NCBI GenBank assembly: GCA_008632985.1 | Contig: QPGO01000001.1 | Span: 838,404-902,403 of the forward strand | DNA from: Psammoneis japonica | Lineage: Eukaryota | Length of the DNA stretch: 64,000 nucleotides | Direction: 5' to 3' | Part shown: piece after piece, positions 1-64,000 of the stretch | How positions within the stretch are numbered: position 1 is the stretch's first letter | Layout: every line of letters begins with the position of its first letter | The notes under the pieces: model-generated | Told to the model about the DNA's origin: nothing | The model's input: only the letters and a program-made list of their open reading frames with translations | Database searches by the model: none | Position numbers and translations under genes: made by a program

Positions 1-2293
1 TTCCTGGAAAGTCATGGCTTGTCTCCCACACCGGCAAGCAGTGCAATTTTGGCGAAAAACAGCGGTTCATCGAATGTGACAACTGCACCGAATCCGACAA
101 TTGGCGTTTGAAGGTTTTGAAATGTGCAGTTCACATGTGGGTCCAACAGCCCTGATGGGGGCTGGACACACTCATGAGTGTTTGGGGGTGCTCAGAGGCA
201 TCGCAAAATGACACGGGCAAAGTGCGGGGAAATTGCAAAATCACGAGCTGATTAAAAAAATGCCTCATCTAGACGATCCATCCTCAACGGGGACCCCCCG
301 CAAGTCTGTACGTCCATCCACTTGAGCAACTTTTTCGAGTTGAACACAACCCTTCTCGTGTCAATCGCTGTGATAAAATCCATTTCAGTCTGTTGCACAC
401 CAACCTTGTTGCAGCTGTTCTGCTGGCAATCCTTTTCAACAAATCGTTTGTTCTGCTCCTGTTGCTGACATTTGGTGAAAAGGATCACCAGCAGAAAGTG
501 TTTTGCAACAACAACAATTGCATCTCAATGTCACCGTTGCCAATCAGCAGCGATGCCCCAAACGCCTCCACGCCCACCCAAATGGAAGAAAAAGCCGACG
601 AAAAGAAGCACACAATCCCGGCAGATGATGCATGGTGATGGCATGGAAGAAAACCAGGGTTTCAGTGCCATGGGCAAGTCGCAAAATGTCAATGTTCTTT
701 GTCGTGTTGCGCCAACGTCGTGCATCTCATGAACGTTCGTTTGGTCATTGCAACTGTCCTGCTGTCAATGCTTGCCAACAAATCGTTTGTTCTGCTCCTG
801 TTGGTGAGGTTTGATCAAAAGGATCGACAGCAGAAGGTGTTTTTATGACAGCAATTGTTTGTCTCCATGTCGCCGACCCAGCGACACAACAAACGCCTCC
901 ACCATCCACCAGCCCAGAGCCCACCCAAATGGAAGGTCAAGCCAGAGGAAGAGGCGCAAGCAGGAGATGTGGAGTGCCCTTAGCTGTCCCTTTGTTGATG
1001 GAGAAGTTTTGAACATGAAAACAACCACAAACGGTGTCTTTTGTGTGTTGGCGGCATCAAACAAACATGCATTCAGTCGAGGTGCCGGAAACAAAAAAAG
1101 AATGCCAAACTGTCTCCTGTGGGACACTCACAATGCCCACCCATCAGTGAACGACAAGTGCAAGGGTTTGAAACATTGTCTGAGCTGGGACAACTGCAAC
1201 CAGTTGTGATGCTGTTTGTCAGTGTGCACAGTGCACTCGCCACAACTCTCGATTCTGGGTTTTGACTCTAGTGCAACTCTCGATTCTAGGTGCCTTCTAA
1301 CAGAAATGCTCAACAAAGCATTGCTTTAAAGTCTTAAAATGGCAATTGCTGCTCGAGCAACTCCCACACAACGAAATGGGGCTGCCCAACATGCCAGTCG
1401 CATTGCGTTTTCGCGGATTTCCCAATCCCGATCATCCGATCATGCTCTCTACAAACCATTGGGTTGGTGTCTTAGAATCTTGTGTCAACACCCATTGCTG
1501 CTAAAGACACTCCCCCAAATGCCCAACATGACATCCACGTTTCGGTTGTGTGTTTCAAGGATTGCCTGATTCCGACAGTTGCTGCTGGACTGCTGGAGCT
1601 CACATTTGCAAAATCATCCAACAGATCAATGTAGACCAATTTCTCACCGGAGCCCATGGTTCTGCCATGATTGCCAGTTGTAGATTCTGAATCACTGTGA
1701 GGCAGCACTTCTGAACTGCCAAAAGTGTCGGGAGCAGCAGCAGCATTTCCATCCTTGCAGCCGGCTTCAGACAGTCTTCCATGACGCCTGTGTCTTCCTT
1801 GTCTCTCACTTTGCTTGGCGCCCAATCCTCAGAAGAAAAACACCCTTTGGGCTCGCATGCTTCATGGCACCTGTGCTGGAGGTCTTCACCCGACCAAGTG
1901 ACAGTGCAGCAGTGTGACCCTCGGCACAGTTGTCTGCCGCACGCAAAGGGCGGCCGAATCTGAGGCGCCTCAGAAGGCAGATGAGATGTTGGACTCAACA
2001 ACTCCCAGAAAGATGCCACACGTTGTAGGTCCTTAAACACAAGGCCACCATCCATCCATGCACATTGAAAGGCAGCTGGAAACGCGGTGACAAGAAGCCT
2101 TGCGGCGTCAGCAGTCTTCATGGTTGATGTGCTGTTTTTGTTACGGAAAAAACATCGTGTGTCCACAGACCTTTTTTGGCAGACGATTGATGGACCATCG
2201 TGACAGCGCCAACTCTTCAGACCGCAGAAGCCACAAAACATCAGAATCAGCCGCAATGATGATGACACCCCGGCTCACACTCCTGACCTCACC

Positions 2294-4647
2294 ATGTCAT
2301 TTTTTCGTGATTTACACACTGTCGAGCAAGCATCCGAGTTCCTTGATGTCTCTGCAGCGGCCTTGCATGTTGTGGAGCTACTTGAGGGGGAAACATGCTC
2401 CATCTCTGGATGCGACCACCCTGCCGTGCGCCGCAACAGATCAAGAGGACCTGGCTCCGGTCACTTTTGCGTTCTCCACCGTCAAGGGTGGTTCCCAAAA
2501 GCTGATCAAGAAAGCAGTTGTCGAGGGTGGGGTCTCTGTGGGTCTCAACATCTCCGTGATGAAGCACTTGGTCGCAAACAGAGTTGCTGTTGCTGTGACG
2601 ACAGCTGCTTGAAGATCGGCTGCTGTGCAACCAATGTAAGGACACCTCGAAAGAAGGAAATCATTCGGACCAAGATTGCAAATGCTGTGGGTGGAGACCT
2701 CTCAGATGTGGTGAAGGATGACAAGCTTCAAAATGAGCCACGTGCGGGACTGTGGCTGGCTCCGTGGCATTTTAGACCGGAAGAAAGGACGTGCAATCCC
2801 AAGATGAAAGAATGGACGATGAACGAGATTGATCCCAATGAGCAACACTGTGATGGCGACCACTTTGCACGGACTGGTTTTCCACCACCAAACTGCCTGC
2901 CTTCAGACTTTGTTGCATGCGAACTTTCTGATCCTGCTTGGGAACGACCAATCAACTGGTGGAAAAGCAAGCAGGCGGCATCAGTGCGAGGCGCAGGCTT
3001 GCAGTCGTGGGTTGCGGCATGCCGTTCGGTCAAACCACTGAGTGAGCGTGATCCCAAAACTCCTCTTGCACATGTGGCCTTTGCAAAAACTCAAGTTGTT
3101 GTGAAGAAAATGTCTAAGATGGCTGTGTTGAAAACAGAAGAGTCAGAAAAGAAGGATGACATCATTGCAAATCTTCGCAGCACCCTTGCACTCGCAAACC
3201 ACGACAAGAATGTCTCCAAGAAGAATGCAAAGCAACTTCAGAACCAACTGGAGTCCTGCAAATTGGAGCTCATTAAGTCCAAAGAGACAATGCTCGAGTT
3301 GGAAGACGAGTTGGTGGCTGCTCATGCCACAAATGAGGATCGTCCTTTGTTTTGCAGCGACCTTGCGCCAGGTGGTGGACTTTCAAAGGCAGCAAGGACG
3401 TGTGCGCATTTTCCCAACTGTGATTCTAATGAGGCCTTCCTGTGTGTTCTGAGTTGGGATGATGACACAGAGGGAGGTGGTTGCGACCGTGGCGATGGAC
3501 TGTGTGTTGGCTTTCGTCGATGCAGCAGGGTGTCTGCCAAAGAAAACGACTCGGAGAAGTGGATGTTAGTGACCAGGAGTTTCCCACCAAACCTGAAGCA
3601 AGAGTTGTTGATTGGAAGACCAAATGCTTGATCTGTTCCATGTGTGCAAAACTTGGAATCTCGTACGAAGCTGTGGAACCTTTGTTTGCCGTCTCTCCTG
3701 GCATCATCAGTGACATGACACACACTTGGGCTGTCTTCTTGAATCGTTCTCTGTCACTGTGGTTTCCGACTCCAACCAGATCACAAATGCTGCGGGCTTT
3801 CCCTGATCGATTTGCATGGGCTTGTGGACATGCCCTTGTCTTCTCACTTCTCGATGCGACAGAGTGTTGGACACAGACAACAACCGAGAGTGATGCTCAC
3901 TCGAGCATGCACAGTGACTGCAAAGGTCATGACACAACAAAAATGCTTGCAGGCACAGATCCCATTGGTTGTTCCCACGATGGATCCATCGCGGAAGATG
4001 GGCACCCAGGATCAATTTCAGATCCTGTCGCAACAAAGATGAGCAAGCTTTTGGACAACGTGCCCTTTGGTCACACGACTCTGGATGACAAAGGATTCAC
4101 GATCGACAACTTTGCAGCACGGATGGGCGTCGGGACCCAACGACCTCCGAAGAAGATAAAGCTGCAGGTGAAGCAATCAGAAGCGGACACGGCTGCCACG
4201 CAAAAAGTTGGGAATCTACGAATCTTTAACGAGATGGTGAATGGAGCTGCAAAGATGTCGACGCATTGTTTTGATTTGCCAGTGCCGATCCTCCAGCTTG
4301 GTCTTGTGCCTTTGATGTTTCGAGTGGCATGCCTGATGCAGAACTTTCATCCTGCATTAATTCATGGGCAGACGTCATCATTCGTTGACGAAAATGGCAA
4401 GGTGCAGTCAAGAAAGCGACCATGCCGTGGTGAGATCCGATGGTGCGGCGCAACAGATGAAGGCCTGTTGGACTGTGGAGGTCACATTCATCTTTGGGGT
4501 AACGTGAAAGAGGTTGATGGATTCACTTTTCTGAGAAACGAGCACCCAGACAAGAGTCTTGTCGAAACAGGCGAGATGGCACTGCAAGAGAAATGGGACA
4601 ACAAGCTACAAGAAGGTCACACGAAGCATGCAGTCGGCAACCCATAA
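2294..4647 (+). pseudogene. ISL2EU/Harbinger-type transposase (possible THAP-like N-terminus, coiled coil, HTH, DDE_Tnp_4), frameshifted near 3480-3630
   Basis: LLDATE..., MHSDCKGHDTTKMLAGTDPIG, GSISD, DDKGFTI and KVGNLRIFNEMVNG match the DDE_Tnp_4 pattern (IDxTE, YSxYKxH, GxxSD, ADKGF, RIxVER). Split over ORFs 2294-3631 and 3481-4647. Confidence 0.8.
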
Positions 4648-4649
4648 AT

Positions 4650-4835
4650 TGTGACAACGAATGTCGACACTGTCGTTACAAAAAAGAACAACCTTGCTGT
4701 CATTGCAACAATGAGCAAAAGTGCTGTCGTTACAAAGCATGTCGACACTTTCATTGCAACACCAAGTAAAAGCACCACAGTTGCAACACATGCCACCAAC
4801 ATCATTGCTGCAATGATGAGTGCTGACACATCACC
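4650..4835. repeat. Degenerate minisatellite between the convergent transposon ORFs
   Basis: Recurring gtcgacact, gctgtcgttacaaa and tcattgcaaca units. Confidence 0.5.
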
Positions 4836-4838
4836 ACT

Positions 4839-7102
4839 CTAAGACTCTTGCAGTGTTCTGAACAGATCTTTGATTGCGGCACGATCGCTGCGAAAGCAAG
4901 CTTCATCAAGCATTTTCTTGCGTTTTGCCATGGTCCCATGGATTTCGAAGTTAGCTCCGACACCCTTTCTAACATTTCGAAAGGTGTCCGAATCATGCTT
5001 CTTTGAAAGCTTCTTCTCCCCTTCCTCTGTGGTCCTGGGTGCTCTGGCAATCTGCATCTGTGAAACGTGACTTGTTGTTCTTGTTTGTGGTCGGCTTGAA
5101 GATGGTTGGAGCCACGCACAAAAGTCAATCGTTGACGGCTTCTCTACAAGGCGGTCTTCGCCCCAATGAAAGCACTGGGACCACATGGTCCTAGCTTTGT
5201 GACTGCAGTGGCCCAGCCCGGCAGCACATGGGCCCATGCAGAGTGATGCAACAATGCCCGTGATTCGACCAAGGTTGTGTTTGTCCTTGTCAAATGAAGT
5301 CTCCTCCACTCGCAGCACAAGCAATGTCAGGTGCAACCGTCGATGAGCACGTTCGTCTGGATCCGCATTTCGTTTGGCAGCAGAATCGGTTGTCATGGAT
5401 GCCGGTTGTTTTGCCAGGACATGCAGCAGCTCTCTGTCCTCGGAGAAACAGATGGCGTGACAATGCAGCTGTTTCTCCTCGCATGCATGCTGCAACGTCC
5501 CCCCGATGCTTTTCTGATTGATGTTTCGGCCAATGTGAGCAAAGCATTGACATGTTGTAGACTCGGGCAGTTCAGGACTTTCAGTGCAAATGTGGTCAAA
5601 GTCATCACTGAACTTTCCTCCAGCAAACAAGTTGTGGCAGTCCTCGAGGTGCTTCTTAATGTGGCAGCTCCGTGGATCCAAAATAAACGGGTCGCTCAAT
5701 TGATTGTTTGAGATTCGGAGAATGGATTCTTTGCTGTTGTCGCATTTTGTCTCAATTTTTTTGAATGATCCACTGGTCTTCTTATCTCGATTGCATGCAT
5801 GACACAGCTGGGGAACGGAAGAGAAAAGGTTTTGGAAGCCTCGTGCCGACTGCCTCATTTCGTCACGCGACATGGCGGATCCCATGTCATTCACTGCATT
5901 TCCACCATGAGCACTCAAGCAGTCTTTTAATTCAGCAACAGTGCAATCCTCCACTCCCTTGTTCTTTGGCAGTGAGAAGCTGGCTGTGCCATCGATCTCC
6001 TCTTTCGAACGATGAAGTAACTGCGACGTGCTTGTTGACTCAAGTGCTTTTTTCTCCTGGTTGGAAAAAAATTCCTCCCACGTTCGTGGATTGATCAATC
6101 TGCCAGAATGCTGTCTTGTCCTTTCATTTGACCGCTCTGTTGTTTTGCCAGACTGCACAAACATTGCTGTTGCTGTCATGACAGCGACACTCTTCGTAAC
6201 ACGTCACAACGTCGCGAATGTACGTTTCACACCGTTCCACAGCATGCAAGTCATCGTGAACATTTTTGTTGAGTTTTGAGCTAAGATGGAGAGCAAAGCT
6301 GGCAACCAGCAATTCAACTGTCACACCTGGACAACTCAACATGGACTGGAATGCATCAGCCACCGTTTGCTTCCCAGCACCGTGCACTCCACTTTTGTCC
6401 GGCGTACAATCACATCCGAAACAAGCTCCACAAATCTGGAACACAATGTGGCCGAACTTCTTGAAAGATTTCCAAATTGTGGCAGATGGATTGTTCGAGT
6501 CAAGCTCTGGACTGTCTGGGGATTGATGTGAGATCAAAGCATTGAAAATCCTCTCTTGAACAGCTGTCAACTGCCATGACACGCTGGTGCCCAAGTGCAA
6601 GGAGATCGCTGTCGCCCGTGATTGCAGCACACGGACAGCTGCCGTCATCATTGTTGAACCCAGTCAGGCGGCATTGGTGATCTGCCTCTCCACGTGCAAC
6701 AATGGAATCGATGCCAAGGTCATCGCACACCTTCTTCGTCATCGCCACGAACAATGGAGCCATTCGACTGCTTGCTTGTTTGCCATGTTCAGCAGCTTCT
6801 CGGCGGAGGGCATCGCGACGCTCATGTTCATGGCGTTTGTCGGCCAAGTCTTGACCATCAAAGACCACAAACATGTTCCACTGACACATGCATCGAAAGC
6901 AATAAATCTTACGAGCAAAATGTCGGAGTGGGATGGAGTGATCAATGTTCTCCTTGTCGGTTGAGGTGCAAGACATCATGCAGCTTCGGAGAAGGCCTGC
7001 TGCATCAAACGAAACACGGTTTTTCCCAAAATTCAGCTGACGAAACGTCTTTGGCCTGTTCGGGGGCAAAGGCACTAGTGGCAGAAGTCCGTGGATTCCC
7101 AT
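4839..7102 (-). pseudogene. XPG/FEN1-like (PIN + H3TH) nuclease with SAP domain and SWIM-like zinc finger, in three frameshifted pieces
   Basis: MGIHGLLPLV, VSFDAAGLL, VVFDG, GEADHQC, GDSDLLALG (XPG N/I); GCDCT..GVHGAG (H3TH, consensus GCDY); CTVAELKDCLSAHG (SAP-like); CxxxCAAGLGHCSH (SWIM-like). ORFs 6500-7102, 6124-6651, 4839-6179. Confidence 0.7.
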
Positions 7103-7651
7103 GGGTCTGCTCAGAGATGATGCTCAGCATATGAGTGCTTTGACGAGCGCACCTCGACGTTGTGCGATGGAGTGTCGAAAATCCAGAAAAAAGTCAGCGC
7201 TGTCACAAACAGCGATTTTCGTCTGCACGTCTTCCGCCAAAAAAGGTCTATCGCGGAGCGGAATCGGCTACGGGCAACGTACAGAATTACGGGGGGTCCC
7301 CGTTAACATAACTTTTCTTAACAGTATGGAGGAAGAACTGTAAAATGTAGAAGTAATACAGTGTCAGCTCTCCCGAATTTTCACCGCACGGTCCCCACGG
7401 TCTCGTGTCTTCGTTGTTATTATTTGTGGTCGTGGAAAGGGTGAGATCGTTCCCAACATCGCTGTGTTGTTGTCCAGCTTGTATGTTATGTTGAACTGAC
7501 ATCAGTGCATGGCGTGCATGGCTGCGTTTTATGATTGGTCTTACCGCCGATTGAATTTGATTCGTCTGCGTCCACAACACTTTTCTGTAGGTCAAAACCG
7601 TTCCGACACACAAGCACAAAACGTTGTTCCACCATCGACGCTTTCAGAGCC

Positions 7652-9646
7652 ATGAGCAACAACAAACGGAAACGGGAAACCGACTTGGTAGAGGACGTGG
7701 CGAATCAAACCATGGATGAATGGGGGAGCTTCGTACGTGATAAGGAAAGTCTCCGTCAAGAGATTATCAGTGATCTGAGAAGCAGCGGTAGTAACAACCA
7801 AGAAGAGTTGGAGGGAAAAGCAATTTGCGTCGTCCGAAAACTCCTCCGTCAGGACATCCATCGGCAAAATGAGCAGCTCAGCCGGCAAAATGAGCAGATC
7901 AGGCATCACATGATGTATACGATTGATCGGCTTCTTCGGCTCCACAACGCTAGTGAAGGGGACGACAGAGACTTGAAGGCGCAACTAGCGAGCTTTCGCA
8001 TCGTAAAGTCCAATGAAAGCTCAGGTAGCTCACATATAGATACTGGCCGAAAACAAGCAGCGATTAGTTGCACGCCCTTTGAAGTTGATGGCATTTCGTT
8101 CCGCGACCAAGATATTGATACGTTGCCCTCCGCCATCCTAAGCAATCAGCAGCCGTGGCCGAAAAAGTACACAGGTGAAGCTGATGTCCAAAAGTTTGTT
8201 GCATTGTTGCTGGATGATGCATTGACATATGTCAATTGGTTCCTCAAGAAATGCCTGCCGAGAGACTCAGAAATGCCAACATTGATTGCCAGGCCTGAGG
8301 CGAGCTTGTTTTCCAACAAACCGGATCACATTGTGGTATTCGATGAAAGCACTTTAGTGCCTGTGTTGAATGTGGAGGTCAAGAAAGAACACAGGCTTGT
8401 CTTTGAGTCGGGCAGTGTCAACGGACAAATGTTGGACTACATTATGCTGGGAAAACTGATTCATGGGCACTATTCCTTTGGAGTTTTGACCACCTTCAAC
8501 GAGTCTAAACTTGCGTGGGTAGATGAACAAAGGTGCAATACGGAGGCCTCAAGGACCGGAAGACTGAGCGCCAAAAATCTTTCTCAACTCACCGAAGTCC
8601 TCGCAAAGAACATGGGCAAAATGAAGGTGACAAACCCCTCGTATGATTCTGCGTCCCTTTGTGCTGAAGAACAAACTATTGGAACGCCATTGAATCCCGT
8701 ACCAGAACCTGTGGTGGAGGCACCGAAGTCAAGGTTCCCACCCGAAATAGTGGAGGAGGCATTGACGTCGGGTTCCCGACTCGAAATAAAGAGCTCGACA
8801 CAAACCTCTGAGGGAACTAGAAGGGCCACTCAACCCGGGCGATCCACGTCTTCTAGACCCATACGGCAGACCACCGAAACGTACAAGCCACATCAGCTGT
8901 TTACAGTACTTTGCAATGCCATTGTTGCGTCTTTAAGGATGGGTCAAAAGAAGCTACAAATACACAAGAACTTTGAACAGAACGGGGTGGTGTCAAAAGA
9001 TGATTGTGTTTTGCGCTTATCGAATACGAAGGAACGCAAGAAAGGGCATGAGTGGTGCTTTCTTGAGCAAGATTATCGTATGAAGGGTCTCTGGCATTTT
9101 GACGATAATCAGGAAGAAATATATGTCGCGGACCTTGTAGGCACTGGGGACACTTCCAGAGTTTGGCGCGCCTTTGTCAAGGCAGAAGAGGACGGCTATG
9201 GTTACGCATGCATCTTAAAATATTGGATCAAGGTTTATGACCCGCATACGAATAAGACTTGGAGCAGCGATAAAATTGATTCTGAATCTGAAGGAGCCAC
9301 AGCGAGAGAGGTTGAAAACTACCATCTGATCTATCCAGAATGGAAAATGTTTGTGGGCCGAAAGAGGCTCAATGCACGGTGGTGTGTCTGTCTTCCATTC
9401 TTTGAACCTGTGGACCGCAACCATGAAACACTGAAGAAAGTTTCGCAGATCCTTGAGGAGAGGTTTTACAAAAATGGAAAGTCATATCAGTTCGCGGGAT
9501 CAGATCGTCGCTGGCGGCATGTAGGCCAGTTTCGAGAGGATACAGTACTTTTTGATTTGGCTGGCCTGACGATAGTCGAGGCAACAAAGGAGGACCACAG
9601 CAAGTACGTGACCAGTCACATTGAAGAATTGAGGCGTCGAATGTAG
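7652..9646 (+). CDS. Crinkler-like protein: PD-(D/E)xK restriction-endonuclease-like domain plus degenerate kinase-like C-terminus
   Basis: Long uninterrupted ORF with normal TpA content, first ATG at 7652. KPDHIVV...LNVEVKK...GQMLDY (REase fold); LVGTGDTSRVWRA, ILKYW, DRRWRHVG, LFDL (kinase-like). Confidence 0.65.
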   Translation: MSNNKRKRETDLVEDVANQTMDEWGSFVRDKESLRQEIISDLRSSGSNNQEELEGKAICVVRKLLRQDIHRQNEQLSRQNEQIRHHMMYTIDRLLRLHNASEGDDRDLKAQLASFRIVKSNESSGSSHIDTGRKQAAISCTPFEVDGISFRDQDIDTLPSAILSNQQPWPKKYTGEADVQKFVALLLDDALTYVNWFLKKCLPRDSEMPTLIARPEASLFSNKPDHIVVFDESTLVPVLNVEVKKEHRLVFESGSVNGQMLDYIMLGKLIHGHYSFGVLTTFNESKLAWVDEQRCNTEASRTGRLSAKNLSQLTEVLAKNMGKMKVTNPSYDSASLCAEEQTIGTPLNPVPEPVVEAPKSRFPPEIVEEALTSGSRLEIKSSTQTSEGTRRATQPGRSTSSRPIRQTTETYKPHQLFTVLCNAIVASLRMGQKKLQIHKNFEQNGVVSKDDCVLRLSNTKERKKGHEWCFLEQDYRMKGLWHFDDNQEEIYVADLVGTGDTSRVWRAFVKAEEDGYGYACILKYWIKVYDPHTNKTWSSDKIDSESEGATAREVENYHLIYPEWKMFVGRKRLNARWCVCLPFFEPVDRNHETLKKVSQILEERFYKNGKSYQFAGSDRRWRHVGQFREDTVLFDLAGLTIVEATKEDHSKYVTSHIEELRRRM

Positions 9647-10120
9647 AACGAGAGGGTAATGACGCTCGACATTGCCAGTCGGTGTTTGCAATCACTTTGC
9701 GGAATCAGATCGTCGCTGGCGGCATGTAGGTCAGTTTCAATAGGAAACCCTTCTTTTTGATTTGGCTGACCTGAAGATAGTCGAGGCAACAAAGGAGGAC
9801 CACAGCAAGTACGTGGCCAGTCACACTGAAAAATTGAGGCATCGAATGTAGAACTATAGGGTAATGGCGCTCGACATTGCCAGTCGGTGTTTGCAATGCC
9901 ATGAATTTTCATACAGTACATTGGAAGTTTCGAATGCCATTGAGCAAGGTTTGACAGAGATGGAACGTCATGTCTGTTCGTGCTTTAGGTCGTTGCCCGT
10001 AGCATGTTGGTCAGTTTCAAAACAAATATTTGATTTAACTGACCTGGAGATAATTTGCACAACAAAGGAGACCGCAGCAAATGCGGTGAACGTGATCAGT
10101 CACATTGAAGAATTGAGCCT
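9497..10120 (+). repeat. Tandem duplications of the 3' end of the upstream gene
   Basis: atcagatcgtcgctggcggcatgtagg...gacattgccagtcggtgtttgcaat at about 9497-9692 and again at about 9704-9897. A third, more degenerate copy lies at about 9990-10120. Confidence 0.85.
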
Positions 10121-10699
10121 TTGAATGAACTCACACATTTTGTATTCGAAGGTATGAGTGACTAAACTAAACTTAAATGTACAAAACCGGCCTATTTTGT
10201 GTGTGTCATGGCCGGATGAAGATCGAGAGTATGGTTTTGGAAATGTGAGAAAATGGGCCGTAGAATCTGGCATGTGTCACGTAGACTCACCAGGCATCCG
10301 GACGGCATTTAGTCAGCAATCCTCGACATCGGACAAAATAAGACAACACACACATTGCAGGTAATTGCATCATTCCTGAGGATGACACCAACTGGCCAAT
10401 GCTTAAAATGTGGAAATGGGACCTTCAGTGAGTGTGTCATGGTCAAAAGAAGATGGAGAGCAAGGTTCCGGAAATGTGGGCACCATCGACCGTAGAATCT
10501 GGTGCTTGTCATGTAGAAATGACACAATTCTCAAACATTTTTTGTGGATTTTGACGTCATGTGCTGCATGGCATACGAACAGGCTGCACACACACCTGGC
10601 ACAGTCACTTCTGTAGAAATCACACATGTTCCTTCACCTGAATGCACTGGTTGCATTGGGGCAATGGTTGTGAGGGAATCCAGGTGTCTGTGGGAGGAC

Positions 10700-13600
10700 G
10701 TCGGGATCTCAAGCTCTCACATCTAACTCAAGTCCATTTAGAACCATGCACACACCACATCCAGGTTTGTTCTCAGTGGAGTGGTGGTTTTGGATTCTAG
10801 AAGTTGAAGGTTCAAGAGCCTGCGGCGTTTCATCTGAATTGTCAAAGAACTCTTTTTTGTCAGGGGGTTCTTTGCTTTTGCCGACACAATCTCACCAACT
10901 TGTCCACAATCTGGATGCTCCTCATCAAGCCAGTGAATTGTCTGCTTGATGTTGTTGCGGCAACGCTTCATGGTTTCTTCCTTGTCCGGTTGTCTTGCAT
11001 TTGCCGAGTGCCAGCTCTGTGGTCAGCCTTGATTTCGATCCCTGGCAAAAACGGCTCAAGGTCACTGTCACCACTGTGGTGGACCTCTCATGTTGGACTT
11101 GGTTTCCTGCCACACTCTGCAGCCTTTTGGTGGAAGCTTGTGTTCATTTGGTCATGATCACTGACACACCAACGACAACGTTGACAGCAGTTTTGTGATG
11201 AGTGATGTCATGCGCCCCACCCTGCACACTCACTGACACAGCCTGGAACACTCTCTCTGCCCTCATCAACCCTCCAGGCAAACCCTTTGGCAAATTTGCC
11301 ATCTGCAACATCCCCTTTGCCGCATTGTCATTCTCTGATGCTGCCAATGCCACTCACCTCACCCAGCAGCTCCCCCACATGAAACAAGCCCCGACGCATT
11401 CCCACTGCATCCTTGCACCACACACACGCTTGCTGCCACTGATGACACCATGAACCAAATCCTCCAACCCTCCCCCCCACTGCACCGCCACCATCCCAGT
11501 CTTTCTCCCCAGTGACAATGCCCCAACACACATCAAACTCCCATTCATGCCCCACCCCATGACCACCCACCACACCAACCACAATCTTTACAAATTCCCA
11601 GGCTTTCCTGCAGACATCTGTGTCCTCAACCCAATCTCAAACAAACCCTTGTCATCTGCACCCCACCCCAAGCCAACCCACCACTTGCCCCAATGTGCCA
11701 ACGCTGCCTGGGCCCAACCTGCTCCCACCATCTCCAGCTTCCCCCATGCTGAAGTGATCTCCCTCTCCTTCACGTGGCAACTCCCACACCAGCCATGGCT
11801 CCCACTCCAGCCAACGTCACTCCAGCCAATGTCGCCACTCAACCACCACCACCCCTCCCCCACAATGGACCGCAACCAACCACAAATGCAGCAACACAGC
11901 CTGCCTGACCCCTTTGATGCCATCCTTGACAGTCTCCCTCCCACACCCCTTGATGACCCCTCCCAAAAAGGCATCAACAGCAACTGCATGTCTGGCCACG
12001 CACACATGGTTGACCTCGACGATGACGCCAATGACCACCAGCCAATGTGATGACACCAACACCACCAACATGCCATTGCAACACAACATTGATCACTTTG
12101 CCACCCTCACATCATGTGGTTAAATCCCACTGCCCCAAGTGCCTTTGAGAATGGAAGTGCGCCAGCCAAGGCTCTGGCCACAGAAGACAACACTGACCTG
12201 CACTCCCTCCACCAGCTTCTCCAAGAGGGGAACCCATGAGCAACATGCACCCAGAGTGCCCATTTTGAGATGAATGGTCCCCGCCAGAAAACACCACAAC
12301 CCGAGACCTCCCCAAGGCAGTTCAAGCCCATTTGTGCACCAAGCACAAACATGCAGACCTGCATTTCTCCCTCAAAACTTCCTCTCCCAAGCCAGTCTCT
12401 GCTCATGCCACCTGTGCAACTCCACCAAGCACTTCTGCCTGCACCCGGCTGACCTGCACAACCAGCACCTCACCATGCAACCACCTTCTTGCCCAACACA
12501 ACCCAAACTGCACTGCCAACAACTCCACTCTCATTGCCTCACACCTCCTCCATGACACTGCCTGGCCACCTGCGCTCCCATGGCTGGCCACACTTGATGT
12601 GAATCCCCCACCCTTCCATGCCTCCACTTGTCACAAACTCTCCCATTTTTGGAGTAAAGTGCAACTGCTGAGGGAGAGAATCAAGACAAGCTGACTTTGC
12701 AGAAGCAGCAACCATCGAAAATTTGCCGCACGCAGATTGTGATCCTTGTTCAGATGACAAAAGATTCCACAAAATCATGCAATCACCCAAGGCTCCAAGA
12801 CAGTTGTTTTCAAAAGGCTGGGAATCCAAAAATGAAGCACAGAAGACAAAAAATTGAGCATTCTTGGATCGACCAAGTGCAGCAGCAATCAGAAGCTTCT
12901 TGGAAAAGCTTCCAAAAGGCACTTGCCAAATGCAGGCACAAAAGCAGAAATGAAATTTGTTGAACAGCGTGCACTTCTCTTCCAACAACCAGTTCCACAT
13001 CGGAAAAGAGAGGAAGGCTGCCAGACATCTTGTGCTGCCCATGAAGAACTCAGCACAACAACACCCTGCAGGGAATGGTTTGGTCGGTCTGGTGTCCCTT
13101 GGGGTGGACACATGTGGTGCTGTTGAAACCTTCAGCAGGAAACAGGAAAAGAATGTGAAGGAGTGTCTCATCCTTCAATCCAGAACAAGCCCGAGTTTTA
13201 GTGCTTGGGCTGGCGAGCATTGTTTCCAGGCCTTCCAATTCCAGATGCAACAAAGAGGAGTGTTGCATCAACTTGAAACACTTCAATTTCACTCCTCTGT
13301 CCAAAAACATTGACGTGTCAAAAGACAAAACAAAAAAGGGGGCAAGAGCTGACACCACAAGAGTGAAAGAAGCCAGAGGAGCGACAAGTCACAAAACAAA
13401 GGACGAACATGCCATCAGATGGTGTGACGACCACAAACGCATGTTGCCAGCTTTGCAACTCACCTCATGCTCTGTCACCCATTGCCCATGTTTGTGTTTT
13501 AACAAGCAAATGCTGCACATTGGAGCACAAACCAAAAAAAAGGTAAAATGAAAGAAACACAGTTGGACAATGACAACAACAACGAAAAATCACACCACTT

Positions 13601-13825
13601 CAGTCAACGACACATTTTGCAACACTCAGGGCACTTGTCAAGACTGGGCCAGCGCACACACATGATGTGGACAAACAAGATGAATCTCATGCACAACTCA
13701 CCTCACAGAAAGACGCGACAATGATGGTGCAAACAACGCAACAGCGCCATGGTGTCTGCAAGAAAAATGTGTGGAGGCTGGTGCAAAAAAGTGGTCTGCA
13801 AGTCCTTCTCCACTTTTCGATTTTT
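10700..13825 (-). mobile_element. Heavily mutated retroelement remnant, probably the 5' part of a LINE related to the 22560-28810 element
   Basis: Depleted of both TpA and CpG. 13704-13825 aligns with 28683-28809. Boundaries approximate. Confidence 0.5.
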
Positions 13826-14479
13826 GTTGACTGGCCAGATCAGCTCAGCAGGTGGGGTTTTCGATCGTAGGGAATTCCTTATTCGACCCTGAATTTCCTT
13901 AGACAAGGAAAGACAAGGAAACCAGATAAGGAAAAATTAATTGTCGTGATTTGCTGCGTAGTTGCAACTAACATGATCCTTTCATCTACTGTCAGCGGTC
14001 GACGACTTGTCTCTAGCTAGAGTGGAGCCTGTAGCTGCTAATACACTTCAACACACTACATTCAACGAGTGAGGCAGACGCCGTTGGGCACCACAATCTT
14101 GGGTCCAAAGAGGCAACATGCTCCCATGTTCTCTTCCAGCATGTTCTTTCCAATCGAGTCCACAACAAGCTCAAGCTGGGAGAAGAGACTTTCAACAGAT
14201 GCACTTGTCAATAAGGAGCTCCTTGTGCTTTCTCTACCCGCATTGTCCATCGTCGACAACGGCTCATCACGCACGACGAGTTCTGTTCCGTGTGCTTTTT
14301 CGCTCATGGCAGCGAGCAGAAAACACGCGCAGCGCCACAGCTGACGTCACAATCTACGTGGGATTCTACGTGAATCTTAGCACAAAGATTTTTCCTTGTC
14401 TTCTTCCTCATCTTGGGCTGACCACTTCCTTACGATCGAAAACCCTGTCAGCAGGGCCCCGCCTCTCTCCACTCTCCAG

Positions 14480-17400
14480 CAGCTAGAGCAGAGAGAGCAG
14501 AGAGGGCCCCACTGAATCTGGCCACATGGGAGGTCTTTCTCTTCCTCTTCCCGTGCCAATTGCAGACCTCCCAAGCTGGGAGTGAGCGAGTGTGACCCAG
14601 CTCGCATTCCACCCTTGCTCCGCACATCTGTCCCCACCCCGTGCCATCCACCCCCACCCCTGGTGACGTTGCACGTGAACTCCTGCGCGATGCTGCTCTC
14701 CACTGCTCTCTGCTGGTGGGGCCCCAGCGGTCATCCAAACAGATGCAATGATGCCACGGTGTGCATTGTCTCTCAACAACAAAAGAATTGAGTTGCAACA
14801 ATTCAAAAACCACAAGTGACAAAGTGCTGAACCAAGACATTTTTTGCTGAACCAGCATCCAAAGGGCAATTGATTTTTGCTGAACCAGCGCTGAACCAAA
14901 GCTCAATTTGTCCTGCCTCAATGAATGCAACGTCACACATGGCTGTCCTGTCCATCTCAACAAATGCAGTGTCACGCACGTGGCAAAGCTCCAAAGCCGT
15001 CCCAGATCCTTTCTTTTTCATGGTGTGCGTGGCGCTTCTTCTTTCCTGTGACATTTTCCTTCTCATGGCATGGAGCACTCTTCAATGGTTGGGGATGACT
15101 TCATTGCGACCTTGTTTGTCATGTCTGGCGAGTTTTTGCCCGAGGCTCTCAATGTCCGAGTGAAAGGAAAAGCCAAAAGGCACACGAAGAAAGGTGTGTT
15201 TACAATGTCATCATCTGCTGTGTCATCTTAGAGCATCTTTGCCAGTGAGTCGTAAACATGAACACAAACATGGGAACACAACCCCCAAAAGGACAAGCAA
15301 ACAGACTGCCCAGCACAAGTTTGCGATTCTGCACGTGACCATCATTTTCAGTCGATCACAATCGCACTCACATTCAGCCGATGGTTGGGCAGACGTTGAG
15401 GCAACAACCAACTCCACACACGTGTGTCAACTGCCAACTGATGGTGGGACGGACTTGTTGAATTTTGCATGACGCCATGGCGGCTTTGAACGCAATGCAC
15501 GACACAAATCACAGTCCATTCAAAGACATGCCGACGTCTGTCAACAGAGAATAATTCACATCATGTGTCCATGTGTTGCTGTGTTGTGAAAGTCATTCTA
15601 CATTGCGAAAACAAGCGAAATGTTGTCACACAATTTATGCCGCACTCTCTTCTGACCCCACAAACCCCCCACATGTCGGTTCTCCTCCCATGTCTCGATG
15701 CGGCCGCATGCAAGTTCACAAGATACGACAAAGTGTCAATTGTTGGGCCTCTGTAAGGTCCTCTCATCAAGAAAGCGTCGATTGTCGTTTCGTCATGGTG
15801 ACGCGCACTTTCTGCAGGATTTCTGCACCCTTTTTGTGCCAGAAATTTATGATTTTCGTTTGCGATTTTGGAGGTGGATCACAGAGTCCATCACACAGCA
15901 AGACCCACCTGAGATCTCCATCCATGCAGACGCTGCAATGTTCGCGCATTTCGGAATTGCGCGCCTGAACATGAAAGAACACATCGAACTTGTCATGAAA
16001 AAATCTTCACTTTTTTTTCAAATCCAAACAGTTGATGAGTTTCAGCATGTGAACCAAAATGTCCGACAAGCCGAGGCTGATGCAGAGGTCGTGATTTAAG
16101 ACCCACGCAGAAATGTGCGTGATTTGAGTGCTGGAAATTAGACCGCGCCACGCAAGGGCCAAGATTTTTCTGGGGGGTAAAAAGGGCGGCAATCGACTGC
16201 TCTCGTCACGCTCTTTCGAACGCGATGCCTCTCGAATTTTTTCGACCAAAAGAAAATTCTACGTGCTTTTTGTGCTGCGACCCACGACGGGTCTCAATTT
16301 GTGCCGGGTCTTGTTCTGTGATGGACTCTGTCCAAGGCCTGATTTGCGATTCACTTTCATGAATCGTAAATTCAAAAAGGGTTGTTGGTGCAAAAAATGT
16401 GTTTACGATCCACCAAAATGATGATTTTTTGTGAATCTCATTCGCATTGGAAGACGTGCGGACACAGGTTTGTGTTTGCGACTCACTGGCGAAGATGCTC
16501 TTGCATCACATCATGTCATGTTGTGTTTTTTTTTTTTGAACAAGAAAGTGGATGTCACAGTTGGCATGCAGTCATGCGAGCAAGGGGTGGTTGTCGCGCG
16601 CAGATGTTGTGTCACATCACATTGCATGACATGATGTCATGCGACATGACACACTTGACATCACTTGGAGACAAGATGTTGAAGATGACATCACCAGGAC
16701 ATTGTTTTTTGCATGTGACGTCATCTTCACTGTGACGTCATGTCATTCTTTAAGCAAAAATGTTCCCCTTTCCAAGTTGGCCGTGCTGAACCGCTGAACC
16801 AATGGTTTTTTACATGACATGTGCCATCTCTGGCTGTGGCAATCCTGGCGCTGATTCTGCGGGATGCCACACAACACATGACACCACATTTCGCGTGAAA
16901 AAAGCGTGCCGGTGATTGATTCGTGGCCCCCGACTGCGACGAACTCATTTCTCATGCATTTGGAAGCCTTCAAATGCCGCCACAAATCAATTTTCCCTTG
17001 TGTTGTCCATGCGCCCCCATGCCCTGTGGTGTTCAACGCTTTGCTGTAAACGGCAAAACAGTTGGGGAGCATTGGAAAAATTGTGGTGGCGTTTTGGATC
17101 GAGACACCATTGCATTGCGCACAACATTGACAGCAATTTTGTCCAAATCCAAAATGTGGTGTCTGTGCTGTGCGATTCCTCGGCTTGGAACTCAACAACA
17201 ACACATGGATTTTCTTTTGCACAACAAGTTTGGACAACATTTGTGCATTTGATTTGTTTGGTTCACATGCATTTGCAGTGAGCGCGATCAGTCTCGCGCT
17301 CATCCTCGTTGTTGGACGTGCAGCACAGGGACAGCTTTTTCGTGTCGTTTGCATGCGATGCCTCTGCTCTGCATGCATTTGCGCTTCAGTCCAGTTCAGG

Positions 17401-17660
17401 TGCTGCGACACACAAGCAAGGAACTGTTTGGCTCTGCCAGATGGCAGCTTGTTGCATTTTGTCCAGAGCTCTGCTGTGGCCATTGGCATGGTCGGGGTGC
17501 TTTTTAAAGTCGCTGCCATTCGCCCTGCTTCGCACCGGCAGGTTGCGCACCGCACCGGTGCATGCAGACGTGCGTGCGCGCGTCCGGCCCACTTGCTTTT
17601 CTGCCCAAATTCCGCTTGACGTACAGTCTGTCTGTCGAACTTGAAATGAAGAAAGGTCTA
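14480..17660. mobile_element. Unclassified TpA-depleted repeat block with an internal inverted repeat
   Basis: TpA is scarce. acagagtccatcacacagcaagaccc (15881-15906) is inverted at 16306-16331. No recognisable protein. Confidence 0.4.
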
Positions 17661-17726
17661 TAACCACTAGAGTAGCTACGGCAGCTAGTGGCTGACGCTG
17701 GTGCTCTAAGCTCCTACATGCATCTA

Positions 17727-18246
17727 AGGACTGAGGCGAGCGCGCGGCTACACGAAGTTGTCAGTCCCGCCCACTCGTGACTCAGTACATTTCTACGGTG
17801 AAAATTGCGTGGGAATCCGAAGATGACAAAAACGGTCAGATAACTTCCGCTAACTACAATATTAACTGCACCTAGTGTACATTCCATGTTCTTTTATCCA
17901 TGAATTAACACCTTTAAGCGTTAGATGCAGTTACTTTGATGAATTTCGCCAAAATAACGCTAAGCACTGTATTGCGTACAAATCCACGGCACTCCGTACG
18001 ATTCGTGTTTTGTTTCGGATAACTTCCAATTCGTCAAAGTAACTGCATGTAATGCCTATAATAGTTAATTCAACTATCAACGAACAAAGAATTTACATTA
18101 GGTGCAGTTCATATTGTAGTTAGCGGAAGTTATCTGACCGTTTTTGTCATCGTCGGATTCCTACGCAATTTTCACCGTAGAAATGTACTGAGTCACGAAT
18201 GGGCGGGACTGACAACTTCCTGTAGCCGCGCGCTCGCCTCAGTCCT
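17727..18246. mobile_element. MITE/foldback element with ~220-bp TIRs and TA target duplication
   Basis: aggactgaggcgagcgcgcggctac... at 17727 is the reverse complement of ...gtagccgcgcgctcgcctcagtcct ending at 18246. Arms at about 17727-17945 and 18028-18246; TA on both sides. Confidence 0.9.
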
Positions 18247-18273
18247 TACTGGTCCAAGCTAACAGAAAGCACC

Positions 18274-20181
18274 ATGCCGCTCCCACCCACCGGCAATCAC
18301 AATCAAGAACCACCCTGGGCCCATGCTCCGTCTTCACATCATTGGAAATTGATTGAGATCAAGGGCGGAGTGGAAGTCGGCTCTCATGCTCTGGACAAAG
18401 CATGCGTCGTTCTGGGAAGATGTGCAGAGGAGGTGGATATCGAGTTGCGTCACGAAAGCTGTTCTCGCCGCCACGCTCGCATCGCTTTTGATTCTCGTGG
18501 ATTCCCGTGGCTCCGAGACTTGCAGAGCACTCATGGAACGTTTGTCAACAAGAAAGCCTTGCCGAAAGAAGCGATTGGAAAAATCGAAAGCAACTCCACA
18601 AAGAAGGGAGCACGCGGTGTTGTGCTGTACGTGGGCGATGTTGTTGCGTTTGGAGCCAGCACGCGAATCTACTCGCTCGAGGGTCCACCGGAGTTTGAAC
18701 GTGGTAGCGCCCAGGCAGCTCTGGCAATGGCTAGTGCATTTAGTTCTACTACCGCTGTCGACAAGAGAGCCAGGCAACAATCTGAATCGAAGGATGAGCC
18801 CGATCAAGATGACTCGGGGGTGAGTTGGGGCATGGATGTGGACGATCCTTCAGAGCAACAGATCCAAGATACCACCAGCAGCATTGATTCCATCTTGGAG
18901 ACGTATCGTTCTGATCCGTCCAAAATCCCAAAAAGCATGTATCGCTTGTTTGAAAAGCTCTCTCAGCGAAAAGCAAAACTGGAGAATTTGCATCGCGAGA
19001 GTGAAAGAATACGGCAGAAGGGAACAACGCACGAACTTTCGCAGGGTCAAACGAATCAGCTGGAACGCAATGATTCTCTTCAGCGAAGAATCATGGAGGA
19101 AATTGGAAACATCGAAGAAGAAATACTGGAAATGACAAGCACTCGCAAGAGCACCGGTACAACACGAAGAGGGACGAAGCGCCAAGCGGAAGACGACGAT
19201 GTGGATGATTTTTACGACAAGACTATTCAGCGGGATACCAAGGATGTCAACCAAGAGGTCGAATCTGAGTCAACCCTTATAGAAAAGTGGAAGAAGCAGT
19301 ACAGCTTGATGGAAAATCTCATGGTACAACTTTCAAAACATCAGCATCAAGTCGAAAGTGTAAGGAGACGGCTCGACAACGCCACTGACGAGGACGCATT
19401 CTTTGTCCAGAATGAATTATCACTCTCCCAGGAACAACTTGATAAGACTACTTTGGAGCAGAAACGTCTTGAAAAGGCAATGAGTCAAACAGAACGTTGG
19501 TTGCAAGTAGCTAATTCGGAGCTGGTTTGTGATCGCATGAGTGGCAAGGTTGGGGTGAAGTCGTCCATGCCAGTGCCGCCAAGCTCTCGAGGAGAGACGT
19601 TCTCAATGCCACCACCATCCAGTGGCTTACGGGACAACCCATCTCAAGCACAAGTCTCGTCCATGCCACCGCCACCTGGCACCTTGAGCAACAACACTTC
19701 TTCCATGTTACCGCCTCCGAATGTACCCAATTCAGCCGCAACGCAACCTGGCACATTGAGCAACAACGCCTCTTCCATGTTAACGCCTCCGAATGAACCC
19801 AATTCAGCTGTGAGTCCTGCCCAAGACGAAGAAAAAGCTAGCAGCACGATGCAGCCTCCGTTGGCAATGTCAAGAGACGAAGGAACGCGATCGACGACGC
19901 TTTTGACAAAGAAGAGAAGAACACAAGGCCCGTCACTACCACCTGACACTGCCTCGGAGTCTCGCGGCAAAGCTCCTCGAAACTTGCCCATGATGGGTAC
20001 ATTGGCGGTTCTTTCAGCGGCGGGCTCAAAACCACCGACGCGGCGGCATCAAAAAGATCAAGAAAGTGGCACAAGTAGCAGAGAACCGACAGATCCAAAG
20101 AAGGATGTTTGGCGAGTGCCACAAGGACAGGACGGAAGCGGGATGACGAAGCTCAACGAGAAGTTCAAAGGTCGCTACTAG
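18274..20181 (+). CDS. FHA-domain protein, kanadaptin (SLC4A1AP)-like
   Basis: FHA motifs LGR, HESCSRRHA, DLQSTHGTFVN; coiled coil; DDFYDKT; C-terminal WRVPQGQDGSGMTKLNEKFKGRY resembling the kanadaptin C-terminus. Confidence 0.85.
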   Translation: MPLPPTGNHNQEPPWAHAPSSHHWKLIEIKGGVEVGSHALDKACVVLGRCAEEVDIELRHESCSRRHARIAFDSRGFPWLRDLQSTHGTFVNKKALPKEAIGKIESNSTKKGARGVVLYVGDVVAFGASTRIYSLEGPPEFERGSAQAALAMASAFSSTTAVDKRARQQSESKDEPDQDDSGVSWGMDVDDPSEQQIQDTTSSIDSILETYRSDPSKIPKSMYRLFEKLSQRKAKLENLHRESERIRQKGTTHELSQGQTNQLERNDSLQRRIMEEIGNIEEEILEMTSTRKSTGTTRRGTKRQAEDDDVDDFYDKTIQRDTKDVNQEVESESTLIEKWKKQYSLMENLMVQLSKHQHQVESVRRRLDNATDEDAFFVQNELSLSQEQLDKTTLEQKRLEKAMSQTERWLQVANSELVCDRMSGKVGVKSSMPVPPSSRGETFSMPPPSSGLRDNPSQAQVSSMPPPPGTLSNNTSSMLPPPNVPNSAATQPGTLSNNASSMLTPPNEPNSAVSPAQDEEKASSTMQPPLAMSRDEGTRSTTLLTKKRRTQGPSLPPDTASESRGKAPRNLPMMGTLAVLSAAGSKPPTRRHQKDQESGTSSREPTDPKKDVWRVPQGQDGSGMTKLNEKFKGRY

Positions 20182-21356
20182 ACAGCCGTCACTTTCAGCA
20201 TAAAAGAATCAGATTAATCTCTTACTTCGTATTTACAAAACGCAACATGAGAGCCAAGGATAACAGAAGATCCGCTCTCCTTGGGTACAAATTTGGGAGT
20301 ACAGTCTTTTTGGTCCGGTTGGACAGAACGGCTGGAGCAGCTGCGTCTGTTGCGGCCGTAGTTACAATACACTGCTACCAGATGGACCCATGTAGCAATG
20401 AGACGAAGACACAACTCCGAGTGCTAACTTCCCTTAGCCATGGAACCGATGCCGAGTGCCATTGATCTTTGGACTCGTAAAGGATGGAAGGGTTTTTGAA
20501 CTCACAGTACATTGGCCACGCTGTTGCGAACCAACAGAGATTTTTCACCACAACGACGCAAAGATCCTTACTTGGAACACTTCAAGCATGATGGACCCCT
20601 TTGAGGTATATCCACCTGAGAATTGTGATGGTAGTTGCTAGTTATAACGAAATCAGTTACTTGAAGAGGGCAAATGCGCAAGAACAACTGGTTCAGTCGC
20701 CCGTCGTTTCGAGCTCTACGCAATGTTAGTGGTCGCACTCTTTCTGTAAAATATGGGCAAGGATAGAGCACCATAATGGATTACCACGAAGCATTTGGAG
20801 ATAAGCAGATGCCATTTGTCGTTTCGTGTCACGGAGAGAGGTGTCAGGTCTTCATTGTGTAGTTTCATTTTGTCATTTTGGCAGGACGAGCTTTTATGCG
20901 AACTCTAAAAAGATACAAAATAACGAGTAGGTATTCCGAGTTGTCGACAGTCACAAAAAGAAGGCAAGAAAATCTTGATACTGCATTGCTGCGTAATGCC
21001 GGGTGCAAGAAGTATCGCTTTTAAGCTGTCCACAGGCAAGCATGTCTCCTCCCAACCGCTGGAATGCTGTCTGGTGTAGTCGCCCGCTGGTGGAACGGGC
21101 GATCGCTGTTGGTGCCCATGGAAGTTATGTTTGATGCTGATATTCCCGCAGCATGTACATGTCAACTACTTTCCGACAAGCAGCATAGAATCTATGTTTA
21201 CATATAAACAATCTAATAAGCCAATGCAAGTATCACTACATAGACTGTCTCCACCTATCGTCGAATAGACACTTGTCATTGATCGTTTCTACCGTCATTT
21301 TCGGACCCCATACAGCGAAAGCCATGGCGGCAGTATTTAGATCGATACAGAAAACT

Positions 21357-21573
21357 GCGGGTCGTGATATACAATCCCCTTGCATCATTCTTCACGCCGC
21401 AGACATATAATCACAAACAAATGCTGATCCACTGAAACTCTCACCATTCAGAAGGGTCATATAAAATTGCGGGTCGTGATATACAATCCCCTTGCATCAT
21501 TCTTCACGCCGCAGACATATAATCACAAACAAATGCTGATCCACTAAAACTCTCACCAATCAGAAGGGTCATA
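21357..21573. repeat. ~110-bp tandem duplication overlapping the stop codon/3' UTR of the adjacent gene
   Basis: tgcgggtcgtgatatacaatcccc...cagaagggtcata occurs twice, near identical. Confidence 0.9.
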
Positions 21574-22470
21574 GTCGTCTTCGAACACTGGCATCCACTC
21601 GAGTGGGAAAATTTCAGGGAGACGAGGAATCATGGAACGTGCCTTGTGCATAAAGTCAATTTTGTCCGCCAACTGTTCTCCAAGCAACTGATCGGCCACC
21701 AAATCACGCTCGTTGATCATTCCCCTGATGATGTCCTCCAGATGATTGAATTGTGATTTGTACCAACGTCCGTTTGTTACGGATCGATACGGAAAGTCTG
21801 CATCAAAGCTGCGCTCATTCGCTTCGTGAGGGGCGCCTTTGAGCTTTTTAAACACCATTTCGAGGAAAGAAACCCAATGGGATTCATCATACGATGGCCT
21901 ACATGCGCCACTATAGTATGAACCAAACAACAAGTAAATTCCTTGCGCCAAGTCGAACTTGGCCAAGTGGAGGTCGACGAGGCCCGTGAAGAGCCAAAAG
22001 GCCTTTGGATTGTAATTGCGAAGATGACTCATGCCACAGAAATCTTGTTCAGTCCAGTGCCAGCGGCCGCGGAATGCGACGAGGAGCGATTCCTTAATAA
22101 AGAGGTCTTCTCCATAAAATGACAGGAGGTTAGAAACACACCCTGCATGAAATTGATACAATCGCCTCGCCTTTTCAAAGTTGGAAAGCGAATTGAACGA
22201 ATCTTGACAGCGCGGATCCTTCTTCTTGAGAGCTTTTTCAACCCTGTCAGGCTCACACCACTTTCCATCACATTCGCTATAAAGCTCCTCGCACCATGTG
22301 CAAATGTTGCAGGCATTGAGCTTGCCAATGTGCTCGACAAGTTGTGCAAAGCATGGTGCGTCGTTCAACACCGTCGAAATGGCCTCGTTCCAATCTTTGG
22401 AAACGACGCGGTACTCATCATTCAACTCATACCATGAAAAGAATCCACTGCCAATAACAAGCTCAAACAC
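21553..22470 (-). CDS. Hypothetical protein, weak F-box-like N-terminus
   Basis: 305-aa ORF with normal TpA and Tyr content; YRVVSKDWNEAI resembles the F-box end. Start uncertain. Confidence 0.55.
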   Translation of the reverse strand: MFELVIGSGFFSWYELNDEYRVVSKDWNEAISTVLNDAPCFAQLVEHIGKLNACNICTWCEELYSECDGKWCEPDRVEKALKKKDPRCQDSFNSLSNFEKARRLYQFHAGCVSNLLSFYGEDLFIKESLLVAFRGRWHWTEQDFCGMSHLRNYNPKAFWLFTGLVDLHLAKFDLAQGIYLLFGSYYSGACRPSYDESHWVSFLEMVFKKLKGAPHEANERSFDADFPYRSVTNGRWYKSQFNHLEDIIRGMINERDLVADQLLGEQLADKIDFMHKARSMIPRLPEIFPLEWMPVFEDDYDPSDW

Positions 22471-22559
22471 AATGCTTGAGGAGTCTACGCAAAGGCGCTT
22501 GGCAGCCCGGTGGTTTCGACATGGTGATGTACCAAAGCACGTAGAAATCTACTAAAAGA

Positions 22560-25500
22560 TCAGAAACCTGTTCTCTTGCAGCTCTGCTCTTCCAGTTTTT
22601 TCTTGTTTGGGTTGATTGTGACATTCTCCCCTCTCCCTGTTTCCTTGTCTTGTCTTCTCTCTCTTCTGTGTGGCACCAAGGGGGGCGGAGGAATTGGTTC
22701 ATTTGAAAGCCGCTGGCTCTTCTTGACTGGCGCAAAGTTTCCGCGGGTTTGGAGGCAGGCGCTGAGTTTTCTGCCGGAGCAGTCGCCACTTGCAGGGCCA
22801 AGACACAGAGAAGCAACACAGGATGTGCAAGCAAAATGAGTGGCTGGGGTGATGAGCTCCTCAGATTGCTGGCTGTTGCACACTTGCAAGAACAACAATG
22901 CACTGGGAGGGCACTCTCTTTTTCTTCTTCAGCATCTGAAGAACGCACTGGGGCAAGTGCAAAATGAGAAGTGCTTCAAGCATGGATGAGTTTGTGCATT
23001 TGCAAAGTTGCCTCTTTTTCTGTTGGCAATCATTGGCATGTTCATTGCATGACAACTTTGCTGTGGAGCTCACATGCAAAATCCTGTGGGCCCAGCATCA
23101 CATGGACTCCTGCTGATTGCATCTGGAGCAGGTCAGTTGCACCATGTTTTGAGGGCAAAAGACGATTCAAGGGTCCTGCTTTTTTTGCCCAGCTTGCAGT
23201 CTGGTGGTGACACTTCATGCAGGGCTCAGCAAAAAGACTTCAATTTTTGCCCTGCCATGCATCAAAAGTTGCCGCACAGCGAAGGAGCTGTGCCAAGCAC
23301 TTTCTTGCCGCCCCATCAACAAGAGCTTGGTTGATGCTGCTGCATGCAGCAACAATGTTGCAGAAGCAACAATTTGGGGAGCACTTTTGGTGGCAACAGA
23401 GTGACTTGTGCCATTGTGCATGCATCATGACAGCATCATGAGTGCACTCTCCTGATTTGGTGCAGAGCTGTGCAAGTGTGGCATGTGTGTCAGCAAACTC
23501 TGCACATGATCATGAACAATGTCACTCAGATGGATCAATTTTTTGCTGCAGTTTGTCATTGTGGTGCAAAGCGCACACAGTTGTCATGCAGAGGCCAGCA
23601 GTGGAGATGGTGTTGCATGCAGGTGGTGGGTCATTCCACAGCTGTCATCTGTTTTTGCATGTCACACAATTTGTCCATTCTTGTCCATCACTCTCTTTTC
23701 TGTGGTGGTGCCCCGCTGCAATGAAGAGAAAAGAGCAGATGCACTGGGGCAGCTGACAGACCCAATGGCCACCATGCAGAGAGTGGTGTTCTTGCTTGCA
23801 GTGTTGCCGGGATGACACCAAGCTGCAACAAACCATTTTGCATGGAAGATGGCCAGATAAAATGGGGCATGCACAAAAGATTTTCCCACCCAACCCACTC
23901 ACAATTCAGTGTCTCTCCAACACCCATGCCCAAAACAATCTGAAGAGGTTGCACAAACTTGTCATGTGCTGTTGATGTGCAAAAGACAAGTTTTAAACTT
24001 GGTCTGTTCATGTTGAGTTTCTTCTCCTCCCTTGCTTTCTGCTCATTTTCCACGTCAAACCAGAGCCATGATTTCCCACCTCTGACACTGCCGCACTTTT
24101 TTTTTTGCATGGCAATGCACTCTGTCCCACAATGGTGAGTTCATGGATTGTGTGGTGGTGTCAACCTTGACATGTGGGAAGTGGAGTCAGGGTTTGAATG
24201 TCTTTCTCACACCCACAAGAAGGCTTCTGCATGGTGACCCTGCTTCCCAAATTCCACTTGAGTTGCTTTTTCTACATTTGAGTGACTCACTCTCATTTTT
24301 GTGTCATTTGCCACCTCTGACAGAGTGTGAGTGAGCCAAAAACTGCACCACCATGACTCCTTTTGCTGGGTTTGCAAAGGCAGCCTGCTGGCATGCCAGC
24401 AGACTGGATGTGTTGGAGCCAACAACACTTCTGGCATCATCGTTTGCACTGATTATTCACATCTCTCCATTGATCACACAAACAATTGCATCTTGACTGT
24501 GAAAGCGCATCTTGACTGTGATGGGTTTGCTGCCAAAAAGTCTTGAATTTGTGTCATTGTGGAGATGCATCATCTGCCATGCCATGTGAATCTTGATGAT
24601 GAAAATGACACACTCTCATGTTTTGCAATGGTGTCCAAGCAGATCCATGATCATGTTGCAGCACATGCTTGCAACCATNTTTCGCCAAATGCTCCTGACG
24701 TTTGTTGCAAATCGCAGTCAATTCGGCCTCTGCCCTTCGCCGCTGGGAAGACTTACGAGATTCCACGTCGTGCCCGTGGACGAGCTTGTTGTGTTCCTCC
24801 CACAGTTCCCACCAACTTCTCCATGTGCATGATCCAACCTGGACGGTCCAATCCGGTGGCTGCTTGTTCTCTTCTTGACATTGCCTCAAGATGCCTGAAT
24901 CACGAAGGTGGCCGGATTGCAGCAGGTTCCACACAAACGAATGTCGACCGTTAAAAATCTGTCTCCAGCCAATGTCAGTCTGGGCTTTCCACAACTCTTT
25001 GAGTCTGTAATCCACATCCGCAAGACAAGTGATTTCCTCGTTAAACCAAGCCTGCAACACATCCAGAAGAAAGTCACGCAGGACAGGCATGGTGTCCACC
25101 TTATCACAATGGCGGCGCAATCCTTGTAAAAACTTCCTCCTCCACTGCTCGTTGTTGGGGCATCGTAGAATATGATCCCTGTCTTCCATTGGATGATCAC
25201 ACGCAATGCACTGGTGGGGACGTACCGGGTTACATCTGTGGACGATTTTATTCGTGGGTGGCAAATCGTGAACCAATTTGACCATGTTCATGTGCTGCTT
25301 TGAATGGCGTTTCACTGGGATTGCGTGTGCATTCCAGTCAACTTGCTCGATCACCGCATTAGTCCATTGGTTACGTTCGACGATGCACTCTAGCAGTGGG
25401 GGAGCTGTGGCAGCGCATCTGATTTGTTTCTTGTAATTGGAAGTCACCGCACCGCCCTCCATCTCGAAATGAGAATGGCAATGAGGAAGATGCTTGACTT

Positions 25501-28500
25501 GATCGGTGTCGTACAGGCAGTGGCCTTGATGTGATCCTGCCAATCTGTCCGCCCGGATGTTGACTCTTGCATTTAAGGGCAAGGCATGAACTGGAGTGTG
25601 CCTGTCTTGATGTCCTTTCACCCAAGAAACTGTAGGAAGAGTCATGTCCGTCGACTCCGAGAGCAGCTTCAACGTTCGCTGGGCATAAAGAATTTCGTTC
25701 AAGACATCCCAGTCTGAGGATGTGGCATTGGCGCCGTGATGCCGAATGTGAAAATCATGTATGGTGTGTGCTTCGTCTCCTGGGTCGATCACAGGTGGAG
25801 CAGATGTCAACCGAGACAGGCATTCGACCAAAGCTTTATTGTCACAGTGAATCACCGCGTCCAATGGAGCAGAAATCCGACAACATTCACACAATCGGTA
25901 AATGAACCGAGCGATTGAAAGAATGCCGCAGGCTTCCGCGCGATACAAGGAAGGTTTCTTCCCGAACACAGGGCCAGCACAATCGACTGGTGGAGTGCCG
26001 TTCAAGGTAATCGTCCAGCCGAACGTGGCTCCCTCGCGTACAGAGCCGTCACTGCCTGCAGTAAGAGTTGATGAAAGAAAGTGTTGAACCAACACTTGAG
26101 AGGACACATGTGATTCCAAAGCATCAAACAATGTAGACTCCCCAAAGTTCCAATCGTTGCAGGCTCTCAAAAAAGGAGTCTGGTGCACCCGGAATTGATG
26201 GAGGTGTGATCTGCTGGCATGCCAGCAGACTGGATGTGTTGGAGCCAACAACACTTCTGGCATCATCGTTTGCACTGATTATTCACATCTCTCCATTGAT
26301 CACACAAACAATTGCATCTTGACTGTGAAAGCGCATCTTGACTGTGATGGGTTTGCTGCCAAAAAGTCTTGAATTTGTGTCATTGTGGAGATGCATCATC
26401 TGCCATGCCATGTGAATCTTGATGATGAAAACGACACACTCTCATGTTTTGCAATGGTGTCCAAGCAGATCCATGATCATGTTGCAGCACATGCTTGCAA
26501 CCACTTCATGTCTTGCCATTTGGATCACACCCATCTGTCACACACACATCATTGTGGACAGTTGCGGTGGCACTTGGTGCTGCAGCCACATCCCCAAAGA
26601 TTGAGAGCACAAGTTTGGCACCCCCCATGTCTCGAAGTCCCTTTAGCATGTGGTGCCAATGATTGCTGTTTGCAAAATGTCCATGTGCAAGCATGATGAG
26701 TTTTTGATCTTGAGGTCCCAAAACTTGACAGCAAATTTGTTGTGATGCAGGCCAGGTGCAGATCATTCTGCAATGTTGTTGCTGGCAAGATTTTGGATTG
26801 TGCATGGGTGTGCACAAGAGTGCCAAAAAAAGAGTGCCAGCACTGCAATTGCTCCTTTTGCTGACACCATGGTGCGATCATGTTCTTTTTGTGTCAAGAG
26901 AGCTCTCTGAAGCCAAAATGTGGTCAGGCAAAAAAGTTCCAGCATCACCACTGCAAGACTGCAAACACAGATGATTGAACAGCAGCCAGGAAACATGTGC
27001 AATGCAGTGATGACAAATCTTTAGAACATGCTGAATGTGCCGGTGGTCAAAGGATGTCCCAGCAAACGAGCAGTTTCTGGCTGCACTTCTTTGCCAAAAT
27101 GTGAACTTTGCATCTACACTGGTGTGGAGTTGGGCACAGATCTGAGGTGAAATGTAAATGCCTGACAATTTCAGTCTGATCACATTGAAACCATTACACC
27201 TCTTCCATGGCACATGTTGTTTCTTCCAATGCAATGGACCCCATTCATGATTCTCCATTGGAGCTCCAGGTGTGTGACTGAAGTTCAGCCAGTCTTTGTC
27301 TTCATCCAAGACAAAGATTGGGACATTTGGAAATTTCTGCCATGTCCTGTTCTTTGACATGTGAGGAAGTGGATGAGGTCAGTTGTGCTTGCATGTCTGT
27401 GCTGATGTTGTTTTGCATTTCTTGAGTGTTTTGACTGGATGCTGCTGCTTCAACTTCATTGATTTCATCATGGGCTTTGTTGATGTCTTTGGATGACATG
27501 CTTCCAAGATTGTCAGGGGGGTTGTCACACATGCTGGAAGGTTTTCTGTCACAGTGTTGTCCAGTCTTTGTTGTTGGTTGCTTCTGCTGCAGAAACTGCA
27601 GCAACAAGTTGACTGCTGTTTGTGACTGATTCTGGCTCTGGCTTGGTTTTCTTTTCTCCTGTTGGATGATGATTGATTGCATTGAAGCCCTTCTTGACAT
27701 GATGTTGACAGATTTCTTGCTCAGAGCAAACAATGTTGTGCTCTTTTTCATCTGGATGGACTGCTTCATGGATGGGGCACAAGTTGTTTTGGGAGCTCAA
27801 GTTGAAGTTTAATGGCAAGGCTTGAAAATCCTTGTTGCTTGGATTTGTTTTGGATTGCTGCACAGTTGTTGGAGCACATTTTTGACATTGAGATTGATGC
27901 AAATCTGAGTTGTTAACATTGCAGAGACTCTTGCAGCATTGGACTTGCTTGCTGAGATTGAGCCCTTGCAAGTTTGTGTAAACTTGGGAATTGTTCTAGG
28001 ATTTGGGATGTGCTTTTTGAGTGACAACAAACATTTCTGCTTCCACAAACTCAGGAACAGGTTGAACACTTTTTTCATCTGCAGGCAATGACGCGCACAA
28101 TCAATTGGATCATTGAGCTGATGAGTGCATGGCAAAAGCAAATGAGTGGTGTTTTGATGTGGTTTCTTGAGGGATTGCAACCAATCCTTGGTGTCAACTG
28201 CAATGTCTTGGGTCACCTTGAGCATGATGTGTTCCTCGTCTGCTGCGAGAAAAGTGCCCAGATCATGATTTTGCACAGATCAATGACAGGGTTCAAGTCA
28301 TCCATCAGCTGGCCTGTCAACAAGTGGTGAACAAGACCACAATGCGAAAGTCCTTCAGCAACATCGAAGAAGACAAAAAGTCCTCAAATCACTTGAAGAA
28401 GCAAGACCATCTTTGGGGTCTTTGTTGTCTGGCGTGCACACTTCCATGGCATGCTTGAGACCATCAGGGTTGTTGGGGTCAACTGGAGACTCAAGTGACA

Positions 28501-28810
28501 TGAAACGATCATTGCAACATTCTTCATGTGTTTGTTCTGAGCAAACAAATGGAAAGAACAGTTTTTGGCTGACATGGCTTGTCAGGACAATTTGCAGAAC
28601 TTCTTGCACCAGAAGAATGTCAGATGGCTTTGTGGAAGCAAAGGACAACGTGGACAGAAACAGGGAGTGAAATACATAGCCCCACAGAAAGACGTGACGA
28701 CGACGGTGCAAACGACGCACCAGCGCCATGGTGTCTACGAGAAAAATGTGTAGAGGCGAAGCTGGTACAAAAAAGTGGTCTGTAAGTCGTTCTCCGCCTT
28801 TTGACTTTTG
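22560..28810 (-). mobile_element. Degenerate non-LTR retrotransposon (LINE) with RNase H, Ambal-like by inference
   Basis: TpA/CpG-depleted block containing an RNase H and CCHC segment. Right end shared with 13704-13825. Boundaries approximate. Confidence 0.65.
24680..26210 (-). pseudogene. LINE ORF2 C-terminal fragment: RNase H and CCHC zinc knuckle
   Basis: GSDGSV..TFGW, SLYRAEACG, HCDNKAL, WVKGHQD, NIRADRLA (RNase HI); CIACDHPMEDRDHILRC (CX2CX8HX3C). Confidence 0.85.
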
Positions 28811-28887
28811 AGGGCCGGCTTACCGCAAACTCCAAAAAACTTCACACACAACACTTTGTACCGTGTAAGTGCTGTCCCTGTTATACA

Positions 28888-30912
28888 ATGCCTCAATCAA
28901 GCGCTAACCCCGTTATTCGAAGAAGAAAAGTCCCCAGTCGCAGACGAAAGGACGGACTGATTCAGTACGCTCGAAACGAGACCAGTCAATGCGGAGAGGA
29001 TGGCATTCTAGAAGCACTATTTTCTCGAATCCCGCAACCTGCTACCTCGAGACGACGATTCTGTGTCGATGTCGGGGCATGGGATGGCGTTCACCTTTCG
29101 AACACATATTCTTTGTTGGTTGGTTCGAATCAGCAAGATGCGGGGGCGAAACCATGGAAAGGTGTCTTGATTGAGGCTGATTCAGAACGTTTCCAGGACT
29201 TGACTTCTCTTCAGCAACCTCTCGACAACACTTGTTTATGCGTGGCGGTGTCAGGTGACAGCAATGACGAAAACAGTCTCGTCAGATTGCTACAAGATAA
29301 GACCGATGCTCCTTCTGATATCGATTTGCTATGTATTGACGTGGATGGCTCTGATTATTGGCTCATGCATGACGTGTTGAACAGTGAGCTCTACATGCCA
29401 GTGGTGATTTGTGTTGAATTCAACCCTACAATGCCTCAGGATTTGATTTATATACCTCCACAGTCGGATTCAAAACGACATGGTGCTTCGCTTGCTGCAC
29501 TCGTTGAATTGGCTGAGCAACATGATTACGTCTTGGTGGAGACTACCCTGTACAATGCTTTTTTCGTTCTGAGAAATGTTCACCAAGATCACCTCACAAC
29601 CACAGTACCCGAAACTACCATTGAGGCATTATCGGAAGTCACAATGGGAACTTCCCTTTATCAACTCTACGATGGTACAATTAAGCTCTCGGGATGTAAG
29701 AAACTTCTGTGGCATCGAGTGCCAATCAAGGAGGAAAATATACAGATACTTCCTTCCGACCAACGAACCTTTCCATTCGCGCCATCACCAACCATACCGG
29801 TACCTTCAGTCCATGACAAGGACTTGTTCAACGATGCGATTGATATGGCGAGCTATTGTCGCTCGTTGGACATTAGCAATGGACAACAAGAAACGGCAGC
29901 CATGGCAGAATGCGCAACCCAGCTTTGGAAGCAGCTTTACATAAATGGATTTTGCTTGGTGCGTGGCACTGGTATCGACACAAATCGTTGCAAGTTGGCT
30001 CTAGAAGCAACCAGATCTTTTCTGTTGGAAGCCCCGGAAGCCGTACGACGATCATGCCTCGCAAAAGACCGCGCGCGAAGGGGTTACAGTCCAATGTGTA
30101 CCGAGAACTTTGCATCTCTTATCGGTGACAAGGCACCCAATGATCTTGTGCGCAAGTTTCGAATTGGACCATCTCACGATAGATGTCATGTCCCGTCGTC
30201 CCCTCTACTTCGTCCCAATATATGGCCCACTGGTGAGGTTTGGGCGGACGATGATGCAACCATGTTTCGCTCTGCAATCGAATCCTACTATGAAGCATCA
30301 TGTCGTGCTTCGCATGCTGTTACCCGAGCAATTTGTGACGGTATCCTCCAACAACACCAAAGCTTGAAAGAATCAATGGAATCATTACTTGCCTCTCCAG
30401 AACGCAACGGTGACTCGACTCTAGAATCGCAACAATCGTCTATTCTGACTCTCTTGGGATACTCACCAGGCTCACGACACAAGAAGAAGCCACCGAAGCC
30501 TCTTGTTGCACCCCACACAGATGTGGGTATCATTACTTTCCTTCTTTTTGATGCCGGTGACTGTGCCACTCTTCAAAGAAAGAAATCTGGGAATGACAGA
30601 TCCGATAACTCAAGCTGGGTAGACGTGAGGCTCCCCCCACAGGTACCGGAGGATCCAATCTTTGTTGTAAACATTGGTGACTGTCTATCCGAGTTGTGTA
30701 ACGGTTTATTGCCGTCGACGCTGCACCGTGTCATGGCGCAACCTCAGGGCTCTATTCCTCGGTGTTGCCTTGCTCTTTTTGTCGGATTGGAGCCGAATCA
30801 AAGACTCGTATTCCCACAAGGAAAAGGCAGTACAAATGGGGAACACGAGCTAACGTTTGAAGAGTGGAGACGTCATCGAATTGCTGCGGCCCAGAAAATG
30901 CTCAATGATTGA
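28888..30912 (+). CDS. Fusion: FkbM-like SAM methyltransferase + 2OG-Fe(II) dioxygenase (IPNS/DIOX family)
   Basis: N-half SQCGEDGILEALF, CVDVGAWDG..SNT, GVLIEAD, DLLCIDVDGSDYW, VICVEFNP. C-half GFCLVRGTG, RRGYSP, PNIWP, HTDVG, VNIGD, STLHRV, RCCLALF. First ATG at 28888. Confidence 0.85.
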   Translation: MPQSSANPVIRRRKVPSRRRKDGLIQYARNETSQCGEDGILEALFSRIPQPATSRRRFCVDVGAWDGVHLSNTYSLLVGSNQQDAGAKPWKGVLIEADSERFQDLTSLQQPLDNTCLCVAVSGDSNDENSLVRLLQDKTDAPSDIDLLCIDVDGSDYWLMHDVLNSELYMPVVICVEFNPTMPQDLIYIPPQSDSKRHGASLAALVELAEQHDYVLVETTLYNAFFVLRNVHQDHLTTTVPETTIEALSEVTMGTSLYQLYDGTIKLSGCKKLLWHRVPIKEENIQILPSDQRTFPFAPSPTIPVPSVHDKDLFNDAIDMASYCRSLDISNGQQETAAMAECATQLWKQLYINGFCLVRGTGIDTNRCKLALEATRSFLLEAPEAVRRSCLAKDRARRGYSPMCTENFASLIGDKAPNDLVRKFRIGPSHDRCHVPSSPLLRPNIWPTGEVWADDDATMFRSAIESYYEASCRASHAVTRAICDGILQQHQSLKESMESLLASPERNGDSTLESQQSSILTLLGYSPGSRHKKKPPKPLVAPHTDVGIITFLLFDAGDCATLQRKKSGNDRSDNSSWVDVRLPPQVPEDPIFVVNIGDCLSELCNGLLPSTLHRVMAQPQGSIPRCCLALFVGLEPNQRLVFPQGKGSTNGEHELTFEEWRRHRIAAAQKMLND

Positions 30913-31399
30913 AGGGGTGCAATCCAGAAACCTGGTGGCTAGTTCAAGATTCTGTCCCCGCGTCCCAGATGAGCGCCACGGACAGTAGTACGAGCAAAAC
31001 GCACCAACAGCTCCCTTTTTTTTACTGACTCCGTGCAGCAGTGGAATGTCTAGTCTCCCTTGTCTCTTTTCCTCATCATTGTCCGACTTCACCTTATAGC
31101 TCCCAGCAAAGGCAGCTCCAACAGCAAAAAGGAAGAGATGAAGCTCAACGCCGACACGGAACCGGAGAATCATTTTGATCGAGGTGGTTGGCACTTGTCG
31201 ACCTTCATGTTGCCTGTCGCTTCACACTCCGCATTGACGGCCCCCGTTGACGTTATTGCCCCTTGATTGACGCTTTTCCCGAGGCGTTGACATCCCCTGA
31301 CATGTACAGTGGTGTGCTCCCTCTGCACATTGTCGATACAAAGCTTGCGGTGATGAGACGATAATGGCACTGCTGCATGCTTCTCCCGTGGCTGCCAAC

Positions 31400-31627
31400 A
31401 ACCATGACATGCAGGGATGCCTGCCCCTTCATTTACTCTGAATGACTCAAGGGAATTTAGAAGTCGTCCAGAAACTGGTGGATGCTCACCCAGAAGTTGC
31501 GTGGATGAGAGACAATTCAGGTATGCTACCGGTCGATTATGCCCAGTCGTGCAACGTCGTTCGAGATGCCAACTCTTCTGAGTTGCCGTTCTACTTCATC
31601 TCCGAAAAACAGACGCGAGAGGGTTAA
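31400..31627 (+). pseudogene. Ankyrin-repeat fragment
   Basis: DMQGCLPLHLL*MTQGNLEVVQKLVDAHPEVAWMRDNSGMLPVDYA with an in-frame stop. Confidence 0.5.
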
Positions 31628-32689
31628 CACAATTTCTGATGCTGCAGCTCCATCGATCATGCTCTTGGTGGTGGCTCAGAAGATATCCCGAGGCCGATCT
31701 GTGAAGTGTTTCCGACCTTGCCATTGCTGTCCGAGCCGCGCGAAATATAAAGGACATGGCATGTTTTAGTATCTGTAGAGAGTGCGTAACGGTGTGTGTC
31801 TACTCTATTTCTAGAAAGATCCGTTACCCCTCTTGTTGTTCCTAAGAAAAGGTCTAGTTAAATGCCAGATTTCAGCTTATTGAAGCAACTCTCCTCCGTT
31901 TGTATCCAGGGTGAATCTCCCTTCTCTTGCCATGAACTCACCCATTCTTCAAACCACCTAGACATAACGGTATTGTGACATTGTGTCGCTGGCATGTTAC
32001 CCTGTTCTGGTCTGGCTAGAAACGCTTCTAGTTCTTCCAAAAATCAAGGGGCACTTCTTCTCTTTAATTGTATCTCAATGTTCTTCAGCCTGTCTTCATT
32101 TTTGAGAAAAAGCGACATACCCGGAACGTCAGCTTATTGCTGCAATACCAAGTTCTTGACTTCATCCTTACTATACCTCTAGGGTACTCTCGGTGTTTTG
32201 GTTTCACACACTTGAACTTCATTGGCACCACCGAAGACAAATGCCAATAAGCCCTGAGTACCGGTAGCAGAAAAAGCGCCGCTTGGCTGTGCCACTCAGA
32301 CATGCCAGGAGGTAAGGTAACGTACCGGTACGGCAAAATGTGTGGGACATGAGACCGACAGAGCACGTTTGGAATGGCATCAAAGGACGATGTATTTATG
32401 AAGGTTTTCGTGCGTGCTGTTTGCTGATGCGAGACCTGGCATATGTCTCTTTTGACCATACCGAAACAACGCCGCCATGGGACTACTATTTGAAACGATG
32501 AGGAGCGATGCTTGATCATTATAGCACTAGCAGCATTCTTGCTTGTTAAATACTTTGCTTCATTATTTGATTACGATTTCACTACTACAGAATACAAAAA
32601 GCCCAAGCAAAAAGCCCAGAAGGAAGATGGAGAGTAGCGTTTCCGTCGTTCTACTGTCTGTTGCAAAGACAAGCGCACATCAGGTAGCT

Positions 32690-34456
32690 TTACTGCACCA
32701 GCTCTTCTCCTTGGTAGCCAACACAATGCCAGCAGTTAAAGACATGATTCGGGTCGTACTTCTTCTTGAGCTGCGCCAAGCGATCATAGTTTGATCCCCA
32801 CAAAGCACGACGCCAATTGGGTTCCAAGACGTAGTGGTGATTGAACGACACGCCAGTGATGTTGTTGGGGAGAAAATTGCGAATCAAGTCACCGGTCTCT
32901 TGATCAAAAGCCGTTAGGTGAAACACAGCATTTCTCATGGCCGGATTGACAGCCGTTGCATTGTCAGCGACTTCATTTGTCTTTCCACCCAAAAAGTAGT
33001 TGATAAAATGTGGGTTACCCTTTGACCACTTTTTCATGGTGTCGAGAAGTTCTTCCTTGCGATCAATCACAACCTCACGGGGCACCAGTCGAGCACGCAT
33101 TTCATGAGCTCCTGAGAAAATAAGCCCCGTGAGCTCCTGAATCGTCGGCTGGTTGTAGGCCCCAGCACCTCCCATGAACTCATACCAGTTGTCAAATGTT
33201 TCCATTGTTGAGCTCGGTAATGGAGAAAAGGAACTTGTATCGGTTGATTCACCATGCCAGGCATCAAAAGCATTCACAAAGCTCTCACGGGCTTGGTCCT
33301 GATCTCCCATAAAGGTGAGATCACAGCGTTGAGGATCAAATGAGCCACTCCACCTATTGTCAAGGTCTGGGCTGATGTCAAGCCAGTAATCCATCCATCG
33401 ATGTTTGAATCTGTCCGCCTGTTCCGTGCATGGCAATCCACACATGCTCCATTTGAGTGTCGTTACCGGGGTCACTTGGTGGAGCTTGTAGTGTATCCTT
33501 GTCACGACTCCAAAGGTCCCTCCTCCACCTCCTCGCAGTGCCCAAAACAAATCGGGCTCATTGCAGGGATCCACCTTTTCTAAAAAGGTACCATTTGCCA
33601 ACACACAGTCAAAATCAATCACTTGGTCAATTCCAATGCCATATGTGCGGCTCGACAGGGACAGACCACATCCCTGAAGCCACCCCCCAGCGGCTGAGAC
33701 AGAGCGACAACCACCAGTGACCATGTGATACTCGCCCTTGACAGCCTCCAAAACATCATTCCATGTCTCACCTCCATTAATGGCCACCACCGCATCGTGA
33801 GTAATGCTATCATCGCACGAATTCTTGTAGTCCCTGACAATGGTGCCATTCTTTGGATAGTTGTGCATCCAAATCAACAGAGAATTTCTAGCTGTCGAGG
33901 CTCCCGTGAGGGAATGACCCGTGGTCTTGACGGACACGGCAATGTTGTGGTTGTTGGCAAACTCCAAAGCCTTGGCAATATCTTGAGGAGTCCTCACGTC
34001 AGCAACGTAGGCCGGAAGGTCATAGTCAGCGTCGGGATCACAGAAATCACGGGCACAGGTCGGACCTTGCATGCAAACGCCATCGCCTCCTGCTGCAATG
34101 GAGTACGAATTGATACCAAGCGTTGAGCAATCCCAAAAGTATTTCCAACCCTGGCCACGAATAAAGGGACCGTCGAGTGAAGCACCGGCTGAAAGGGCAG
34201 ACTCTAACGCATTCCAATCGCTGAAGGAGGGCCAAGAGCCAGAGTCTGGAGTGTTGTAAGTTTTGACCCCGTTGTTTGCCACGGGATCTACTCCACCCAG
34301 TGTATCAAGGTCTCGCCCAGCGTATTCATCCACTGCTTTCTCTGCCGGTATGTCATCACGTCGACGAACTCTCGGTGTTTTTCCTTGTGGTTCTTGAGCA
34401 GCGCTGACAAAAACGAGAACACCAAAGCTTATGGAGGCTGCAAAGTAGCTCCACAT
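32690..34456 (-). CDS. Secreted FAD-linked oxidoreductase, berberine bridge enzyme (BBE)-like
   Basis: Signal-like MWSYFAASISFGVLVFVSAA; SVKTTGHS (covalent FAD His); GGWLQGCG; DLFWALRGGGGGTFGVVT; C-terminal WGSNYDRLAQLKKKYDPNHVF. Confidence 0.9.
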   Translation of the reverse strand: MWSYFAASISFGVLVFVSAAQEPQGKTPRVRRRDDIPAEKAVDEYAGRDLDTLGGVDPVANNGVKTYNTPDSGSWPSFSDWNALESALSAGASLDGPFIRGQGWKYFWDCSTLGINSYSIAAGGDGVCMQGPTCARDFCDPDADYDLPAYVADVRTPQDIAKALEFANNHNIAVSVKTTGHSLTGASTARNSLLIWMHNYPKNGTIVRDYKNSCDDSITHDAVVAINGGETWNDVLEAVKGEYHMVTGGCRSVSAAGGWLQGCGLSLSSRTYGIGIDQVIDFDCVLANGTFLEKVDPCNEPDLFWALRGGGGGTFGVVTRIHYKLHQVTPVTTLKWSMCGLPCTEQADRFKHRWMDYWLDISPDLDNRWSGSFDPQRCDLTFMGDQDQARESFVNAFDAWHGESTDTSSFSPLPSSTMETFDNWYEFMGGAGAYNQPTIQELTGLIFSGAHEMRARLVPREVVIDRKEELLDTMKKWSKGNPHFINYFLGGKTNEVADNATAVNPAMRNAVFHLTAFDQETGDLIRNFLPNNITGVSFNHHYVLEPNWRRALWGSNYDRLAQLKKKYDPNHVFNCWHCVGYQGEELVQ

Positions 34457-35319
34457 GGTGAATCTTTGCGAGCAAGACAGAAATCTTTCGCAAAAATCTT
34501 GCAGTTTATGTTTGATGTCAGTGCCTATGATAATGCTAATGCCGTCGTTCTCTCGCTTGTTGTTGTTGGAGACGGGATGGATACCGGTACCTACAGTAGT
34601 TGTTATGCAATGGCTTGAATATTCGAATGCCGTTACCTTTTGTGAGCGCAACAGCCCCGAAATTTTTTCAACGGCTTCTGGTCAACTCTGGCGATAGCAA
34701 TTACAGTATCCATTCTTGCGGACACTTTTTCTCCCTAATTAATATTTTATTTTCAAACGACGGCCTTTAAAACAATTTCAGTACTGTATGTATTTCATAT
34801 AATATCCACTTAAATTGTGGCGGGACAGCAGAGCGTGAGAGAGCGAGCTCTAGCTAGTGGCACATCTCGTCCGGCCGGCCCATTTTTCAGATTTTCCGTC
34901 TGTCTGTGCGAGCGCTGTCGGCTGTCGATTGATCAGAATGATGAAACAACATGACGATGGATGTCTTTACGTGGCGTCTCGTCATGCGTTGGCTTCATGC
35001 CAGGGACATTGGTTCTGTGTCCAGAGTGTGCAAATCCTGGAACAAAAGGTTGTTGTCTGATGAAGATGGAGGAGATTTGTGAAAGCAGATTTGTGCCAAC
35101 ACCCCCTTGGAACGCACGGTGCAAAGCTTTCTCTCCGCAGCATCAAGTTGGGACTTTCATCATTTGACCAATTTGCTTGCATTGAAAGTGCCCATGGAAG
35201 AATTGTCAAGCATTCCACTTGGCCCTGCCCTGCTGCCAAGCAGCCAGTGTGCCAGCTTTTGCTGAACTCTGCCACGTTGAAAAATTCAACGCTGGCAACA
35301 AGCGCCACCGAAGCGTCGT

Positions 35320-38300
35320 TGTTGGAAATGGTGGGTTAAAAGTTCAAACACCGAAATTAGACAGCGCAAAGAAGACGCACGCGTCAGCGCTCATGTGCTC
35401 CACGTGAGGCACTGAAACTGCCGATGGAAGCAGTCATTGCTCTCTTCTGACTCTTGCCAGAAAGTGTTGTGATGACAAGCTTGTCTGTTTTAGCCTCAGG
35501 ATCAGACCTTAGAGGACTGAGGTGGCTCTGGAACAGTCGCCAGAAAGATGGGCCACAACAGTTAAAAGAGAATGATCCAGCTGAGAGCTGTGAAAAGAAA
35601 GCAAGAAAGAAAAAAGTCATTCTCACGGTGTGTGAGACATTTTGCTGCTTTGCCTTTTTATCATGAGTGGAAGAGGCAGAGGTGGAACTGGCAATGGAAG
35701 CCAAGGAAGAGGATCCTCAGGAAGGGGAAACAAGAGTGGCAAGCAAAGCCACAAGGGCATCAATGATTGTGCCCACCATGTTGGAAGTGCCAAGCAAGCA
35801 TCTGATTTTCAGATTGCTGCTGAGTTCATCATCAACTACATTGAGAAGACTTGTGAGTTTGGAAATGACATTGCAACTGCACTCAACACTTGCACTCCAT
35901 GTGACATGAGTTCTAAGAAGCCGACTTTGCAGGTCAGCTTGACTGGAGATGACAAGGTGGACGCGCCATTGAACAAATGGTGTGAAATTGAGTTCAAGAC
36001 AGAATTTGATGCTCACATTAAGAGGACCCCCAAACTCATGAGAACAACCTAATCTCAAGGCTTGCGCTTTGCTCTGGGAGAGGTGCTCCAAGGCCATGAA
36101 GAACAAGATTCAAGCAAGAATTGAGTTCCAAACCAAAGTTGAAAACAATCCTGTCGAATTGCTCAAGGCCATTGAGGAGCATGCATTGAACTGCCAAGAG
36201 CACAGGTGTGACACATGGCTGTCATCTCAGATTCAATGAGAGCGGTGCTGGAAACCAAGCAGAAGGAGAAGGAAAGTCTCCAAGATTGCACCAAGAGATT
36301 CAGGGTTGCAAGGGACATCATGAAGTCTCACATTGGAGGACCTGTTGTCCTCACCAAGGCAGTGCAATTTATGTCAGAATGTGACGAGCACAGTGCGGAT
36401 TCCATCAAGAAGTGTCAAGAAAAGGCGTTCAGCCAATTGATGGGTTGCATGCACTTGGAGAACTCAGACCAGCGCAAGTGCGGATCAATTCTAACAGGAT
36501 TGAACACTCAGCAGTCCCTCAAGAATGACCAATGTCCCAAGTCCATTGCAGAAGCCAGCGCGGTGTTGAGCAACCACACTTTCAACTGTGTTGGTCAGTC
36601 TGACAACCACCGCAACAGGAACAATCGAAACAACAACTCTCTGACTCCAAGAAACAAGAAGAAAACCAAGAAATCATGCTGTCCTTTGCTCAGTTAGAAG
36701 GCAAGTGTTGCTGCTGTGGCAAGGCCGGGTGCAATTCCAACAACTGCTGGGAAAGGCCAGGAAAACCTCAAGCAGAATGGGCCATCAACAAGGCCAAAGC
36801 CAAGCAAGAAGCAAGCAACGCTCAGGCGAGTGATGATGCCAGCACAGCCAACTCTTCTGCCAAAGAATCCACTGGAACAAAATCCACTGTTTCAGGATGG
36901 GCTGGCACGCACATCGATGTGTCTCTCTGCCAGGATCAATCTGGCAGCATGAGAGACTGGATTTTATTGGACAACCAGCCCACAACCACAATCTTCTGCA
37001 ATGAGAAGCTTGTCACAGACATCCGTCCGTCGGATGAAGCCATGCGTTTGCACACCAACGGCGGAGTCCCAGTCACAACACACAAGGCCACGGTGCTGGG
37101 GTTTGGCGAGACTTGGTTCAACCCGGATGCAATCACCAACATTTTTGCTTGCTCTGACATGAAGAAACACAGAATCACAAGTGATTCCAAGCAAGACAAT
37201 GCCTGACATGAAGAAGAAACACAGAATCACAAGTGATTCCAAGCAAGACAACGCATTCACCGTTCATCTCCCAAACAAGAAGGCAGGTTCGAGGAGGATG
37301 GAAAAGGGCTGCACGTTTGCAAGCCCAAGACAAACAACACTGGAGCTCAGCTCCAATTTGTGCAGAGTGTGGAAGAGAACAAGAAGTTCTACACTCCACG
37401 ACAATTCAAGAAAGCCAAGAGGGCCAGGGAATTGTTGCGCGCGTTGGGAAACCCAACCGTGAATGATCTGAAGGCCATCATTCGCATGAACAGCATCAAG
37501 AACAATCCCGTCACAATGGAGGATGTAGATTTGGCCGAGAAGATTTTTGGACCAGACATTGGAAGTCTAAAAGGCAAGGTCACAAGGCAGAAGCCGGAGC
37601 CAGTTGCAGAAGACTGCATGGAGATCCCGAAGGAGCTCATTGCAGCGCAACACAAGGTCACTCTTTGCCTGGACGGCCTCAAGGTGAATGGATTGCCATT
37701 CCTCACCACAGTGTCACGAAACATTTTTTATCGCACGGCACAACCGCTCAAGGACTTGACCCAACCAACTCATCAAGAAGCTCTGGAAGATGTGCTGCAA
37801 GTCTGCAACAAGGCCGATTTGAAGGTCACACGCATTCGTTGCGACAACGAATTCAAGCCCATTGGGAATGCACTAGACGACAAGTTTGATCTCAAGATGA
37901 GCTGCGCAAATGCTCAGGAGCATGTCCCAGAAGCCGAAAGAAACAATCGAGTCATTCAAGAACGTGCCATGGCAGTCTGTCATCAGCTGCCATTCAAGCA
38001 TCTGCCAAAACTCATGGTCGAAGTCATGGTCGCCAAAGCTGCTAAGAAGCTCAATTGTTTTCCAGCCAAGCACGGCATTTCCAAACATTGCAGTCCGAGA
38101 ATGATTCTCCATCAAAAGAATCTAGACTGTGACAAGAGCTGCAAGATCACGTTCGGCACTTGTGTGCAAGTTCACAATGACCTGGACCCCAAGAACACCC
38201 AAGAGTCACGGACCTTGGATTGCATTCATTTGCACCCCACCGACAGCAACCAGATTGGACATGAGTTGCTGCACTTGCAAACCGGCAAGAAGATCACTCG

Positions 38301-41014
38301 TCGCAAGGTCACCCCTGTGCCCATCACTCCCGCCATCATAAAGCAGGTTCATCGTTTGACTGAAATGAACAAGATGCCCAACGGTCTCAAGATTCAGAGC
38401 CGCACTGGAACTGTTTTGTGCAACAGTGCTTGGCTTGCAGGAGTGGATTATGATGAAGATCAATTTGAAGACAAAGATCATGATCTAGAAGAAGACATTG
38501 AAGCTGAAGACGACGAGGAAGAAGAGCTGGACTGGGGAGACTGCAACAGAGTTAGTCAAGAAGAGCTGCAAGACACAATTCGAGAACAAGAATTGGATGA
38601 AGAAGCCAGCTGCATCAGTGAAGAACAAGACGAGACTCAAGAAGAAACCTCCAATGATGAGCATCTCAGAGACAATGACGAAGCCAGTTCTCAACCATCA
38701 GATGGCAGCGGAATCTCACAAGAAATCGACGACATGATTGACCACATTGATGAACAACAGAGGCTGGAACAAGAGAAGGTACACTCTCCGGAAGTGCAAG
38801 AGATCATCGACGAAATGAAAGACCTGGAATCTGACGACGAATCTGGAGAGAGCAGAGTGAAACCAAAGAAAGTGTCCAAGAAGAGCCTGTTGCTACATCC
38901 AGGGCAGGAAGGACTCTGAAACCTCCAGTTAGATTTGGAGACTGCCAATGCCATCTACAGACTCAAGCTCATTCACAAGAAGAAGAGTGCAGCTTAGAAA
39001 CGGCCAGAATCATGGCTGTGACAATGTGCCAGTGGAATGAGAAGATTGGCATGATTTCCACCGATGAAGAAGCACATCAATTTGTTCAGACTTGCAGCTT
39101 GGCACGAGGACTCCAGAAGTTTGGAGAAGAAGGCCACAAGTCGGCAGTGTCAGAGCTGAAGCAAATCCATGATAGAGTGGTTTTCAAACCCATTCACATC
39201 AAGGACATGACTCCTCTGGAGAGGAAGAGAGCCATGGAGAGCCTCATGTTTCTCACAGAGAAGAGAGATGGGCAAATCAAGTCGAGGTTGTGTGCAAACG
39301 GAAGCACGCAACGAGAGCACATGGACCGAGACGAAACCGCCAGTCTGACAGCATCCACAGAATCTGTTCTCATTGCAGGAGTGATTGATGCCAAGCAAGG
39401 CAGAGACGTCATGACAGCGGACATCCCGAACGCATTTGTGCAAACGGACATCGAGGTCAAGGATGAAAAGATCATCATGAAGACATGCGGAAGAATGGCG
39501 GACATGTTGCTGGAATTGGATTCAGACACTTGCCAGGACCACGTCGTGTGCGAAGGCAAACACAAGGTTCTCTGCATTGAAATGTTGAAGGCGCTCTACG
39601 GAGTGCTGGTGTCCTCCATTCTTTGTTGCAAGAAGTTCCGCAGAGACATCAAAGGAATCGGATTTGAGACCAATCCTTGTGTGATCCATGTGTCACCAAC
39701 CGCATCGTGAATGGAAAACAACACACGGTGACATGGCATGTGGACGATTTGAAGTCCAGTCACGTTGACAGCAAGGTCAACGATGAATTCAAGATTTGGT
39801 TGGACAAAACTTGTGCGGATGAGATCAGAAAGGTCAAAGTCACGCGTGGAAAGAGGCACGACTGTCTGGCCATGACTCTAGATTGCTCCATTCCAGGAGC
39901 ACTGCAAGTTGACATGGTGCTTTGTGTGCAAGGAATGGCCAAGGAGTTCTTCAAGGAATTCCCAGAAGAATTGTCGGGTGACGTGGATTGCCCGTGGAGT
40001 GAGAAGCTCAACAAGGTGGATGAGACAGCCAAGAAATTAGATCTCAAGCATGCTCGAGCATTTTGCACTTTTGTGATGAAGGGCATGTTTGTGTGCAAGA
40101 GAGCCAGACAGGACATTCAGCCTGGCACTGCTTTTCTCTCCACCAGGGTCAAGGATCCGAATGAATCGGACTGGCCAAAGCTGGTGAGGCTCACAAATTT
40201 CCTCAGGACAACCCAGCTTGATGTCGCAGTCATGTCGGCTGGAGACAAAGTCATCATCGAGTGGCACACGGATGCCGCATTCGCAGTCCATCCAGACCAC
40301 AAAAGTCACACAGGTTTTGCCATGACCCTTGGAAAAGGTGTCATTGCATCAGTCAGTGCAAAGCAGAAGATCAACACCAGGAGTTCTGCCAAAGCAGAGA
40401 TCGTCGCAGGAGACGATGTTCTGGCAAAGGTCCTTTGGACCAAGCGTTTTGTTGAAGCTCAAGGTTTCGAAGTCAAGCGCAACACCATGCATCGAGACAA
40501 CCAAAGTTGCGTGAAACTGGAACAAAATGGAAAGGCCAGTTCGGGCAAACACGCGAGACACTTCAACATCAAGTGTTTTTACATCACTGACCTCATCAAG
40601 CGAGGAGAACTTGAGATTGAGTTCTGCCCAACAGACAAGATGATGGCGGATCACATGACCAAACCAGTGGTTGGTAAAAAGTTCATTGTTGATTGTCAAG
40701 CCATCATGAACATCCAAGTGCCTGAGATGGTCAAATTTGGAAATGGCAAGAATCTTGCCATTGGTCAGCAGGAGTGTGTTGGAGGTGGTGAACTAAAAGT
40801 TCAAACACCAAAATTAGATGGCGCGAAGAAGACGTGTGCGTCAGCGCTCATGTGCTCTACGTGAGGCACTGAAACTGCCAACAGAAGCAGCCATCATTCT
40901 CTTTTGACTCTTGGAAAGCATTGTGATGACAAGCTTGTCTATTTTAGCCTCAGGATCAGACCTTAGAGGGCTGAGGTGGCTCTGGAACAGTCACCAGAAG
41001 GACAAATTACAACA
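35320..41014 (+). mobile_element. Ty1/Copia LTR retrotransposon (family A), full length, mutated
   Basis: LTRs 35320-35560 and 40777-41014 (TG...CA); 5-bp TSD GTCGT at 35315-35319 and 41015-41019; purine tract cagcaggag before the 3' LTR. Confidence 0.95.
35663..40776 (+). pseudogene. Copia gag-pol (gag, protease, integrase, RT, RNase H), frameshifted
   Basis: WILLDNQ (protease), RCDNEF and HVPEAERNNRVIQER (integrase), ADIPNAFVQ, LKALYG, WHVDDL (RT), TDAAFA, RSS.AE, DNQS, ADHMTKP (RNase H). Confidence 0.9.
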
Positions 41015-41237
41015 GTCGTTGCTTGTTGCTTTGTGGGTGCATGATCGGGTTCAGTGCGAACCACCAGGGTTGCATTTGCGCAGGCTGTTGTTTGTGCCTG
41101 ACACCAGGGCGGCACCCACGGCAGCCAGAAAATCCGCGCATGTTGTCAGCCCCTCCAAACAGATTTGATGCTTTGGAAATTGAGAACATCAAAGAACATG
41201 TTCTGTGGGATGCCTTGTTCAATGGCCCGAAGCCTTC

Positions 41238-43527
41238 TGTTGTAATCTGTCCTTCTGGCGACTGTTCCAGAGCCACCTCAGTCCTCTAAGGTCTGATCCT
41301 GAGGCCAAAACAGACAAGCTTGTTATCACAATGCTTTCCAAGAGTCAAAAGAGAACAATGGCTGCTTTCATCGGCAGTTTCAGTGCCTCACACAGAGCAC
41401 ATGAGCGCTGATGCACACGTCTTCTTCGCGCTGTCTAATTTCGGTGTTTGAACTTTTAATTCACCATTTCCAACACACTCCTGCTGACCAATGACAAGAT
41501 TCTTGCCATTTCCAAATTTGACCATCTCAGGCACTTGGATGTTCATGATGGCTTGACGATCAATGATGAACTTCTTGCCAACCACTGGTTTGGTCATGCA
41601 ATCTGCCATCATCTTGTCTGTTGGGCAGAACTCAATCTCAAGTTCTCCTCGCTTGATGAGGTCAGTGATGTAAAAACACTTGATGTTGAAATGTCTCGTG
41701 CGTTTGCCCAAGCTGGCCTTTCCATTTTGTTCTAGTTTCACGCAACTTTGATTGTCTCGATGCATGATGTTGTGCTCGACTTCAAAACCTTGAGCTTCAA
41801 TGAAAGGCTTGGTCCAAAGGACCTTCGCCAAAACATCATCTCCTGCAACGATCTCTGCTCCTGTGGAACTCCTGGTGTTGATTTTCTGCTTCGCACTGAC
41901 TGATGCAATGACACCTTTTCCAAGGGTCATGGTAGAACCTGTGTGACTTTTACAGTCCGGATGGACTGCAAATGCGGCATCCATGTGCCACTCGATGATG
42001 ACTTTGTCTCCAGCCGACATGACTGCGACATCAAGCTGGGTTGTCCTGAGGAAATTCATGAGTCTCACCAGCTTTGGCCAATGTTGATGGCCCATTTTGC
42101 TTGAGGTTTTCCTGGCCTTTCCCAGCACTTGTTGGAATTGTGTCCGGCCTTGCCACAGCAGCAAAACACTTGCCTTCTAACTGAGCGAAGGACAGCGTGA
42201 TTTCTTGGTTTTCTTCTTGTTTCTTGGAGTCAGAGTTGTTGTTTCGATTGTTCCTGTTACGATGGTTGTCAGGCTCGAAAGTGTGGTTGCTCAACACGGT
42301 GTTGGCTTCCGCAATGGACTTGGGATGTTGGTCGTTCTTGAGGGACTGCTGAGTGTTCAACCCTGTTAGAATTGATCCGCACTTGCGCTGGTCTGCGTTC
42401 TCCAAGCACATGCAACCCATCAATTGGCTGAACGCCTTTTCTTGACACTTCTTGATGGAATCCGCACTGTGCTCGTCGCATTCTGACATGCATTGCACAG
42501 CCTTGGTGAGGACAACAGGTCCTCCAATGTGAGACTTCATGATGTCCCTTGCAACCCTGAATCTCTTGGTGTGATCTTGGAGACTTTCCTTCTCCTTCTG
42601 CTTGGTTTCCAGCACCGCTCTCATTGAATCTGAGACGATGGCCATGTCACACCTGTGCTCTTGGCAGTTCAATGCATGCTCCTTAATTGCCTTGAGCAAT
42701 TCGACAGGATCGTTTTCAATTTTGGTTTGGAACTCGGTTCTTGCTTGAATTTTGTTCTTCATGGCCTTGGAGCATCTCTCCCAGAGCAAAGCACAAGCCT
42801 TGATTAGGTTGTTCTCATGAGTTTGGGTCCTCTTAATGTGAGCATCAAATTCTGTCTTGAACTCAATTTCGCACTGTTTGTTCAACGGCACATCCACCTT
42901 GTCATCTCCAGTCAAGCTGATCTGCAAAGTCGGCTTCTTAGAACTCATGTCACATGGAGTGCAAGTGTTGAGTGCAGTTGCAATGTCATTTCCAAACTCA
43001 TGAGTCTTCTCAATGTAGTTGACAATGAACTCAGCAGCAATCTGAAAATCAGATGCTTGCTTGGCACTTCCAAAACAGCAGACACAATCACTGGCGCCCT
43101 TGTGGCTTTGCTTGCCACTCTTGTTTCCCCTTCCTGAGGATCCTCTTCCTTGGCTTCTGTTGCCAGTTCCACCTCTGCCTCTTCCACTCATGATAAAAAG
43201 GCAAAGCAGCAAAATGTCTCACACACCGTGAGAATGACTCTTTTCTTGCTTTCTTTTCACAGCTCTCAGCTGGATCACTCTCTTTTGACTGTTGCAACTT
43301 GTCCTTCTGGCGACTGTTCCAGAGCCACCTCAGTCCTCTAAGGTCTGATCCTGAGGCTAAAATGGACAAGCTTGTTGTCACAACACTTTCCAAGAGTCAA
43401 AAGAGAACAATGGCTGCTTTCATTGGCAGTTTCAGTGCCTCACGCAGAGCACATGAGCGCTGACGCATGCGTCTTCTTCGCGCTGTCCAACTTCAGTGTT
43501 TGAACTTTTAATTCACCATTTCCAACA
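41238..43527 (-). mobile_element. Internally deleted copy of Copia family A, inverted orientation
   Basis: LTRs at about 41238-41476 and 43290-43527; TSD CCTTC at 41233-41237 and 43528-43532; gag joined directly to the RT-end/RNase H region near 42080. Confidence 0.95.
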
Positions 43528-44149
43528 CCTTCTGGTTGCTTGTGCCATGATCATTGCCTCAGGGTGGCTCTTTCAGGTGGGGACAACATGAAGTCAGTCT
43601 GCACCATGGATCAGCAGAAGGGAGCCAATGATCGTGAAAAAGGACATTTGGAGAGAGACAACTGCTCTTCTCGTGTTTCATCTGGATCAGCAGCAGGGAG
43701 CCAATGATCCTCATCTGGAAGATGATGCTGAGGATGGGCGAAAGGCTTTCATGGTGCAAGCTGAGCACAGAGCAGAGCACGCTTCAAAGCAGAGCCTGGG
43801 CTGATGTTGACACCCTGGAAGAGGAGGAATTCCCTTGGATCTCAGAGCTGCTGGGCTGCACAGATGAGAAGGCTGCTGCTCACCACGTCCTGTCCAAAGC
43901 GCCTGCTTTTGAGGCTCAGGTTGGTCAGTTTGAAGTGGAGCTGCAATGTGCAGAATGTGAGCCAGTCAATGAGTTTGACTTTCAAACTGAAGGCAACCTG
44001 GCTGTTGTGTTAGAAAGCTTGCGTTGGTGGCGAGCGAGTCTCTGCTTTGGAGCATGGTTCCCAGTGCTTGCTCGCTGGCTGGCAGCAGATGATTTCTGTG
44101 GCAGATTCGCACATTTGAGTTCCTCATTTGCACTGAAGGAGCACAATTT

Positions 44150-47100
44150 GGCAGTCTGCAGGTGACCTTTGTTTTGGAAAATTGTGCGCCAAAAGCTCAA
44201 ATGGACGCTGAAGTTAGATGGCACAGCACGCAAGACCAAAGTGCATGTGCCAGGGCTGAGGTGCTCCACGTGAAGCTCGCACACTGCTCTGCACTTCTTT
44301 CAACTGTTTTTGCATCACACAGATTTTCATCAAGAGGGACTGAAATTGCGTTTTGCCCAACTGGCCAGTGCTCCACGCTTCACGTTAAAAGCACATGCAC
44401 TGCAGCCACGAAATCTCTTTCAACTGTTTTTGCATCACAGATGAGTGAACTTGCTCCACGTGAAGCTCGCACACTGCTCTGCACTTCTTTCAACTGTTTT
44501 TGCATCACACAGATTTTCATCAAGAGGGACTGAAATTGCGTTTTGCCCAACTGGCCAGTGCTCCACGCTTCACGTTAAAAGCACATGCACTGCAGCCACG
44601 AAATCTCTTTCAACTGTTTTTGCATCACAGATGAGTGAACTTTGAAGTTGTGCTCTGCCCAGCTGACAAGATGCTTGGACATTTTATGACCAAGCCTGTG
44701 GGGTTGGCAAGAAGTTCATTGTGGGTCGTCAAAAAATCATGATCATTCAAGTGCCTGAGATGGACAAATCCAAAATTGGAAAGTGTCTTGTCTTTTTGGC
44801 CAGCAGGAGCATGTTGGAAAATCATGCCGTTCACCATGAGCTCAGATGAACCCCGAAACAATGTGGCACAGCATGCAAGACCAAAACGCACGCGTCAGTG
44901 CTGATGTGCTCCACGTGAAGCACGCACTCTGCTCTGCGCTCTTTCAACTGTTTTTGCATCACAGATCTCATCAAGAGGGGTGAACTTGAAATTGTGTTTT
45001 GCCCAACTGACAAGATGCATGGAGACATTGTGACCAAGCCTGTGGTTGGTGTGAAGTTTGTTGTGGATCGTCAACAGATCATGATTGTCCAAGTGCCTGA
45101 GGGTTAGCCTAAGATGGGCAAACCCAAAATTGGAAAGCGTCTTGTGTTGGAAAATTGTGCACCAAAAGCTCAGACAGGTGCCGAAATTAGATGGCACGAT
45201 CGTCAACAGATCATGAACATCATAGTGCCTGCGGCAAGATGGGCGAATCCAAAATTGGAAAGTGTCTTGTCCTTCGGACAGCAGGAGTGTGTTGGAAAAT
45301 TATACACCAAAAGCTCAGGTGGATGCCAAAATTAGATGGCACAGCATGCAAGACCAAAACGCATGCGTCATTGCTGATGTGCTCCACGTCAGGCACATGC
45401 ACTGCTCTGAAGCCGTCATTGATCTCTTTCAATAACTTTGTGTCACAGATCTCATCAAGAGGGGTGAACTTGAAATTGTGTTCTGCCCAACTGGCAAAAT
45501 GCTTGGAGATTTTATGGCCAAGCCTGTTGTTGGTAAGAGTTAGGGTTAGGAGAAAAGAAGTTCATGGTGGATCGTCAACAGAACATGCACCTTCACGCTT
45601 CTGCATCAAGGATGGATCCACGGGGGTGAGGGCGGACATTTACGGGCCTCGAATTTACCGCATTTCGCCGTGTTATTTGGACCTTTCTCGGAACAGCCCC
45701 AAAAATTTTATGTGTTCGACAAACCCTCATCAGGGCTGTTAGACCGCTATAAAAGCTGCATGTTCGAAGCTTCAAACGACACTTATCGGCCTATGCGCTG
45801 TCGGTAGGTTGAAATTATCGCAAAATTTTGCTCAAATCGTGCTCTTTATGTAAACAAGCAATAACTTTCCAGGAAATGCTGATAATTGGCGTTTGATTGG
45901 CTATCAATGTACCGGTATCTAGAGTCGATAAGCTAAACATCGCGCATGGGTAAAACCATTGACCAATCCTTCTATGATGTCCTAGGAACGGACAATGTTC
46001 GACCTATCGCTGGAATTATATTTTGGTAAACGCGCGTGCTTTTAGTGCAATGAATCCGGATTTTTTTCACAAAACTGATGGGTCCGTAAATATCCGACCT
46101 CACCCCCGTGGATCAATCCTTAAGATGGGCAAATGGGCAAATCCAAAATAGGAATTTGTTGCTCAGATAGACGCCGAAATTAGATGGCGCAGCAAGCAAG
46201 ACCATAACGTATGTGTCAGTGACAATATTCTCCACGTGAAGCAAGTAAGCTACTCTGAAGCAGCCATTAATCAAAGGTTCAGATTAGTCAGTTTGAAGTG
46301 GAGCTGCAATGCGCAGAATGTGAGTCAGTCAATGAGTTTGACTTTCAAACTGAAGGCGACCTGGCTGTTGTGTTGCAAAGCTTGCGTTGGTGGCGAGCCA
46401 GTCTCTGCTGGCCAGCGAGCAAGCACTGGGAACCATGCTCCGAAGCAGAGACTCGCTCGCCACCAACGCAAGCTTTTTATAACAACAGCCAGGTTGCCTT
46501 CAGATTCACACATTTGAGTTCCTCATTTGCACTGCATGTGACGGAACACAGTTTGGCAGTCTGCAGGTGACCTTTGTTTTGGAAAATTGTGCACCAAAAG
46601 CTCAGATGGACGCTGAAATTAGATGGCACAGCACGCAAGACCAAAGTGTGCGTGTGCCAGGGCTGAGGTGCTCCACGTGAAGCACGCACACTGCTCTGCA
46701 CTTTTTTCAACTGTTTTTGCATCACAGATCTCATCAAAAGGGGTTGAAATTGCGTTTTGCCCAACTGACCAGTGCTCCACGTTAAAAGCACATGCACTGC
46801 TCTGCAGCAGTCACGAAATATCTTTCAACTGTTTTTGCATCACAGATGAGTGAACTTTGAAGTTGTGTTCTGCCCCACTGACAAGATGCTTGGAGATTTT
46901 ATGACAAGGCCTGTGGGGTTGGTAAGAAGTTCATTGTGGGTCGTCAAAAAATCATGAAGATCCAAGTGCCTGGGATGGACAAGTCCAAAATTGGAAAGTG
47001 TCTTGTCTTTTGGCCAGCAGGAGCATGTTGGAAAATCATGCCATGCACCATGAGCTCAGATGGACCCCGAAATTATGTGACACAGCATGCAAGACCAAAA

Positions 47101-47795
47101 CGCACGCGTCAGTGCTGATGTGATCCACGTGAAGCACGCACTCTGCTCTGCGCTCTTTCAACTGTTTTTGCATCACAGATCTCATCAAGAGGGGTGAACT
47201 TGAAATTGTGTTTTGCCCAACTGACAAGATGCATGGAGACATTGTGACCAAGCCTGTGGTTGGTGTGAAGTTTGTTGTGGATCGTCAACAGATCATGATT
47301 GTCCAAGTGCCTAAGGGTTAGCCTAAGATGGGCAAACCCAAAATTGGAAAGCGATCGTCAACAGATCATGAGCATCCAAGTGCCTGCGGCAAGATGGGCG
47401 AATCCAAAATTGGAAAGTGTCTTGTCCTTCGGTCAGCAGGAGTGTGTTGGAAAATTATACACCAAAAGCTCAGGTGGATGCCGAAATTAGATGGCACAGC
47501 TTGCAAGACCAAAACGCATGCGTCATTGCTGATGTGCTCCACGTCAGGCACATGCACTGCTCTGAAGCAGTCATTGATCTCTTTCAATAATTTTTGCATC
47601 ACAGATCTCATCAAGAGGGGTAAACTTGAAATTGTGTTCCGCCCAACTGACAAAATGCTTGGAGATTTTATGACCAAGCCTGTTGTTGGTAAGAAAAGAA
47701 GTTCATGGTGGATCGTCAACAGATCATGAACATATAAGTGCCTAAGACGGGCAAACCCAAAATCGGAAAGTGTCTTGTCCTTTTGGCAACAGGAG
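44150..47795 (+). repeat. Patchwork array of shuffled Copia family A-like 3' end/LTR fragments, duplicated as two blocks
   Basis: Repeated cagcaggagtgtgttggaaa, aaattagatggcacagca and gatctcatcaagagggg..ttgaaattg units. Block ~44150-45590 is repeated at ~46555-47795; exact 190-bp tandem at 44263-44642. Confidence 0.8.
45610..46119. mobile_element. MITE with ~40-bp TIRs
   Basis: ggatggatccacgggggtgagggcggacatttacgg versus ccgtaaatatccgacctcacccccgtggatcaatcc; flanks tcaa (45606-45609) and ttaa (46120-46123); AT-rich, TpA-normal interior. Confidence 0.85.
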
Positions 47796-50267
47796 TAAAG
47801 GATGGTGAGGGTCAAGGTGCGAATTAATTTTTTTCACTCTTGGATCATTTCATTTTACACCATATGATTTAAGACTGTCACAAATCAATGAAATTTCATT
47901 GCATTTGGTTCATCCTATGACGAACTCTTTGTCACCTGCCCACCATAACTCTTGTCTTTGGGATTTATTACAGGCTTAATACAAAGATGTACAGTAAGAC
48001 CAAAATCTCAAATCTATTCCCAACGCTGACACTGATTTCTTGACTGCGTCAAGAGTCAGATTTTCTGATGAACTTGAAGTTCCTAATGAAGAAAGTGACA
48101 AGGCCCCATCGATCTAATCATTGCTGTACAAACAGCTTGAATCAACTTTTATCTTAGAGCAATTACTAATGTAGATATTGTTAAAAATGGGAAAATCCGT
48201 TTAATCGAAAGACACCACCATCTTTCCGATCCCAATAAAAAGCATGATTTCTGATGCTTTACTGTAGAGTTGTCAGTCGCCCCACCTCTATTCTTCTCAC
48301 CTGGATGGTCATAAGATGTCACGGTTTTTAAGTTTTTTGTGCTGAGAAAGCCGCAAAGTTTTCAAGAACTGTACCTTCATAGGTTTAGCCTGAGATTCCA
48401 AAGTACATAACACATGAAATGAGTAAATGCTGCAAAACACCAAAATAATAAATAATTTTTAATTCATGGTGCTGTTCCTGTTGCTTCATGACCAGGGCAT
48501 TGAACCACACAGTTTTACCGTAAGCAGTTGGTGCAGGTGTTCGGCTGCTGGAATCCCAGTGGATGAGCATGGTGGTGGAGGCAGGGGAACGCTAAGAAAT
48601 GCAATTCTTTTTTTTTTCTCAAAAGAGAACTTACCTGAGTCACAGAAACTCGACAAACATTAGTAAAGATACGAAGCACACCACCACCTTCTTTCTTCTG
48701 ACTAGAATTATCAGGTTTACTAAATGATTTTTCTCAATTTGATTGTTGTTAGATGGGTCTGGAATCGTGGTTCAAAGATGAAGTTCTTTATGTTACAGAC
48801 ATTCATCCTCGAATGCGTATGGTGGCTGAACCTCAGCAGGTTTTTGGGGGCGAAGAAGTCAATTAGAACCTGTGTCTTGAAAGAGTGCAGTTATCTGAGC
48901 CCACATTCAGGAAATCATGGGCATGAACTCACCGCTGTTCATGATCGACGAGACAATAATTTGATCACGATGAAATGCTCCTGTTGGACTCTCTGGAGGT
49001 TGCACACCGCATAAATTTTGTGCTCTGTTCTCTCGGCAGAGAAAAACAAGATAAGCTCATCTTATCTTGGGTGGTTTTATGCATGAAACCTCAAGCTTAA
49101 AAACTCGACAAACAACATTTCATGCTGCCTGTAAAACTTTTTTCCTGTTGAGAACATCATCATTGCATCTGCGACTTCACCAGACAAATCAGGAGGATTC
49201 TGGGTGGTGCGAAAATGTGCCAATGGTTAGAGTCCAATGTCATTCAGCAATCATTGCGTTGCCAACACAATGTGCACTAAACAGATCCCGCTAAACTATT
49301 TGCACATTTTTTCACCACCCTGGACTTGCCTGCTGGTTTCGTTTGTGCAGTGTGCTGTGCAAAAATGCTCTGTGTTAAAAAATTTGCTGATGCATTCAAA
49401 CATTTGAAAACTGCAGTTTTGTTGAATGCCTGGTCAGCAAAAACAGCAATCATGAATTAAAAAGCCAATCTTTTTCATTTCTTGGATTTTTCACAACACA
49501 TTCCTGCTGCCAAGGACAAGATTCTTCTTGTTTTCCAATTTGCCCATCTCAGGCGATGTTCATGAGAGTTTGTCGATCGACAATGAATTTTCTTGCCAAC
49601 CACAGGCTGGGGGTTGTGCAGTCTCCAATCATCTTGTCTGTTGGGCAGAGCTCAGTTTCAAGTTCTCCACTCTTGGCCGGTCAGTGATGTAAAAAATGCT
49701 TGGTGTTGAAAAAAATGTCTGGCTGGTCAGTGATGTGAAAAATGCTTGGTGTTGAAAAAAGCGTCTGGTGCACTTGCCAGATCATGGCAAAAAAGCAAGT
49801 CTCTGCTTGCCAAACGCACTTGTTTTGAAAACTCACAGCTCCGCTCTGCAGCCTGAAGAGTCACCCGAAAACCAAGCAATTTGATTGATTTTTCAGCAAA
49901 TCTGTTGATGGGGGCAAGACACCAAGACAAGAAGAAGCCACCTGCAATGGCAGGATCTGCCAAGCACCATGTCAACAGCAACAGCGACTCTCATTCCACA
50001 GACAAAAACAATCTGCCAAGGTCATGACTGCTGTCAAACACAGCCCAAGCTGCGACGATAACTCTGATGATGACTTGCTTGGCTGCTGTCCATTTGAAGA
50101 GAAGCAACCTGCCAAGGTGGCAACCACCATCAAGCACTGTCCAAAATGCGGCGACGGCAAGAAGAAACCCTTCGAACACGCACCCTCTTTTTCCTGGTGC
50201 AAGCAACGTTCAAAGACACTCTGTCTCTTGTTGCATGGGATCTCTGCCTTGGTTGAGTGTTGGGCCA

Positions 50268-53200
50268 TGACAGGATTTGAACAGGATTCAGGTGCGCGCG
50301 AAATGTCGCACGCTGTTTAGTTTGCCGAGCACAGTTTTGTGTGCTTCAGTTCCGCGCGTTCGCGCGCGATGCAGTTTGCTTTCGAGCCACAAGGCTCACA
50401 AGAATAATGACAGTAGCCCAATCACACCGACTTGCACGTCTTTCGGCTCCTGTGACGGTCTCTGAGCAGAGACTCATCTGCCATTTAGACAGCAGCAAGG
50501 AGTTGTTGTTTGAATTCTTGCCATTTGCCTTCAACTTCTGTCAGATTGACAGTCTTGCTCATTGTCAACCCATTGAGCAACCGCCATCGTCGTCGTTGAT
50601 TTTGCCGACGACGCCACTTCAATTCTGCGTGGACCTCCGTGTGTGTTCTACATGCATCGGCAAATCTGCGCGCATGTGACACCAGGGCATCGGCAGGAAG
50701 TTAACGTCGCCGTCAAGTCTCCTTGCCGCTGTGTGTCTGGATTGATCACACTGCCTTTGGTCGCTGAAGACATGCACTCAACGGTCACATCCAAGTCCAT
50801 CCTTGATCCTCATCCCTTGATGCACCTGTTCATCGGTTGATGGTCAAGAACCCTGCATGTTCAAGGATCTTCGTCGCTGAAGACATGTGCACACACGCAT
50901 GTCTTCACGGCCAAGAACCTGCACCCACTCTTCGGACTGCGGTTTTGCTGCCACCCCACAAGCACACCGAGTCCATTGTGCCTGATCTGCCCCAGACCAC
51001 TGGTGCTCTGCAGTTCTGCCAGGTCCACGAGGACGACTGTGAGAGCAAGTGGCCGTGATTGCAGCCTGCGTTGGGGCGAGGGTGCTTTCCCGCGTTTGTT
51101 CGTTCGTCCACAGCACCCAACGCCTGCGTCAGCTGGCCAGCCTGATCGGGAAATCCAACCAATGTAAAATGAGAATGGTTCGGGGGTCTTGTCCACCTCC
51201 AGTCAGCTTGCCTGCAGGGGTTTGCAACCCGCTGCTCCGCTCGCAAGCAACCCAAAGCGCCGCCAGCTGCGGGTTCGGACGTGCTGGCACAACTCCACGG
51301 ACCGGATGGGAAGTTTAGCACTTGACAACAAACGGGGTGGCAAAGCCCGGCGACTTCTGATTTTGAGATAGTTCAAGATTTCAAGTCAAGTCTGTTTCAA
51401 GTCAAGTCCATTCTCGCCCAAGTTTCGAGTCTGCCTTCGCTTCCCAACAAGAATCGATTGTCCTGACACCACTTTTGTCTGCCATGGTTCTCACTCGTCA
51501 GCAACAAACCGATGGTTTTGAGCACGTTGTTGGAACCGTGCTTGCCCAAGGTGCTGGGAGCCCTCTTCGTTTGGCTTTGGCCCAAGACGGCACGGACTCG
51601 CATCAGGAACTGTTCACGTTCATGCCGTCCCAAATCGACTCGCTTGAGTGCGACAACGGCACCAATGTGATCCCTTTGCCCCGTGGTTGTAAGAACATGT
51701 TAGCAGCTCTGGTTAGTCTGTGCATTGTCAAAGCACACAAAGGTCTTGACGTCGCCAATGACTCCTTGTTGTTCACACATGACGAGTTCCTTGCCCACCG
51801 CCTCAGCCCCGACTGCATGTCTTCTGTGTCCATCGGCAGTTCACCCCTCGCACCTCCACATGTCACCAACCCGACCAAGGCACGCGACCCGGTGCGGGAC
51901 TTCAAGCGAGGCATCAAGCGTGATCCCACCGCTTTCACGGCTCTCAAATCCGACAAGCAGTGGCACACTTGGCACACCTCACTTGTGGCACAAGCCAGTG
52001 CCCAAGACGTCGAGTGCATTCTAGACTCGTCGTACAAACCGACCAGCCCCGAAGACAAACTGCTCTTTGCTGAACAGCAAAAGTGCATGTTCGCCGTCTT
52101 CGAACGCATCCTTCTCACCGACAAGGGCAAGGCTCTCATCCGTGAAAATGTGGGGTCTTCTGACGCCCAGACCGTCTGCTGCGCCTTGTCTGAGTGCGCC
52201 CTCGCCTCCACCCGTGCATCTGTCGAGTCCTCCACCTTGCTGACGTGCCTCACCACCGCACGTCTTGGTGATGGCACTTGGAAAGGTCCGACCCACGGGT
52301 TCATCCTTCATTGGCAAGATCAGTTGCGCAAGTGCGAGGCACTCATCCCGGCCAGTGACCACTTCTCTGAAGGACAGAAGCGCGTCATGCTCGAGAATGC
52401 CGCACACCCTGTCGAGGAACTCCGTGCTGTCAAGAACCAAGCTGATCAGCATCGCACGCAGAGTGGCAAGAGCCTCACATGCGATCAACACTGTGGCTTG
52501 CTCCTCTCCGCGGCAGCTCAATGCGACAGCACGTTTCAACCCAAGACGACACCTCGAGCTCCCCGGCCAGTGACCACTTCTCTGAAGGACAGAAGCGCGT
52601 CATGCTCGAGAATGCCGCACACCCTGTCGAGGAACTCCGTGCTGTCAAGAACCAAGCTGATCAGCATCGCACGCAGAGTGGCAAGAGCCTCACATGCGAT
52701 CAACACTGTGGCTTGCTCCTCTCCGCGGCAGCTCAATGCGACAGCACGTTTCAACCCAAGACGACACCTCGAGCTCCCCGACGCGCCATGTGCGCACACG
52801 ACGTCCACTCCGAGGAACCATCCGATGATGTGTTCTACGACATCGACAGCGACGTTGACGTCCTTCAGGCTTGCGCTGCCTGCACCCGCGGTCCCAGCCT
52901 CGCCGGTGACCAATGGCATCGTCTCCCTCCCGACCACCAACGGATTTGGGATTCGTTGCCTGATTCCTCCAAAGCAATCATCCTTGCACATTCTCGCCCG
53001 CCTCCTCGCAACCCGCGCGCCAGCAACCACCATGAGTCCGTTGCGATCAACCTTCATGACCAACGACTTGGGAGCGATGGTGATGTCAACTTGTCCAACA
53101 CGCCTCCTGCTGCCGCTGGTGACCCCGCCCCAAATGTGGACGCCACATCAGATGATCCCATTCTGGCGCACCTCACCAAGCGCAAGCCATTGCCTCCTGG

Positions 53201-56200
53201 TGATCTGCAACGCCTGTTGTCCCCTGACCAAGCCCCCAACGCCAGTCGATCGGGCCCATCCGCCGCTCCCTCTACCTCGCCAGCTCCCACAGATGACACA
53301 GAACTCAACGGCCGCACCTGCCACCGCGTTGACAACCACAACGTCATTTGCTCTGCCTCCGCTCATCGCTCCACACGCACCGGTGCTCCAGTCGATCGTG
53401 GAGCCAACGGCGGCATTGCTGGCGACGACGTTCGCGTCATTGCACACACCTCTCGCCAAGTCGACGTTCAGGGCATTGACGACCGCCAATTGGTGGACAT
53501 CCCCATCGTCACTGCTGGTGCCGTCATTGAGACACAGCGTGGTCCCGTCATCGCCATTCTCCATCAGCACGCATGCACTGGAAAGGGCAAGACCATTCAT
53601 TCCTGCGGCCAGCTGGAATGGCACAAACACGATGTCAACGATCGCTCTGTCAAGGTGCCCAACGGCTTGCAGCGCATCGCCACCCCTGACGGCTGTGTCG
53701 TCCCAATCGACATCAAGGGTGGCCTGCCTCATGTTGCCATGCGGCCCCACACTGACGATGAATGGGACACTCTGCCACATGTCATCCTCACTGGTGATGA
53801 CACATGGGATCCTTCCGTCCTCGACCACTCTGTCACTGACGACGACCAGTGGCATGACGCGATCTCCGACCTGCAGGACGATCCCACTGCCAACCTGTTT
53901 GACGAGTGCGGCAACTGCCGTCACCGTGTCGTTGTCAACCAGGCCATCATGTCCGCCTCCTTGTCCCCCGATCACGCGTCCGCTCTCGATGACCACCTCA
54001 TTCCAACTGAGGACGTGTTCTACGAATGCCACTTGCGCGCAGTTGACCCCACGGACGACGATGTCCCGCCTCCGGAGCGCAATGTGCAGCCCAAGGACCC
54101 CCCTTGCGAGTCCCTTCGGCCCTGCTTTGGTTTCCAACCTGCCGACACGGTCCGCCGCACCTTCGACTGCACCACGCAATGCGCCCGCCTGCCCGCCGGT
54201 GCGCACCTTAAGAAGGCCCACAAATCGCCCAACCCTGCCCTTAATGTGCACCGTCGCAACGAGCCCATCGCCACTGACACCGTTTGTGCCAACACCCCGG
54301 CTGTCGACTCTGGTTGCACCAGTGCCCAACTGTTGTTGGCACCGAGTCTACCGTCACTGACGTCTGCGGCACCAAAACCGACAAAGAGTTTGTCAATGCA
54401 CTCGAGGACCAGATCCGCGAGCGTGGTGCTCCATCCAAACTCATCAGCGACCGCGCTCAGGTTGAGATCAGCAACAAGGTGCTCGGGATCCTACGAGCCC
54501 TCTTCATCTCCAGCTGGCAAAGTGAGCCTCACCAGCAACACCAAAACTTTGCCGAGCGTCGACACCAGACCGTGAAGCGCATGGCGAACACTGTCATGGA
54601 TCGTTTTGGTTCGCCCGCCCACACATGGCTGCTGGCACTCATGCATGTGTGCTTTGCACTCAACCACACAGCGTCCCCATGTCTCCACTGGCGCACGCCC
54701 CTCGAGACTCTCACTGGCTCCACCCCGGACATCAGCCCATTGCTCCGCTTTCACTGGTGGGAACCCGTGTGCTTCCACCTCGATGACTACGATTGGCCGT
54801 CCGAATCCCGTGAGTTGCGTGGGCGCTTTGTTGGCATTGCTGAGCACGTCGGCCACCAGATGACCTTCAAGATTCTCTCTGACGAGACTCAGAAGATCCT
54901 CTGCCGGTCCAACGTACGCTCTGCTGCCACCGATCCTGCCGTTCGAAACCTGCGCCTTGATCCTCCTGATGGGGAGCCACCTGAACCCATCATCAAATCT
55001 CGCCATGACGACAATCCCGTCGATTCTCCTGATGGGGAGATCAGGACACCCAAGATGCCAGTTTTCGATCCGCAAGACATCATCGGACGCACCTTCCTCA
55101 TGCAGCCACAAGAGGACAGACAACGCCACAGAGCTCGCATCGTCAAGGCCGTTGAGGACCATGAATGGAAAGTGAACGGCAATCCCGAGCTCACTAAATT
55201 CGTCTGCTCTGTCAACAACGACGAATGCGAGGAAGTCCTTGCCTGCAACGACATCATGAATCACATTGAGCAAGAGGACGAAGACACTGCTGTTTGGAAA
55301 TTTCGACGTGTCGTGTCACACGAAGGACCTCTGAAGCCTCATGACCCAACCTGGAAAGGCTCAAGCTACAACATCATGCTTGAATGGGAAAGTGGGGAGA
55401 TCATGTCCGAGCCTCTTGCCATCATCGCCAAGGACGACCCCGTCACCTGCGCCATCTATGCACGAGAGAACGGACTTCTCGACACGGATGGCTGGAAGCG
55501 GTTCCGCACCATCGCGAGGCGCCAAAAGAAGCCATTTCGCGTGGCCAGCCAAGCCAAGCTTTGCTCCTTCCGCACTGCACCTCGCTGCAAGTGCGGATGC
55601 AAAGTTCCCCGGAACTGCAAGCATGCCATGTCACTGGACGAACGCAACGGCAACCGCAAATGGGGAGACGCAACTAATCTCGAGATGGACCAACTCGATG
55701 AATACGAAGTCTTCCATGACTGCGGGCCCTTCGAGTCTTCCACTCCTCCTGCGGGACACAAGAAGATCCGAGTGCACCCAGTGCGCGACGTGAAACACGA
55801 CGGTCGCCACAAGGCACGACTCGCAGCCGACGGGCACCTCACGGACGTACCTGTCGACAGTGTCTGCTCCGGAGCAGTCTCCCTCCGTGGCCTTCGGCTG
55901 ATGATTTTCCTGGCCGAACTCAACGAGTTGGAGACATGGGCCACCGACATTGGCAATGCCTGCCTTGAAGCCACCACCAAGGAGAAGCTTTACATTGTAG
56001 CTGGACCCGAATTTGGCAAACTCGAAGGACACATCCTTGTCATCCACAAGGCACTGTATGGACTGCGCAGCTCCGGTCTCCGCTGGCACGAGCGCTTCGC
56101 CGACTGCCTGCGAGCTGAAGGCTTCTTCCCCTGCCGCGCCGAACCCGACATTTGGATGCGCAGGAACGGCGACCATGTGAATGCATTGCCGTTTAAGTGG

Positions 56201-57589
56201 ATGACCTCGCCATTGCCATGAAGGATCCTCAATCCTTCGTCGACACCCTCACGGAAAAGCACAAGTTCAAGCCAAAGGGCACGGGACCGATTGAGTTCCA
56301 TCCAGGCTGCGACTTTTCCCGGGATCCTGACGGCACCTTGTGCTTGTCCCCACGCAAGTACATTGAACGCATGGTCGACAGTTGCACACGACTGTTTGGG
56401 GAGAAACCCACCACCAACGCCCTGTCACCTCTGGAGAAGGGTGACCACCCCGAACTGGACACTTCCGAACTGCTGGGGCCCGATGGCATTCAACAGTTCC
56501 AGTCTCTTGTTGGTTCCCTCCAATGGGCGGTGTCTCTTGGTCGAATTGACATTGCCACAGCCGTCATGTCACTCTCTAGCTTCCGAGCTGTGCCCCGTCA
56601 AGGGCACTTGGATCGTGCCAAACGCGTCTGTGGGTGCCTCTCCAAGATGCGACATGGCGCTCTCCGCGTTCGCACGGAAGAGCCCGACCATTCGGATCTC
56701 CCTGCACCGGCCTGTGAATGGATGCATTCCGTGTGCGGCGAAGCGGAGGAGATGATCCCGAAGGACGCTCCACCGCCCCTTGGCAAGTTCGTCACCACCA
56801 CCCACTACGTCGATGCAAACTTGTGTCATTGCATGCTCACCGGACGCTCTGTCATGGGAATGCTCCATTTCCTCAACAAGTTCCCGGCTGATTGGTTCTC
56901 TAAGAAGCAAGCCACGGTGGAAACTGCAACCTGCGGGTCTGAATTTGTTGCCGCAAGGACTTGTGTCGAGCAGATTGTCGACCTGCGCATTGCCCTGCGT
57001 TGCCTCGGCGTCCCGATCCGTGACATTGGTTGCATGTTCGGTGACAACAAGTCGGTTGTAGACAGTGCCACCACCCCGCACTCCAAGTTACACAAGCGAC
57101 ACACCGCTCTGTCATTCCATCGTGTGCGTGAAGCGATTGCCTCTGGTTGCCTTGAGCTCCACTTCATCGAAGGCTCCCGCAACCCTGCTGACATTCTCAG
57201 CAAACATTGGGGTTGCTCCCAAGTCTGGGACCTTCTCCGTCCCCTCATGTTTTGGAACTTCATTCCATCCGAAGTCGAATCTGTTTCTGTGACTCCTCAA
57301 GCAAACTGGGGAGTGACAGGATTTGAACAGGATTTGGGTGCGCGTGAAATGTCGCGCACTGTTCAGTTTGCCGCGCACAGTTTTGTGTGCTTTAGTTCCG
57401 CGCGTTCGCGCGCGATGCAGTTTGCTTTCGAGCCACAAGGCTCACAAGAATGACAACAGTGGCCCGATTGCACCGACTTGCACGTCTTTCGGCTCCTGTG
57501 ACGGTCTCTGAGCGGAGACTCATCTGCTGTCTAGACAGCAGTGAGGAGTCATTGTTTGAATTCTTGCCATTTGCCTTCAATTTCTGTCA
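50268..57589 (+). mobile_element. Ty1/Copia LTR retrotransposon (family B, CoDi-like), full length, mutated
   Basis: LTRs 50268-50543 and 57314-57589 (TG...CA); TSD GGCCA at 50263-50267 and 57590-57594; PPT ggggag. Confidence 0.95.
51484..57313 (+). pseudogene. Copia gag-pol, frameshifted
   Basis: FKRGIKRD (gag), VDRGANGG (protease), LISDRAQVE and SEPHQQHQNFAERR (integrase), DIGNACLEA, KALYGLRSSG (RT), YVDANL, ETATCGSEF, NPADILSK (RNase H). Confidence 0.9.
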
Positions 57590-59713
57590 GGCCAGCAGAG
57601 GATGCTCACACACCTCACACAAGCTGAGCTGTTTCAGCTCCTCTGTGCTGTTCTGCTTGGAGAAAACCAGCTCTCGATGCCGCCATTTGAGCTCAGCTGT
57701 GCACAAGCAATCCTCCGACGACTCAGCAACGGCAACCATCGAGGCGGCAACTTCTTGCACACTGGCTGGCGGTGCCTCTGACTCTGAGCCAGAGAGCCGC
57801 CCTGCTCAGCGGAAGCTTGCCTGCAAAGCCACCCTCCAAGTCAACTGCCAGCCTCAAATCCAGTCTTGTCAAGAGCAGCCCTTTTCCTCAGGATCTCAAT
57901 GGCAAGACTGTTTTGCCAAGTGTCTGGTTCAAGGGGAAAGCTTTGCATGACAAGTTTGCCCAATGCCCAGTCTTGGATTGTGGAGCAGACAACGCCAGGC
58001 CATTTTGGCTCAAAAGCAGGCTGCCCACTCTTTGGCGACTGATTTTTCCTCAGATGACAGCGGCTGCCAAGCAGAAACAAACTCAGATTTGGGCCATCAG
58101 CCATTCCCACCACTCCTGCTGCGGTCACTTGCTTCAGCACCCAAGGTGAGGGGCAACCTCTCAGCTCTGGACTTGTCGACAACGACTCCAAGCCAGAGCG
58201 AGGGGGCCACACTTGATGTGCTGTTTTCTGAAATCTCTGTGTGACAGGGCTTGCCTGCTCTCAAAGGCGGTGGTTGGTTGTTTTGAAAAGAGAGCTTGCT
58301 TTTCTGCCATGTGCTGCTGTTGTTGCTGGGTGAGTCAGTGAGCGATCATCACACAAAACGTCCTGTGCTGCTGGGGTCGACAACCCAGGAGCTGCTTTCT
58401 CAAGGAATCGAAAATCTTGCTTTCAATCTCACGTCTCCTGTCTCCAGAAGAGCTGCACCAAAATCCTCCAGATGCTCTTTGACAAGAATCTTCAACTTGA
58501 AATTGCTGCTTGAATCAGGGCACTTGTTGCTGTGAAAGCTGAAGGTGGCTTCCTTTGCTGCCGCGGACCCGACTCCAAAAGCTTTTCTTTTGGCACTTTC
58601 GTGCACGTGTTGAGGGTTCCAGTCCCAGGTGTTAGATGTCAGACGGACGACGGTCAGACGATTGGCACTTGAAGAAGAAGACAGATGTGGTGTGAGGTGT
58701 GGTGCGTGCCCAACAGAGGAGAGGGAGAAAGGATCGAGTGCAGTGCAAGCACTTCTGTTGTTGAAATGCTGAGAAATTGCAGTGATTTCAAGAGTGAGAA
58801 GATGCAATTGCAAATGACAGTGGAGGACAAACTGGGAGGCTTCATTGGAATGACACCAAAGTGCCATCCTGAAATGGCAGGAGCAGGCATTGAAGGTGCT
58901 TGGGTTGTGCAAAACTGCGCTGTCAAAAGGAGTTCAATGATGCCGTCACTGCTCATCTGAAGGACAACCTCAACCTTTTTGTTGCCAGCATGACATCACA
59001 TCATTTGGGTCCCGACTGCAAGTGCCAACCGCTTCCACAGCACGGCAGGAATCTGGAGGAGAAAGCAACAAAAAACAAACCATGTGAGAAGAGCACCCGC
59101 CATGATGCTTCTACAGAGCATGTGTGCTGTTCTTTTGACACGTTTGACTGCATGTGTGTGTTGTCAATCTAACAATCTGCACTTTGCTGTCTCACTGTTT
59201 TGCATGACGATGATGATTCCCAAAGCCTTGCGTCAAGAGATGGGTCAGGAAACCTTTCCAAGCCAACAGCAAGTGAAGAATCACGATCCACTGTCATGTT
59301 GCAGAATGATTTCTCCGCTGAAAGTTGGGGTGATGATTCCCATTCCGACTCAAACTCTCTCAGACCCAGCAATGGATCAATCTCCAATCCTTTGTCACAA
59401 GAAGATTTCGTCACTGCAAGTTCCAATGATGATTCTCATTCCGATTCAAGTTCTCCCCAAGCAAGTGACGAATCAATGTCCACTCCCATGTCACAAGAAC
59501 TTGTCGTCAGCGCAAGTTGCGATGATGATTGCTCTGACTCTGACTCTGTCCCTGCATGTGACGAATCACGCCCCACTTCCATGCCATCCAACGCCGACAT
59601 GCCTTCGGATGATGACATTTCTGACGCAGGCACTGGTCTTACGTTGTGCGAAAGAGAGGAGATTCATTTGAGGCGACATCTGGGAAGGCTGTCAGACAGA
59701 ATCTTGGCGAAGT

Positions 59714-60460
59714 GTGATTTCGACGTGCCAGCATTTGCTGATGATCTCTCTGGGTTTGTTGTTGTCGATCCTCGCTGTGTTGCAACCAGTGGTGATTGTT
59801 GGCTGGGAACAACAAAGTGTGGGCACAGAGTGTGGGCACAGAGTCGAACAACTGTGTGAATCCTACAATGCCCAAGGAGCAGACCAAGAACTGATCAGAT
59901 GCAAGTTGCTGCAGGAATTTGGTGGGAAGTTTTATGGAGAGTGCAAAAAGGAACCTGGTGTGTTGAGAGAGCTTCCTGACGATGTAGCAGACAGGAGGAT
60001 TGCGGACAAGTTCCGTTCGTTTTGCTCGAGAAAAAGCCCGTTTAGTCCACCGGTGGCAGCAGATCCTCTTCGAGTGTCACCGCGATTGCGTGCTCTTCGT
60101 GTCAATGTGATCAACCAAAGGGAACTCGACGTTCAGAGAGACATTGTCTTCGGCGTTGATGATCAGGAAAATGTCGAAATTGCCAAGCTAATCAAGAAGG
60201 GGCTACAGAACTGGCGAGAAGCAAATGAGAAAGGTCGACGTCATGTTGAGTCAAAGATCCTCGAGTTTTTGAAGAAGGAGCAACCGAGAATTCGTTTCCT
60301 GGAAAAGTTGACCAGCAATGCAGCTGCTTATTTTCAGATCTTGTGTGACGACAAGGCATTGAAAAATTTGAAACGCCTCTTTCATGAACGAGACCGAGTC
60401 ATCCAGAAACAAATAAAAAAACTCGAATGCTGCAACAACATGCGCATTGGAAAGAAGTGA
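59714..60460 (+). CDS. Hypothetical protein or pseudogene, possibly DUF6824-like, preceded by an S/D-rich repeat
   Basis: GGKFYGE...LPDDVADRRIADKFR and RIRFLEK...ILCDDKALKNLKRLF resemble diatom DUF6824 repeats (from memory). Partly TpA-eroded; frame change near 59800. Confidence 0.35.
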   Translation: MISTCQHLLMISLGLLLSILAVLQPVVIVGWEQQSVGTECGHRVEQLCESYNAQGADQELIRCKLLQEFGGKFYGECKKEPGVLRELPDDVADRRIADKFRSFCSRKSPFSPPVAADPLRVSPRLRALRVNVINQRELDVQRDIVFGVDDQENVEIAKLIKKGLQNWREANEKGRRHVESKILEFLKKEQPRIRFLEKLTSNAAAYFQILCDDKALKNLKRLFHERDRVIQKQIKKLECCNNMRIGKK

Positions 60461-60790
60461 ATTCAAAGGACAAGATTGGCTCTTTTGGCAAGAACGGACA
60501 TTTGTGAGAATGGGTTTCGAGACGATGTTGATTTGATTGTTGTGTGTGGCTCTGTCGATTTGTTTCAATTAGATTTGCTGGCAAAATCGTGGTTGCCACT
60601 TCCAGGCTCAGGATTCTTAGATGACACCTAAGTTCGGATTGTGTGCAACAACTCTTTGCTGTCGAGCATTGTTCTGTAATTTAGTGGTGTAATGTGGTGC
60701 ACTGTCTGGCAATGCAGCACACTGTCCAGCAGCAAAAGCACACGTAAAATGCCAACATCCGTGATTCACATTGCCAGAATCACAATTCAT

Positions 60791-61606
60791 TTAGAATTCT
60801 TCATCTTCTTCTAGTTCCATCCCCTCTTCCGTCTCCTCTTCCATGCCAGCGTAATTGACTGGTGACTTACGGCGATCAGGCATGTTGGAGCATGGGACAG
60901 CTTGATCATCCATCGTTTCTTCATCCGAGGAATCGCAGGAACCCGCATCAACAATCGTGTCGTTCTGTTCAGCACGGGCCACCAGGACTTTTTGATCATC
61001 CATCGTTTCTTCATCCGAACTGAAAAATCCATTCTTCATAGAATCGCAGGAATCCGCATCAACAATCGTGTCGTTCTGTTCGGCACGGGCCACCAGGACT
61101 TTTTGATCATCCATCGTTTCTTCATCCGAACTGAAAAATCCATTCTTCATAGAATCGCAGGAATCCGCATCAACAATCGTGTCGTTCTGTTCGGCACGGG
61201 CCACCAGGACTTTTTGATCATCCATCGTTTCTTCATCCGAACTGAAAAATCCATTCTTCATAGAATCACAGGAATCCGTGTCAACAATCGTGTCGTTCTT
61301 TTCCATCCGTGCCCTTTTTGTCTCTCTCTCCTCTGAAGGAGGCATTGTCTGAACTTTCTTCTTCTTTGCTCTCTGCTCTTTTCCACTGCGAATCTTTGTC
61401 ATGCAACGTTCTAATTTCTTGGTGTCGTGCTCTAATTTGTTGTTTTCAATTACGAGCTTTTTCTGAAGAGTCTTTGCTGTGACCGTGCGAGCTTTCACTT
61501 TGACAGCCATCCTTTTCGTTTTGTCTTCTTGTGCCCCGGGTGAGTCTGCCGTGGCAATGGTTGACACGGAATCCTGTGTCATCGACATTGTGGTGTTTTG
61601 AGACAT
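60791..61606 (-). CDS. Hypothetical acidic protein with 35-aa tandem repeats
   Basis: 271-aa ORF; NDTIVDADSCDSMKNGFFSSDEETMDDQKVLVARAEQ repeated; 105-bp in-frame DNA unit at about 60902-61300. Confidence 0.55.
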   Translation of the reverse strand: MSQNTTMSMTQDSVSTIATADSPGAQEDKTKRMAVKVKARTVTAKTLQKKLVIENNKLEHDTKKLERCMTKIRSGKEQRAKKKKVQTMPPSEERETKRARMEKNDTIVDTDSCDSMKNGFFSSDEETMDDQKVLVARAEQNDTIVDADSCDSMKNGFFSSDEETMDDQKVLVARAEQNDTIVDADSCDSMKNGFFSSDEETMDDQKVLVARAEQNDTIVDAGSCDSSDEETMDDQAVPCSNMPDRRKSPVNYAGMEEETEEGMELEEDEEF

Positions 61607-61748
61607 TGTATTGTGTCCGCTGCAAGCTAGAGAAATCTAATTTATGCATTCCCTAAGGAAAACTAATGGTGGATTTCCATTTCATACGTCATCTATTCAA
61701 AATATATAAATACTGTAGAGTGCGCGAAACGTCAGAATTGCGCGTCGG

Positions 61749-63948
61749 CGAAAAACACAACTTTTTTTCTCTCCTTCCGCAGCCGTGCATCACGAGTTTA
61801 GCAATTGACGACGCTTTTGGCCTCAAACGGCGGCAAATAAGGCATCGGTAGAACCGTAATCATTGTAAGAACATGTGTGTTGCTTTGTTTGTGAAAATCC
61901 GTATTGAATTCGTCGAGAAAAGTGAATCTCGTAGGCGTTTTGCGTGCAATTTCGCGTTGGGTGTTCCCGAGAACGCGATTACTTTTTCGATTTAGCGTTA
62001 TCCTTGTACGGAGAAACGCCGAATCGCAGCTTTATTGTAATATATATGTTGCCTATATGTTGGATCTTGGGATATGTCTGTCTCGGCGTCACGACAAATC
62101 GTTTTATTGCTCATTTTTTGGTCGCTGCCGTGTGTTGTGTTTACTAGAGCTCATTGTTGTTGCTTCAAAGAGGATCCGCTCCGGGCTATCCAAGGCACGG
62201 AAAGTCTCTTTATTGTGTTTAAAAGAGATTCGTTGCTTTGAATTTTTCAAAACGGGGATCTCTGCGTCGTGAAATCATCGCAAATCTAACGGCATGTTTA
62301 CCTTTTTCTCGTTCCTTGAAGTGTAGGCTTTGTCGGGTGTTGATTATGGTCATAACCTTTCTTCCTATCTCATGGTAACAGCAGCTGAGTTGTTTGCTTC
62401 GGGGGAGGGTAACAATTTTGGAGAGGCACAAAGATGGGACATGATACATGGGGTTTGGGTTGCTCCCGGAGTTCGGCATTACACGCACAACAAGAAGCAG
62501 GCCGAATGCACCTAGACGGCATGGTGGTGTAGCACACGACGACAAGAAATTGCCGAAGGAGTATGTTGAGACTGTATTGGAAAAAGTTGGGGACAATGTA
62601 TGGCAGTATGCACAGAAGGATGGTGGGAAAATTCGTCTTCTCAAATCTGTTTGGGAAGAAGTTGATCAGATGTTTGGCCGGAGGATCAAGCATTGGTAGA
62701 AGAGCTGAAGACTCTTACGATTGCGGAGTTGTTTCGTGCGGCGCCAAAAGATGAGAACAACAAACCAAAAGAACCCGTCCTTCTACACTTGGCTGCCAAA
62801 GATGTAGACACACCGTCCGATCAATCCGTGCTACAGCAGATTTTGCGTAGGTGGGGTGGGGGAGGTATTTCATACTTAGTCATGATTGCACGATCTATAG
62901 ATTAATGGCATGACTACACACTCTAGACAGATTTCAAATAGCTTTTTATTCTAGCCAATATATGAAGTTAGCCAGGGTAGGGTTAGTTGATCGCGAATGT
63001 TGCCATTGTTGTCACACCATAGACAGCATAATGCAGTGTTACCGGCATGCCAGTAATGTCAAATAGCGCACGGCGTTACCAACTATAGCAGCCACACCTT
63101 GTCCACACAATCTACTACTAGATAGATAAGCAGCATGACTGCGCATTCTACATAGATTACAACTACAGTTTTATTATTCTAGTAAATTGCTGCTCGAGCG
63201 TTCGTGTTAATGCTCCAGCACAGCTGAGCATCCCCCGTCTTTTTCTTCTTATCATCACACCCAGGCACCCCGCACTTGCGACTATAGTTCCTTGCTTTTT
63301 GTGGCGTCATCTCTTCCAATGCCAGCTCGTGTGCCAACAACCAATTCATCCCTTCTTCATAAGAAAACCGCTTCAAGCCAGACTTGTGAACAAAGAAGTA
63401 GTACTCAATTGGATTTAAATCAGGGCTCAGCTACTGTCACCATGTTTTGAAAAATTCAAAGCAACGAATCTCTTTTAAACACAATAAAGAGACTTTCCGT
63501 GCCTTGGATAGCCCGGAGCGGATCCTCTTTGAAGCAACAACAATGAGCTCTAGTAAACACAACACACGGCAGCGACCAAAAAATGAGCAATAAAACGATT
63601 TGTCGTGACGCCGAGACAGACATATCCCAAGATCCAACATATAGGCAACATATATATTACAATAAAGCTGCGATTCGGCGTTTCTCCGTACAAGGATAAC
63701 GCTAAATCGAAAAAGTAATCGCGTTCTCGGGAACACCCAACGCGAAATTGCACGCAAAACGACTACGAGATTCACTTTTCTCGACGAATTCAGTACGGAT
63801 TTTCACAAACAAAGCAATGCACATGTTCTTACAATGATTGCGGTTCTACCGATGCCTTGTTCGCCGCCGTTTGAGGCCAAAAGCGTCGTCAATTGCAAAA
63901 CTCGGGATGTGCGGCTGCGGAAGGAGAGAAAAAAAGTTGTGGTTTTCG
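61749..63948. mobile_element. Foldback/Mutator-like element with ~505-bp inverted repeats
   Basis: 61749-62253 is the near-identical reverse complement of 63444-63948; 1.2-kb spacer has only short ORFs; no TSD identified. Confidence 0.75.
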
Positions 63949-64000
63949 GTAAAGATTTTAAAATAGAAGATTAAGGAAGCCTATGTAGAGCGGAAGGTAA

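Follow-up and report, generated by a model that had tools for sequence, protein, structure and literature searches.

Across 64,000 nucleotides of contig QPGO01000001.1 of Psammoneis japonica (hereafter the window, meaning the whole stretch analysed), the dinucleotide TA is scarce (observed/expected 0.27) and TG and CA are abundant (1.50 and 1.44; CG, 0.69), which raises the question of what has removed TA, from which DNA and in which direction. Our reading, to which we assign a probability of roughly 0.85, is that the low-TA blocks are transposon-derived DNA of a diatom-like genome, TpA-hypermutated in the chromosome after insertion.

TA content of the blocks and their surroundings

Segmentation with a two-state HMM on TA positions, the rates of which were preset by hand rather than fitted (0.006 and 0.04 per base), gave seven low-TA blocks totalling 43,770 bp (43.8 of 64 kb, 68% of the window). 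These hold 286 TA (6.5/kb, observed/expected 0.10), against 1,785 expected at the normal rate; the other 20,230 bp hold 825 (40.8/kb, observed/expected 0.57). At the normal rate, 1 kb would hold 13 TA or fewer with a Poisson probability of 4e-7, and the switch between low and normal TA occurs within ~100 bp at the block borders. An earlier note on this DNA had counted by hand 5 TA in 52801–54300 and 26 in 29401–30000, both exactly right, and its limits for the transposon blocks nearly coincide with those of the HMM, except that the last block ends at 61608, not 60400. The features are as follows (TA and CG as observed/expected).

1..7248: block 1, TA 0.12, CG 0.69; remnants of a Harbinger-type DDE transposase and an XPG_N-like nuclease (HMM, Pfam)
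3466..4644 (+): DDE_Tnp_4 transposase ORF of a class II element, Pfam E 2.8e-14, stripped of tyrosine
6503..7123 (−): XPG_N-like nuclease ORF within block 1, Pfam XPG_N E 6.6e-6
10615..13867: block 2, 9 TA in 3.25 kb, TA 0.05, CG 0.29 (HMM)
14058..17621: block 3, TA 0.11, CG 0.78 (HMM)
18226..20178 (+): control host ORF with an FHA domain, in a normal-TA region (Pfam, HMM)
22554..28672 (−): block 4, TA 0.10, CG 0.34; LINE-like RNase H/zf-RVT-type tail ORF at 24557–26278
28786..34681: control host genes, TA 0.56
28786..30909 (+): control 2OG-Fe(II) oxygenase of DIOX_N/2OG-FeII_Oxy type (Pfam)
32693..34681 (−): control FAD/BBE oxidase (Pfam)
34856..45104: block 5; Copia A1, Copia A2 and further repeats
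35320..41017 (+): Copia A1, LTRs 35320–35548 and 40777–41002
41237..43528 (−): Copia A2, a deleted copy, LTRs 41237–41476 and 43289–43528
46286..47311: block 6, within an array of ~2.2-kb repeats
49298..61608: block 7, TA 0.11, CG 0.80; Copia B and flanks that are low-copy in sequencing run X1
50268..57590 (+): Copia B (CoDi-like), LTRs 50268–50544 and 57314–57590
61749..63948: inverted repeat of normal TA density, arms 61749–62253 and 63444–63948 (505 bp), 97.6% identical

The DDE (Harbinger-type) element, the two Copia families and the block with the LINE-like RNase H tail are all affected, as had been claimed. Pfam searches found no recognisable transposon domain in four of the low-TA blocks, nor any recognisable domain in blocks 2 and 3, and no match for the block 4 tail ORF, whose nearest clusters in the Atlas are hypothetical proteins of Bacillariophyta together with RNase_H/zf-RVT clusters; the RVT_2 match in block 5 (38835–39707, E 7.7e-6, 26.1 bits) lies under the Pfam cutoff of 31.6 bits. 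The host genes are normal in TA, as previously described, with Cylindrotheca closterium as the best named relative of those at 28786..34681 (47% identity). Equal depletion in unique intergenic DNA, which the earlier note had named as evidence that would count against it, is absent in the window, where unique non-coding DNA at 20–22, 31–32, 48–49 and 62–64 kb has a TA observed/expected of 0.52–0.75. The depletion is restricted to the low-TA blocks.

Low-TA and normal DNA differ in TA, CG, TG and CA only, the other 12 dinucleotides being at most 0.11 apart in observed/expected. Within the blocks the excess of TG and CA (8,642 observed less 6,724 expected, or 1,918) is matched by the deficits of TA (1,500) and CG (424), together 1,924. 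In transposon-derived DNA, ~85–90% of TA has been turned to TG or CA, and the adjoining genes have been spared.

Direction, timing and context of the change

The coding remnants fix the direction of the change. At 42 consensus tyrosine positions of Copia B pol, which is broken over three frames (52446–54572, 54278–56218 and 56197–57450), there are now 7 Tyr, 21 Cys, 6 His, 5 Phe, 2 Trp and 1 Arg, with other conserved residues retained (Arg 55 of 56, Gly 96%, His 96%); a first pass over 18 Tyr columns had given 4 kept, 8 Cys and 2 His. Compared with nine homologues, the DDE transposase keeps Tyr in none of seven conserved columns, which carry 5 Cys (TGC/TGT), 1 His (CAC) and 1 Phe. Four normal homologues retain between 24 of 31 and 35 of 44 Tyr and show no Cys replacements. 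Among metagenome Copia loci, TA observed/expected is 0.31–1.00 (median 0.72), above the 0.12 of Copia B in 80 of 80, and Copia B has a GC content of 57.1% against a median of 47.9% for these relatives. Metagenome locus L011, with a TA of 0.31, bears the same Tyr-to-Cys/His signature (Tyr 16 of 37 kept, 11 Cys, 7 His), as do two database proteins, P0039 (Tyr 4 of 33 kept, 14 Cys, 10 His) and P0120 (7 of 23 kept). Judged from these replacements and the 80 TA-richer relatives, the depletion is mutational rather than native.

The XPG_N-like ORF, from a sparse family (73 relatives at E≤1e-3 in 1.84 billion representatives), counts against this pattern: Tyr is lost from all five columns, just two of which became Cys or His (1 Cys, 1 His, 1 Lys, 1 Phe and 1 Leu).

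Timing can be read from the LTRs, of which three pairs (746 bp) were compared. TA is kept in both LTRs at 7 sites and faces TG or CA at 10, and at 14 sites TG in one copy is opposite CA in its partner, where CpG decay predicts ~0.9 such doubles. The fitted TA loss per LTR copy is 0.71, implying ~41 TA sites (55/kb) at insertion, a normal density. The bulk of the loss is therefore post-insertion and fell on both strands. Of the 367 mismatches in selected repeat pairs, 322 are transitions, and no TA/CG doubles occur. Together with the Tyr polarisation and the TA content of the relatives, the LTR differences bear out the core of the earlier proposal, namely that TpA in transposon-derived DNA is converted to TpG or CpA and that both strands are hit. 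All of this is drawn from fixed differences in one 64-kb window, with 0 de novo events seen.

Deamination of 5-methylcytosine also gives TpG and CpA, and has acted on the same blocks (CpG observed/expected 0.29–0.48 in four of them; 14 LTR sites with CG versus TG or CA), but it cannot remove TpA and explains only ~424 of the ~1,918 excess TG and CA. To the idea that the elements are natively TA-poor, or that CpG decay and GC-biased gene conversion alone produced the pattern, we give almost no credence. CpG is indeed depleted in several blocks and TA is under-represented everywhere, host DNA included; nonetheless this account is contradicted by the exchange of conserved Tyr for Cys or His, by the higher TA of all 80 relatives, by the normal TA load of the LTRs at insertion, by Copia B, with near-normal CpG (0.91) and a TA of 0.12, and by AT, AA and TT, which are unchanged and so indicate no general weak-to-strong bias.

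The low/normal density ratio depends on the 3′ neighbour (TAT 0.06, TAC 0.13, TAG 0.21, TAA 0.26) and is 0.023–0.04 for ATAC, ATAT and ATAG against 0.38–0.42 for TTAA and CTAA, taking as baseline host DNA, from which the original composition of the elements may differ. TAT/ATA are the most strongly affected contexts.

These data bear on whether element transcripts underwent A-to-I editing by an ADAR- or ADAT-like enzyme that reverse transcription fixed before integration. ADAR and tRNA adenosine deaminases typically prefer a U ahead of the A that they edit (10.64898/2026.01.13.699255), and sense-strand changes prevail at Tyr codons (21 Cys versus 6 His). The latter bias, however, is explained by the 3′-pyrimidine context of TAY, and the 3′ preference in the window (T>C>G,A) is unlike that of ADAR, which prefers a 3′ G. 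Editing before integration is contradicted by the LTRs, which are identical at integration and now differ mainly at TA-derived sites in both directions, and by the DNA transposon, which is equally affected; we consider it very improbable.

It is similarly improbable that TA is still present and that modified TpA bases in the elements were miscalled in a long-read assembly. Nanopore assemblies are known to miscall modified motifs systematically, and the sequencing platform of the runs is unrecorded, but TG in one LTR and CA at the orthologous site of the other would not be expected from a context-driven miscall, frameshifts are present in the elements as well, and database proteins and a metagenome contig have the same signature. 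K-mer contigs of run X1 (depth ~62) also match the low-TA flanks exactly, with 4 records and 0 differing letters over 57565–61001; the low-TA sequence is real. Run X1, alone among the runs in covering the window well, may be the source of the assembly or its polishing and hence lends no independent support.

Run X1 contributes 13,192 contigs on 47801–62000, with nearly all depth on Copia B (summed depth 28,751–174,927 over 50171–57754, versus 58–168 over 57755–61546). Copia B is a dead, hypermutated member of an abundant family, in whose copies 458 of 553 variable places are transitions. Among the best 40 of 563 places, 37 best-supported internal differences between Copia B and its relatives comprise 13 of CG versus TG or CA and, of TA type, 4 singles and 4 TG/CA doubles, so that recent divergence within the family seems to resemble CpG decay at least as closely. 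At one double site Copia B has TG and 98% of the other copies have CA, a hint that part of the TA loss preceded amplification or that copies were homogenised.

Which DNA is affected

The earlier note had called the process repeat-restricted. In the sense of fungal RIP this is not supported: the low-TA stretch 57755–61546, downstream of Copia B, is at approximately single-copy depth, and is therefore only presumably transposon-derived, and the 98%-identical 505-bp repeat is normal in TA. The few differences between the arms of that repeat already bear the signature of TA loss, with 6 of 12 mismatched bases in TA-derived sites (Fisher p 5e-4; 2 TG/CA doubles and 2 TA/CA singles), and the differences are confined to the outer ~190 bp. 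What is targeted would seem to be DNA that derives from transposons or is silenced, rather than homology as such.

RIP, which depends on duplication, a cytosine-methyltransferase-like enzyme and the sexual phase, is likewise a dinucleotide-specific transition hypermutation that riddles transposons, disables their reading frames and produces blocks of sharply distinct composition next to normal genes. Its direction is the opposite, C:G to T:A and mostly CpA to TpA, creating TpA (PMC2621366), whereas TpA is destroyed in the Psammoneis blocks; the near-identical repeat being barely affected is a further difference.

Related systems and candidate enzymes

The earlier note knew of no described system of this kind. 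A 2026 preprint on the chlorarachniophyte Bigelowiella natans (Mettrop et al., bioRxiv 10.64898/2026.01.13.699255) does describe the same signature, namely TpA-to-TpG/CpA hypermutation of integrated viral DNA, arising de novo in mutation-accumulation lines. According to the preprint, 230 of 231 de novo mutations in two viral inserts are A-to-G or T-to-C, all on TpA; TpA-poor, CpA+TpG-rich 1-kb windows cluster; and DDE endonuclease and reverse-transcriptase Pfams are over-represented in TpA-poor CDS (10.64898/2026.01.13.699255). The two cases are alike in that nearly all changes are A:T to G:C, on TpA alone, giving TpG or CpA by strand, and in that the changes are confined to foreign DNA and the remaining genome is ordinary; TpA-poor sequence includes DDE and reverse-transcriptase domains in both. 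By sequence, the Psammoneis blocks and the B. natans inserts carry one and the same TpA hypermutation signature. They differ in host (Rhizaria versus a diatom-like stramenopile), in de novo versus fixed changes, and in main targets, namely one giant-virus insert present in single copy (Rho TpA 0.45) plus one from a virophage in B. natans, and in Psammoneis transposons at observed/expected 0.05–0.12 over 68% of the window. Neither the preference for particular 3′ neighbours nor the accompanying CpG decay seen in the window is mentioned in the abstract, Results or Discussion of the preprint.

The process is presumably enzyme-driven and would be aimed at silenced or foreign chromatin as a defence. 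As the leading enzyme candidate we tentatively put forward, at somewhat less than even odds, a DNA adenine deaminase of TadA/ADAT type with a preference for TpA. With TadA, ADAT2–ADAT3 and ADAR, A-to-I reads as A-to-G and the edited base follows U or T, the tRNA editing site having the context U33–A34; the candidate would differ in its substrate, the chromosomal DNA of silenced elements. Activity on DNA is reported for amphioxus ADAT2 (PMC10354150), and tRNA/RNA adenosine deaminases are the candidate class of the B. natans preprint (10.64898/2026.01.13.699255).

Second in likelihood, though still unlikely, is oxidation of thymine, in which a TET/JBP-type dioxygenase would make 5-hydroxymethyluracil (5hmU), or a further modified base, at TpA of silenced elements, with mispairing or faulty repair fixing T-to-C. 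TA being palindromic, T-to-C and A-to-G give identical products, so sequence cannot tell thymine from adenine chemistry. In dinoflagellates, another SAR lineage, 5hmU is described as marking and silencing transposable elements, and older Crypthecodinium work cited there had T replaced preferentially in TA and TC; it is presented as an epigenetic mark, its mutagenicity not demonstrated (PMC11572971). Mapping of 5hmU in Breviolum is described as showing no sequence preference. Against this route, TC is not depleted in the window (observed/expected 1.09 in low-TA and normal classes alike), and the sole 2OG oxygenase of the window is of the DIOX_N/2OG-FeII_Oxy type. 5hmU pairs with A; strong T-to-C mutagenicity is not known for it.

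A Pol eta-like polymerase making WA-to-WG errors during patch synthesis at heterochromatin, named as a candidate in the earlier note, is quite unlikely to be the cause. The Pol eta error motif includes TA to TG, and AA/AG is the next commonest class of difference in the Copia A copy pairs (19 of 125 events), but the fit is poor because neither AA nor TT shows depletion (1.20 and 1.21 against 1.15 and 1.16 in the two TA classes), and ~90% loss of a single dinucleotide, with strictly one hit per site, is far narrower than WA.

On the preferred reading of TpA hypermutation in the chromosome, Harbinger-type, two Copia, LINE-like and now unrecognisable elements would insert and then be mutated, mostly within their own limits and with a border width of ~100 bp. 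At each TpA, the A:T pair of the top or bottom strand would become G:C, yielding a TpG or CpA that should no longer be a target, so that each site is hit once and TA never becomes CG. The rate per TpA site would be about two orders of magnitude above that of other substitutions, with ~70% of TA lost from each LTR copy after it inserted and ~85–90% in total. Tyr codons would turn to Cys or His and TAA/TAG stops would be removed, and ordinary CpG decay would run alongside, supplying the remaining fifth of the TG and CA excess. The Psammoneis window is a second instance of the signature, in a diatom, and one in which it is saturated on transposons.

Extent and composition of the low-TA blocks

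Across the whole window TA occurs 1,116 times, an observed/expected ratio (obs/exp) of 0.27, with TG, CA and CG at 1.50, 1.44 and 0.69, respectively. A two-state HMM was run over the TA positions, its rates chosen by hand, and resolved seven TA-poor blocks, which combine to 43,770 bp with 286 TA (6.5/kb); the remaining 20,230 bp hold 825 TA (40.8/kb). At every border the TA spacing shifts over ~100 bp. The block limits are essentially those proposed in an earlier note made from the sequence alone, save that the last block ends at 61608 rather than 60400, and the hand counts in that note (5 TA at 52801-54300; 26 TA at 29401-30000) match ours exactly.

Low-TA blocks, from the HMM on TA positions
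1-7248, block 1
10615-13867, block 2
14058-17621, block 3
22554-28672, block 4
34856-45104, block 5
46286-47311, block 6
49298-61608, block 7

A 190-bp TA-rich island (13868-14057; 14 TA, 74/kb) separates two of the low-TA blocks and may be what is left of the host sequence that once lay between two insertion points.

The two classes of DNA differ in four dinucleotides only. TA obs/exp is 0.10 in the low-TA blocks and 0.57 in the normal region (0.5-0.75 in the host genes and unique spacers of this 64-kb window), CG is 0.61 versus 0.89, TG 1.62 versus 1.24, and CA 1.54 versus 1.23; all others, including AA, TT and AT, lie at most 0.11 apart. Computed against normal-region rates, the low-TA blocks have lost 1,500 TA (1,785 expected, 285 observed) and 424 CG (2,086 expected, 1,662 observed), whilst TG and CA together are in excess by 1,918 (8,642 observed, 6,724 expected). 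The two deficits sum to 1,924, matching this excess, thus roughly four-fifths of the additional TG and CA derive from lost TA and one-fifth from lost CpG. CpG decay is present, but as the whole cause it is rejected, since it covers 424 of the ~1,918 excess TG/CA and leaves the TA loss wholly unexplained; the loss of TpA is separate from it. Error-prone patch synthesis by a Pol eta-like polymerase, a candidate in the earlier note, is contradicted by the AA and TT ratios, which a WA-to-WG error should lower and which stand at 1.20 and 1.21 in the low-TA blocks compared with 1.15 and 1.16 in normal DNA.

The domains and elements recognised in the blocks are as follows.

Features of the low-TA blocks (domains from Pfam; Copia elements from repeat analysis)
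3466-4644, + strand, DDE_Tnp_4 transposase
6503-7123, - strand, XPG_N-like ORF
35320-41017, + strand, Copia A1
38835-39707, + strand, RVT_2, weak and under Pfam's cutoff
41237-43528, Copia A2, a deleted inverted copy
50268-57590, Copia B, with 277-bp LTRs
54278-56218, + strand, RVT_2

The Copia B pol is broken across three frames, hence the window copy is dead. Pfam returned no domain in the blocks at 10615-13867 and 14058-17621, none above cutoff in 57600-61608, and no match among the ORFs of 22554-28672. In the last of these, the Atlas clusters nearest to the ORF at 24680-26278 (- strand) are Bacillariophyta hypotheticals and RNase_H/zf-RVT clusters, a lead that would fit the tail of a LINE. 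The block also contains a 293-bp direct repeat (24385-24677 and 26211-26503, 99.7% identical), enclosing a 1.5-kb stretch of intermediate TA (~20/kb) and normal CpG where the surroundings lack both; the sole N of the window, at 24679, is 2 bp beyond the left copy. Either the segment 24385-26503 is nested and younger than its block, or the assembly was joined here. Perfect tandem duplications occur at 52347-52776 (2 x 215 bp, in Copia B) and at 44262-44641 (2 x 190 bp, in the repeat array near 44 kb); the units of both are 100% identical despite their hypermutated surroundings, and are either very recent or assembly artefacts.

The XPG_N-like nuclease remnant adjoins the Harbinger-type transposase of block 1 and extends into 6127-6663 and 4842-6203 (both - strand). 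Its family is thinly populated: of 1.84 billion representatives, 73 are related to it at E<=1e-3, with a top identity of 40%. It is thus not a canonical FEN1/XPG gene, and an element or a virus may have carried it as cargo. Among the host ORFs of the normal regions, Pfam recognises FHA, 2OG-Fe(II) oxygenase and FAD/BBE domains. Diatoms supply the best named relatives: the BBE oxidase has 46-47% identity to that of Cylindrotheca closterium, and one Copia homologue belongs to Fistulifera solaris. The host is accordingly taken to be a diatom or something closely related; its own proteome contributed no protein to the search results.

Long overlapping ORFs occur in several frames and on both strands of the low-TA blocks, amongst them 51367-54357 (+), 52446-54572 (+) and 53151-54347 (-), with a maximum of 997 aa. 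These are spurious, because TA loss takes out TAA and TAG stops (2.65 versus 10.2 and 1.78 versus 8.7 per kb in low-TA and normal DNA, respectively), whilst TGA density is the same in both.

Direction, timing and context of TpA loss

Tyrosine codons (TAY) polarise the change. Against a profile of 46 homologues, each 1,000 aa or longer, the Copia B pol retains Tyr at 7 of 42 consensus positions, the others being 21 Cys, 6 His, 5 Phe, 2 Trp and 1 Arg; other residues are well preserved, with Arg kept at 55/56 positions and Gly, His, Pro and Trp at 94-96%. A column-wise pass gave 4 kept, 8 Cys and 2 His in 18 Tyr columns. None of the seven conserved Tyr of the DDE transposase is kept (5 Cys, as TGC/TGT; 1 His, as CAC; 1 Phe), so that across the two proteins 33 of the 49 consensus Tyr are now Cys or His, with 7 kept. 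Four ordinary homologues keep 24/31 to 35/44 of their Tyr and have no Cys at these positions. The XPG-like ORF keeps 0/5, with Cys or His in just two, and the Copia B profile aligns Copia A weakly (E 1.5e-5 and 1.5e-3), with uninformative Tyr columns.

A TA-poor native composition is likewise not what related elements show: among 80 metagenome Copia loci, TA obs/exp spans 0.31-1.00 (median 0.72) and GC has a median of 47.9% and a maximum of 54.6%, compared with 0.12 and 57.1% for the Copia B of the window. Given the polarity of the Tyr changes and the higher TA of these relatives, the elements were not born TA-free, and we consider, with a probability of about 0.85, that the low-TA blocks arose by mutation. 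Conversion of TpA to TpG/CpA in element DNA, as first suggested by eye, is borne out both by the balance of the TA deficit with the TG and CA excess and by the Tyr to Cys/His changes. Among selected repeat pairs, 322 of 367 mismatches are transitions.

The two LTRs of one element are identical at integration, and differences between them thus report on later events. In 746 aligned bp from the LTR pairs of Copia A1, Copia A2 and Copia B, the TA-family sites comprise 7 TA/TA, 10 TA versus TG or CA, and 14 TG versus CA; CpG sites comprise 26 CG/CG and 14 CG versus TG or CA. A TG-versus-CA site requires two adjacent transitions, and is most naturally traced to an ancestral TA (or CG) that took a different course in each LTR; by CpG retention, CpG would account for ~0.9 such sites, versus the 14 seen. 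Under a simple model in which losses are independent and both products equally likely, each copy has lost 0.71 of its TA since it inserted, starting from ~41 TA sites, i.e. 55/kb, a normal density. Most of the TA loss therefore occurred after insertion and on both strands. TA-versus-CG doubles are absent from the LTR pairs, so each site takes a single hit, after which it is no longer a target. Since other contexts show only 13 events in the 746 bp, TA sites appear to have mutated roughly 70-140 times faster. In the four Copia A LTR copies, TA, TG and CA coexist at 4 sites and CG, TG and CA at one, so TG/CA is reached by two converging processes. RNA editing of the ADAR type, fixed via retrotransposition, is rejected: a DNA transposon is affected, both products occur, and the LTRs diverged at TA sites after integration.

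The surviving TA sites are non-random. Expressed as density in low-TA relative to normal DNA (a baseline of host DNA, not of unmutated elements), they range from 0.023 for ATAC, 0.025 for ATAT and 0.04 for ATAG, through 0.09 for GTAC, to 0.38 for TTAA and 0.42 for CTAA. By 3′ neighbour on either strand the ratios are 0.06 (TAT), 0.13 (TAC), 0.21 (TAG) and 0.26 (TAA). This 3′-pyrimidine preference explains why Tyr to Cys, in which the sense-strand A is followed by Y, is 3.5 times as frequent as Tyr to His.

Copy number and the choice of target

Three sequencing runs of one sample cover the window, and contigs from one of them (run X1) were used; as this run may be the assembly's own data, it excludes a single-contig miscall but is not independent evidence. 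Depth is ~62 over unique flanks, and 57565-61001 is reproduced with no differing letter in 4 records. Copia B (50171-57754) recruits 13,192 contigs with summed depths of 28,751-174,927, of which 2,729 are at least 99% like the window, 3,738 are 95-99%, 4,727 are 90-95% and 1,998 are below 90%; from this pile-up and spread, Copia B is a large, diverged family. Of 553 variable places in the contigs, 458 are transitions. Among the 40 of 563 places listed, 37 lie in Copia B, comprising 13 CG-versus-TG/CA, 4 TA-type singles and 4 TG/CA doubles, with the remainder of other kinds, so that in the recent divergence of Copia B copies CpG decay weighs no less than TA loss. At one double site, CA is common to 98% of the other copies and TG stands in that of the window; some TA loss may thus be older than the amplification of the subfamily, or copies may have been homogenised.

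An inverted repeat in TA-normal DNA (61749-62253/63444-63948) has 505-bp arms, 97.6% identical and enclosing 1,190 bp. Its inner ~315 bp are identical and all 12 mismatches fall within the outer ~190 bp; six of the 12 mismatched bases are at TA-derived sites (2 TG/CA doubles and 2 TA/CA singles; Fisher p 5e-4). The repeat may represent a foldback or TIR element early in the process, and the TA-derived mismatches of so young a repeat are a weak hint of ongoing activity.

On a repeat-restricted process in the RIP sense, triggered by duplication, the observations point both ways. Copia B is very abundant, but the low-TA flanks at 57755-61546 are low-copy (depth 58-168, at >=80% likeness), and the 98%-identical 505-bp repeat keeps normal TA density. 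Homology alone hence appears not to define the target, nor does present copy number seem to predict depletion; we infer from these patterns that the target may be set by chromatin state or element identity.

Near position 49063, in a unique TA-normal region, an X1 contig differs from the window at three places in 2.5 kb, one of them T-to-C at TpA (CTTAT versus CTCAT), a single case to which we give no weight.

Relation to known systems and possible agents

The signature has been described before, in a 2026 bioRxiv preprint by Mettrop et al. on the chlorarachniophyte Bigelowiella natans (10.64898/2026.01.13.699255); a literature search for it returned no diatom report and no description other than this preprint. 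Of the 302 nuclear single-nucleotide mutations recorded in mutation-accumulation lines of B. natans, a giant-virus insert and a virophage insert received 231; 230 of these 231 were A-to-G or T-to-C, all at TpA according to the text, and rates in the inserts, in some lines only, were ~1,000-fold over background (10.64898/2026.01.13.699255). DDE-endonuclease and reverse-transcriptase domains are stated to be enriched in TpA-poor CDS, and an ADAT2-like DNA adenine deaminase is the agent its authors propose (10.64898/2026.01.13.699255). The window likewise has almost only A:T-to-G:C transitions, restricted to TpA with TpG and CpA as products according to strand, and confined, within these 64 kb, to mobile DNA with the rest ordinary; mutations were seen de novo in B. 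natans, whereas those of the window are fixed differences. Judged at the level of sequence, the window appears to hold the B. natans phenomenon in another lineage, saturated on transposons. The kind is already known from B. natans, and the window is a new, cleaner case in a diatom-like host.

Fungal RIP, in contrast, is a C:G-to-T:A process that enriches TpA and depletes CpA/TpG. A RIP-type test of the low-TA blocks gave the opposite (TpA down to 0.10, CpA/TpG up to 1.54/1.62), with the direction set by the Tyr codons.

No deaminase domain was found among the 154 window ORFs scanned by Pfam (20 + 134). Chemistry on the thymine side of TpA, instead of adenine deamination, is compatible with the sequence: 5hmU is described as marking transposable elements in dinoflagellates, and the same source relates an old report of a TA/TC preference (PMC11572971). 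That preference was not confirmed in Breviolum, as stated in PMC11071213, and TC is not affected in the window. We tentatively propose, as a possibility somewhat short of even odds, that diatoms and chlorarachniophytes share a dedicated, enzyme-driven genome defence in which chromosomal TpA is edited (A-to-I or equivalent thymine chemistry) wherever transposons or viruses have integrated, with silent chromatin or small RNAs as the guide; such a defence, widespread in SAR protists, would mirror RIP, its agent a natural sequence-specific DNA adenine editor.

Among 120 Copia homologues listed from the protein database, two carry the signature: P0039 keeps Tyr at 4/33 positions (14 Cys, 10 His) and P0120 at 7/23 (6 His, 4 Cys). 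So does one of the 80 metagenome loci (L011; Tyr 16/37 kept, 11 Cys, 7 His; TA obs/exp 0.31). These 80 came from an alignment-based scan of metagenomes; the P0039 locus, sought in metagenome contigs, had no confirmed relative there. In the XPG-like family, P0292 and P0324 have <1% Tyr, P0292 being also rich in Cys and His (4.9% and 4.5%). From P0039, P0120 and L011, the process seems to be present in further organisms, as a minority state among related elements. Another Copia B homologue, P0010, keeps Tyr at 29/34 and consensus Arg at merely 10/43, a different, CpG-type decay in another source.

In hypermutated elements the loss of TAA/TAG stops leaves spurious ORFs in all frames, by which gene callers could be misled; their proteins escape domain detection, and LTR-divergence dating overestimates their age. 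A natural TpA-specific DNA adenine deaminase, should that prove to be the agent, would be of interest to the base-editing field. The window adds mechanistic constraints, namely one hit per site, action on both strands and after insertion, a 3′-pyrimidine preference, and independence from CpG decay. The process is thus not peculiar to one species or to viral inserts, being saturated here on ordinary transposons, and a comparative handle is gained: SAR genomes with and without the signature can be set against their complements of deaminase or dioxygenase genes.

Follow-up and report, generated by a model that had tools for sequence, protein, structure and literature searches.

Conserved tyrosines give way to cysteine and histidine in TpA-depleted, transposon-rich blocks of a 64-kb window

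The window analysed here, a 64-kb stretch of DNA, alternates between transposon-rich blocks that have lost most of their TA dinucleotides and blocks, several of them with host genes, that have kept them. Dinucleotide counts over the whole window give observed/expected ratios of 0.27 for TA, 1.44 for CA, 1.50 for TG and 0.69 for CG, and in each 4-kb bin TpA/ApT lies at 0.09-0.55 and (CpA+TpG)/(ApC+GpT) at 1.3-1.8. Blocks were called by a two-state HMM scoring TA versus CA/TG steps, which assigns 44 of the 64 kb (69% of the window) to the depleted state, where TA observed/expected is 0.02-0.2 and typically near 0.1. The TA fraction is 0.018-0.039 in these blocks and 0.19-0.39 in the rest of the window, and the boundaries are sharp, the TA level changing within ~10 bases. 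The blocks and their features, in window coordinates, are:

5..7238: TA-depleted block 1; TA at 57 of 1,466 steps (0.039); CG observed/expected 0.69
3466-4644, plus strand: PIF/Harbinger-type transposase ORF in block 1 (Pfam DDE_Tnp_4, E 2.8e-14)
6127-7123, minus strand: XPG-like nuclease remnant with the peptide GCDCT, in block 1 (XPG_N, E 6.6e-6)
7249..10362: TA-normal block with ORF 7535-9643; TA fraction 0.196; CG observed/expected 0.93; tyrosine 2.6%
10366..17617: TA-depleted blocks 2 and 3; TA fraction 0.018 and 0.035; CG observed/expected 0.28 and 0.78
13868-14057: TA-rich island of 191 bp that splits blocks 2 and 3
17622..22553: TA-normal block
18226-20178, plus strand: FHA-domain gene in the preceding block (Pfam, HMM)
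22561..28668: TA-depleted block 4; TA fraction 0.029; CG observed/expected 0.34
24557-26278, minus strand: C-terminal fragment of a LINE (non-LTR retrotransposon) in block 4; 2,550 homologues
28673..34855: TA-normal block; TA fraction 0.193; CG observed/expected 0.84
~29870-30784, plus strand: domains of a 2OG-Fe(II) oxygenase gene in the preceding block (Pfam)
32693-34681, minus strand: BBE-like FAD oxidase gene in the same block (Pfam)
34858..45504: TA-depleted block 5, with Copia A, an inverted second copy and repeat debris; TA fraction 0.036
about 35320-41016, plus strand: Copia A in block 5 (RVT_2)
41237-43528, minus strand: second copy of Copia A in block 5, inverted and truncated
46289..47308: short TA-depleted segment (TA at 8 of 233 steps) within a 2.2-kb repeat array at 43.9-47.8 kb
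49301..61607: TA-depleted block 6, with Copia B and its LTRs; TA fraction 0.032; CG observed/expected 0.80
50261-50544 and 57307-57590: Copia B LTRs, the pair 90% identical
52446..57450, plus strand: Copia B polyprotein remnant (Pfam RVT_2, E 3.4e-13)
61609..63998: TA-normal block
61749-62253 and 63444-63948: arms of a young inverted repeat in the preceding block; 98% identity

The depleted blocks contain five transposon remnants, which represent four kinds of element. Block 1 additionally holds unannotated ORFs; its XPG-like ORF has an XPG_I match (0.0065; Pfam) in a neighbouring frame, and a search for a solved homologue of this ORF found none. Among five long homologues of the LINE that were scanned, two carry Exo_endo_phos and one a sub-threshold RVT_1. 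Copia A and Copia B appear, from RVT_2, the LTR pair and named relatives in diatoms, to be diatom Copia-type (CoDi-like) retrotransposons, CoDi being the name used for such elements in diatoms (PMC2806351). We counted 640 and 213 homologues for two Copia lineages, the 640 being those of Copia B, with a best identity of 65%; named Copia homologues come from Fistulifera solaris, Fragilaria crotonensis, Epithemia clementina and Nitzschia sp., and from one MAG labelled Holophagaceae. Judged from the transposon homologues and one weak domain hit, the window is eukaryotic and probably belongs to a pennate diatom. The coding remnant of Copia B is split over three frames (52446-54572, 54278-56218 and 56197-57450), and at 56194 a TAA stop has taken the place of its YVDD tyrosine, as read from the homologue consensus EYIAVYVDD against the codons of the window. 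Inverted and direct repeats in block 5 are 85-94% identical. In blocks 2 and 3, where TA observed/expected is 0.02-0.03 at 11001-13000, no ORF of at least 100 aa has a Pfam match.

The host genes between the blocks serve as controls. Their TA observed/expected is 0.5-0.7, and they retain tyrosine at 1.2-3.2% of residues, including 2.3% and 3.2% in the genes of block 28673..34855; compared with solved oxidases, the BBE-like protein has its tyrosines in the conserved SYG, NY and KYDP motifs. A protein family was sought for ORF 7535-9643 and none was found. The HMM also scored a stretch inside the FHA-gene block, 18263-18626, as depleted, probably by chance.

In the transposon proteins, conserved tyrosines have largely been replaced. 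The first-pass annotation had proposed as much from nine short peptides with cysteine where the family consensus has tyrosine, and all nine were found at the positions it gave. Homologues carry tyrosine at the cysteine position in 8/8 cases for HSDCKGH of the transposase; in 109/109 for HDCLAM and 81/105 for NIKCFY of Copia A; in 109/111 for DIGNACLEA, 54/60 for ETATCGSEF, 38/57 for CMFGDN and 42/57 for KHWGCSQ of Copia B; and in 70/95 for RAEACG of the LINE. We then aligned 399 of the 423 homologous proteins retrieved to the window by tblastn and scored columns at least 80% conserved. Pooled over elements, tyrosine is replaced at 48 of 55 sites and other residues at 101 of 1,198 (Fisher p 2e-40), well above the background of other changes; leaving out the paralogous second copy of Copia A gives 38/45 against 91/1,041 (p 8e-31). 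The same columns give 14/18 against 23/429 in Copia B, 20/23 against 45/443 in Copia A, 10/10 against 10/157 in its truncated second copy, 3/3 against 19/110 in the DDE_Tnp_4 transposase and 1/1 against 4/59 in the LINE fragment, where a 60% threshold raises the counts to 4/5 (three of them cysteine) against 20/107. The substitutes at the 48 sites are cysteine (34), histidine (7), phenylalanine (5), tryptophan (1) and a stop (1), so that cysteine and histidine make up 41 of 48; at the 60% threshold, 105 tyrosine sites now read cysteine at 58, histidine at 22, tyrosine at 12, phenylalanine at 10 and something else at 3. The replacement of conserved tyrosine by cysteine or histidine in unrelated transposon proteins is real and well beyond chance. 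One region does not fit: in repeat fragments at 44-48 kb, the consensus tyrosine is replaced at 9 of 9 sites by phenylalanine (6), isoleucine (2) and asparagine (1). Depletion of TA is partial there, and the alignments are to short repeats.

The direction of change can be read from Copia B, whose DNA we compared with 80 related loci at sites conserved among those relatives. Only 6 of 29 conserved TA dinucleotides are kept, the others being TG (16), CA (5) and TT (2), whereas 634 of 723 conserved non-TA dinucleotides are kept, CG among them at 17 of 19. Conserved A has become G at 19 of 32 sites after T and at 12 of 275 after A, C or G. These counts bear out the earlier claim that the ancestral dinucleotide was TA and not CG, as does the genetic code, tyrosine codons being only TAY. 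The depletion is not a family trait, because TA observed/expected is 0.33-1.02 in the 80 relatives, none of them at or below 0.2, and the homologues have a median tyrosine content of 4.1%. One feature of Copia B falls outside a pure TpA rule: T>C before G is raised (12/55), and its complement, A>G after C, is low (1/53).

Decay of CpG co-occurs with this process in most depleted blocks, where CG observed/expected is 0.28-0.80 as against 0.84-1.12 in five of the six TA-normal blocks, and part of the CA and TG excess must therefore come from CG. Among conserved arginines, 25 of 31 are retained in Copia A, with R>H at two, R>C at two and R>Q at one, and 36 of 36 in Copia B, where CG observed/expected is 0.9-1.0 while TA is 0.03-0.17, unlike the pattern of 5-methylcytosine deamination.

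Duplicated sequences within the window show that copies were hit one by one. At 6 of 14 tyrosine codons shared by the two copies of Copia A, one copy has cysteine and the other histidine, close to the proportion of 0.40 expected for independent hits; this split makes TA the ancestral state a second time, and it means that the copies were hit separately, in genomic DNA and on both strands. Across duplicate pairs we counted 38 CA|TG double differences, six of them in the Copia B LTR pair, and 47 CG|TG or CA|CG differences, and the two classes differ in flanking bases, with a Y..R context at 1/38 of the former and 12/47 of the latter (p 0.005). Outside the elements, depletion in block 6 extends past Copia B into 1 kb of upstream and 4 kb of downstream flank. 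In sequencing run X1, summed word depth is ~33,000-175,000 inside Copia B and ~62-68 in its flanks (single bins up to 210), placing the depleted flanks at single-copy depth; positions 49489-49711 resemble the 3' end of Copia A, so the flanks may be old transposon relics. The young inverted repeat has 12 mismatched positions, six of them TA-type (two TG|CA doubles, equal to four positions, and two TA|CA). These differences are the only hint in the window of ongoing activity.

The likelihood that a given TA survives depends on its neighbours. Survival in depleted relative to normal blocks is 0.02 for ATAT, 0.05 for ATAG/CTAT and 0.07 for ATAC/GTAT, but 0.49 for TTAA and 0.54 for CTAA/TTAG; efficiency is thus set by flanking bases, with ATA/TAT hit most and YTAR least. 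This bears on the first-pass claim of a strand-symmetric process, which holds with a refinement. Both TG and CA, hence both cysteine and histidine, occur in every element with enough sites, so both strands are hit; the outcome is nevertheless not 1:1, since the products at tyrosine codons stand at Cys:His 58:22 (binomial p 7e-5). In palindromic contexts on coding strands, ATGT numbers 58 against 96 for ACAT, and TTGA 72 against 116 for TCAA. As these contexts lack a TG excess, the skew towards cysteine looks like an effect of flanking bases and not of the coding strand.

We consider it likely that the window is explained by TpA-targeted A:T-to-G:C hypermutation of transposon-rich, presumably silenced DNA. 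Its specificity, direction, regional pattern, both-strand action and independent hits on paralogues are seen directly in the data above. The process would act at the DNA level, with A:T-to-G:C changes on either strand turning TpA into TpG or CpA across whole blocks of such DNA while sparing adjoining host genes. What it recognises could be repeats, chromatin state or 'foreignness', the Copia B flanks at single-copy depth being depleted as well. It would follow the insertion or duplication of a copy, striking copies separately, and would run close to saturation, with ~80-97% of TA removed. At the protein level, tyrosine (TAY) would turn into cysteine (TGY) or histidine (CAY), and the erasure of TAA and TAG stops would leave long false ORFs in dead elements. 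By analogy, the chemistry is probably enzymatic deamination of adenine to hypoxanthine in 5'-TA-3', read as G at the next replication, and the purpose may be genome defence that permanently disables mobile DNA.

Among alternatives, the one that survives best is an artefact: systematic miscalling of A as G where silenced DNA carries a modified base at TpA would leave TG and CA in the assembly only. Some long-read basecallers are known to make transition errors that depend on methylation, the regional pattern resembles that of a chromatin mark, and run X1, whose technology is not on record, is perhaps the assembly's own data. Yet four X1 contigs match the depleted Copia B flank at 57822-61000 with no other letters, and k-mer contigs of this run, at a word depth of ~56-68, agree with 3.4 kb of depleted flank, which would be hard to obtain from error-prone reads. 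Nor does an artefact account for the share of sites at which paralogues differ TG versus CA, which is as expected for independent mutation, or for the metagenome protein P0039, which comes from another source and has the same skew (tyrosine 0.9%, cysteine 4.0%, histidine 4.6%). In the alga Bigelowiella natans, moreover, comparable mutations were called from Illumina reads (bioRxiv 10.64898/2026.01.13.699255). We give this explanation a small chance of being right.

A-to-I editing of transposon RNA, by an ADAR- or ADAT-like enzyme preferring a 5' U and fixed through reverse transcription and insertion, would fit the 5'-T preference of known RNA adenosine deaminases, the predominance of retrotransposons among the affected elements and the surplus of cysteine over histidine, which at tyrosine codons corresponds to more sense-strand A>G. 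We regard it as very unlikely. The first-pass annotation had argued against RNA editing and reverse-transcription error from strand symmetry, and the case proves broader than that: the transposase of a DNA transposon is affected (tyrosine 3/3), as are LTRs, the genomic inverted duplication and non-element flanks of single-copy depth; T>C products appear in every element with enough sites; the Copia A paralogues split between cysteine and histidine after duplication; and palindromic contexts show no sense-strand TG excess.

Selection offers a different account, in which lineages that are still amplifying have come to shun TA/UA, a UA-cutting nuclease being one conceivable pressure, and the TA-poor state is inherited. 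Copia B is indeed extremely abundant (33,000-175,000 against ~65 in its flanks, in summed word depth), and among the 40 of 409 variable places listed, 37 near-fixed differences set this copy apart from the bulk of its family and only 3 of them are TA>TG/CA, a low TA-type share that fits an amplified, TA-poor master. Against it, presumably essential conserved tyrosines are lost, including that of YVDD to a stop, and the coding region is broken over three frames; non-coding LTRs and flanks are depleted to an equal degree, paralogues and LTRs have diverged by TA-type changes since duplication, and the 80 relatives are not TA-poor. This account, too, is very improbable. The same holds for the idea that AT-to-GC changes are fixed among repeat copies by GC-biased gene conversion or by biased repair. 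The direction agrees, the families are highly repeated, and Copia B is GC-rich (0.56-0.60) with extra T>C before G, but such a bias gives no reason for confinement to TpA (A>G at 19/32 after T against 12/275 elsewhere) or for depletion in flanks of single-copy depth, and it would homogenise copies, whereas the Copia A paralogues have diverged. The weakest alternative, ordinary methylated-CpG decay (CG to TG/CA) with the tyrosine pattern a misread consensus, draws on the CpG-poor blocks, the Copia A arginine changes and the 47 CG-type differences, but has next to no probability as sole cause and is refuted in that role by the tyrosine and arginine counts (tyrosine replaced at 48/55, arginine kept at 36/36 and 25/31) and by TA-versus-CG retention (6/29 versus 17/19), tyrosine codons containing no CG and the process being unable to lower TA; it stays as a co-occurring process.

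TpA-targeted hypermutation has several partial parallels. Like repeat-induced point mutation (RIP) of Neurospora and other ascomycetes, it consists of dinucleotide-specific transitions at the DNA level that riddle duplicated mobile DNA, on both strands and in each copy independently, with irreversible loss of coding capacity and effects that can reach neighbouring DNA. RIP is nonetheless its mirror image: there CpA/TpG becomes TpA (C:G to T:A), AT content rises and stops are created, whereas here TpA becomes CpA/TpG (A:T to G:C), GC content rises and TAA/TAG stops are erased. RIP itself predicts a TpA excess and a loss of CpA/TpG, and the opposite is seen (TA 0.27, CA 1.44, TG 1.50). Methylated-CpG decay, which is to be expected where diatom transposons are methylated, also turns a palindromic YR dinucleotide into CA/TG on either strand, regionally and in silenced transposons, but its target is CG, its change is C>T and not A>G, and it is unable to remove tyrosine codons. 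APOBEC3 enzymes share deaminase-driven, dinucleotide-context hypermutation that kills retroelements; their marks, namely C>U on minus-strand cDNA, strand-asymmetric G>A, action before integration and restriction to retroelements, are all absent here. The simplest chemistry for TA to TG would be that of ADAR hyper-editing and of ADAT2/ADAT3 (TadA family), which convert A to I with a 5' T/U, and TAC to TGC at tyrosine codons mimics the UAC context of the tRNA anticodon loop. The known roles of these enzymes are on RNA, a route contradicted here by the DNA transposon and the flanks.

The closest parallel is in B. natans, the unrelated alga in which a TpA process at the DNA level has been reported, so far only once; we found no report of TpA hypermutation for diatoms. 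In integrated giant-virus and virophage DNA of that species, Mettrop et al. describe mutation-accumulation lines whose two integrated viral regions gained 231 mutations, 230 of them A>G or T>C and every one of these at TpA, at ~1000x background; DDE endonuclease and reverse transcriptase domains are over-represented in the TpA-poor coding sequences of that species (bioRxiv 10.64898/2026.01.13.699255). An ADAT2-like DNA adenine deaminase is presented there as a candidate only, and the preprint's Discussion cites action of amphioxus ADAT2 on DNA and states a 5'-T preference of RNA adenosine deaminases (bioRxiv 10.64898/2026.01.13.699255). The process in our window appears to be of the same kind as that caught arising de novo in B. 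natans: A>G and T>C at TpA give TpG and CpA on either strand (exclusively so in B. natans), the substrate is genomic DNA (including a single-copy region in B. natans), and changes are confined to mobile-DNA blocks with host genes spared. The differences are also clear. B. natans is a rhizarian, whereas the lineage here is probably a stramenopile diatom; the main targets here are transposons (two Copia lineages, a LINE and a Harbinger-type element); TA observed/expected is 0.02-0.2, near saturation, as against 0.45 in the giant-virus region of B. natans; decay of CpG accompanies the process; and activity, which arose de novo in clonal lines of B. natans, is hinted at only by the differences within the 98% repeat. 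The flanking-base hierarchy is described here; the main text of the preprint contains neither 'context' nor 'trinucleotide'.

It is possible, and we put this forward tentatively, that diatoms own a heritable, RIP-like defence of opposite chemistry, in which a DNA adenine deaminase directed at silenced mobile DNA rewrites TpA to TpG/CpA on both strands until an element is dead, and which is ancient and shared across SAR. As the same signature arises de novo in a rhizarian, the system would be SAR-wide and ancient. If so, the flanking-base hierarchy, with ATA/TAT far above YTAR, would be the footprint of the enzyme, and the process would have moulded major phytoplankton genomes in their composition, their transposon load and, through long false ORFs, the genes they seem to contain.

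TA steps are scarce in the window and CA and TG steps abundant (observed/expected TA 0.27, CA 1.44, TG 1.50, CG 0.69), and the depletion is uneven, with 1-kb bins at either 0.02-0.2 or 0.4-0.75 for TA. A two-state HMM weighing TA against CA/TG calls blocks whose edges are sharp, the jump taking place within ~10 bases. The depleted blocks sum to 44,363 bp, or 69% of the window, and TA makes up 1.8-3.9% of their TA+CA+TG steps, compared with 19-39% elsewhere. Every transposon remnant that could be recognised falls in a depleted block, and all three host genes fall in normal ones, as follows:

5-7238: depleted block (two-state HMM, as for all blocks below)
3466-4644, plus strand: DDE_Tnp_4 (PIF/Harbinger-type) transposase remnant (Pfam)
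6503-7123, minus strand: XPG-like nuclease piece (Pfam)
10366-13853: depleted block
14059-17617: depleted block
18226-20178, plus strand: FHA-domain gene, a host gene with a long uninterrupted ORF (Pfam)
22561-28668: depleted block
24557-26278, minus strand: LINE fragment ORF, with 2550 homologues
~29870-30784 (domains), plus strand: 2OG-Fe(II) oxygenase, a host gene with a long uninterrupted ORF (Pfam)
32693-34681, minus strand: BBE-like FAD oxidase, a host gene with a long uninterrupted ORF (Pfam)
34858-45504: depleted block
~35.3-41.0 kb: Copia A, an RVT_2 element (Pfam)
46289-47308: depleted block
49301-61607: depleted block
50.3-57.6 kb: Copia B, an RVT_2 element (Pfam)

The window has 48% G+C, a single N (24679), intron-poor genes and a weak Pfam hit to DUF6824. 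Usable Pfam hits were limited to 7 of 142 ORFs, hypermutated proteins mostly scoring below threshold. The ORF at 24557-26278 is read as a LINE fragment because, among five long homologues scanned, two carry Exo_endo_phos and one a sub-threshold RVT_1. Homologues of the Copia ORFs number in the hundreds, at up to 65% identity, and the few named ones come from Fistulifera solaris, Fragilaria crotonensis, Epithemia clementina, Nitzschia sp. and one MAG labelled Holophagaceae; a cluster look-up of ten homologues yielded no organism names. Together with the intron-poor genes and the DUF6824 hit, the transposon homologues suggest that the source is a diatom, probably pennate. A search of solved structures returned no homologue for the LINE ORF or two XPG-like ORFs; in the Protein Atlas, the BBE-like gene matched fungal-dominated clusters only and the ORF at 59672-60457 gave no usable hit.

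Several local features of the window deserve mention in their own right. A 293-bp repeat (24385-24677 and 26211-26503, 99.7-100% identical) flanks the LINE fragment on both sides, and the sole N lies two bases past its first copy, where it may mark an assembly join rather than biology. Between 43900 and 47800 is a 2.2-kb repeat array, tandem or dispersed, whose copies are 64-100% alike; it includes pieces like the Copia A 3' end, and TA-normal and TA-depleted stretches alternate within it. Short tandem duplications occur at 60930-61303, 52347-52776, 44262-44641 and 9486-9895, with units of 111 nt in at least three copies and of 215, 190 and 205 nt in two each, several of them 100% identical. 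A 191-bp TA-rich island (13868-14057; TA at 14 of 37 steps, 42% G+C) sits in the middle of strongly depleted sequence, and the adjoining 13701-13826 is 83% identical to 28680-28810. The stretch 11001-13000 has an extreme strand skew, its plus strand rich in A and C, with observed/expected ratios of 2.3-2.7 for TG, 0.02-0.03 for TA and 0.22-0.28 for CG, and no recognisable coding content.

The first-pass annotation, made by a model from the sequence alone, had reported that conserved tyrosines read as Cys or His in unrelated transposable-element proteins. All nine peptide strings that it quoted are present in the sequence, and in the eight motifs that could be compared with homologues, all but GCDCT of the XPG-like ORF, Cys stands opposite a homologue Tyr (in 38/57 to 109/109 homologues). 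To put numbers on this, we used tblastn to place 399 of 423 collected homologous proteins (P0001-P0249 and P0274-P0423) on the window, and scored columns with at least 80% agreement among at least 5-30 homologues.

Replacement of conserved residues in transposable-element ORFs (columns: element; replaced Tyr sites; replaced sites of all other residues)
Copia B; 14/18; 23/429
Copia A; 20/23; 45/443
Second Copia A copy (truncated and inverted); 10/10; 10/157
DDE transposase; 3/3; 19/110
LINE fragment; 1/1; 4/59

Pooled, tyrosine is replaced at 48 of 55 sites and other residues at 101 of 1198 (p 2e-40), or at 38/45 and 91/1041 when the second Copia A copy is set aside (p 8e-31). In these columns Cys is the substitute 34 times, His 7 times and Phe 5 times, with Trp and a stop once each. 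With the threshold lowered to 60% there are 105 tyrosine sites, of which 58 now hold Cys, 22 His, 12 Tyr, 10 Phe and 3 some other residue. When the Copia B RT ORF was aligned separately with 60 homologues in MAFFT, it retained 3 of 13 conserved tyrosines, compared with 254 of 281 other conserved residues. Tyrosine content is 0.0-1.0% in transposon ORFs and 1.2-3.2% in the three host-gene ORFs, with a median of 4.1% in the homologues. The BBE-like gene served as a weak control against solved structures (30-40% identity): in the best alignment listed, the 15 aligned tyrosines of 6f72_A stand opposite Tyr at 5 sites, Trp at 3, Phe at 1, Cys at 1, His at 0 and other residues at 5. One group is a misfit: in the repeat fragments at 44-48 kb, consensus tyrosines are replaced at 9 of 9 sites by Phe, Ile or Asn. 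The replacement of tyrosine and the loss of TA are confirmed as observations.

Direction could be read at the DNA level in Copia B. TA observed/expected ranges over 0.33-1.02 in 80 Copia relatives drawn from metagenomes, none of them close to the figure for the window, so TA poverty is not a trait of the family. In a codon-wise alignment scoring dinucleotides shared by 70% or more of no fewer than 20 relatives, only 6 of 29 conserved TA steps are kept, 16 having become TG, 5 CA and 2 TT, compared with 634 of 723 kept for the other fifteen dinucleotides (p 3e-15). A conserved A has become G at 19 of 32 sites where T precedes it, but at 8/74 where A does, 3/148 where G does and 1/53 where C does (p 3e-14 for T against other preceding bases). 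T>C is seen at 5/32 T followed by A, 0/27 followed by C and 1/35 followed by T. Codons for Arg, Trp, His, Gln and Cys have largely been preserved, from which it follows that the CA and TG excess there stems from TA and that change stops short of CG. Decay of CpG is present but cannot remove tyrosine codons or TA. Observed/expected CG is 0.28-0.80 in most depleted blocks versus 0.84-1.12 in five of six normal ones; Copia B is the exception, with CG at 0.9-1.0 while TA is 0.03-0.17. Conserved CG is kept at 17 of 19 sites in Copia B, which upholds the earlier claim that the ancestral dinucleotide was TA and not CG.

T>C before G is also raised in Copia B (12/55 sites, 52446-57450), its complement, A>G after C, being rare (1/53). 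This lies outside a pure TpA rule and may be drift to C-ending codons in a GC-rich lineage. TG>CG accounts for 6 of the 37 private differences of this Copia B copy among those listed. At conserved tyrosine sites in 52704-57214, relatives use TAC and TAT at 867:882, and the mutated Copia B codons mostly end in C (TGC 14, TGT 1; CAC 4, CAT 1); the skew is weaker in Copia A (TGC 9, TGT 6).

The bases flanking TA influence its survival, measured as depleted versus normal blocks with both strands folded. Loss is greatest in ATAT (survival 0.02), ATAG/CTAT (0.05) and ATAC/GTAT (0.07), intermediate in GTAC (0.16), ATAA/TTAT (0.18), CTAG (0.24), GTAA/TTAC (0.26) and CTAC/GTAG (0.28), and least in TTAA (0.49) and CTAA/TTAG (0.54). 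A purine 5' of TA and a pyrimidine 3' thus favour loss, and YTAR is a refuge. Reading the direction of change (TG or CA) per context from the tetranucleotides of depleted and normal blocks was dropped, as depleted blocks do not descend from normal ones and the gains fail to balance the losses; we use the survival ratios alone. Cys exceeds His among the substitutes (58:22, p 7e-5, 60% threshold), which we take to arise because tyrosine codons always present TAY on the sense strand. A coding-strand bias as its source was rejected on counts in palindromic contexts on element coding strands, where the TG form shows no excess (ATGT 58 vs ACAT 96; GTGC 82 vs GCAC 93; CTGG 69 vs CCAG 78; TTGA 72 vs TCAA 116). 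His:Cys is 5:4 where A precedes the tyrosine codon versus 17:54 otherwise, in the expected direction; preceding purine versus pyrimidine is not a significant predictor of His versus Cys (p 0.30).

Duplicated copies date the changes. Copia A occurs twice, once in full and once inverted and with an internal deletion, the two being 90-94% identical. At 14 codons that are Tyr in homologues and Cys or His in both copies, the two differ, Cys against His, at 6. The disagreement of 0.43 is close to the 0.40 predicted for independent hits at the observed Cys:His ratio. These codons were therefore still TAY when the copies separated, and each copy was mutated on its own, on either strand, bearing out the claim that the process is strand-symmetric. 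Nine duplicate pairs contain 38 CA|TG doubles (6 of them in the Copia B LTR pair); in 22 further differences TA faces TG or CA, and 47 are of the CG type. The Y..R flank class holds 1 of the 38 doubles versus 12 of the 47 CG-type differences (p 0.005), an avoidance that ties the doubles to TA ancestors. An inverted repeat in TA-normal DNA (61749-62253 and 63444-63948; 505 bp, 98% identity, arms 1190 bp apart) has 12 differing positions between its arms, 6 of them TA-type. It may be a place where hypermutation is starting, and the two arms could be termini of a young DNA transposon or foldback element.

The process works at the level of the chromosome rather than through RNA or cDNA, because a DNA transposon, non-coding LTRs, an inverted duplication and low-copy flanks are all affected. 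The flanks were examined through public sequencing runs; four match the window, all from one study and sample, and no RNA run is listed. In one of them (run X1), summed word depth of the contigs is 33,000-175,000 over Copia B and ~62-68 in its flanks, up to ~210 in single bins. A total of 13,172 run X1 contigs fall on 49000-61000 (2726, 3734, 4720 and 1992 in likeness classes 99+, 95-99, 90-95 and under 90, respectively), and the Copia B family (50203-57821) is very abundant. TA is as scarce in the downstream flank (57822-61000) as in the element, and four run X1 contigs match 57565-61000 with zero other letters.

The simplest reading is DNA-level, TpA-targeted A:T-to-G:C hypermutation aimed at blocks of mobile DNA, and the interpretation in the first-pass annotation is supported. 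A base-calling artefact is unlikely, even though run X1 may be the assembly's own data and its technology is not on record, given that run X1 contigs match the depleted flank exactly, that the TG/CA ratio between paralogues fits independent mutation and that a Tyr-poor, Cys/His-rich homologue (P0039) comes from another source. Comparable mutations in Bigelowiella natans, moreover, were identified in Illumina data (Mettrop et al., bioRxiv 10.64898/2026.01.13.699255). Neither the TpA specificity nor the divergence of paralogues is accounted for by biased gene conversion. Selection for TA avoidance in a still-active lineage would sit well with the high copy number of Copia B and with TA-type changes being only 3 of the 37 near-fixed copy-versus-family differences among those listed (40 of 409 variable places), but it fails because catalytic tyrosines are lost, reading frames are broken, non-coding DNA is depleted too and relatives are normal in TA. 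RNA editing followed by reverse transcription also fails, as the annotation had argued along with reverse-transcription error: a DNA transposon and flanks are affected, T>C products occur and copies diverged after duplication.

Hypermutation of this kind has a marked effect on reading frames. Counting both strands, TAA falls to 5.4 per kb in depleted blocks from 20.3 in normal ones and TAG to 3.7 from 17.2, with no fall in TGA (46.6 vs 39.7). The depleted 69% of the window holds 56 of the 65 ORFs of at least 150 aa, often with overlaps between several frames, and 51-57 kb by itself has ~20; long ORFs appear in all six frames of dead elements because TAA and TAG have been erased. The coding region of Copia B runs across three frames, and a TAA stop at 56194 now takes the place of Tyr in the YVDD motif. 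Judged by such lesions, the elements are dead despite their long ORFs. Gene finders and protein databases will absorb the false ORFs as Tyr-poor, Cys/His-rich 'proteins'. P0039, one of 249 homologues and drawn from a different public source, shares 57% identity with Copia B; its composition (Tyr 0.9%, Cys 4.0%, His 4.6%) suggests that hypermutated copies are already present in these databases.

In the literature searched, TpA-specific hypermutation of foreign DNA is so far described in one 2026 preprint on a chlorarachniophyte (10.64898/2026.01.13.699255). In mutation-accumulation lines of B. natans, two integrated viral regions received 231 of the 302 nuclear single-nucleotide mutations; A>G or T>C made up 230 of the 231, all on TpA, and the rate was ~1000x background. 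Of the two regions, the larger is silent and occurs in a single copy. TpA-poor coding sequences of that genome are enriched in DDE endonuclease and reverse transcriptase domains, and an ADAT2-like DNA adenine deaminase is the enzyme that the authors propose. The preprint's main text makes no mention of diatoms, stramenopiles or sequence context. The window itself is unlikely to derive from B. natans, an intron-rich species, given that the host genes here are uninterrupted ORFs and the transposons lie closest to those of diatoms. A search of freely available literature found no report of TpA hypermutation in diatoms, and the words TpA, dinucleotide, hypermut and deamin are absent from the accessible text of two diatom transposon papers (PMC2806351 and 10.1101/2025.10.24.684338). 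What is new here is the same kind of process in a different algal lineage, with a flanking-base footprint; its targets are ordinary transposons, at saturation, whereas those in B. natans are integrated viruses.

These findings matter on several counts. First, finding the signature again in another algal lineage, one that is ecologically dominant, suggests that the process is widespread and not a one-strain curiosity. Second, the enzyme could be sought by comparing deaminase-fold genes, looking for those that signature-bearing genomes have in common and the others lack, and the flanking-base preference provides a footprint to match against candidates. Finally, the process is a natural counterpart to fungal RIP, which makes the reverse base change, and so bears on the evolution of genome defence.

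Follow-up and report, generated by a model that had tools for sequence, protein, structure and literature searches.

The window analysed here, a 64,000-nucleotide stretch of the Psammoneis japonica genome, contains on its forward strand a Copia LTR retrotransposon bounded by a 5' LTR at 50268-50543 and a 3' LTR at 57314-57589. Each LTR is 276 bp long with TG...CA ends, the two align without gaps and the target-site duplication (TSD) GGCCA lies on either side (50263-50267 and 57590-57594), confirming the LTR coordinates of the initial annotation. A purine tract at 57308-57313, preceding the 3' LTR, is PPT-like by its position. Copia gag-pol occupies 51367-57453 as three open frames (51367-54360, 54278-56221 and 56197-57453), with a match to RVT_2, the Copia-type reverse transcriptase, at 55748-56173 (E 3.4e-13). 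Together with the direct TG...CA LTRs and the 5-bp TSD, this match completes the hallmarks of a Copia LTR retrotransposon. The breaks between the frames may be sequencing errors, since single-base indels occur at each of them in another assembly of this insertion. That second assembly also carries the tandem duplication found at 52347-52780 (219 bp at 100% match), neither copy of which contains a TA.

The element lies in a TA-depleted domain (49501-61500) in which the observed/expected ratio (O/E) of TA is 0.00-0.31 per 500 bp. The same signature was observed in the family A Copia elements at 35320-43528 (LTRs at 35320-35561, 40776-41017, 41237-41476 and 43287-43528), and a DNA-transposon-like region at 2204-4647 is depleted to the same degree. 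Across the window, transposon blocks had a TA O/E of about 0.1 and host-gene blocks mostly one of 0.3-0.9, indicating that depletion is confined to mobile regions and that host genes are spared. A 207-bp tandem duplicate in a host ORF, which is short and may be under selection, had 19 mismatches, of which nine were transversions and none was at TA. The best named match of one host gene was a Cylindrotheca closterium protein (47%), by which single gene the host would probably be a diatom. The window element resembles diatom Copia elements of the CoDi type, as far as these are described in the accessible literature, in its Copia reverse transcriptase, 5-bp TSD and TG...CA LTRs, a likeness of general features and not to a named CoDi sequence. 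Many environmental relatives were found at 53-69% identity, and none among viral contigs (viral_contigs). For the best 80 of 366 metagenomic relatives, TA O/E had a median of 0.72 and a minimum of 0.35, compared with 0.12 here, and fell below 0.3 in none. Judged from these sequences, TA depletion appears not to be general among related elements, although metagenome assembly may collapse copies.

Comparison of the two window LTRs identified 24 mismatches, of which 23 were transitions. Sixteen were at former TpA sites, comprising four TA-versus-TG/CA differences and six CA-versus-TG doublets (12 positions); six were at CpG columns (five transitions and one transversion) and two were T>C changes at TpT, the complement of ApA. 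The doublets start at 50289, 50408, 50423, 50482, 50496 and 50504 (within 50289-50505), with partners at 57335, 57454, 57469, 57528, 57542 and 57550. Labelling of these columns as former TA does not depend on the window pair alone, as each of the six reads TA in 5-13 of 76 family LTRs. By these labels, the 5' LTR still reads TA at 4 of the 17 former-TA columns and the 3' LTR at 2. The initial annotation had rested on four sites at which one LTR retains TA and the other does not. All four were found within 50318-50415, with TA in the 5' LTR at 50318, 50405 and 50414 (LTR positions 51-52, 138-139 and 147-148) and CA at 50347 where the 3' LTR reads TA (57393; positions 80-81). These sites are exact but make up just 4 of the 24 mismatches, the rest being the doublets, the CpG differences including the transversion, and the TpT changes. 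Classification of the mismatches by dinucleotide context, as the initial annotation had proposed, placed 16 in the 34 former-TA bases and eight in the other 242 (Fisher P=2.7e-11), and random placement was not seen. With 23 transitions placed randomly, 0.33 doublets would be expected compared with the six seen, and none of 100,000 simulations gave six. In family A, to which the comparison was extended as proposed, TA columns accounted for 15 of 35 mismatches in one of the window's pairs and for 10 of 17 mismatches in its other pair, these pairs not having been filtered by TSD.

To place the window pair among its relatives, the host genome assembly (91.4 Mb, 597 contigs) was searched for further copies with the LTR (40 of 948 candidates scored) and with the reverse transcriptase (40 of 372). 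From the 55 stretches taken, nine with a single LTR were left out, giving 47 two-LTR stretches including the window; also excluded were L051 (the second assembly of the window's own insertion), L066 and L067 (which duplicate L059) and L081 (which is more than a single element or otherwise not one). The final sample comprised 43 elements, 38 of them with identical TSDs; as the copies are related, cell counts given below are not fully independent. The 38 LTR pairs contained 709 mismatches, namely 451 transitions at TA columns, 174 transitions at CpG columns, 61 transitions elsewhere and 23 transversions. Transitions per base were 0.35 at TA columns, 0.10 at CpG columns and 0.008 elsewhere, and TA columns held two transversions beside their 451 transitions. 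Ordinary CpG decay thus proceeds alongside at a lower rate and accounts for about a quarter of the mismatches (174/709).

The direction of change was read from the family alignment, in which 17 LTR columns vary among TA, TG and CA. Two copies (L071 and L077) read TA at 17 of 17 columns in the 5' LTR and at only 8 and 3, respectively, in the 3' LTR. Over whole elements, 272 variable TA/TG/CA columns contained 4550 TG, 3770 CA, 2228 TA and 44 CG cells, while 37 of the roughly 33,000 cells in columns fixed for TG or CA read TA. Protein comparisons gave the same polarity. In comparison with 120 intact relatives, Cys or His has replaced Tyr at 10 of 17 conserved Tyr columns, and none of 18 conserved Cys/His columns has become Tyr; among 75 positions aligned with Tyr of the intact relative P0001, 46 are Cys or His in the window element and 10 are still Tyr. 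On this record TA is being lost, the opposite of RIP. In ascomycetes, RIP is a transposon-directed, dinucleotide-specific, transition-only hypermutation that follows insertion and distorts LTR dating; it is triggered by duplication as such, acts before meiosis, depends on homology and on RID/DNMT4 and makes TpA, whereas the diatom process removes it. Classical RIP, with CA/TG changing to TA, is ruled out by the Tyr to Cys/His polarity together with the near absence of TG/CA>TA change.

Doublets were observed in 33 of 38 LTR pairs and reciprocal retention of TA in 17 of 38. No TA was found in the 43 TSD pairs, and two of the five unequal TSDs differ solely by a CA/TG doublet (CCACA/CCATG and CTCAT/CTTGT). 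A TSD is host DNA copied at integration. Doublets in both TSDs and LTR pairs indicate that TA>TG/CA changes occurred on integrated DNA. Both strands were hit equally, as seen in the TG and CA totals given above, and both outcomes occur in every copy. Agreement of TG/CA states in the first 17 pairs was 0.54 within pairs and 0.59 between elements; for all 38 pairs the values were likewise close, at 0.62 and 0.58. In two six-member subfamilies the spread of TG/CA agreement matched permutation. The 0.62 to 0.58 difference leaves room for a small share of TG/CA states that was possibly inherited or gene-converted. The claim of the initial annotation that mutation followed integration and struck chromosomal DNA is supported by the doublets, by copies with an intact 5' and a mutated 3' LTR, by the TSD doublets and by strand equality. 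The reciprocity on which it was argued is present but is the weaker evidence, occurring in fewer than half of the pairs. Almost certainly, a host process acted on the chromosomal copy after integration and turned A:T to G:C at TpA sites of both strands; each site and each LTR was hit independently, and the family lost about 80% of its TAs.

Loss of TA is not uniform along the youngest-looking copies. In seven lightly mutated copies, picked for their TA-rich 5' LTRs, the first 630 bp had lost 9% and 19% of TAs and the sequence beyond it 70-77%, the sparing reaching into the leader, and in 21 pairs selected by reverse transcriptase the 5' LTRs contained 176 TAs compared with 84 in the 3' LTRs (P=0.0014). 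The first ~630 bp of the least-mutated copies, consisting of the 5' LTR and leader, is therefore spared. TA-rich flanks are not the reason, as four of the seven spared copies have TA-poor upstream DNA (O/E 0.00-0.05). Across copies, the less TA remained the more CpG had been lost (rho -0.60, n=43). CpG loss was not clearly lower in the spared 5' zone (16/299 versus 249/3233, P=0.17) and TA loss could not be predicted from local CpG density (rho -0.005), which makes any connection with methylation an indirect one. Diatom transposons are described as CG-methylated islands in the accessible part of PMC9998398, and we infer that silenced, CpG-methylated transposon chromatin, and not repeat homology, directs the process to its targets.

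The sites that changed carry a sequence fingerprint. The rate of change was about 1.7 times higher for an A before C or T than for an A before A or G, and sense and antisense rates match for most contexts. TACG, a preference for which would suit the tRNA loop of TadA, was not favoured (1.54, compared with 1.95 for TACC and 1.91 for TACT). ApA is a second target in the LTR pairs (41/1823 versus 6/2391 for CpA/GpA), also away from TA sites (26/1064 versus 5/2202; by columns 10/28 versus 4/58), and in family A LTRs (45/1380 versus 23/1739); in the internal region the excess at isolated ApA was weak (0.010 versus 0.008 and 0.007). At TAA, TGG outcomes made up 45/928 cells and CAG outcomes 17/1453, although CAG should be the commoner if hits were independent, since a first change to TGA removes the ApA context. 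By within-site permutation, bystander A on the same strand showed coupled changes at +1 (37/54, 18.8 expected), +2 (24/34, 15.8 expected) and -2 (27/39, 19.1 expected), and none at +3 or -3. TG/CA outcomes showed no strand coordination at 10-1000 bp (z between -0.5 and 0.3), and processive single-strand editing of the APOBEC/kataegis type is rejected for want of long strand-coordinated tracts. TA survival showed no nucleosome-scale autocorrelation. An apparent allelic TA/TG hit at 50406, between the window and L051, was not counted; the contigs of run X1 gave no confirmation and carry the window's letter at 50060. In the accessible parts of two published studies, no context preference is given (PMC6506237) and AA>GG is not addressed (PMC8781386).

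Adenine deamination is the chemistry favoured here, with confidence evenly divided. It would proceed by many separate small events, each affecting a patch of about 5 nt on a single strand, in which an ADAT/ADAR-family enzyme would convert DNA adenine to hypoxanthine while the patch is briefly open, the change being fixed as G at the next replication. Elements would be killed through Tyr to Cys/His replacement, and LTR divergence would gain ~4-6% soon after insertion. The host genome carries TadA/ADAT-like genes and two A_deamin genes as candidates. These are deaminases of the kinds expected for tRNA editing, a point against this reading. One further ORF, the deaminase-dioxygenase L090, is not favoured as the editor, its best matches being free-base enzymes.

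The same timing and target would hold, in a rather unlikely alternative, if a Y-family polymerase (iota- or eta-like), in closing very short gaps within transposon chromatin, placed G opposite template T. The host genome contains eta-like ORFs and an ORF whose best solved matches are to Pol iota (E 2.2e-26, compared with 1.7e-14 for kappa and 9.7e-13 for eta). The order TA > AA > other is of the WA type, and short same-strand clusters suit short patches. In the accessible text of two reports, human Pol iota favours G opposite T and stalls after T (PMC3031609), while Pol eta is associated with A>G and enriched in late-replicating heterochromatin (PMC13716900). The process described here thus resembles the WA-motif activity of these polymerases in somatic hypermutation, with A>G at TA and AA, short patches and, for Pol eta, heterochromatin enrichment. 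It differs in a far stronger TA bias (TA over AA by ~50-fold per A) and in the near absence of transversions (2/453). The Pol eta spectrum is less extreme in both respects. A polymerase would also require a TA-specific gap-making step, and the absence of a rate increase next to CpG, noted above for TACG, also counts against it.

Because A>G at TpA leaves the same sequence record as T>C at TpA on the opposite strand, the two are inseparable, and thymine could be the target instead. We consider it improbable that T in (A/G)-T-A comes to pair with G after modification, whether to 5-hydroxymethyl- or formyl-uracil or through a divergent RID/DNMT4-type C5-methyltransferase. The host genome has 27 C5-methylase matches, and no enzyme of this kind is known to turn T into C. 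Diatoms do carry a RID-related DNMT4, whose function is not established in the accessible text of PMC9998398.

An origin before integration, by RNA or cDNA editing with template switching between two RNAs, is very improbable, as is classical RIP. The slight excess of common TG/CA states within pairs and some subfamily structure would suit such an origin, but the doublets in host-derived TSDs, the presence of TG and CA outcomes in every copy and the equal depletion of the DNA-transposon-like region stand against it, and together with the doublets within pairs the TSD doublets rule out pre-integration editing as the main source. An assembly or polishing artefact among similar copies is equally hard to credit: L051 does show 38 substitutions and numerous indels relative to the window over ~9.9 kb (with a dense tract at 55831-56137), yet polishing would homogenize copies and not yield 17 versus 3 TAs in one element, and the X1 contigs, which may be the source of the assembly, join the unique flanks to the first 28 bases of the 5' LTR, among them one doublet site, and to the final 25 bases of the 3' LTR, with no difference inside the LTRs.

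Adenine deamination has also been proposed for the closest known case, that of Bigelowiella natans, in which integrated NCLDV and virophage DNA undergoes TpA hypermutation (Mettrop et al., bioRxiv 10.64898/2026.01.13.699255). In the accessible part of that preprint, TpA-poor coding sequences are enriched for RT and DDE domains and the de novo rate is raised ~1000-fold, in only some lines. The likeness extends to TpA>TpG/CpA change on both strands, chromosomal DNA, restriction to foreign or mobile sequence and nearly exclusive transitions, and by mutation pattern the diatom case appears to work in the same way. B. natans belongs to another eukaryotic supergroup, and TA O/E of its NCLDV insert is given as 0.45, compared with ~0.1 in the near-saturated multi-copy retrotransposons here; its mutations were measured directly, whereas those of the diatom are inferred from copies. 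The preprint describes mutation exclusively at TpA from 230 events, which may be too few to show ApA, a side target here. Its accessible text does not report +1 preference, an ApA side target, bystander clusters or promoter sparing, and a term search of it did not find 'LTR', 'diatom' or 'stramenopile'. No report of TpA hypermutation in a diatom was found in the literature covered, which mostly excludes subscription journals. The process is a variant of a barely described kind of hypermutation, and the reading of the LTR pair in the initial annotation was real and rightly interpreted.

Mutation of this kind has consequences for LTR dating. Mean K2P over the 38 pairs fell 7.5-fold, from 0.073 to 0.0097, when TA and CpG columns were masked; for the window pair it fell from 0.095 to 0.010. 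Sites outside TA, CpG and ApA differed at 26 of 5616 positions (0.0046), roughly one sixteenth of raw mean K2P. Among the least-mutated pairs, six had no differences once TA and CpG columns were set aside. Raw K ranged from 0.038 to 0.122, with no pair closer than 0.038. TA mismatches were not correlated with internal CpG loss (rho 0.20, P=0.27, n=31), whereas total K was (rho 0.59). With no age tracking in the TA part and a narrow range of K, the clock jumps early and the TA part then flattens. This saturation means that ages are compressed as well as inflated. The predicted overestimation of age therefore holds as a ratio and not in absolute ages; it is incomplete in that ages are also compressed and a share of the mismatches comes from CpG and not TA. 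A diatom preprint (10.1101/2025.10.24.684338) dates elements by identity at a constant rate and describes recent insertions as missing, or peaks as older, in three species; the word 'dinucleotide' does not occur in its accessible text. A TA-driven bias could affect those age patterns.

Mutational genome defence, reported for a single alga in a single preprint, is extended by these results to retrotransposons and to another supergroup, with timing and direction settled from sequence alone. The preference for TAY over TAR, the weak ApA target, the same-strand window from -2 to +2 and the sparing of the promoter narrow the search for the enzyme and provide assays for candidates. Young elements look several times older when TA sites are counted. 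A tentative suggestion is that this diatom may possess a natural DNA adenine base editor as a genome defence, which would act on T-A-pyrimidine in silenced transposon bodies within a window of ~5 nt on one strand, spare the promoter of young copies and belong to the same ancient system as that of Rhizaria; the 'ancient' LTR bursts reported in some diatoms may then be its artefacts.

The inverted repeats at window positions 61749-62253 and 63444-63948 (505 bp, 97.6 % identity) retained their TA dinucleotides, 25 and 22 respectively, and differed at 12 positions, with two doublets (CA in one copy against TG in the other) among the mismatches. These repeats represent a DNA transposon, either young or unsilenced. 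A cluster of diverged repeat units at 43900-47800 had an ordinary mismatch spectrum with many transversions in the two pairs compared, though TA was partly low.

One Copia B insertion recurred, flanks included, on three contigs (L059, L066 and L067). Between the window copy and L051, a second assembly of the same insertion, substitutions were densely packed at 55831-56137, several of them at codon position 3, a tract attributable to either ectopic gene conversion or mis-polishing. Within the Copia B alignment, CpG losses no more than 30 bp apart were slightly more often on opposite strands than expected (z -2.9). Six elements of 3.5-4.2 kb (L035, L037, L038, L046, L048 and L050) have the Copia B LTR in common, show a lower internal CpG observed/expected ratio (O/E, about 0.6) and possibly constitute a non-autonomous subfamily. 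Among the best 80 of 366 metagenomic relatives, only L176 had a lowish TA O/E (0.35), with Cys or His at 3 of 34 Tyr positions; it may be a partly hit copy from a different organism.

The genome holding the window (G000) contains A_deamin (ADAT1/ADAR-like) genes at two distinct loci, on contigs C40 and C79 (L142-L145); such loci usually number one per genome. Contig C79 also carries, on the minus strand (L090:313-1785), a single open frame of 491 aa in which a guanine-deaminase-like domain is fused with a 2OG-Fe(II) dioxygenase. Thymine dioxygenase was among the best solved matches of the dioxygenase domain (E 1e-20), and the predicted protein is possibly a nucleobase salvage fusion. C5 DNA methylase matches in G000 totalled 27. 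One C5 DNA methylase ORF of 365 aa (L106, contig C301) has a Tyr content of 0 % and lies in TA-erased DNA (TA O/E 0.07); its carrier is possibly a mobile element.
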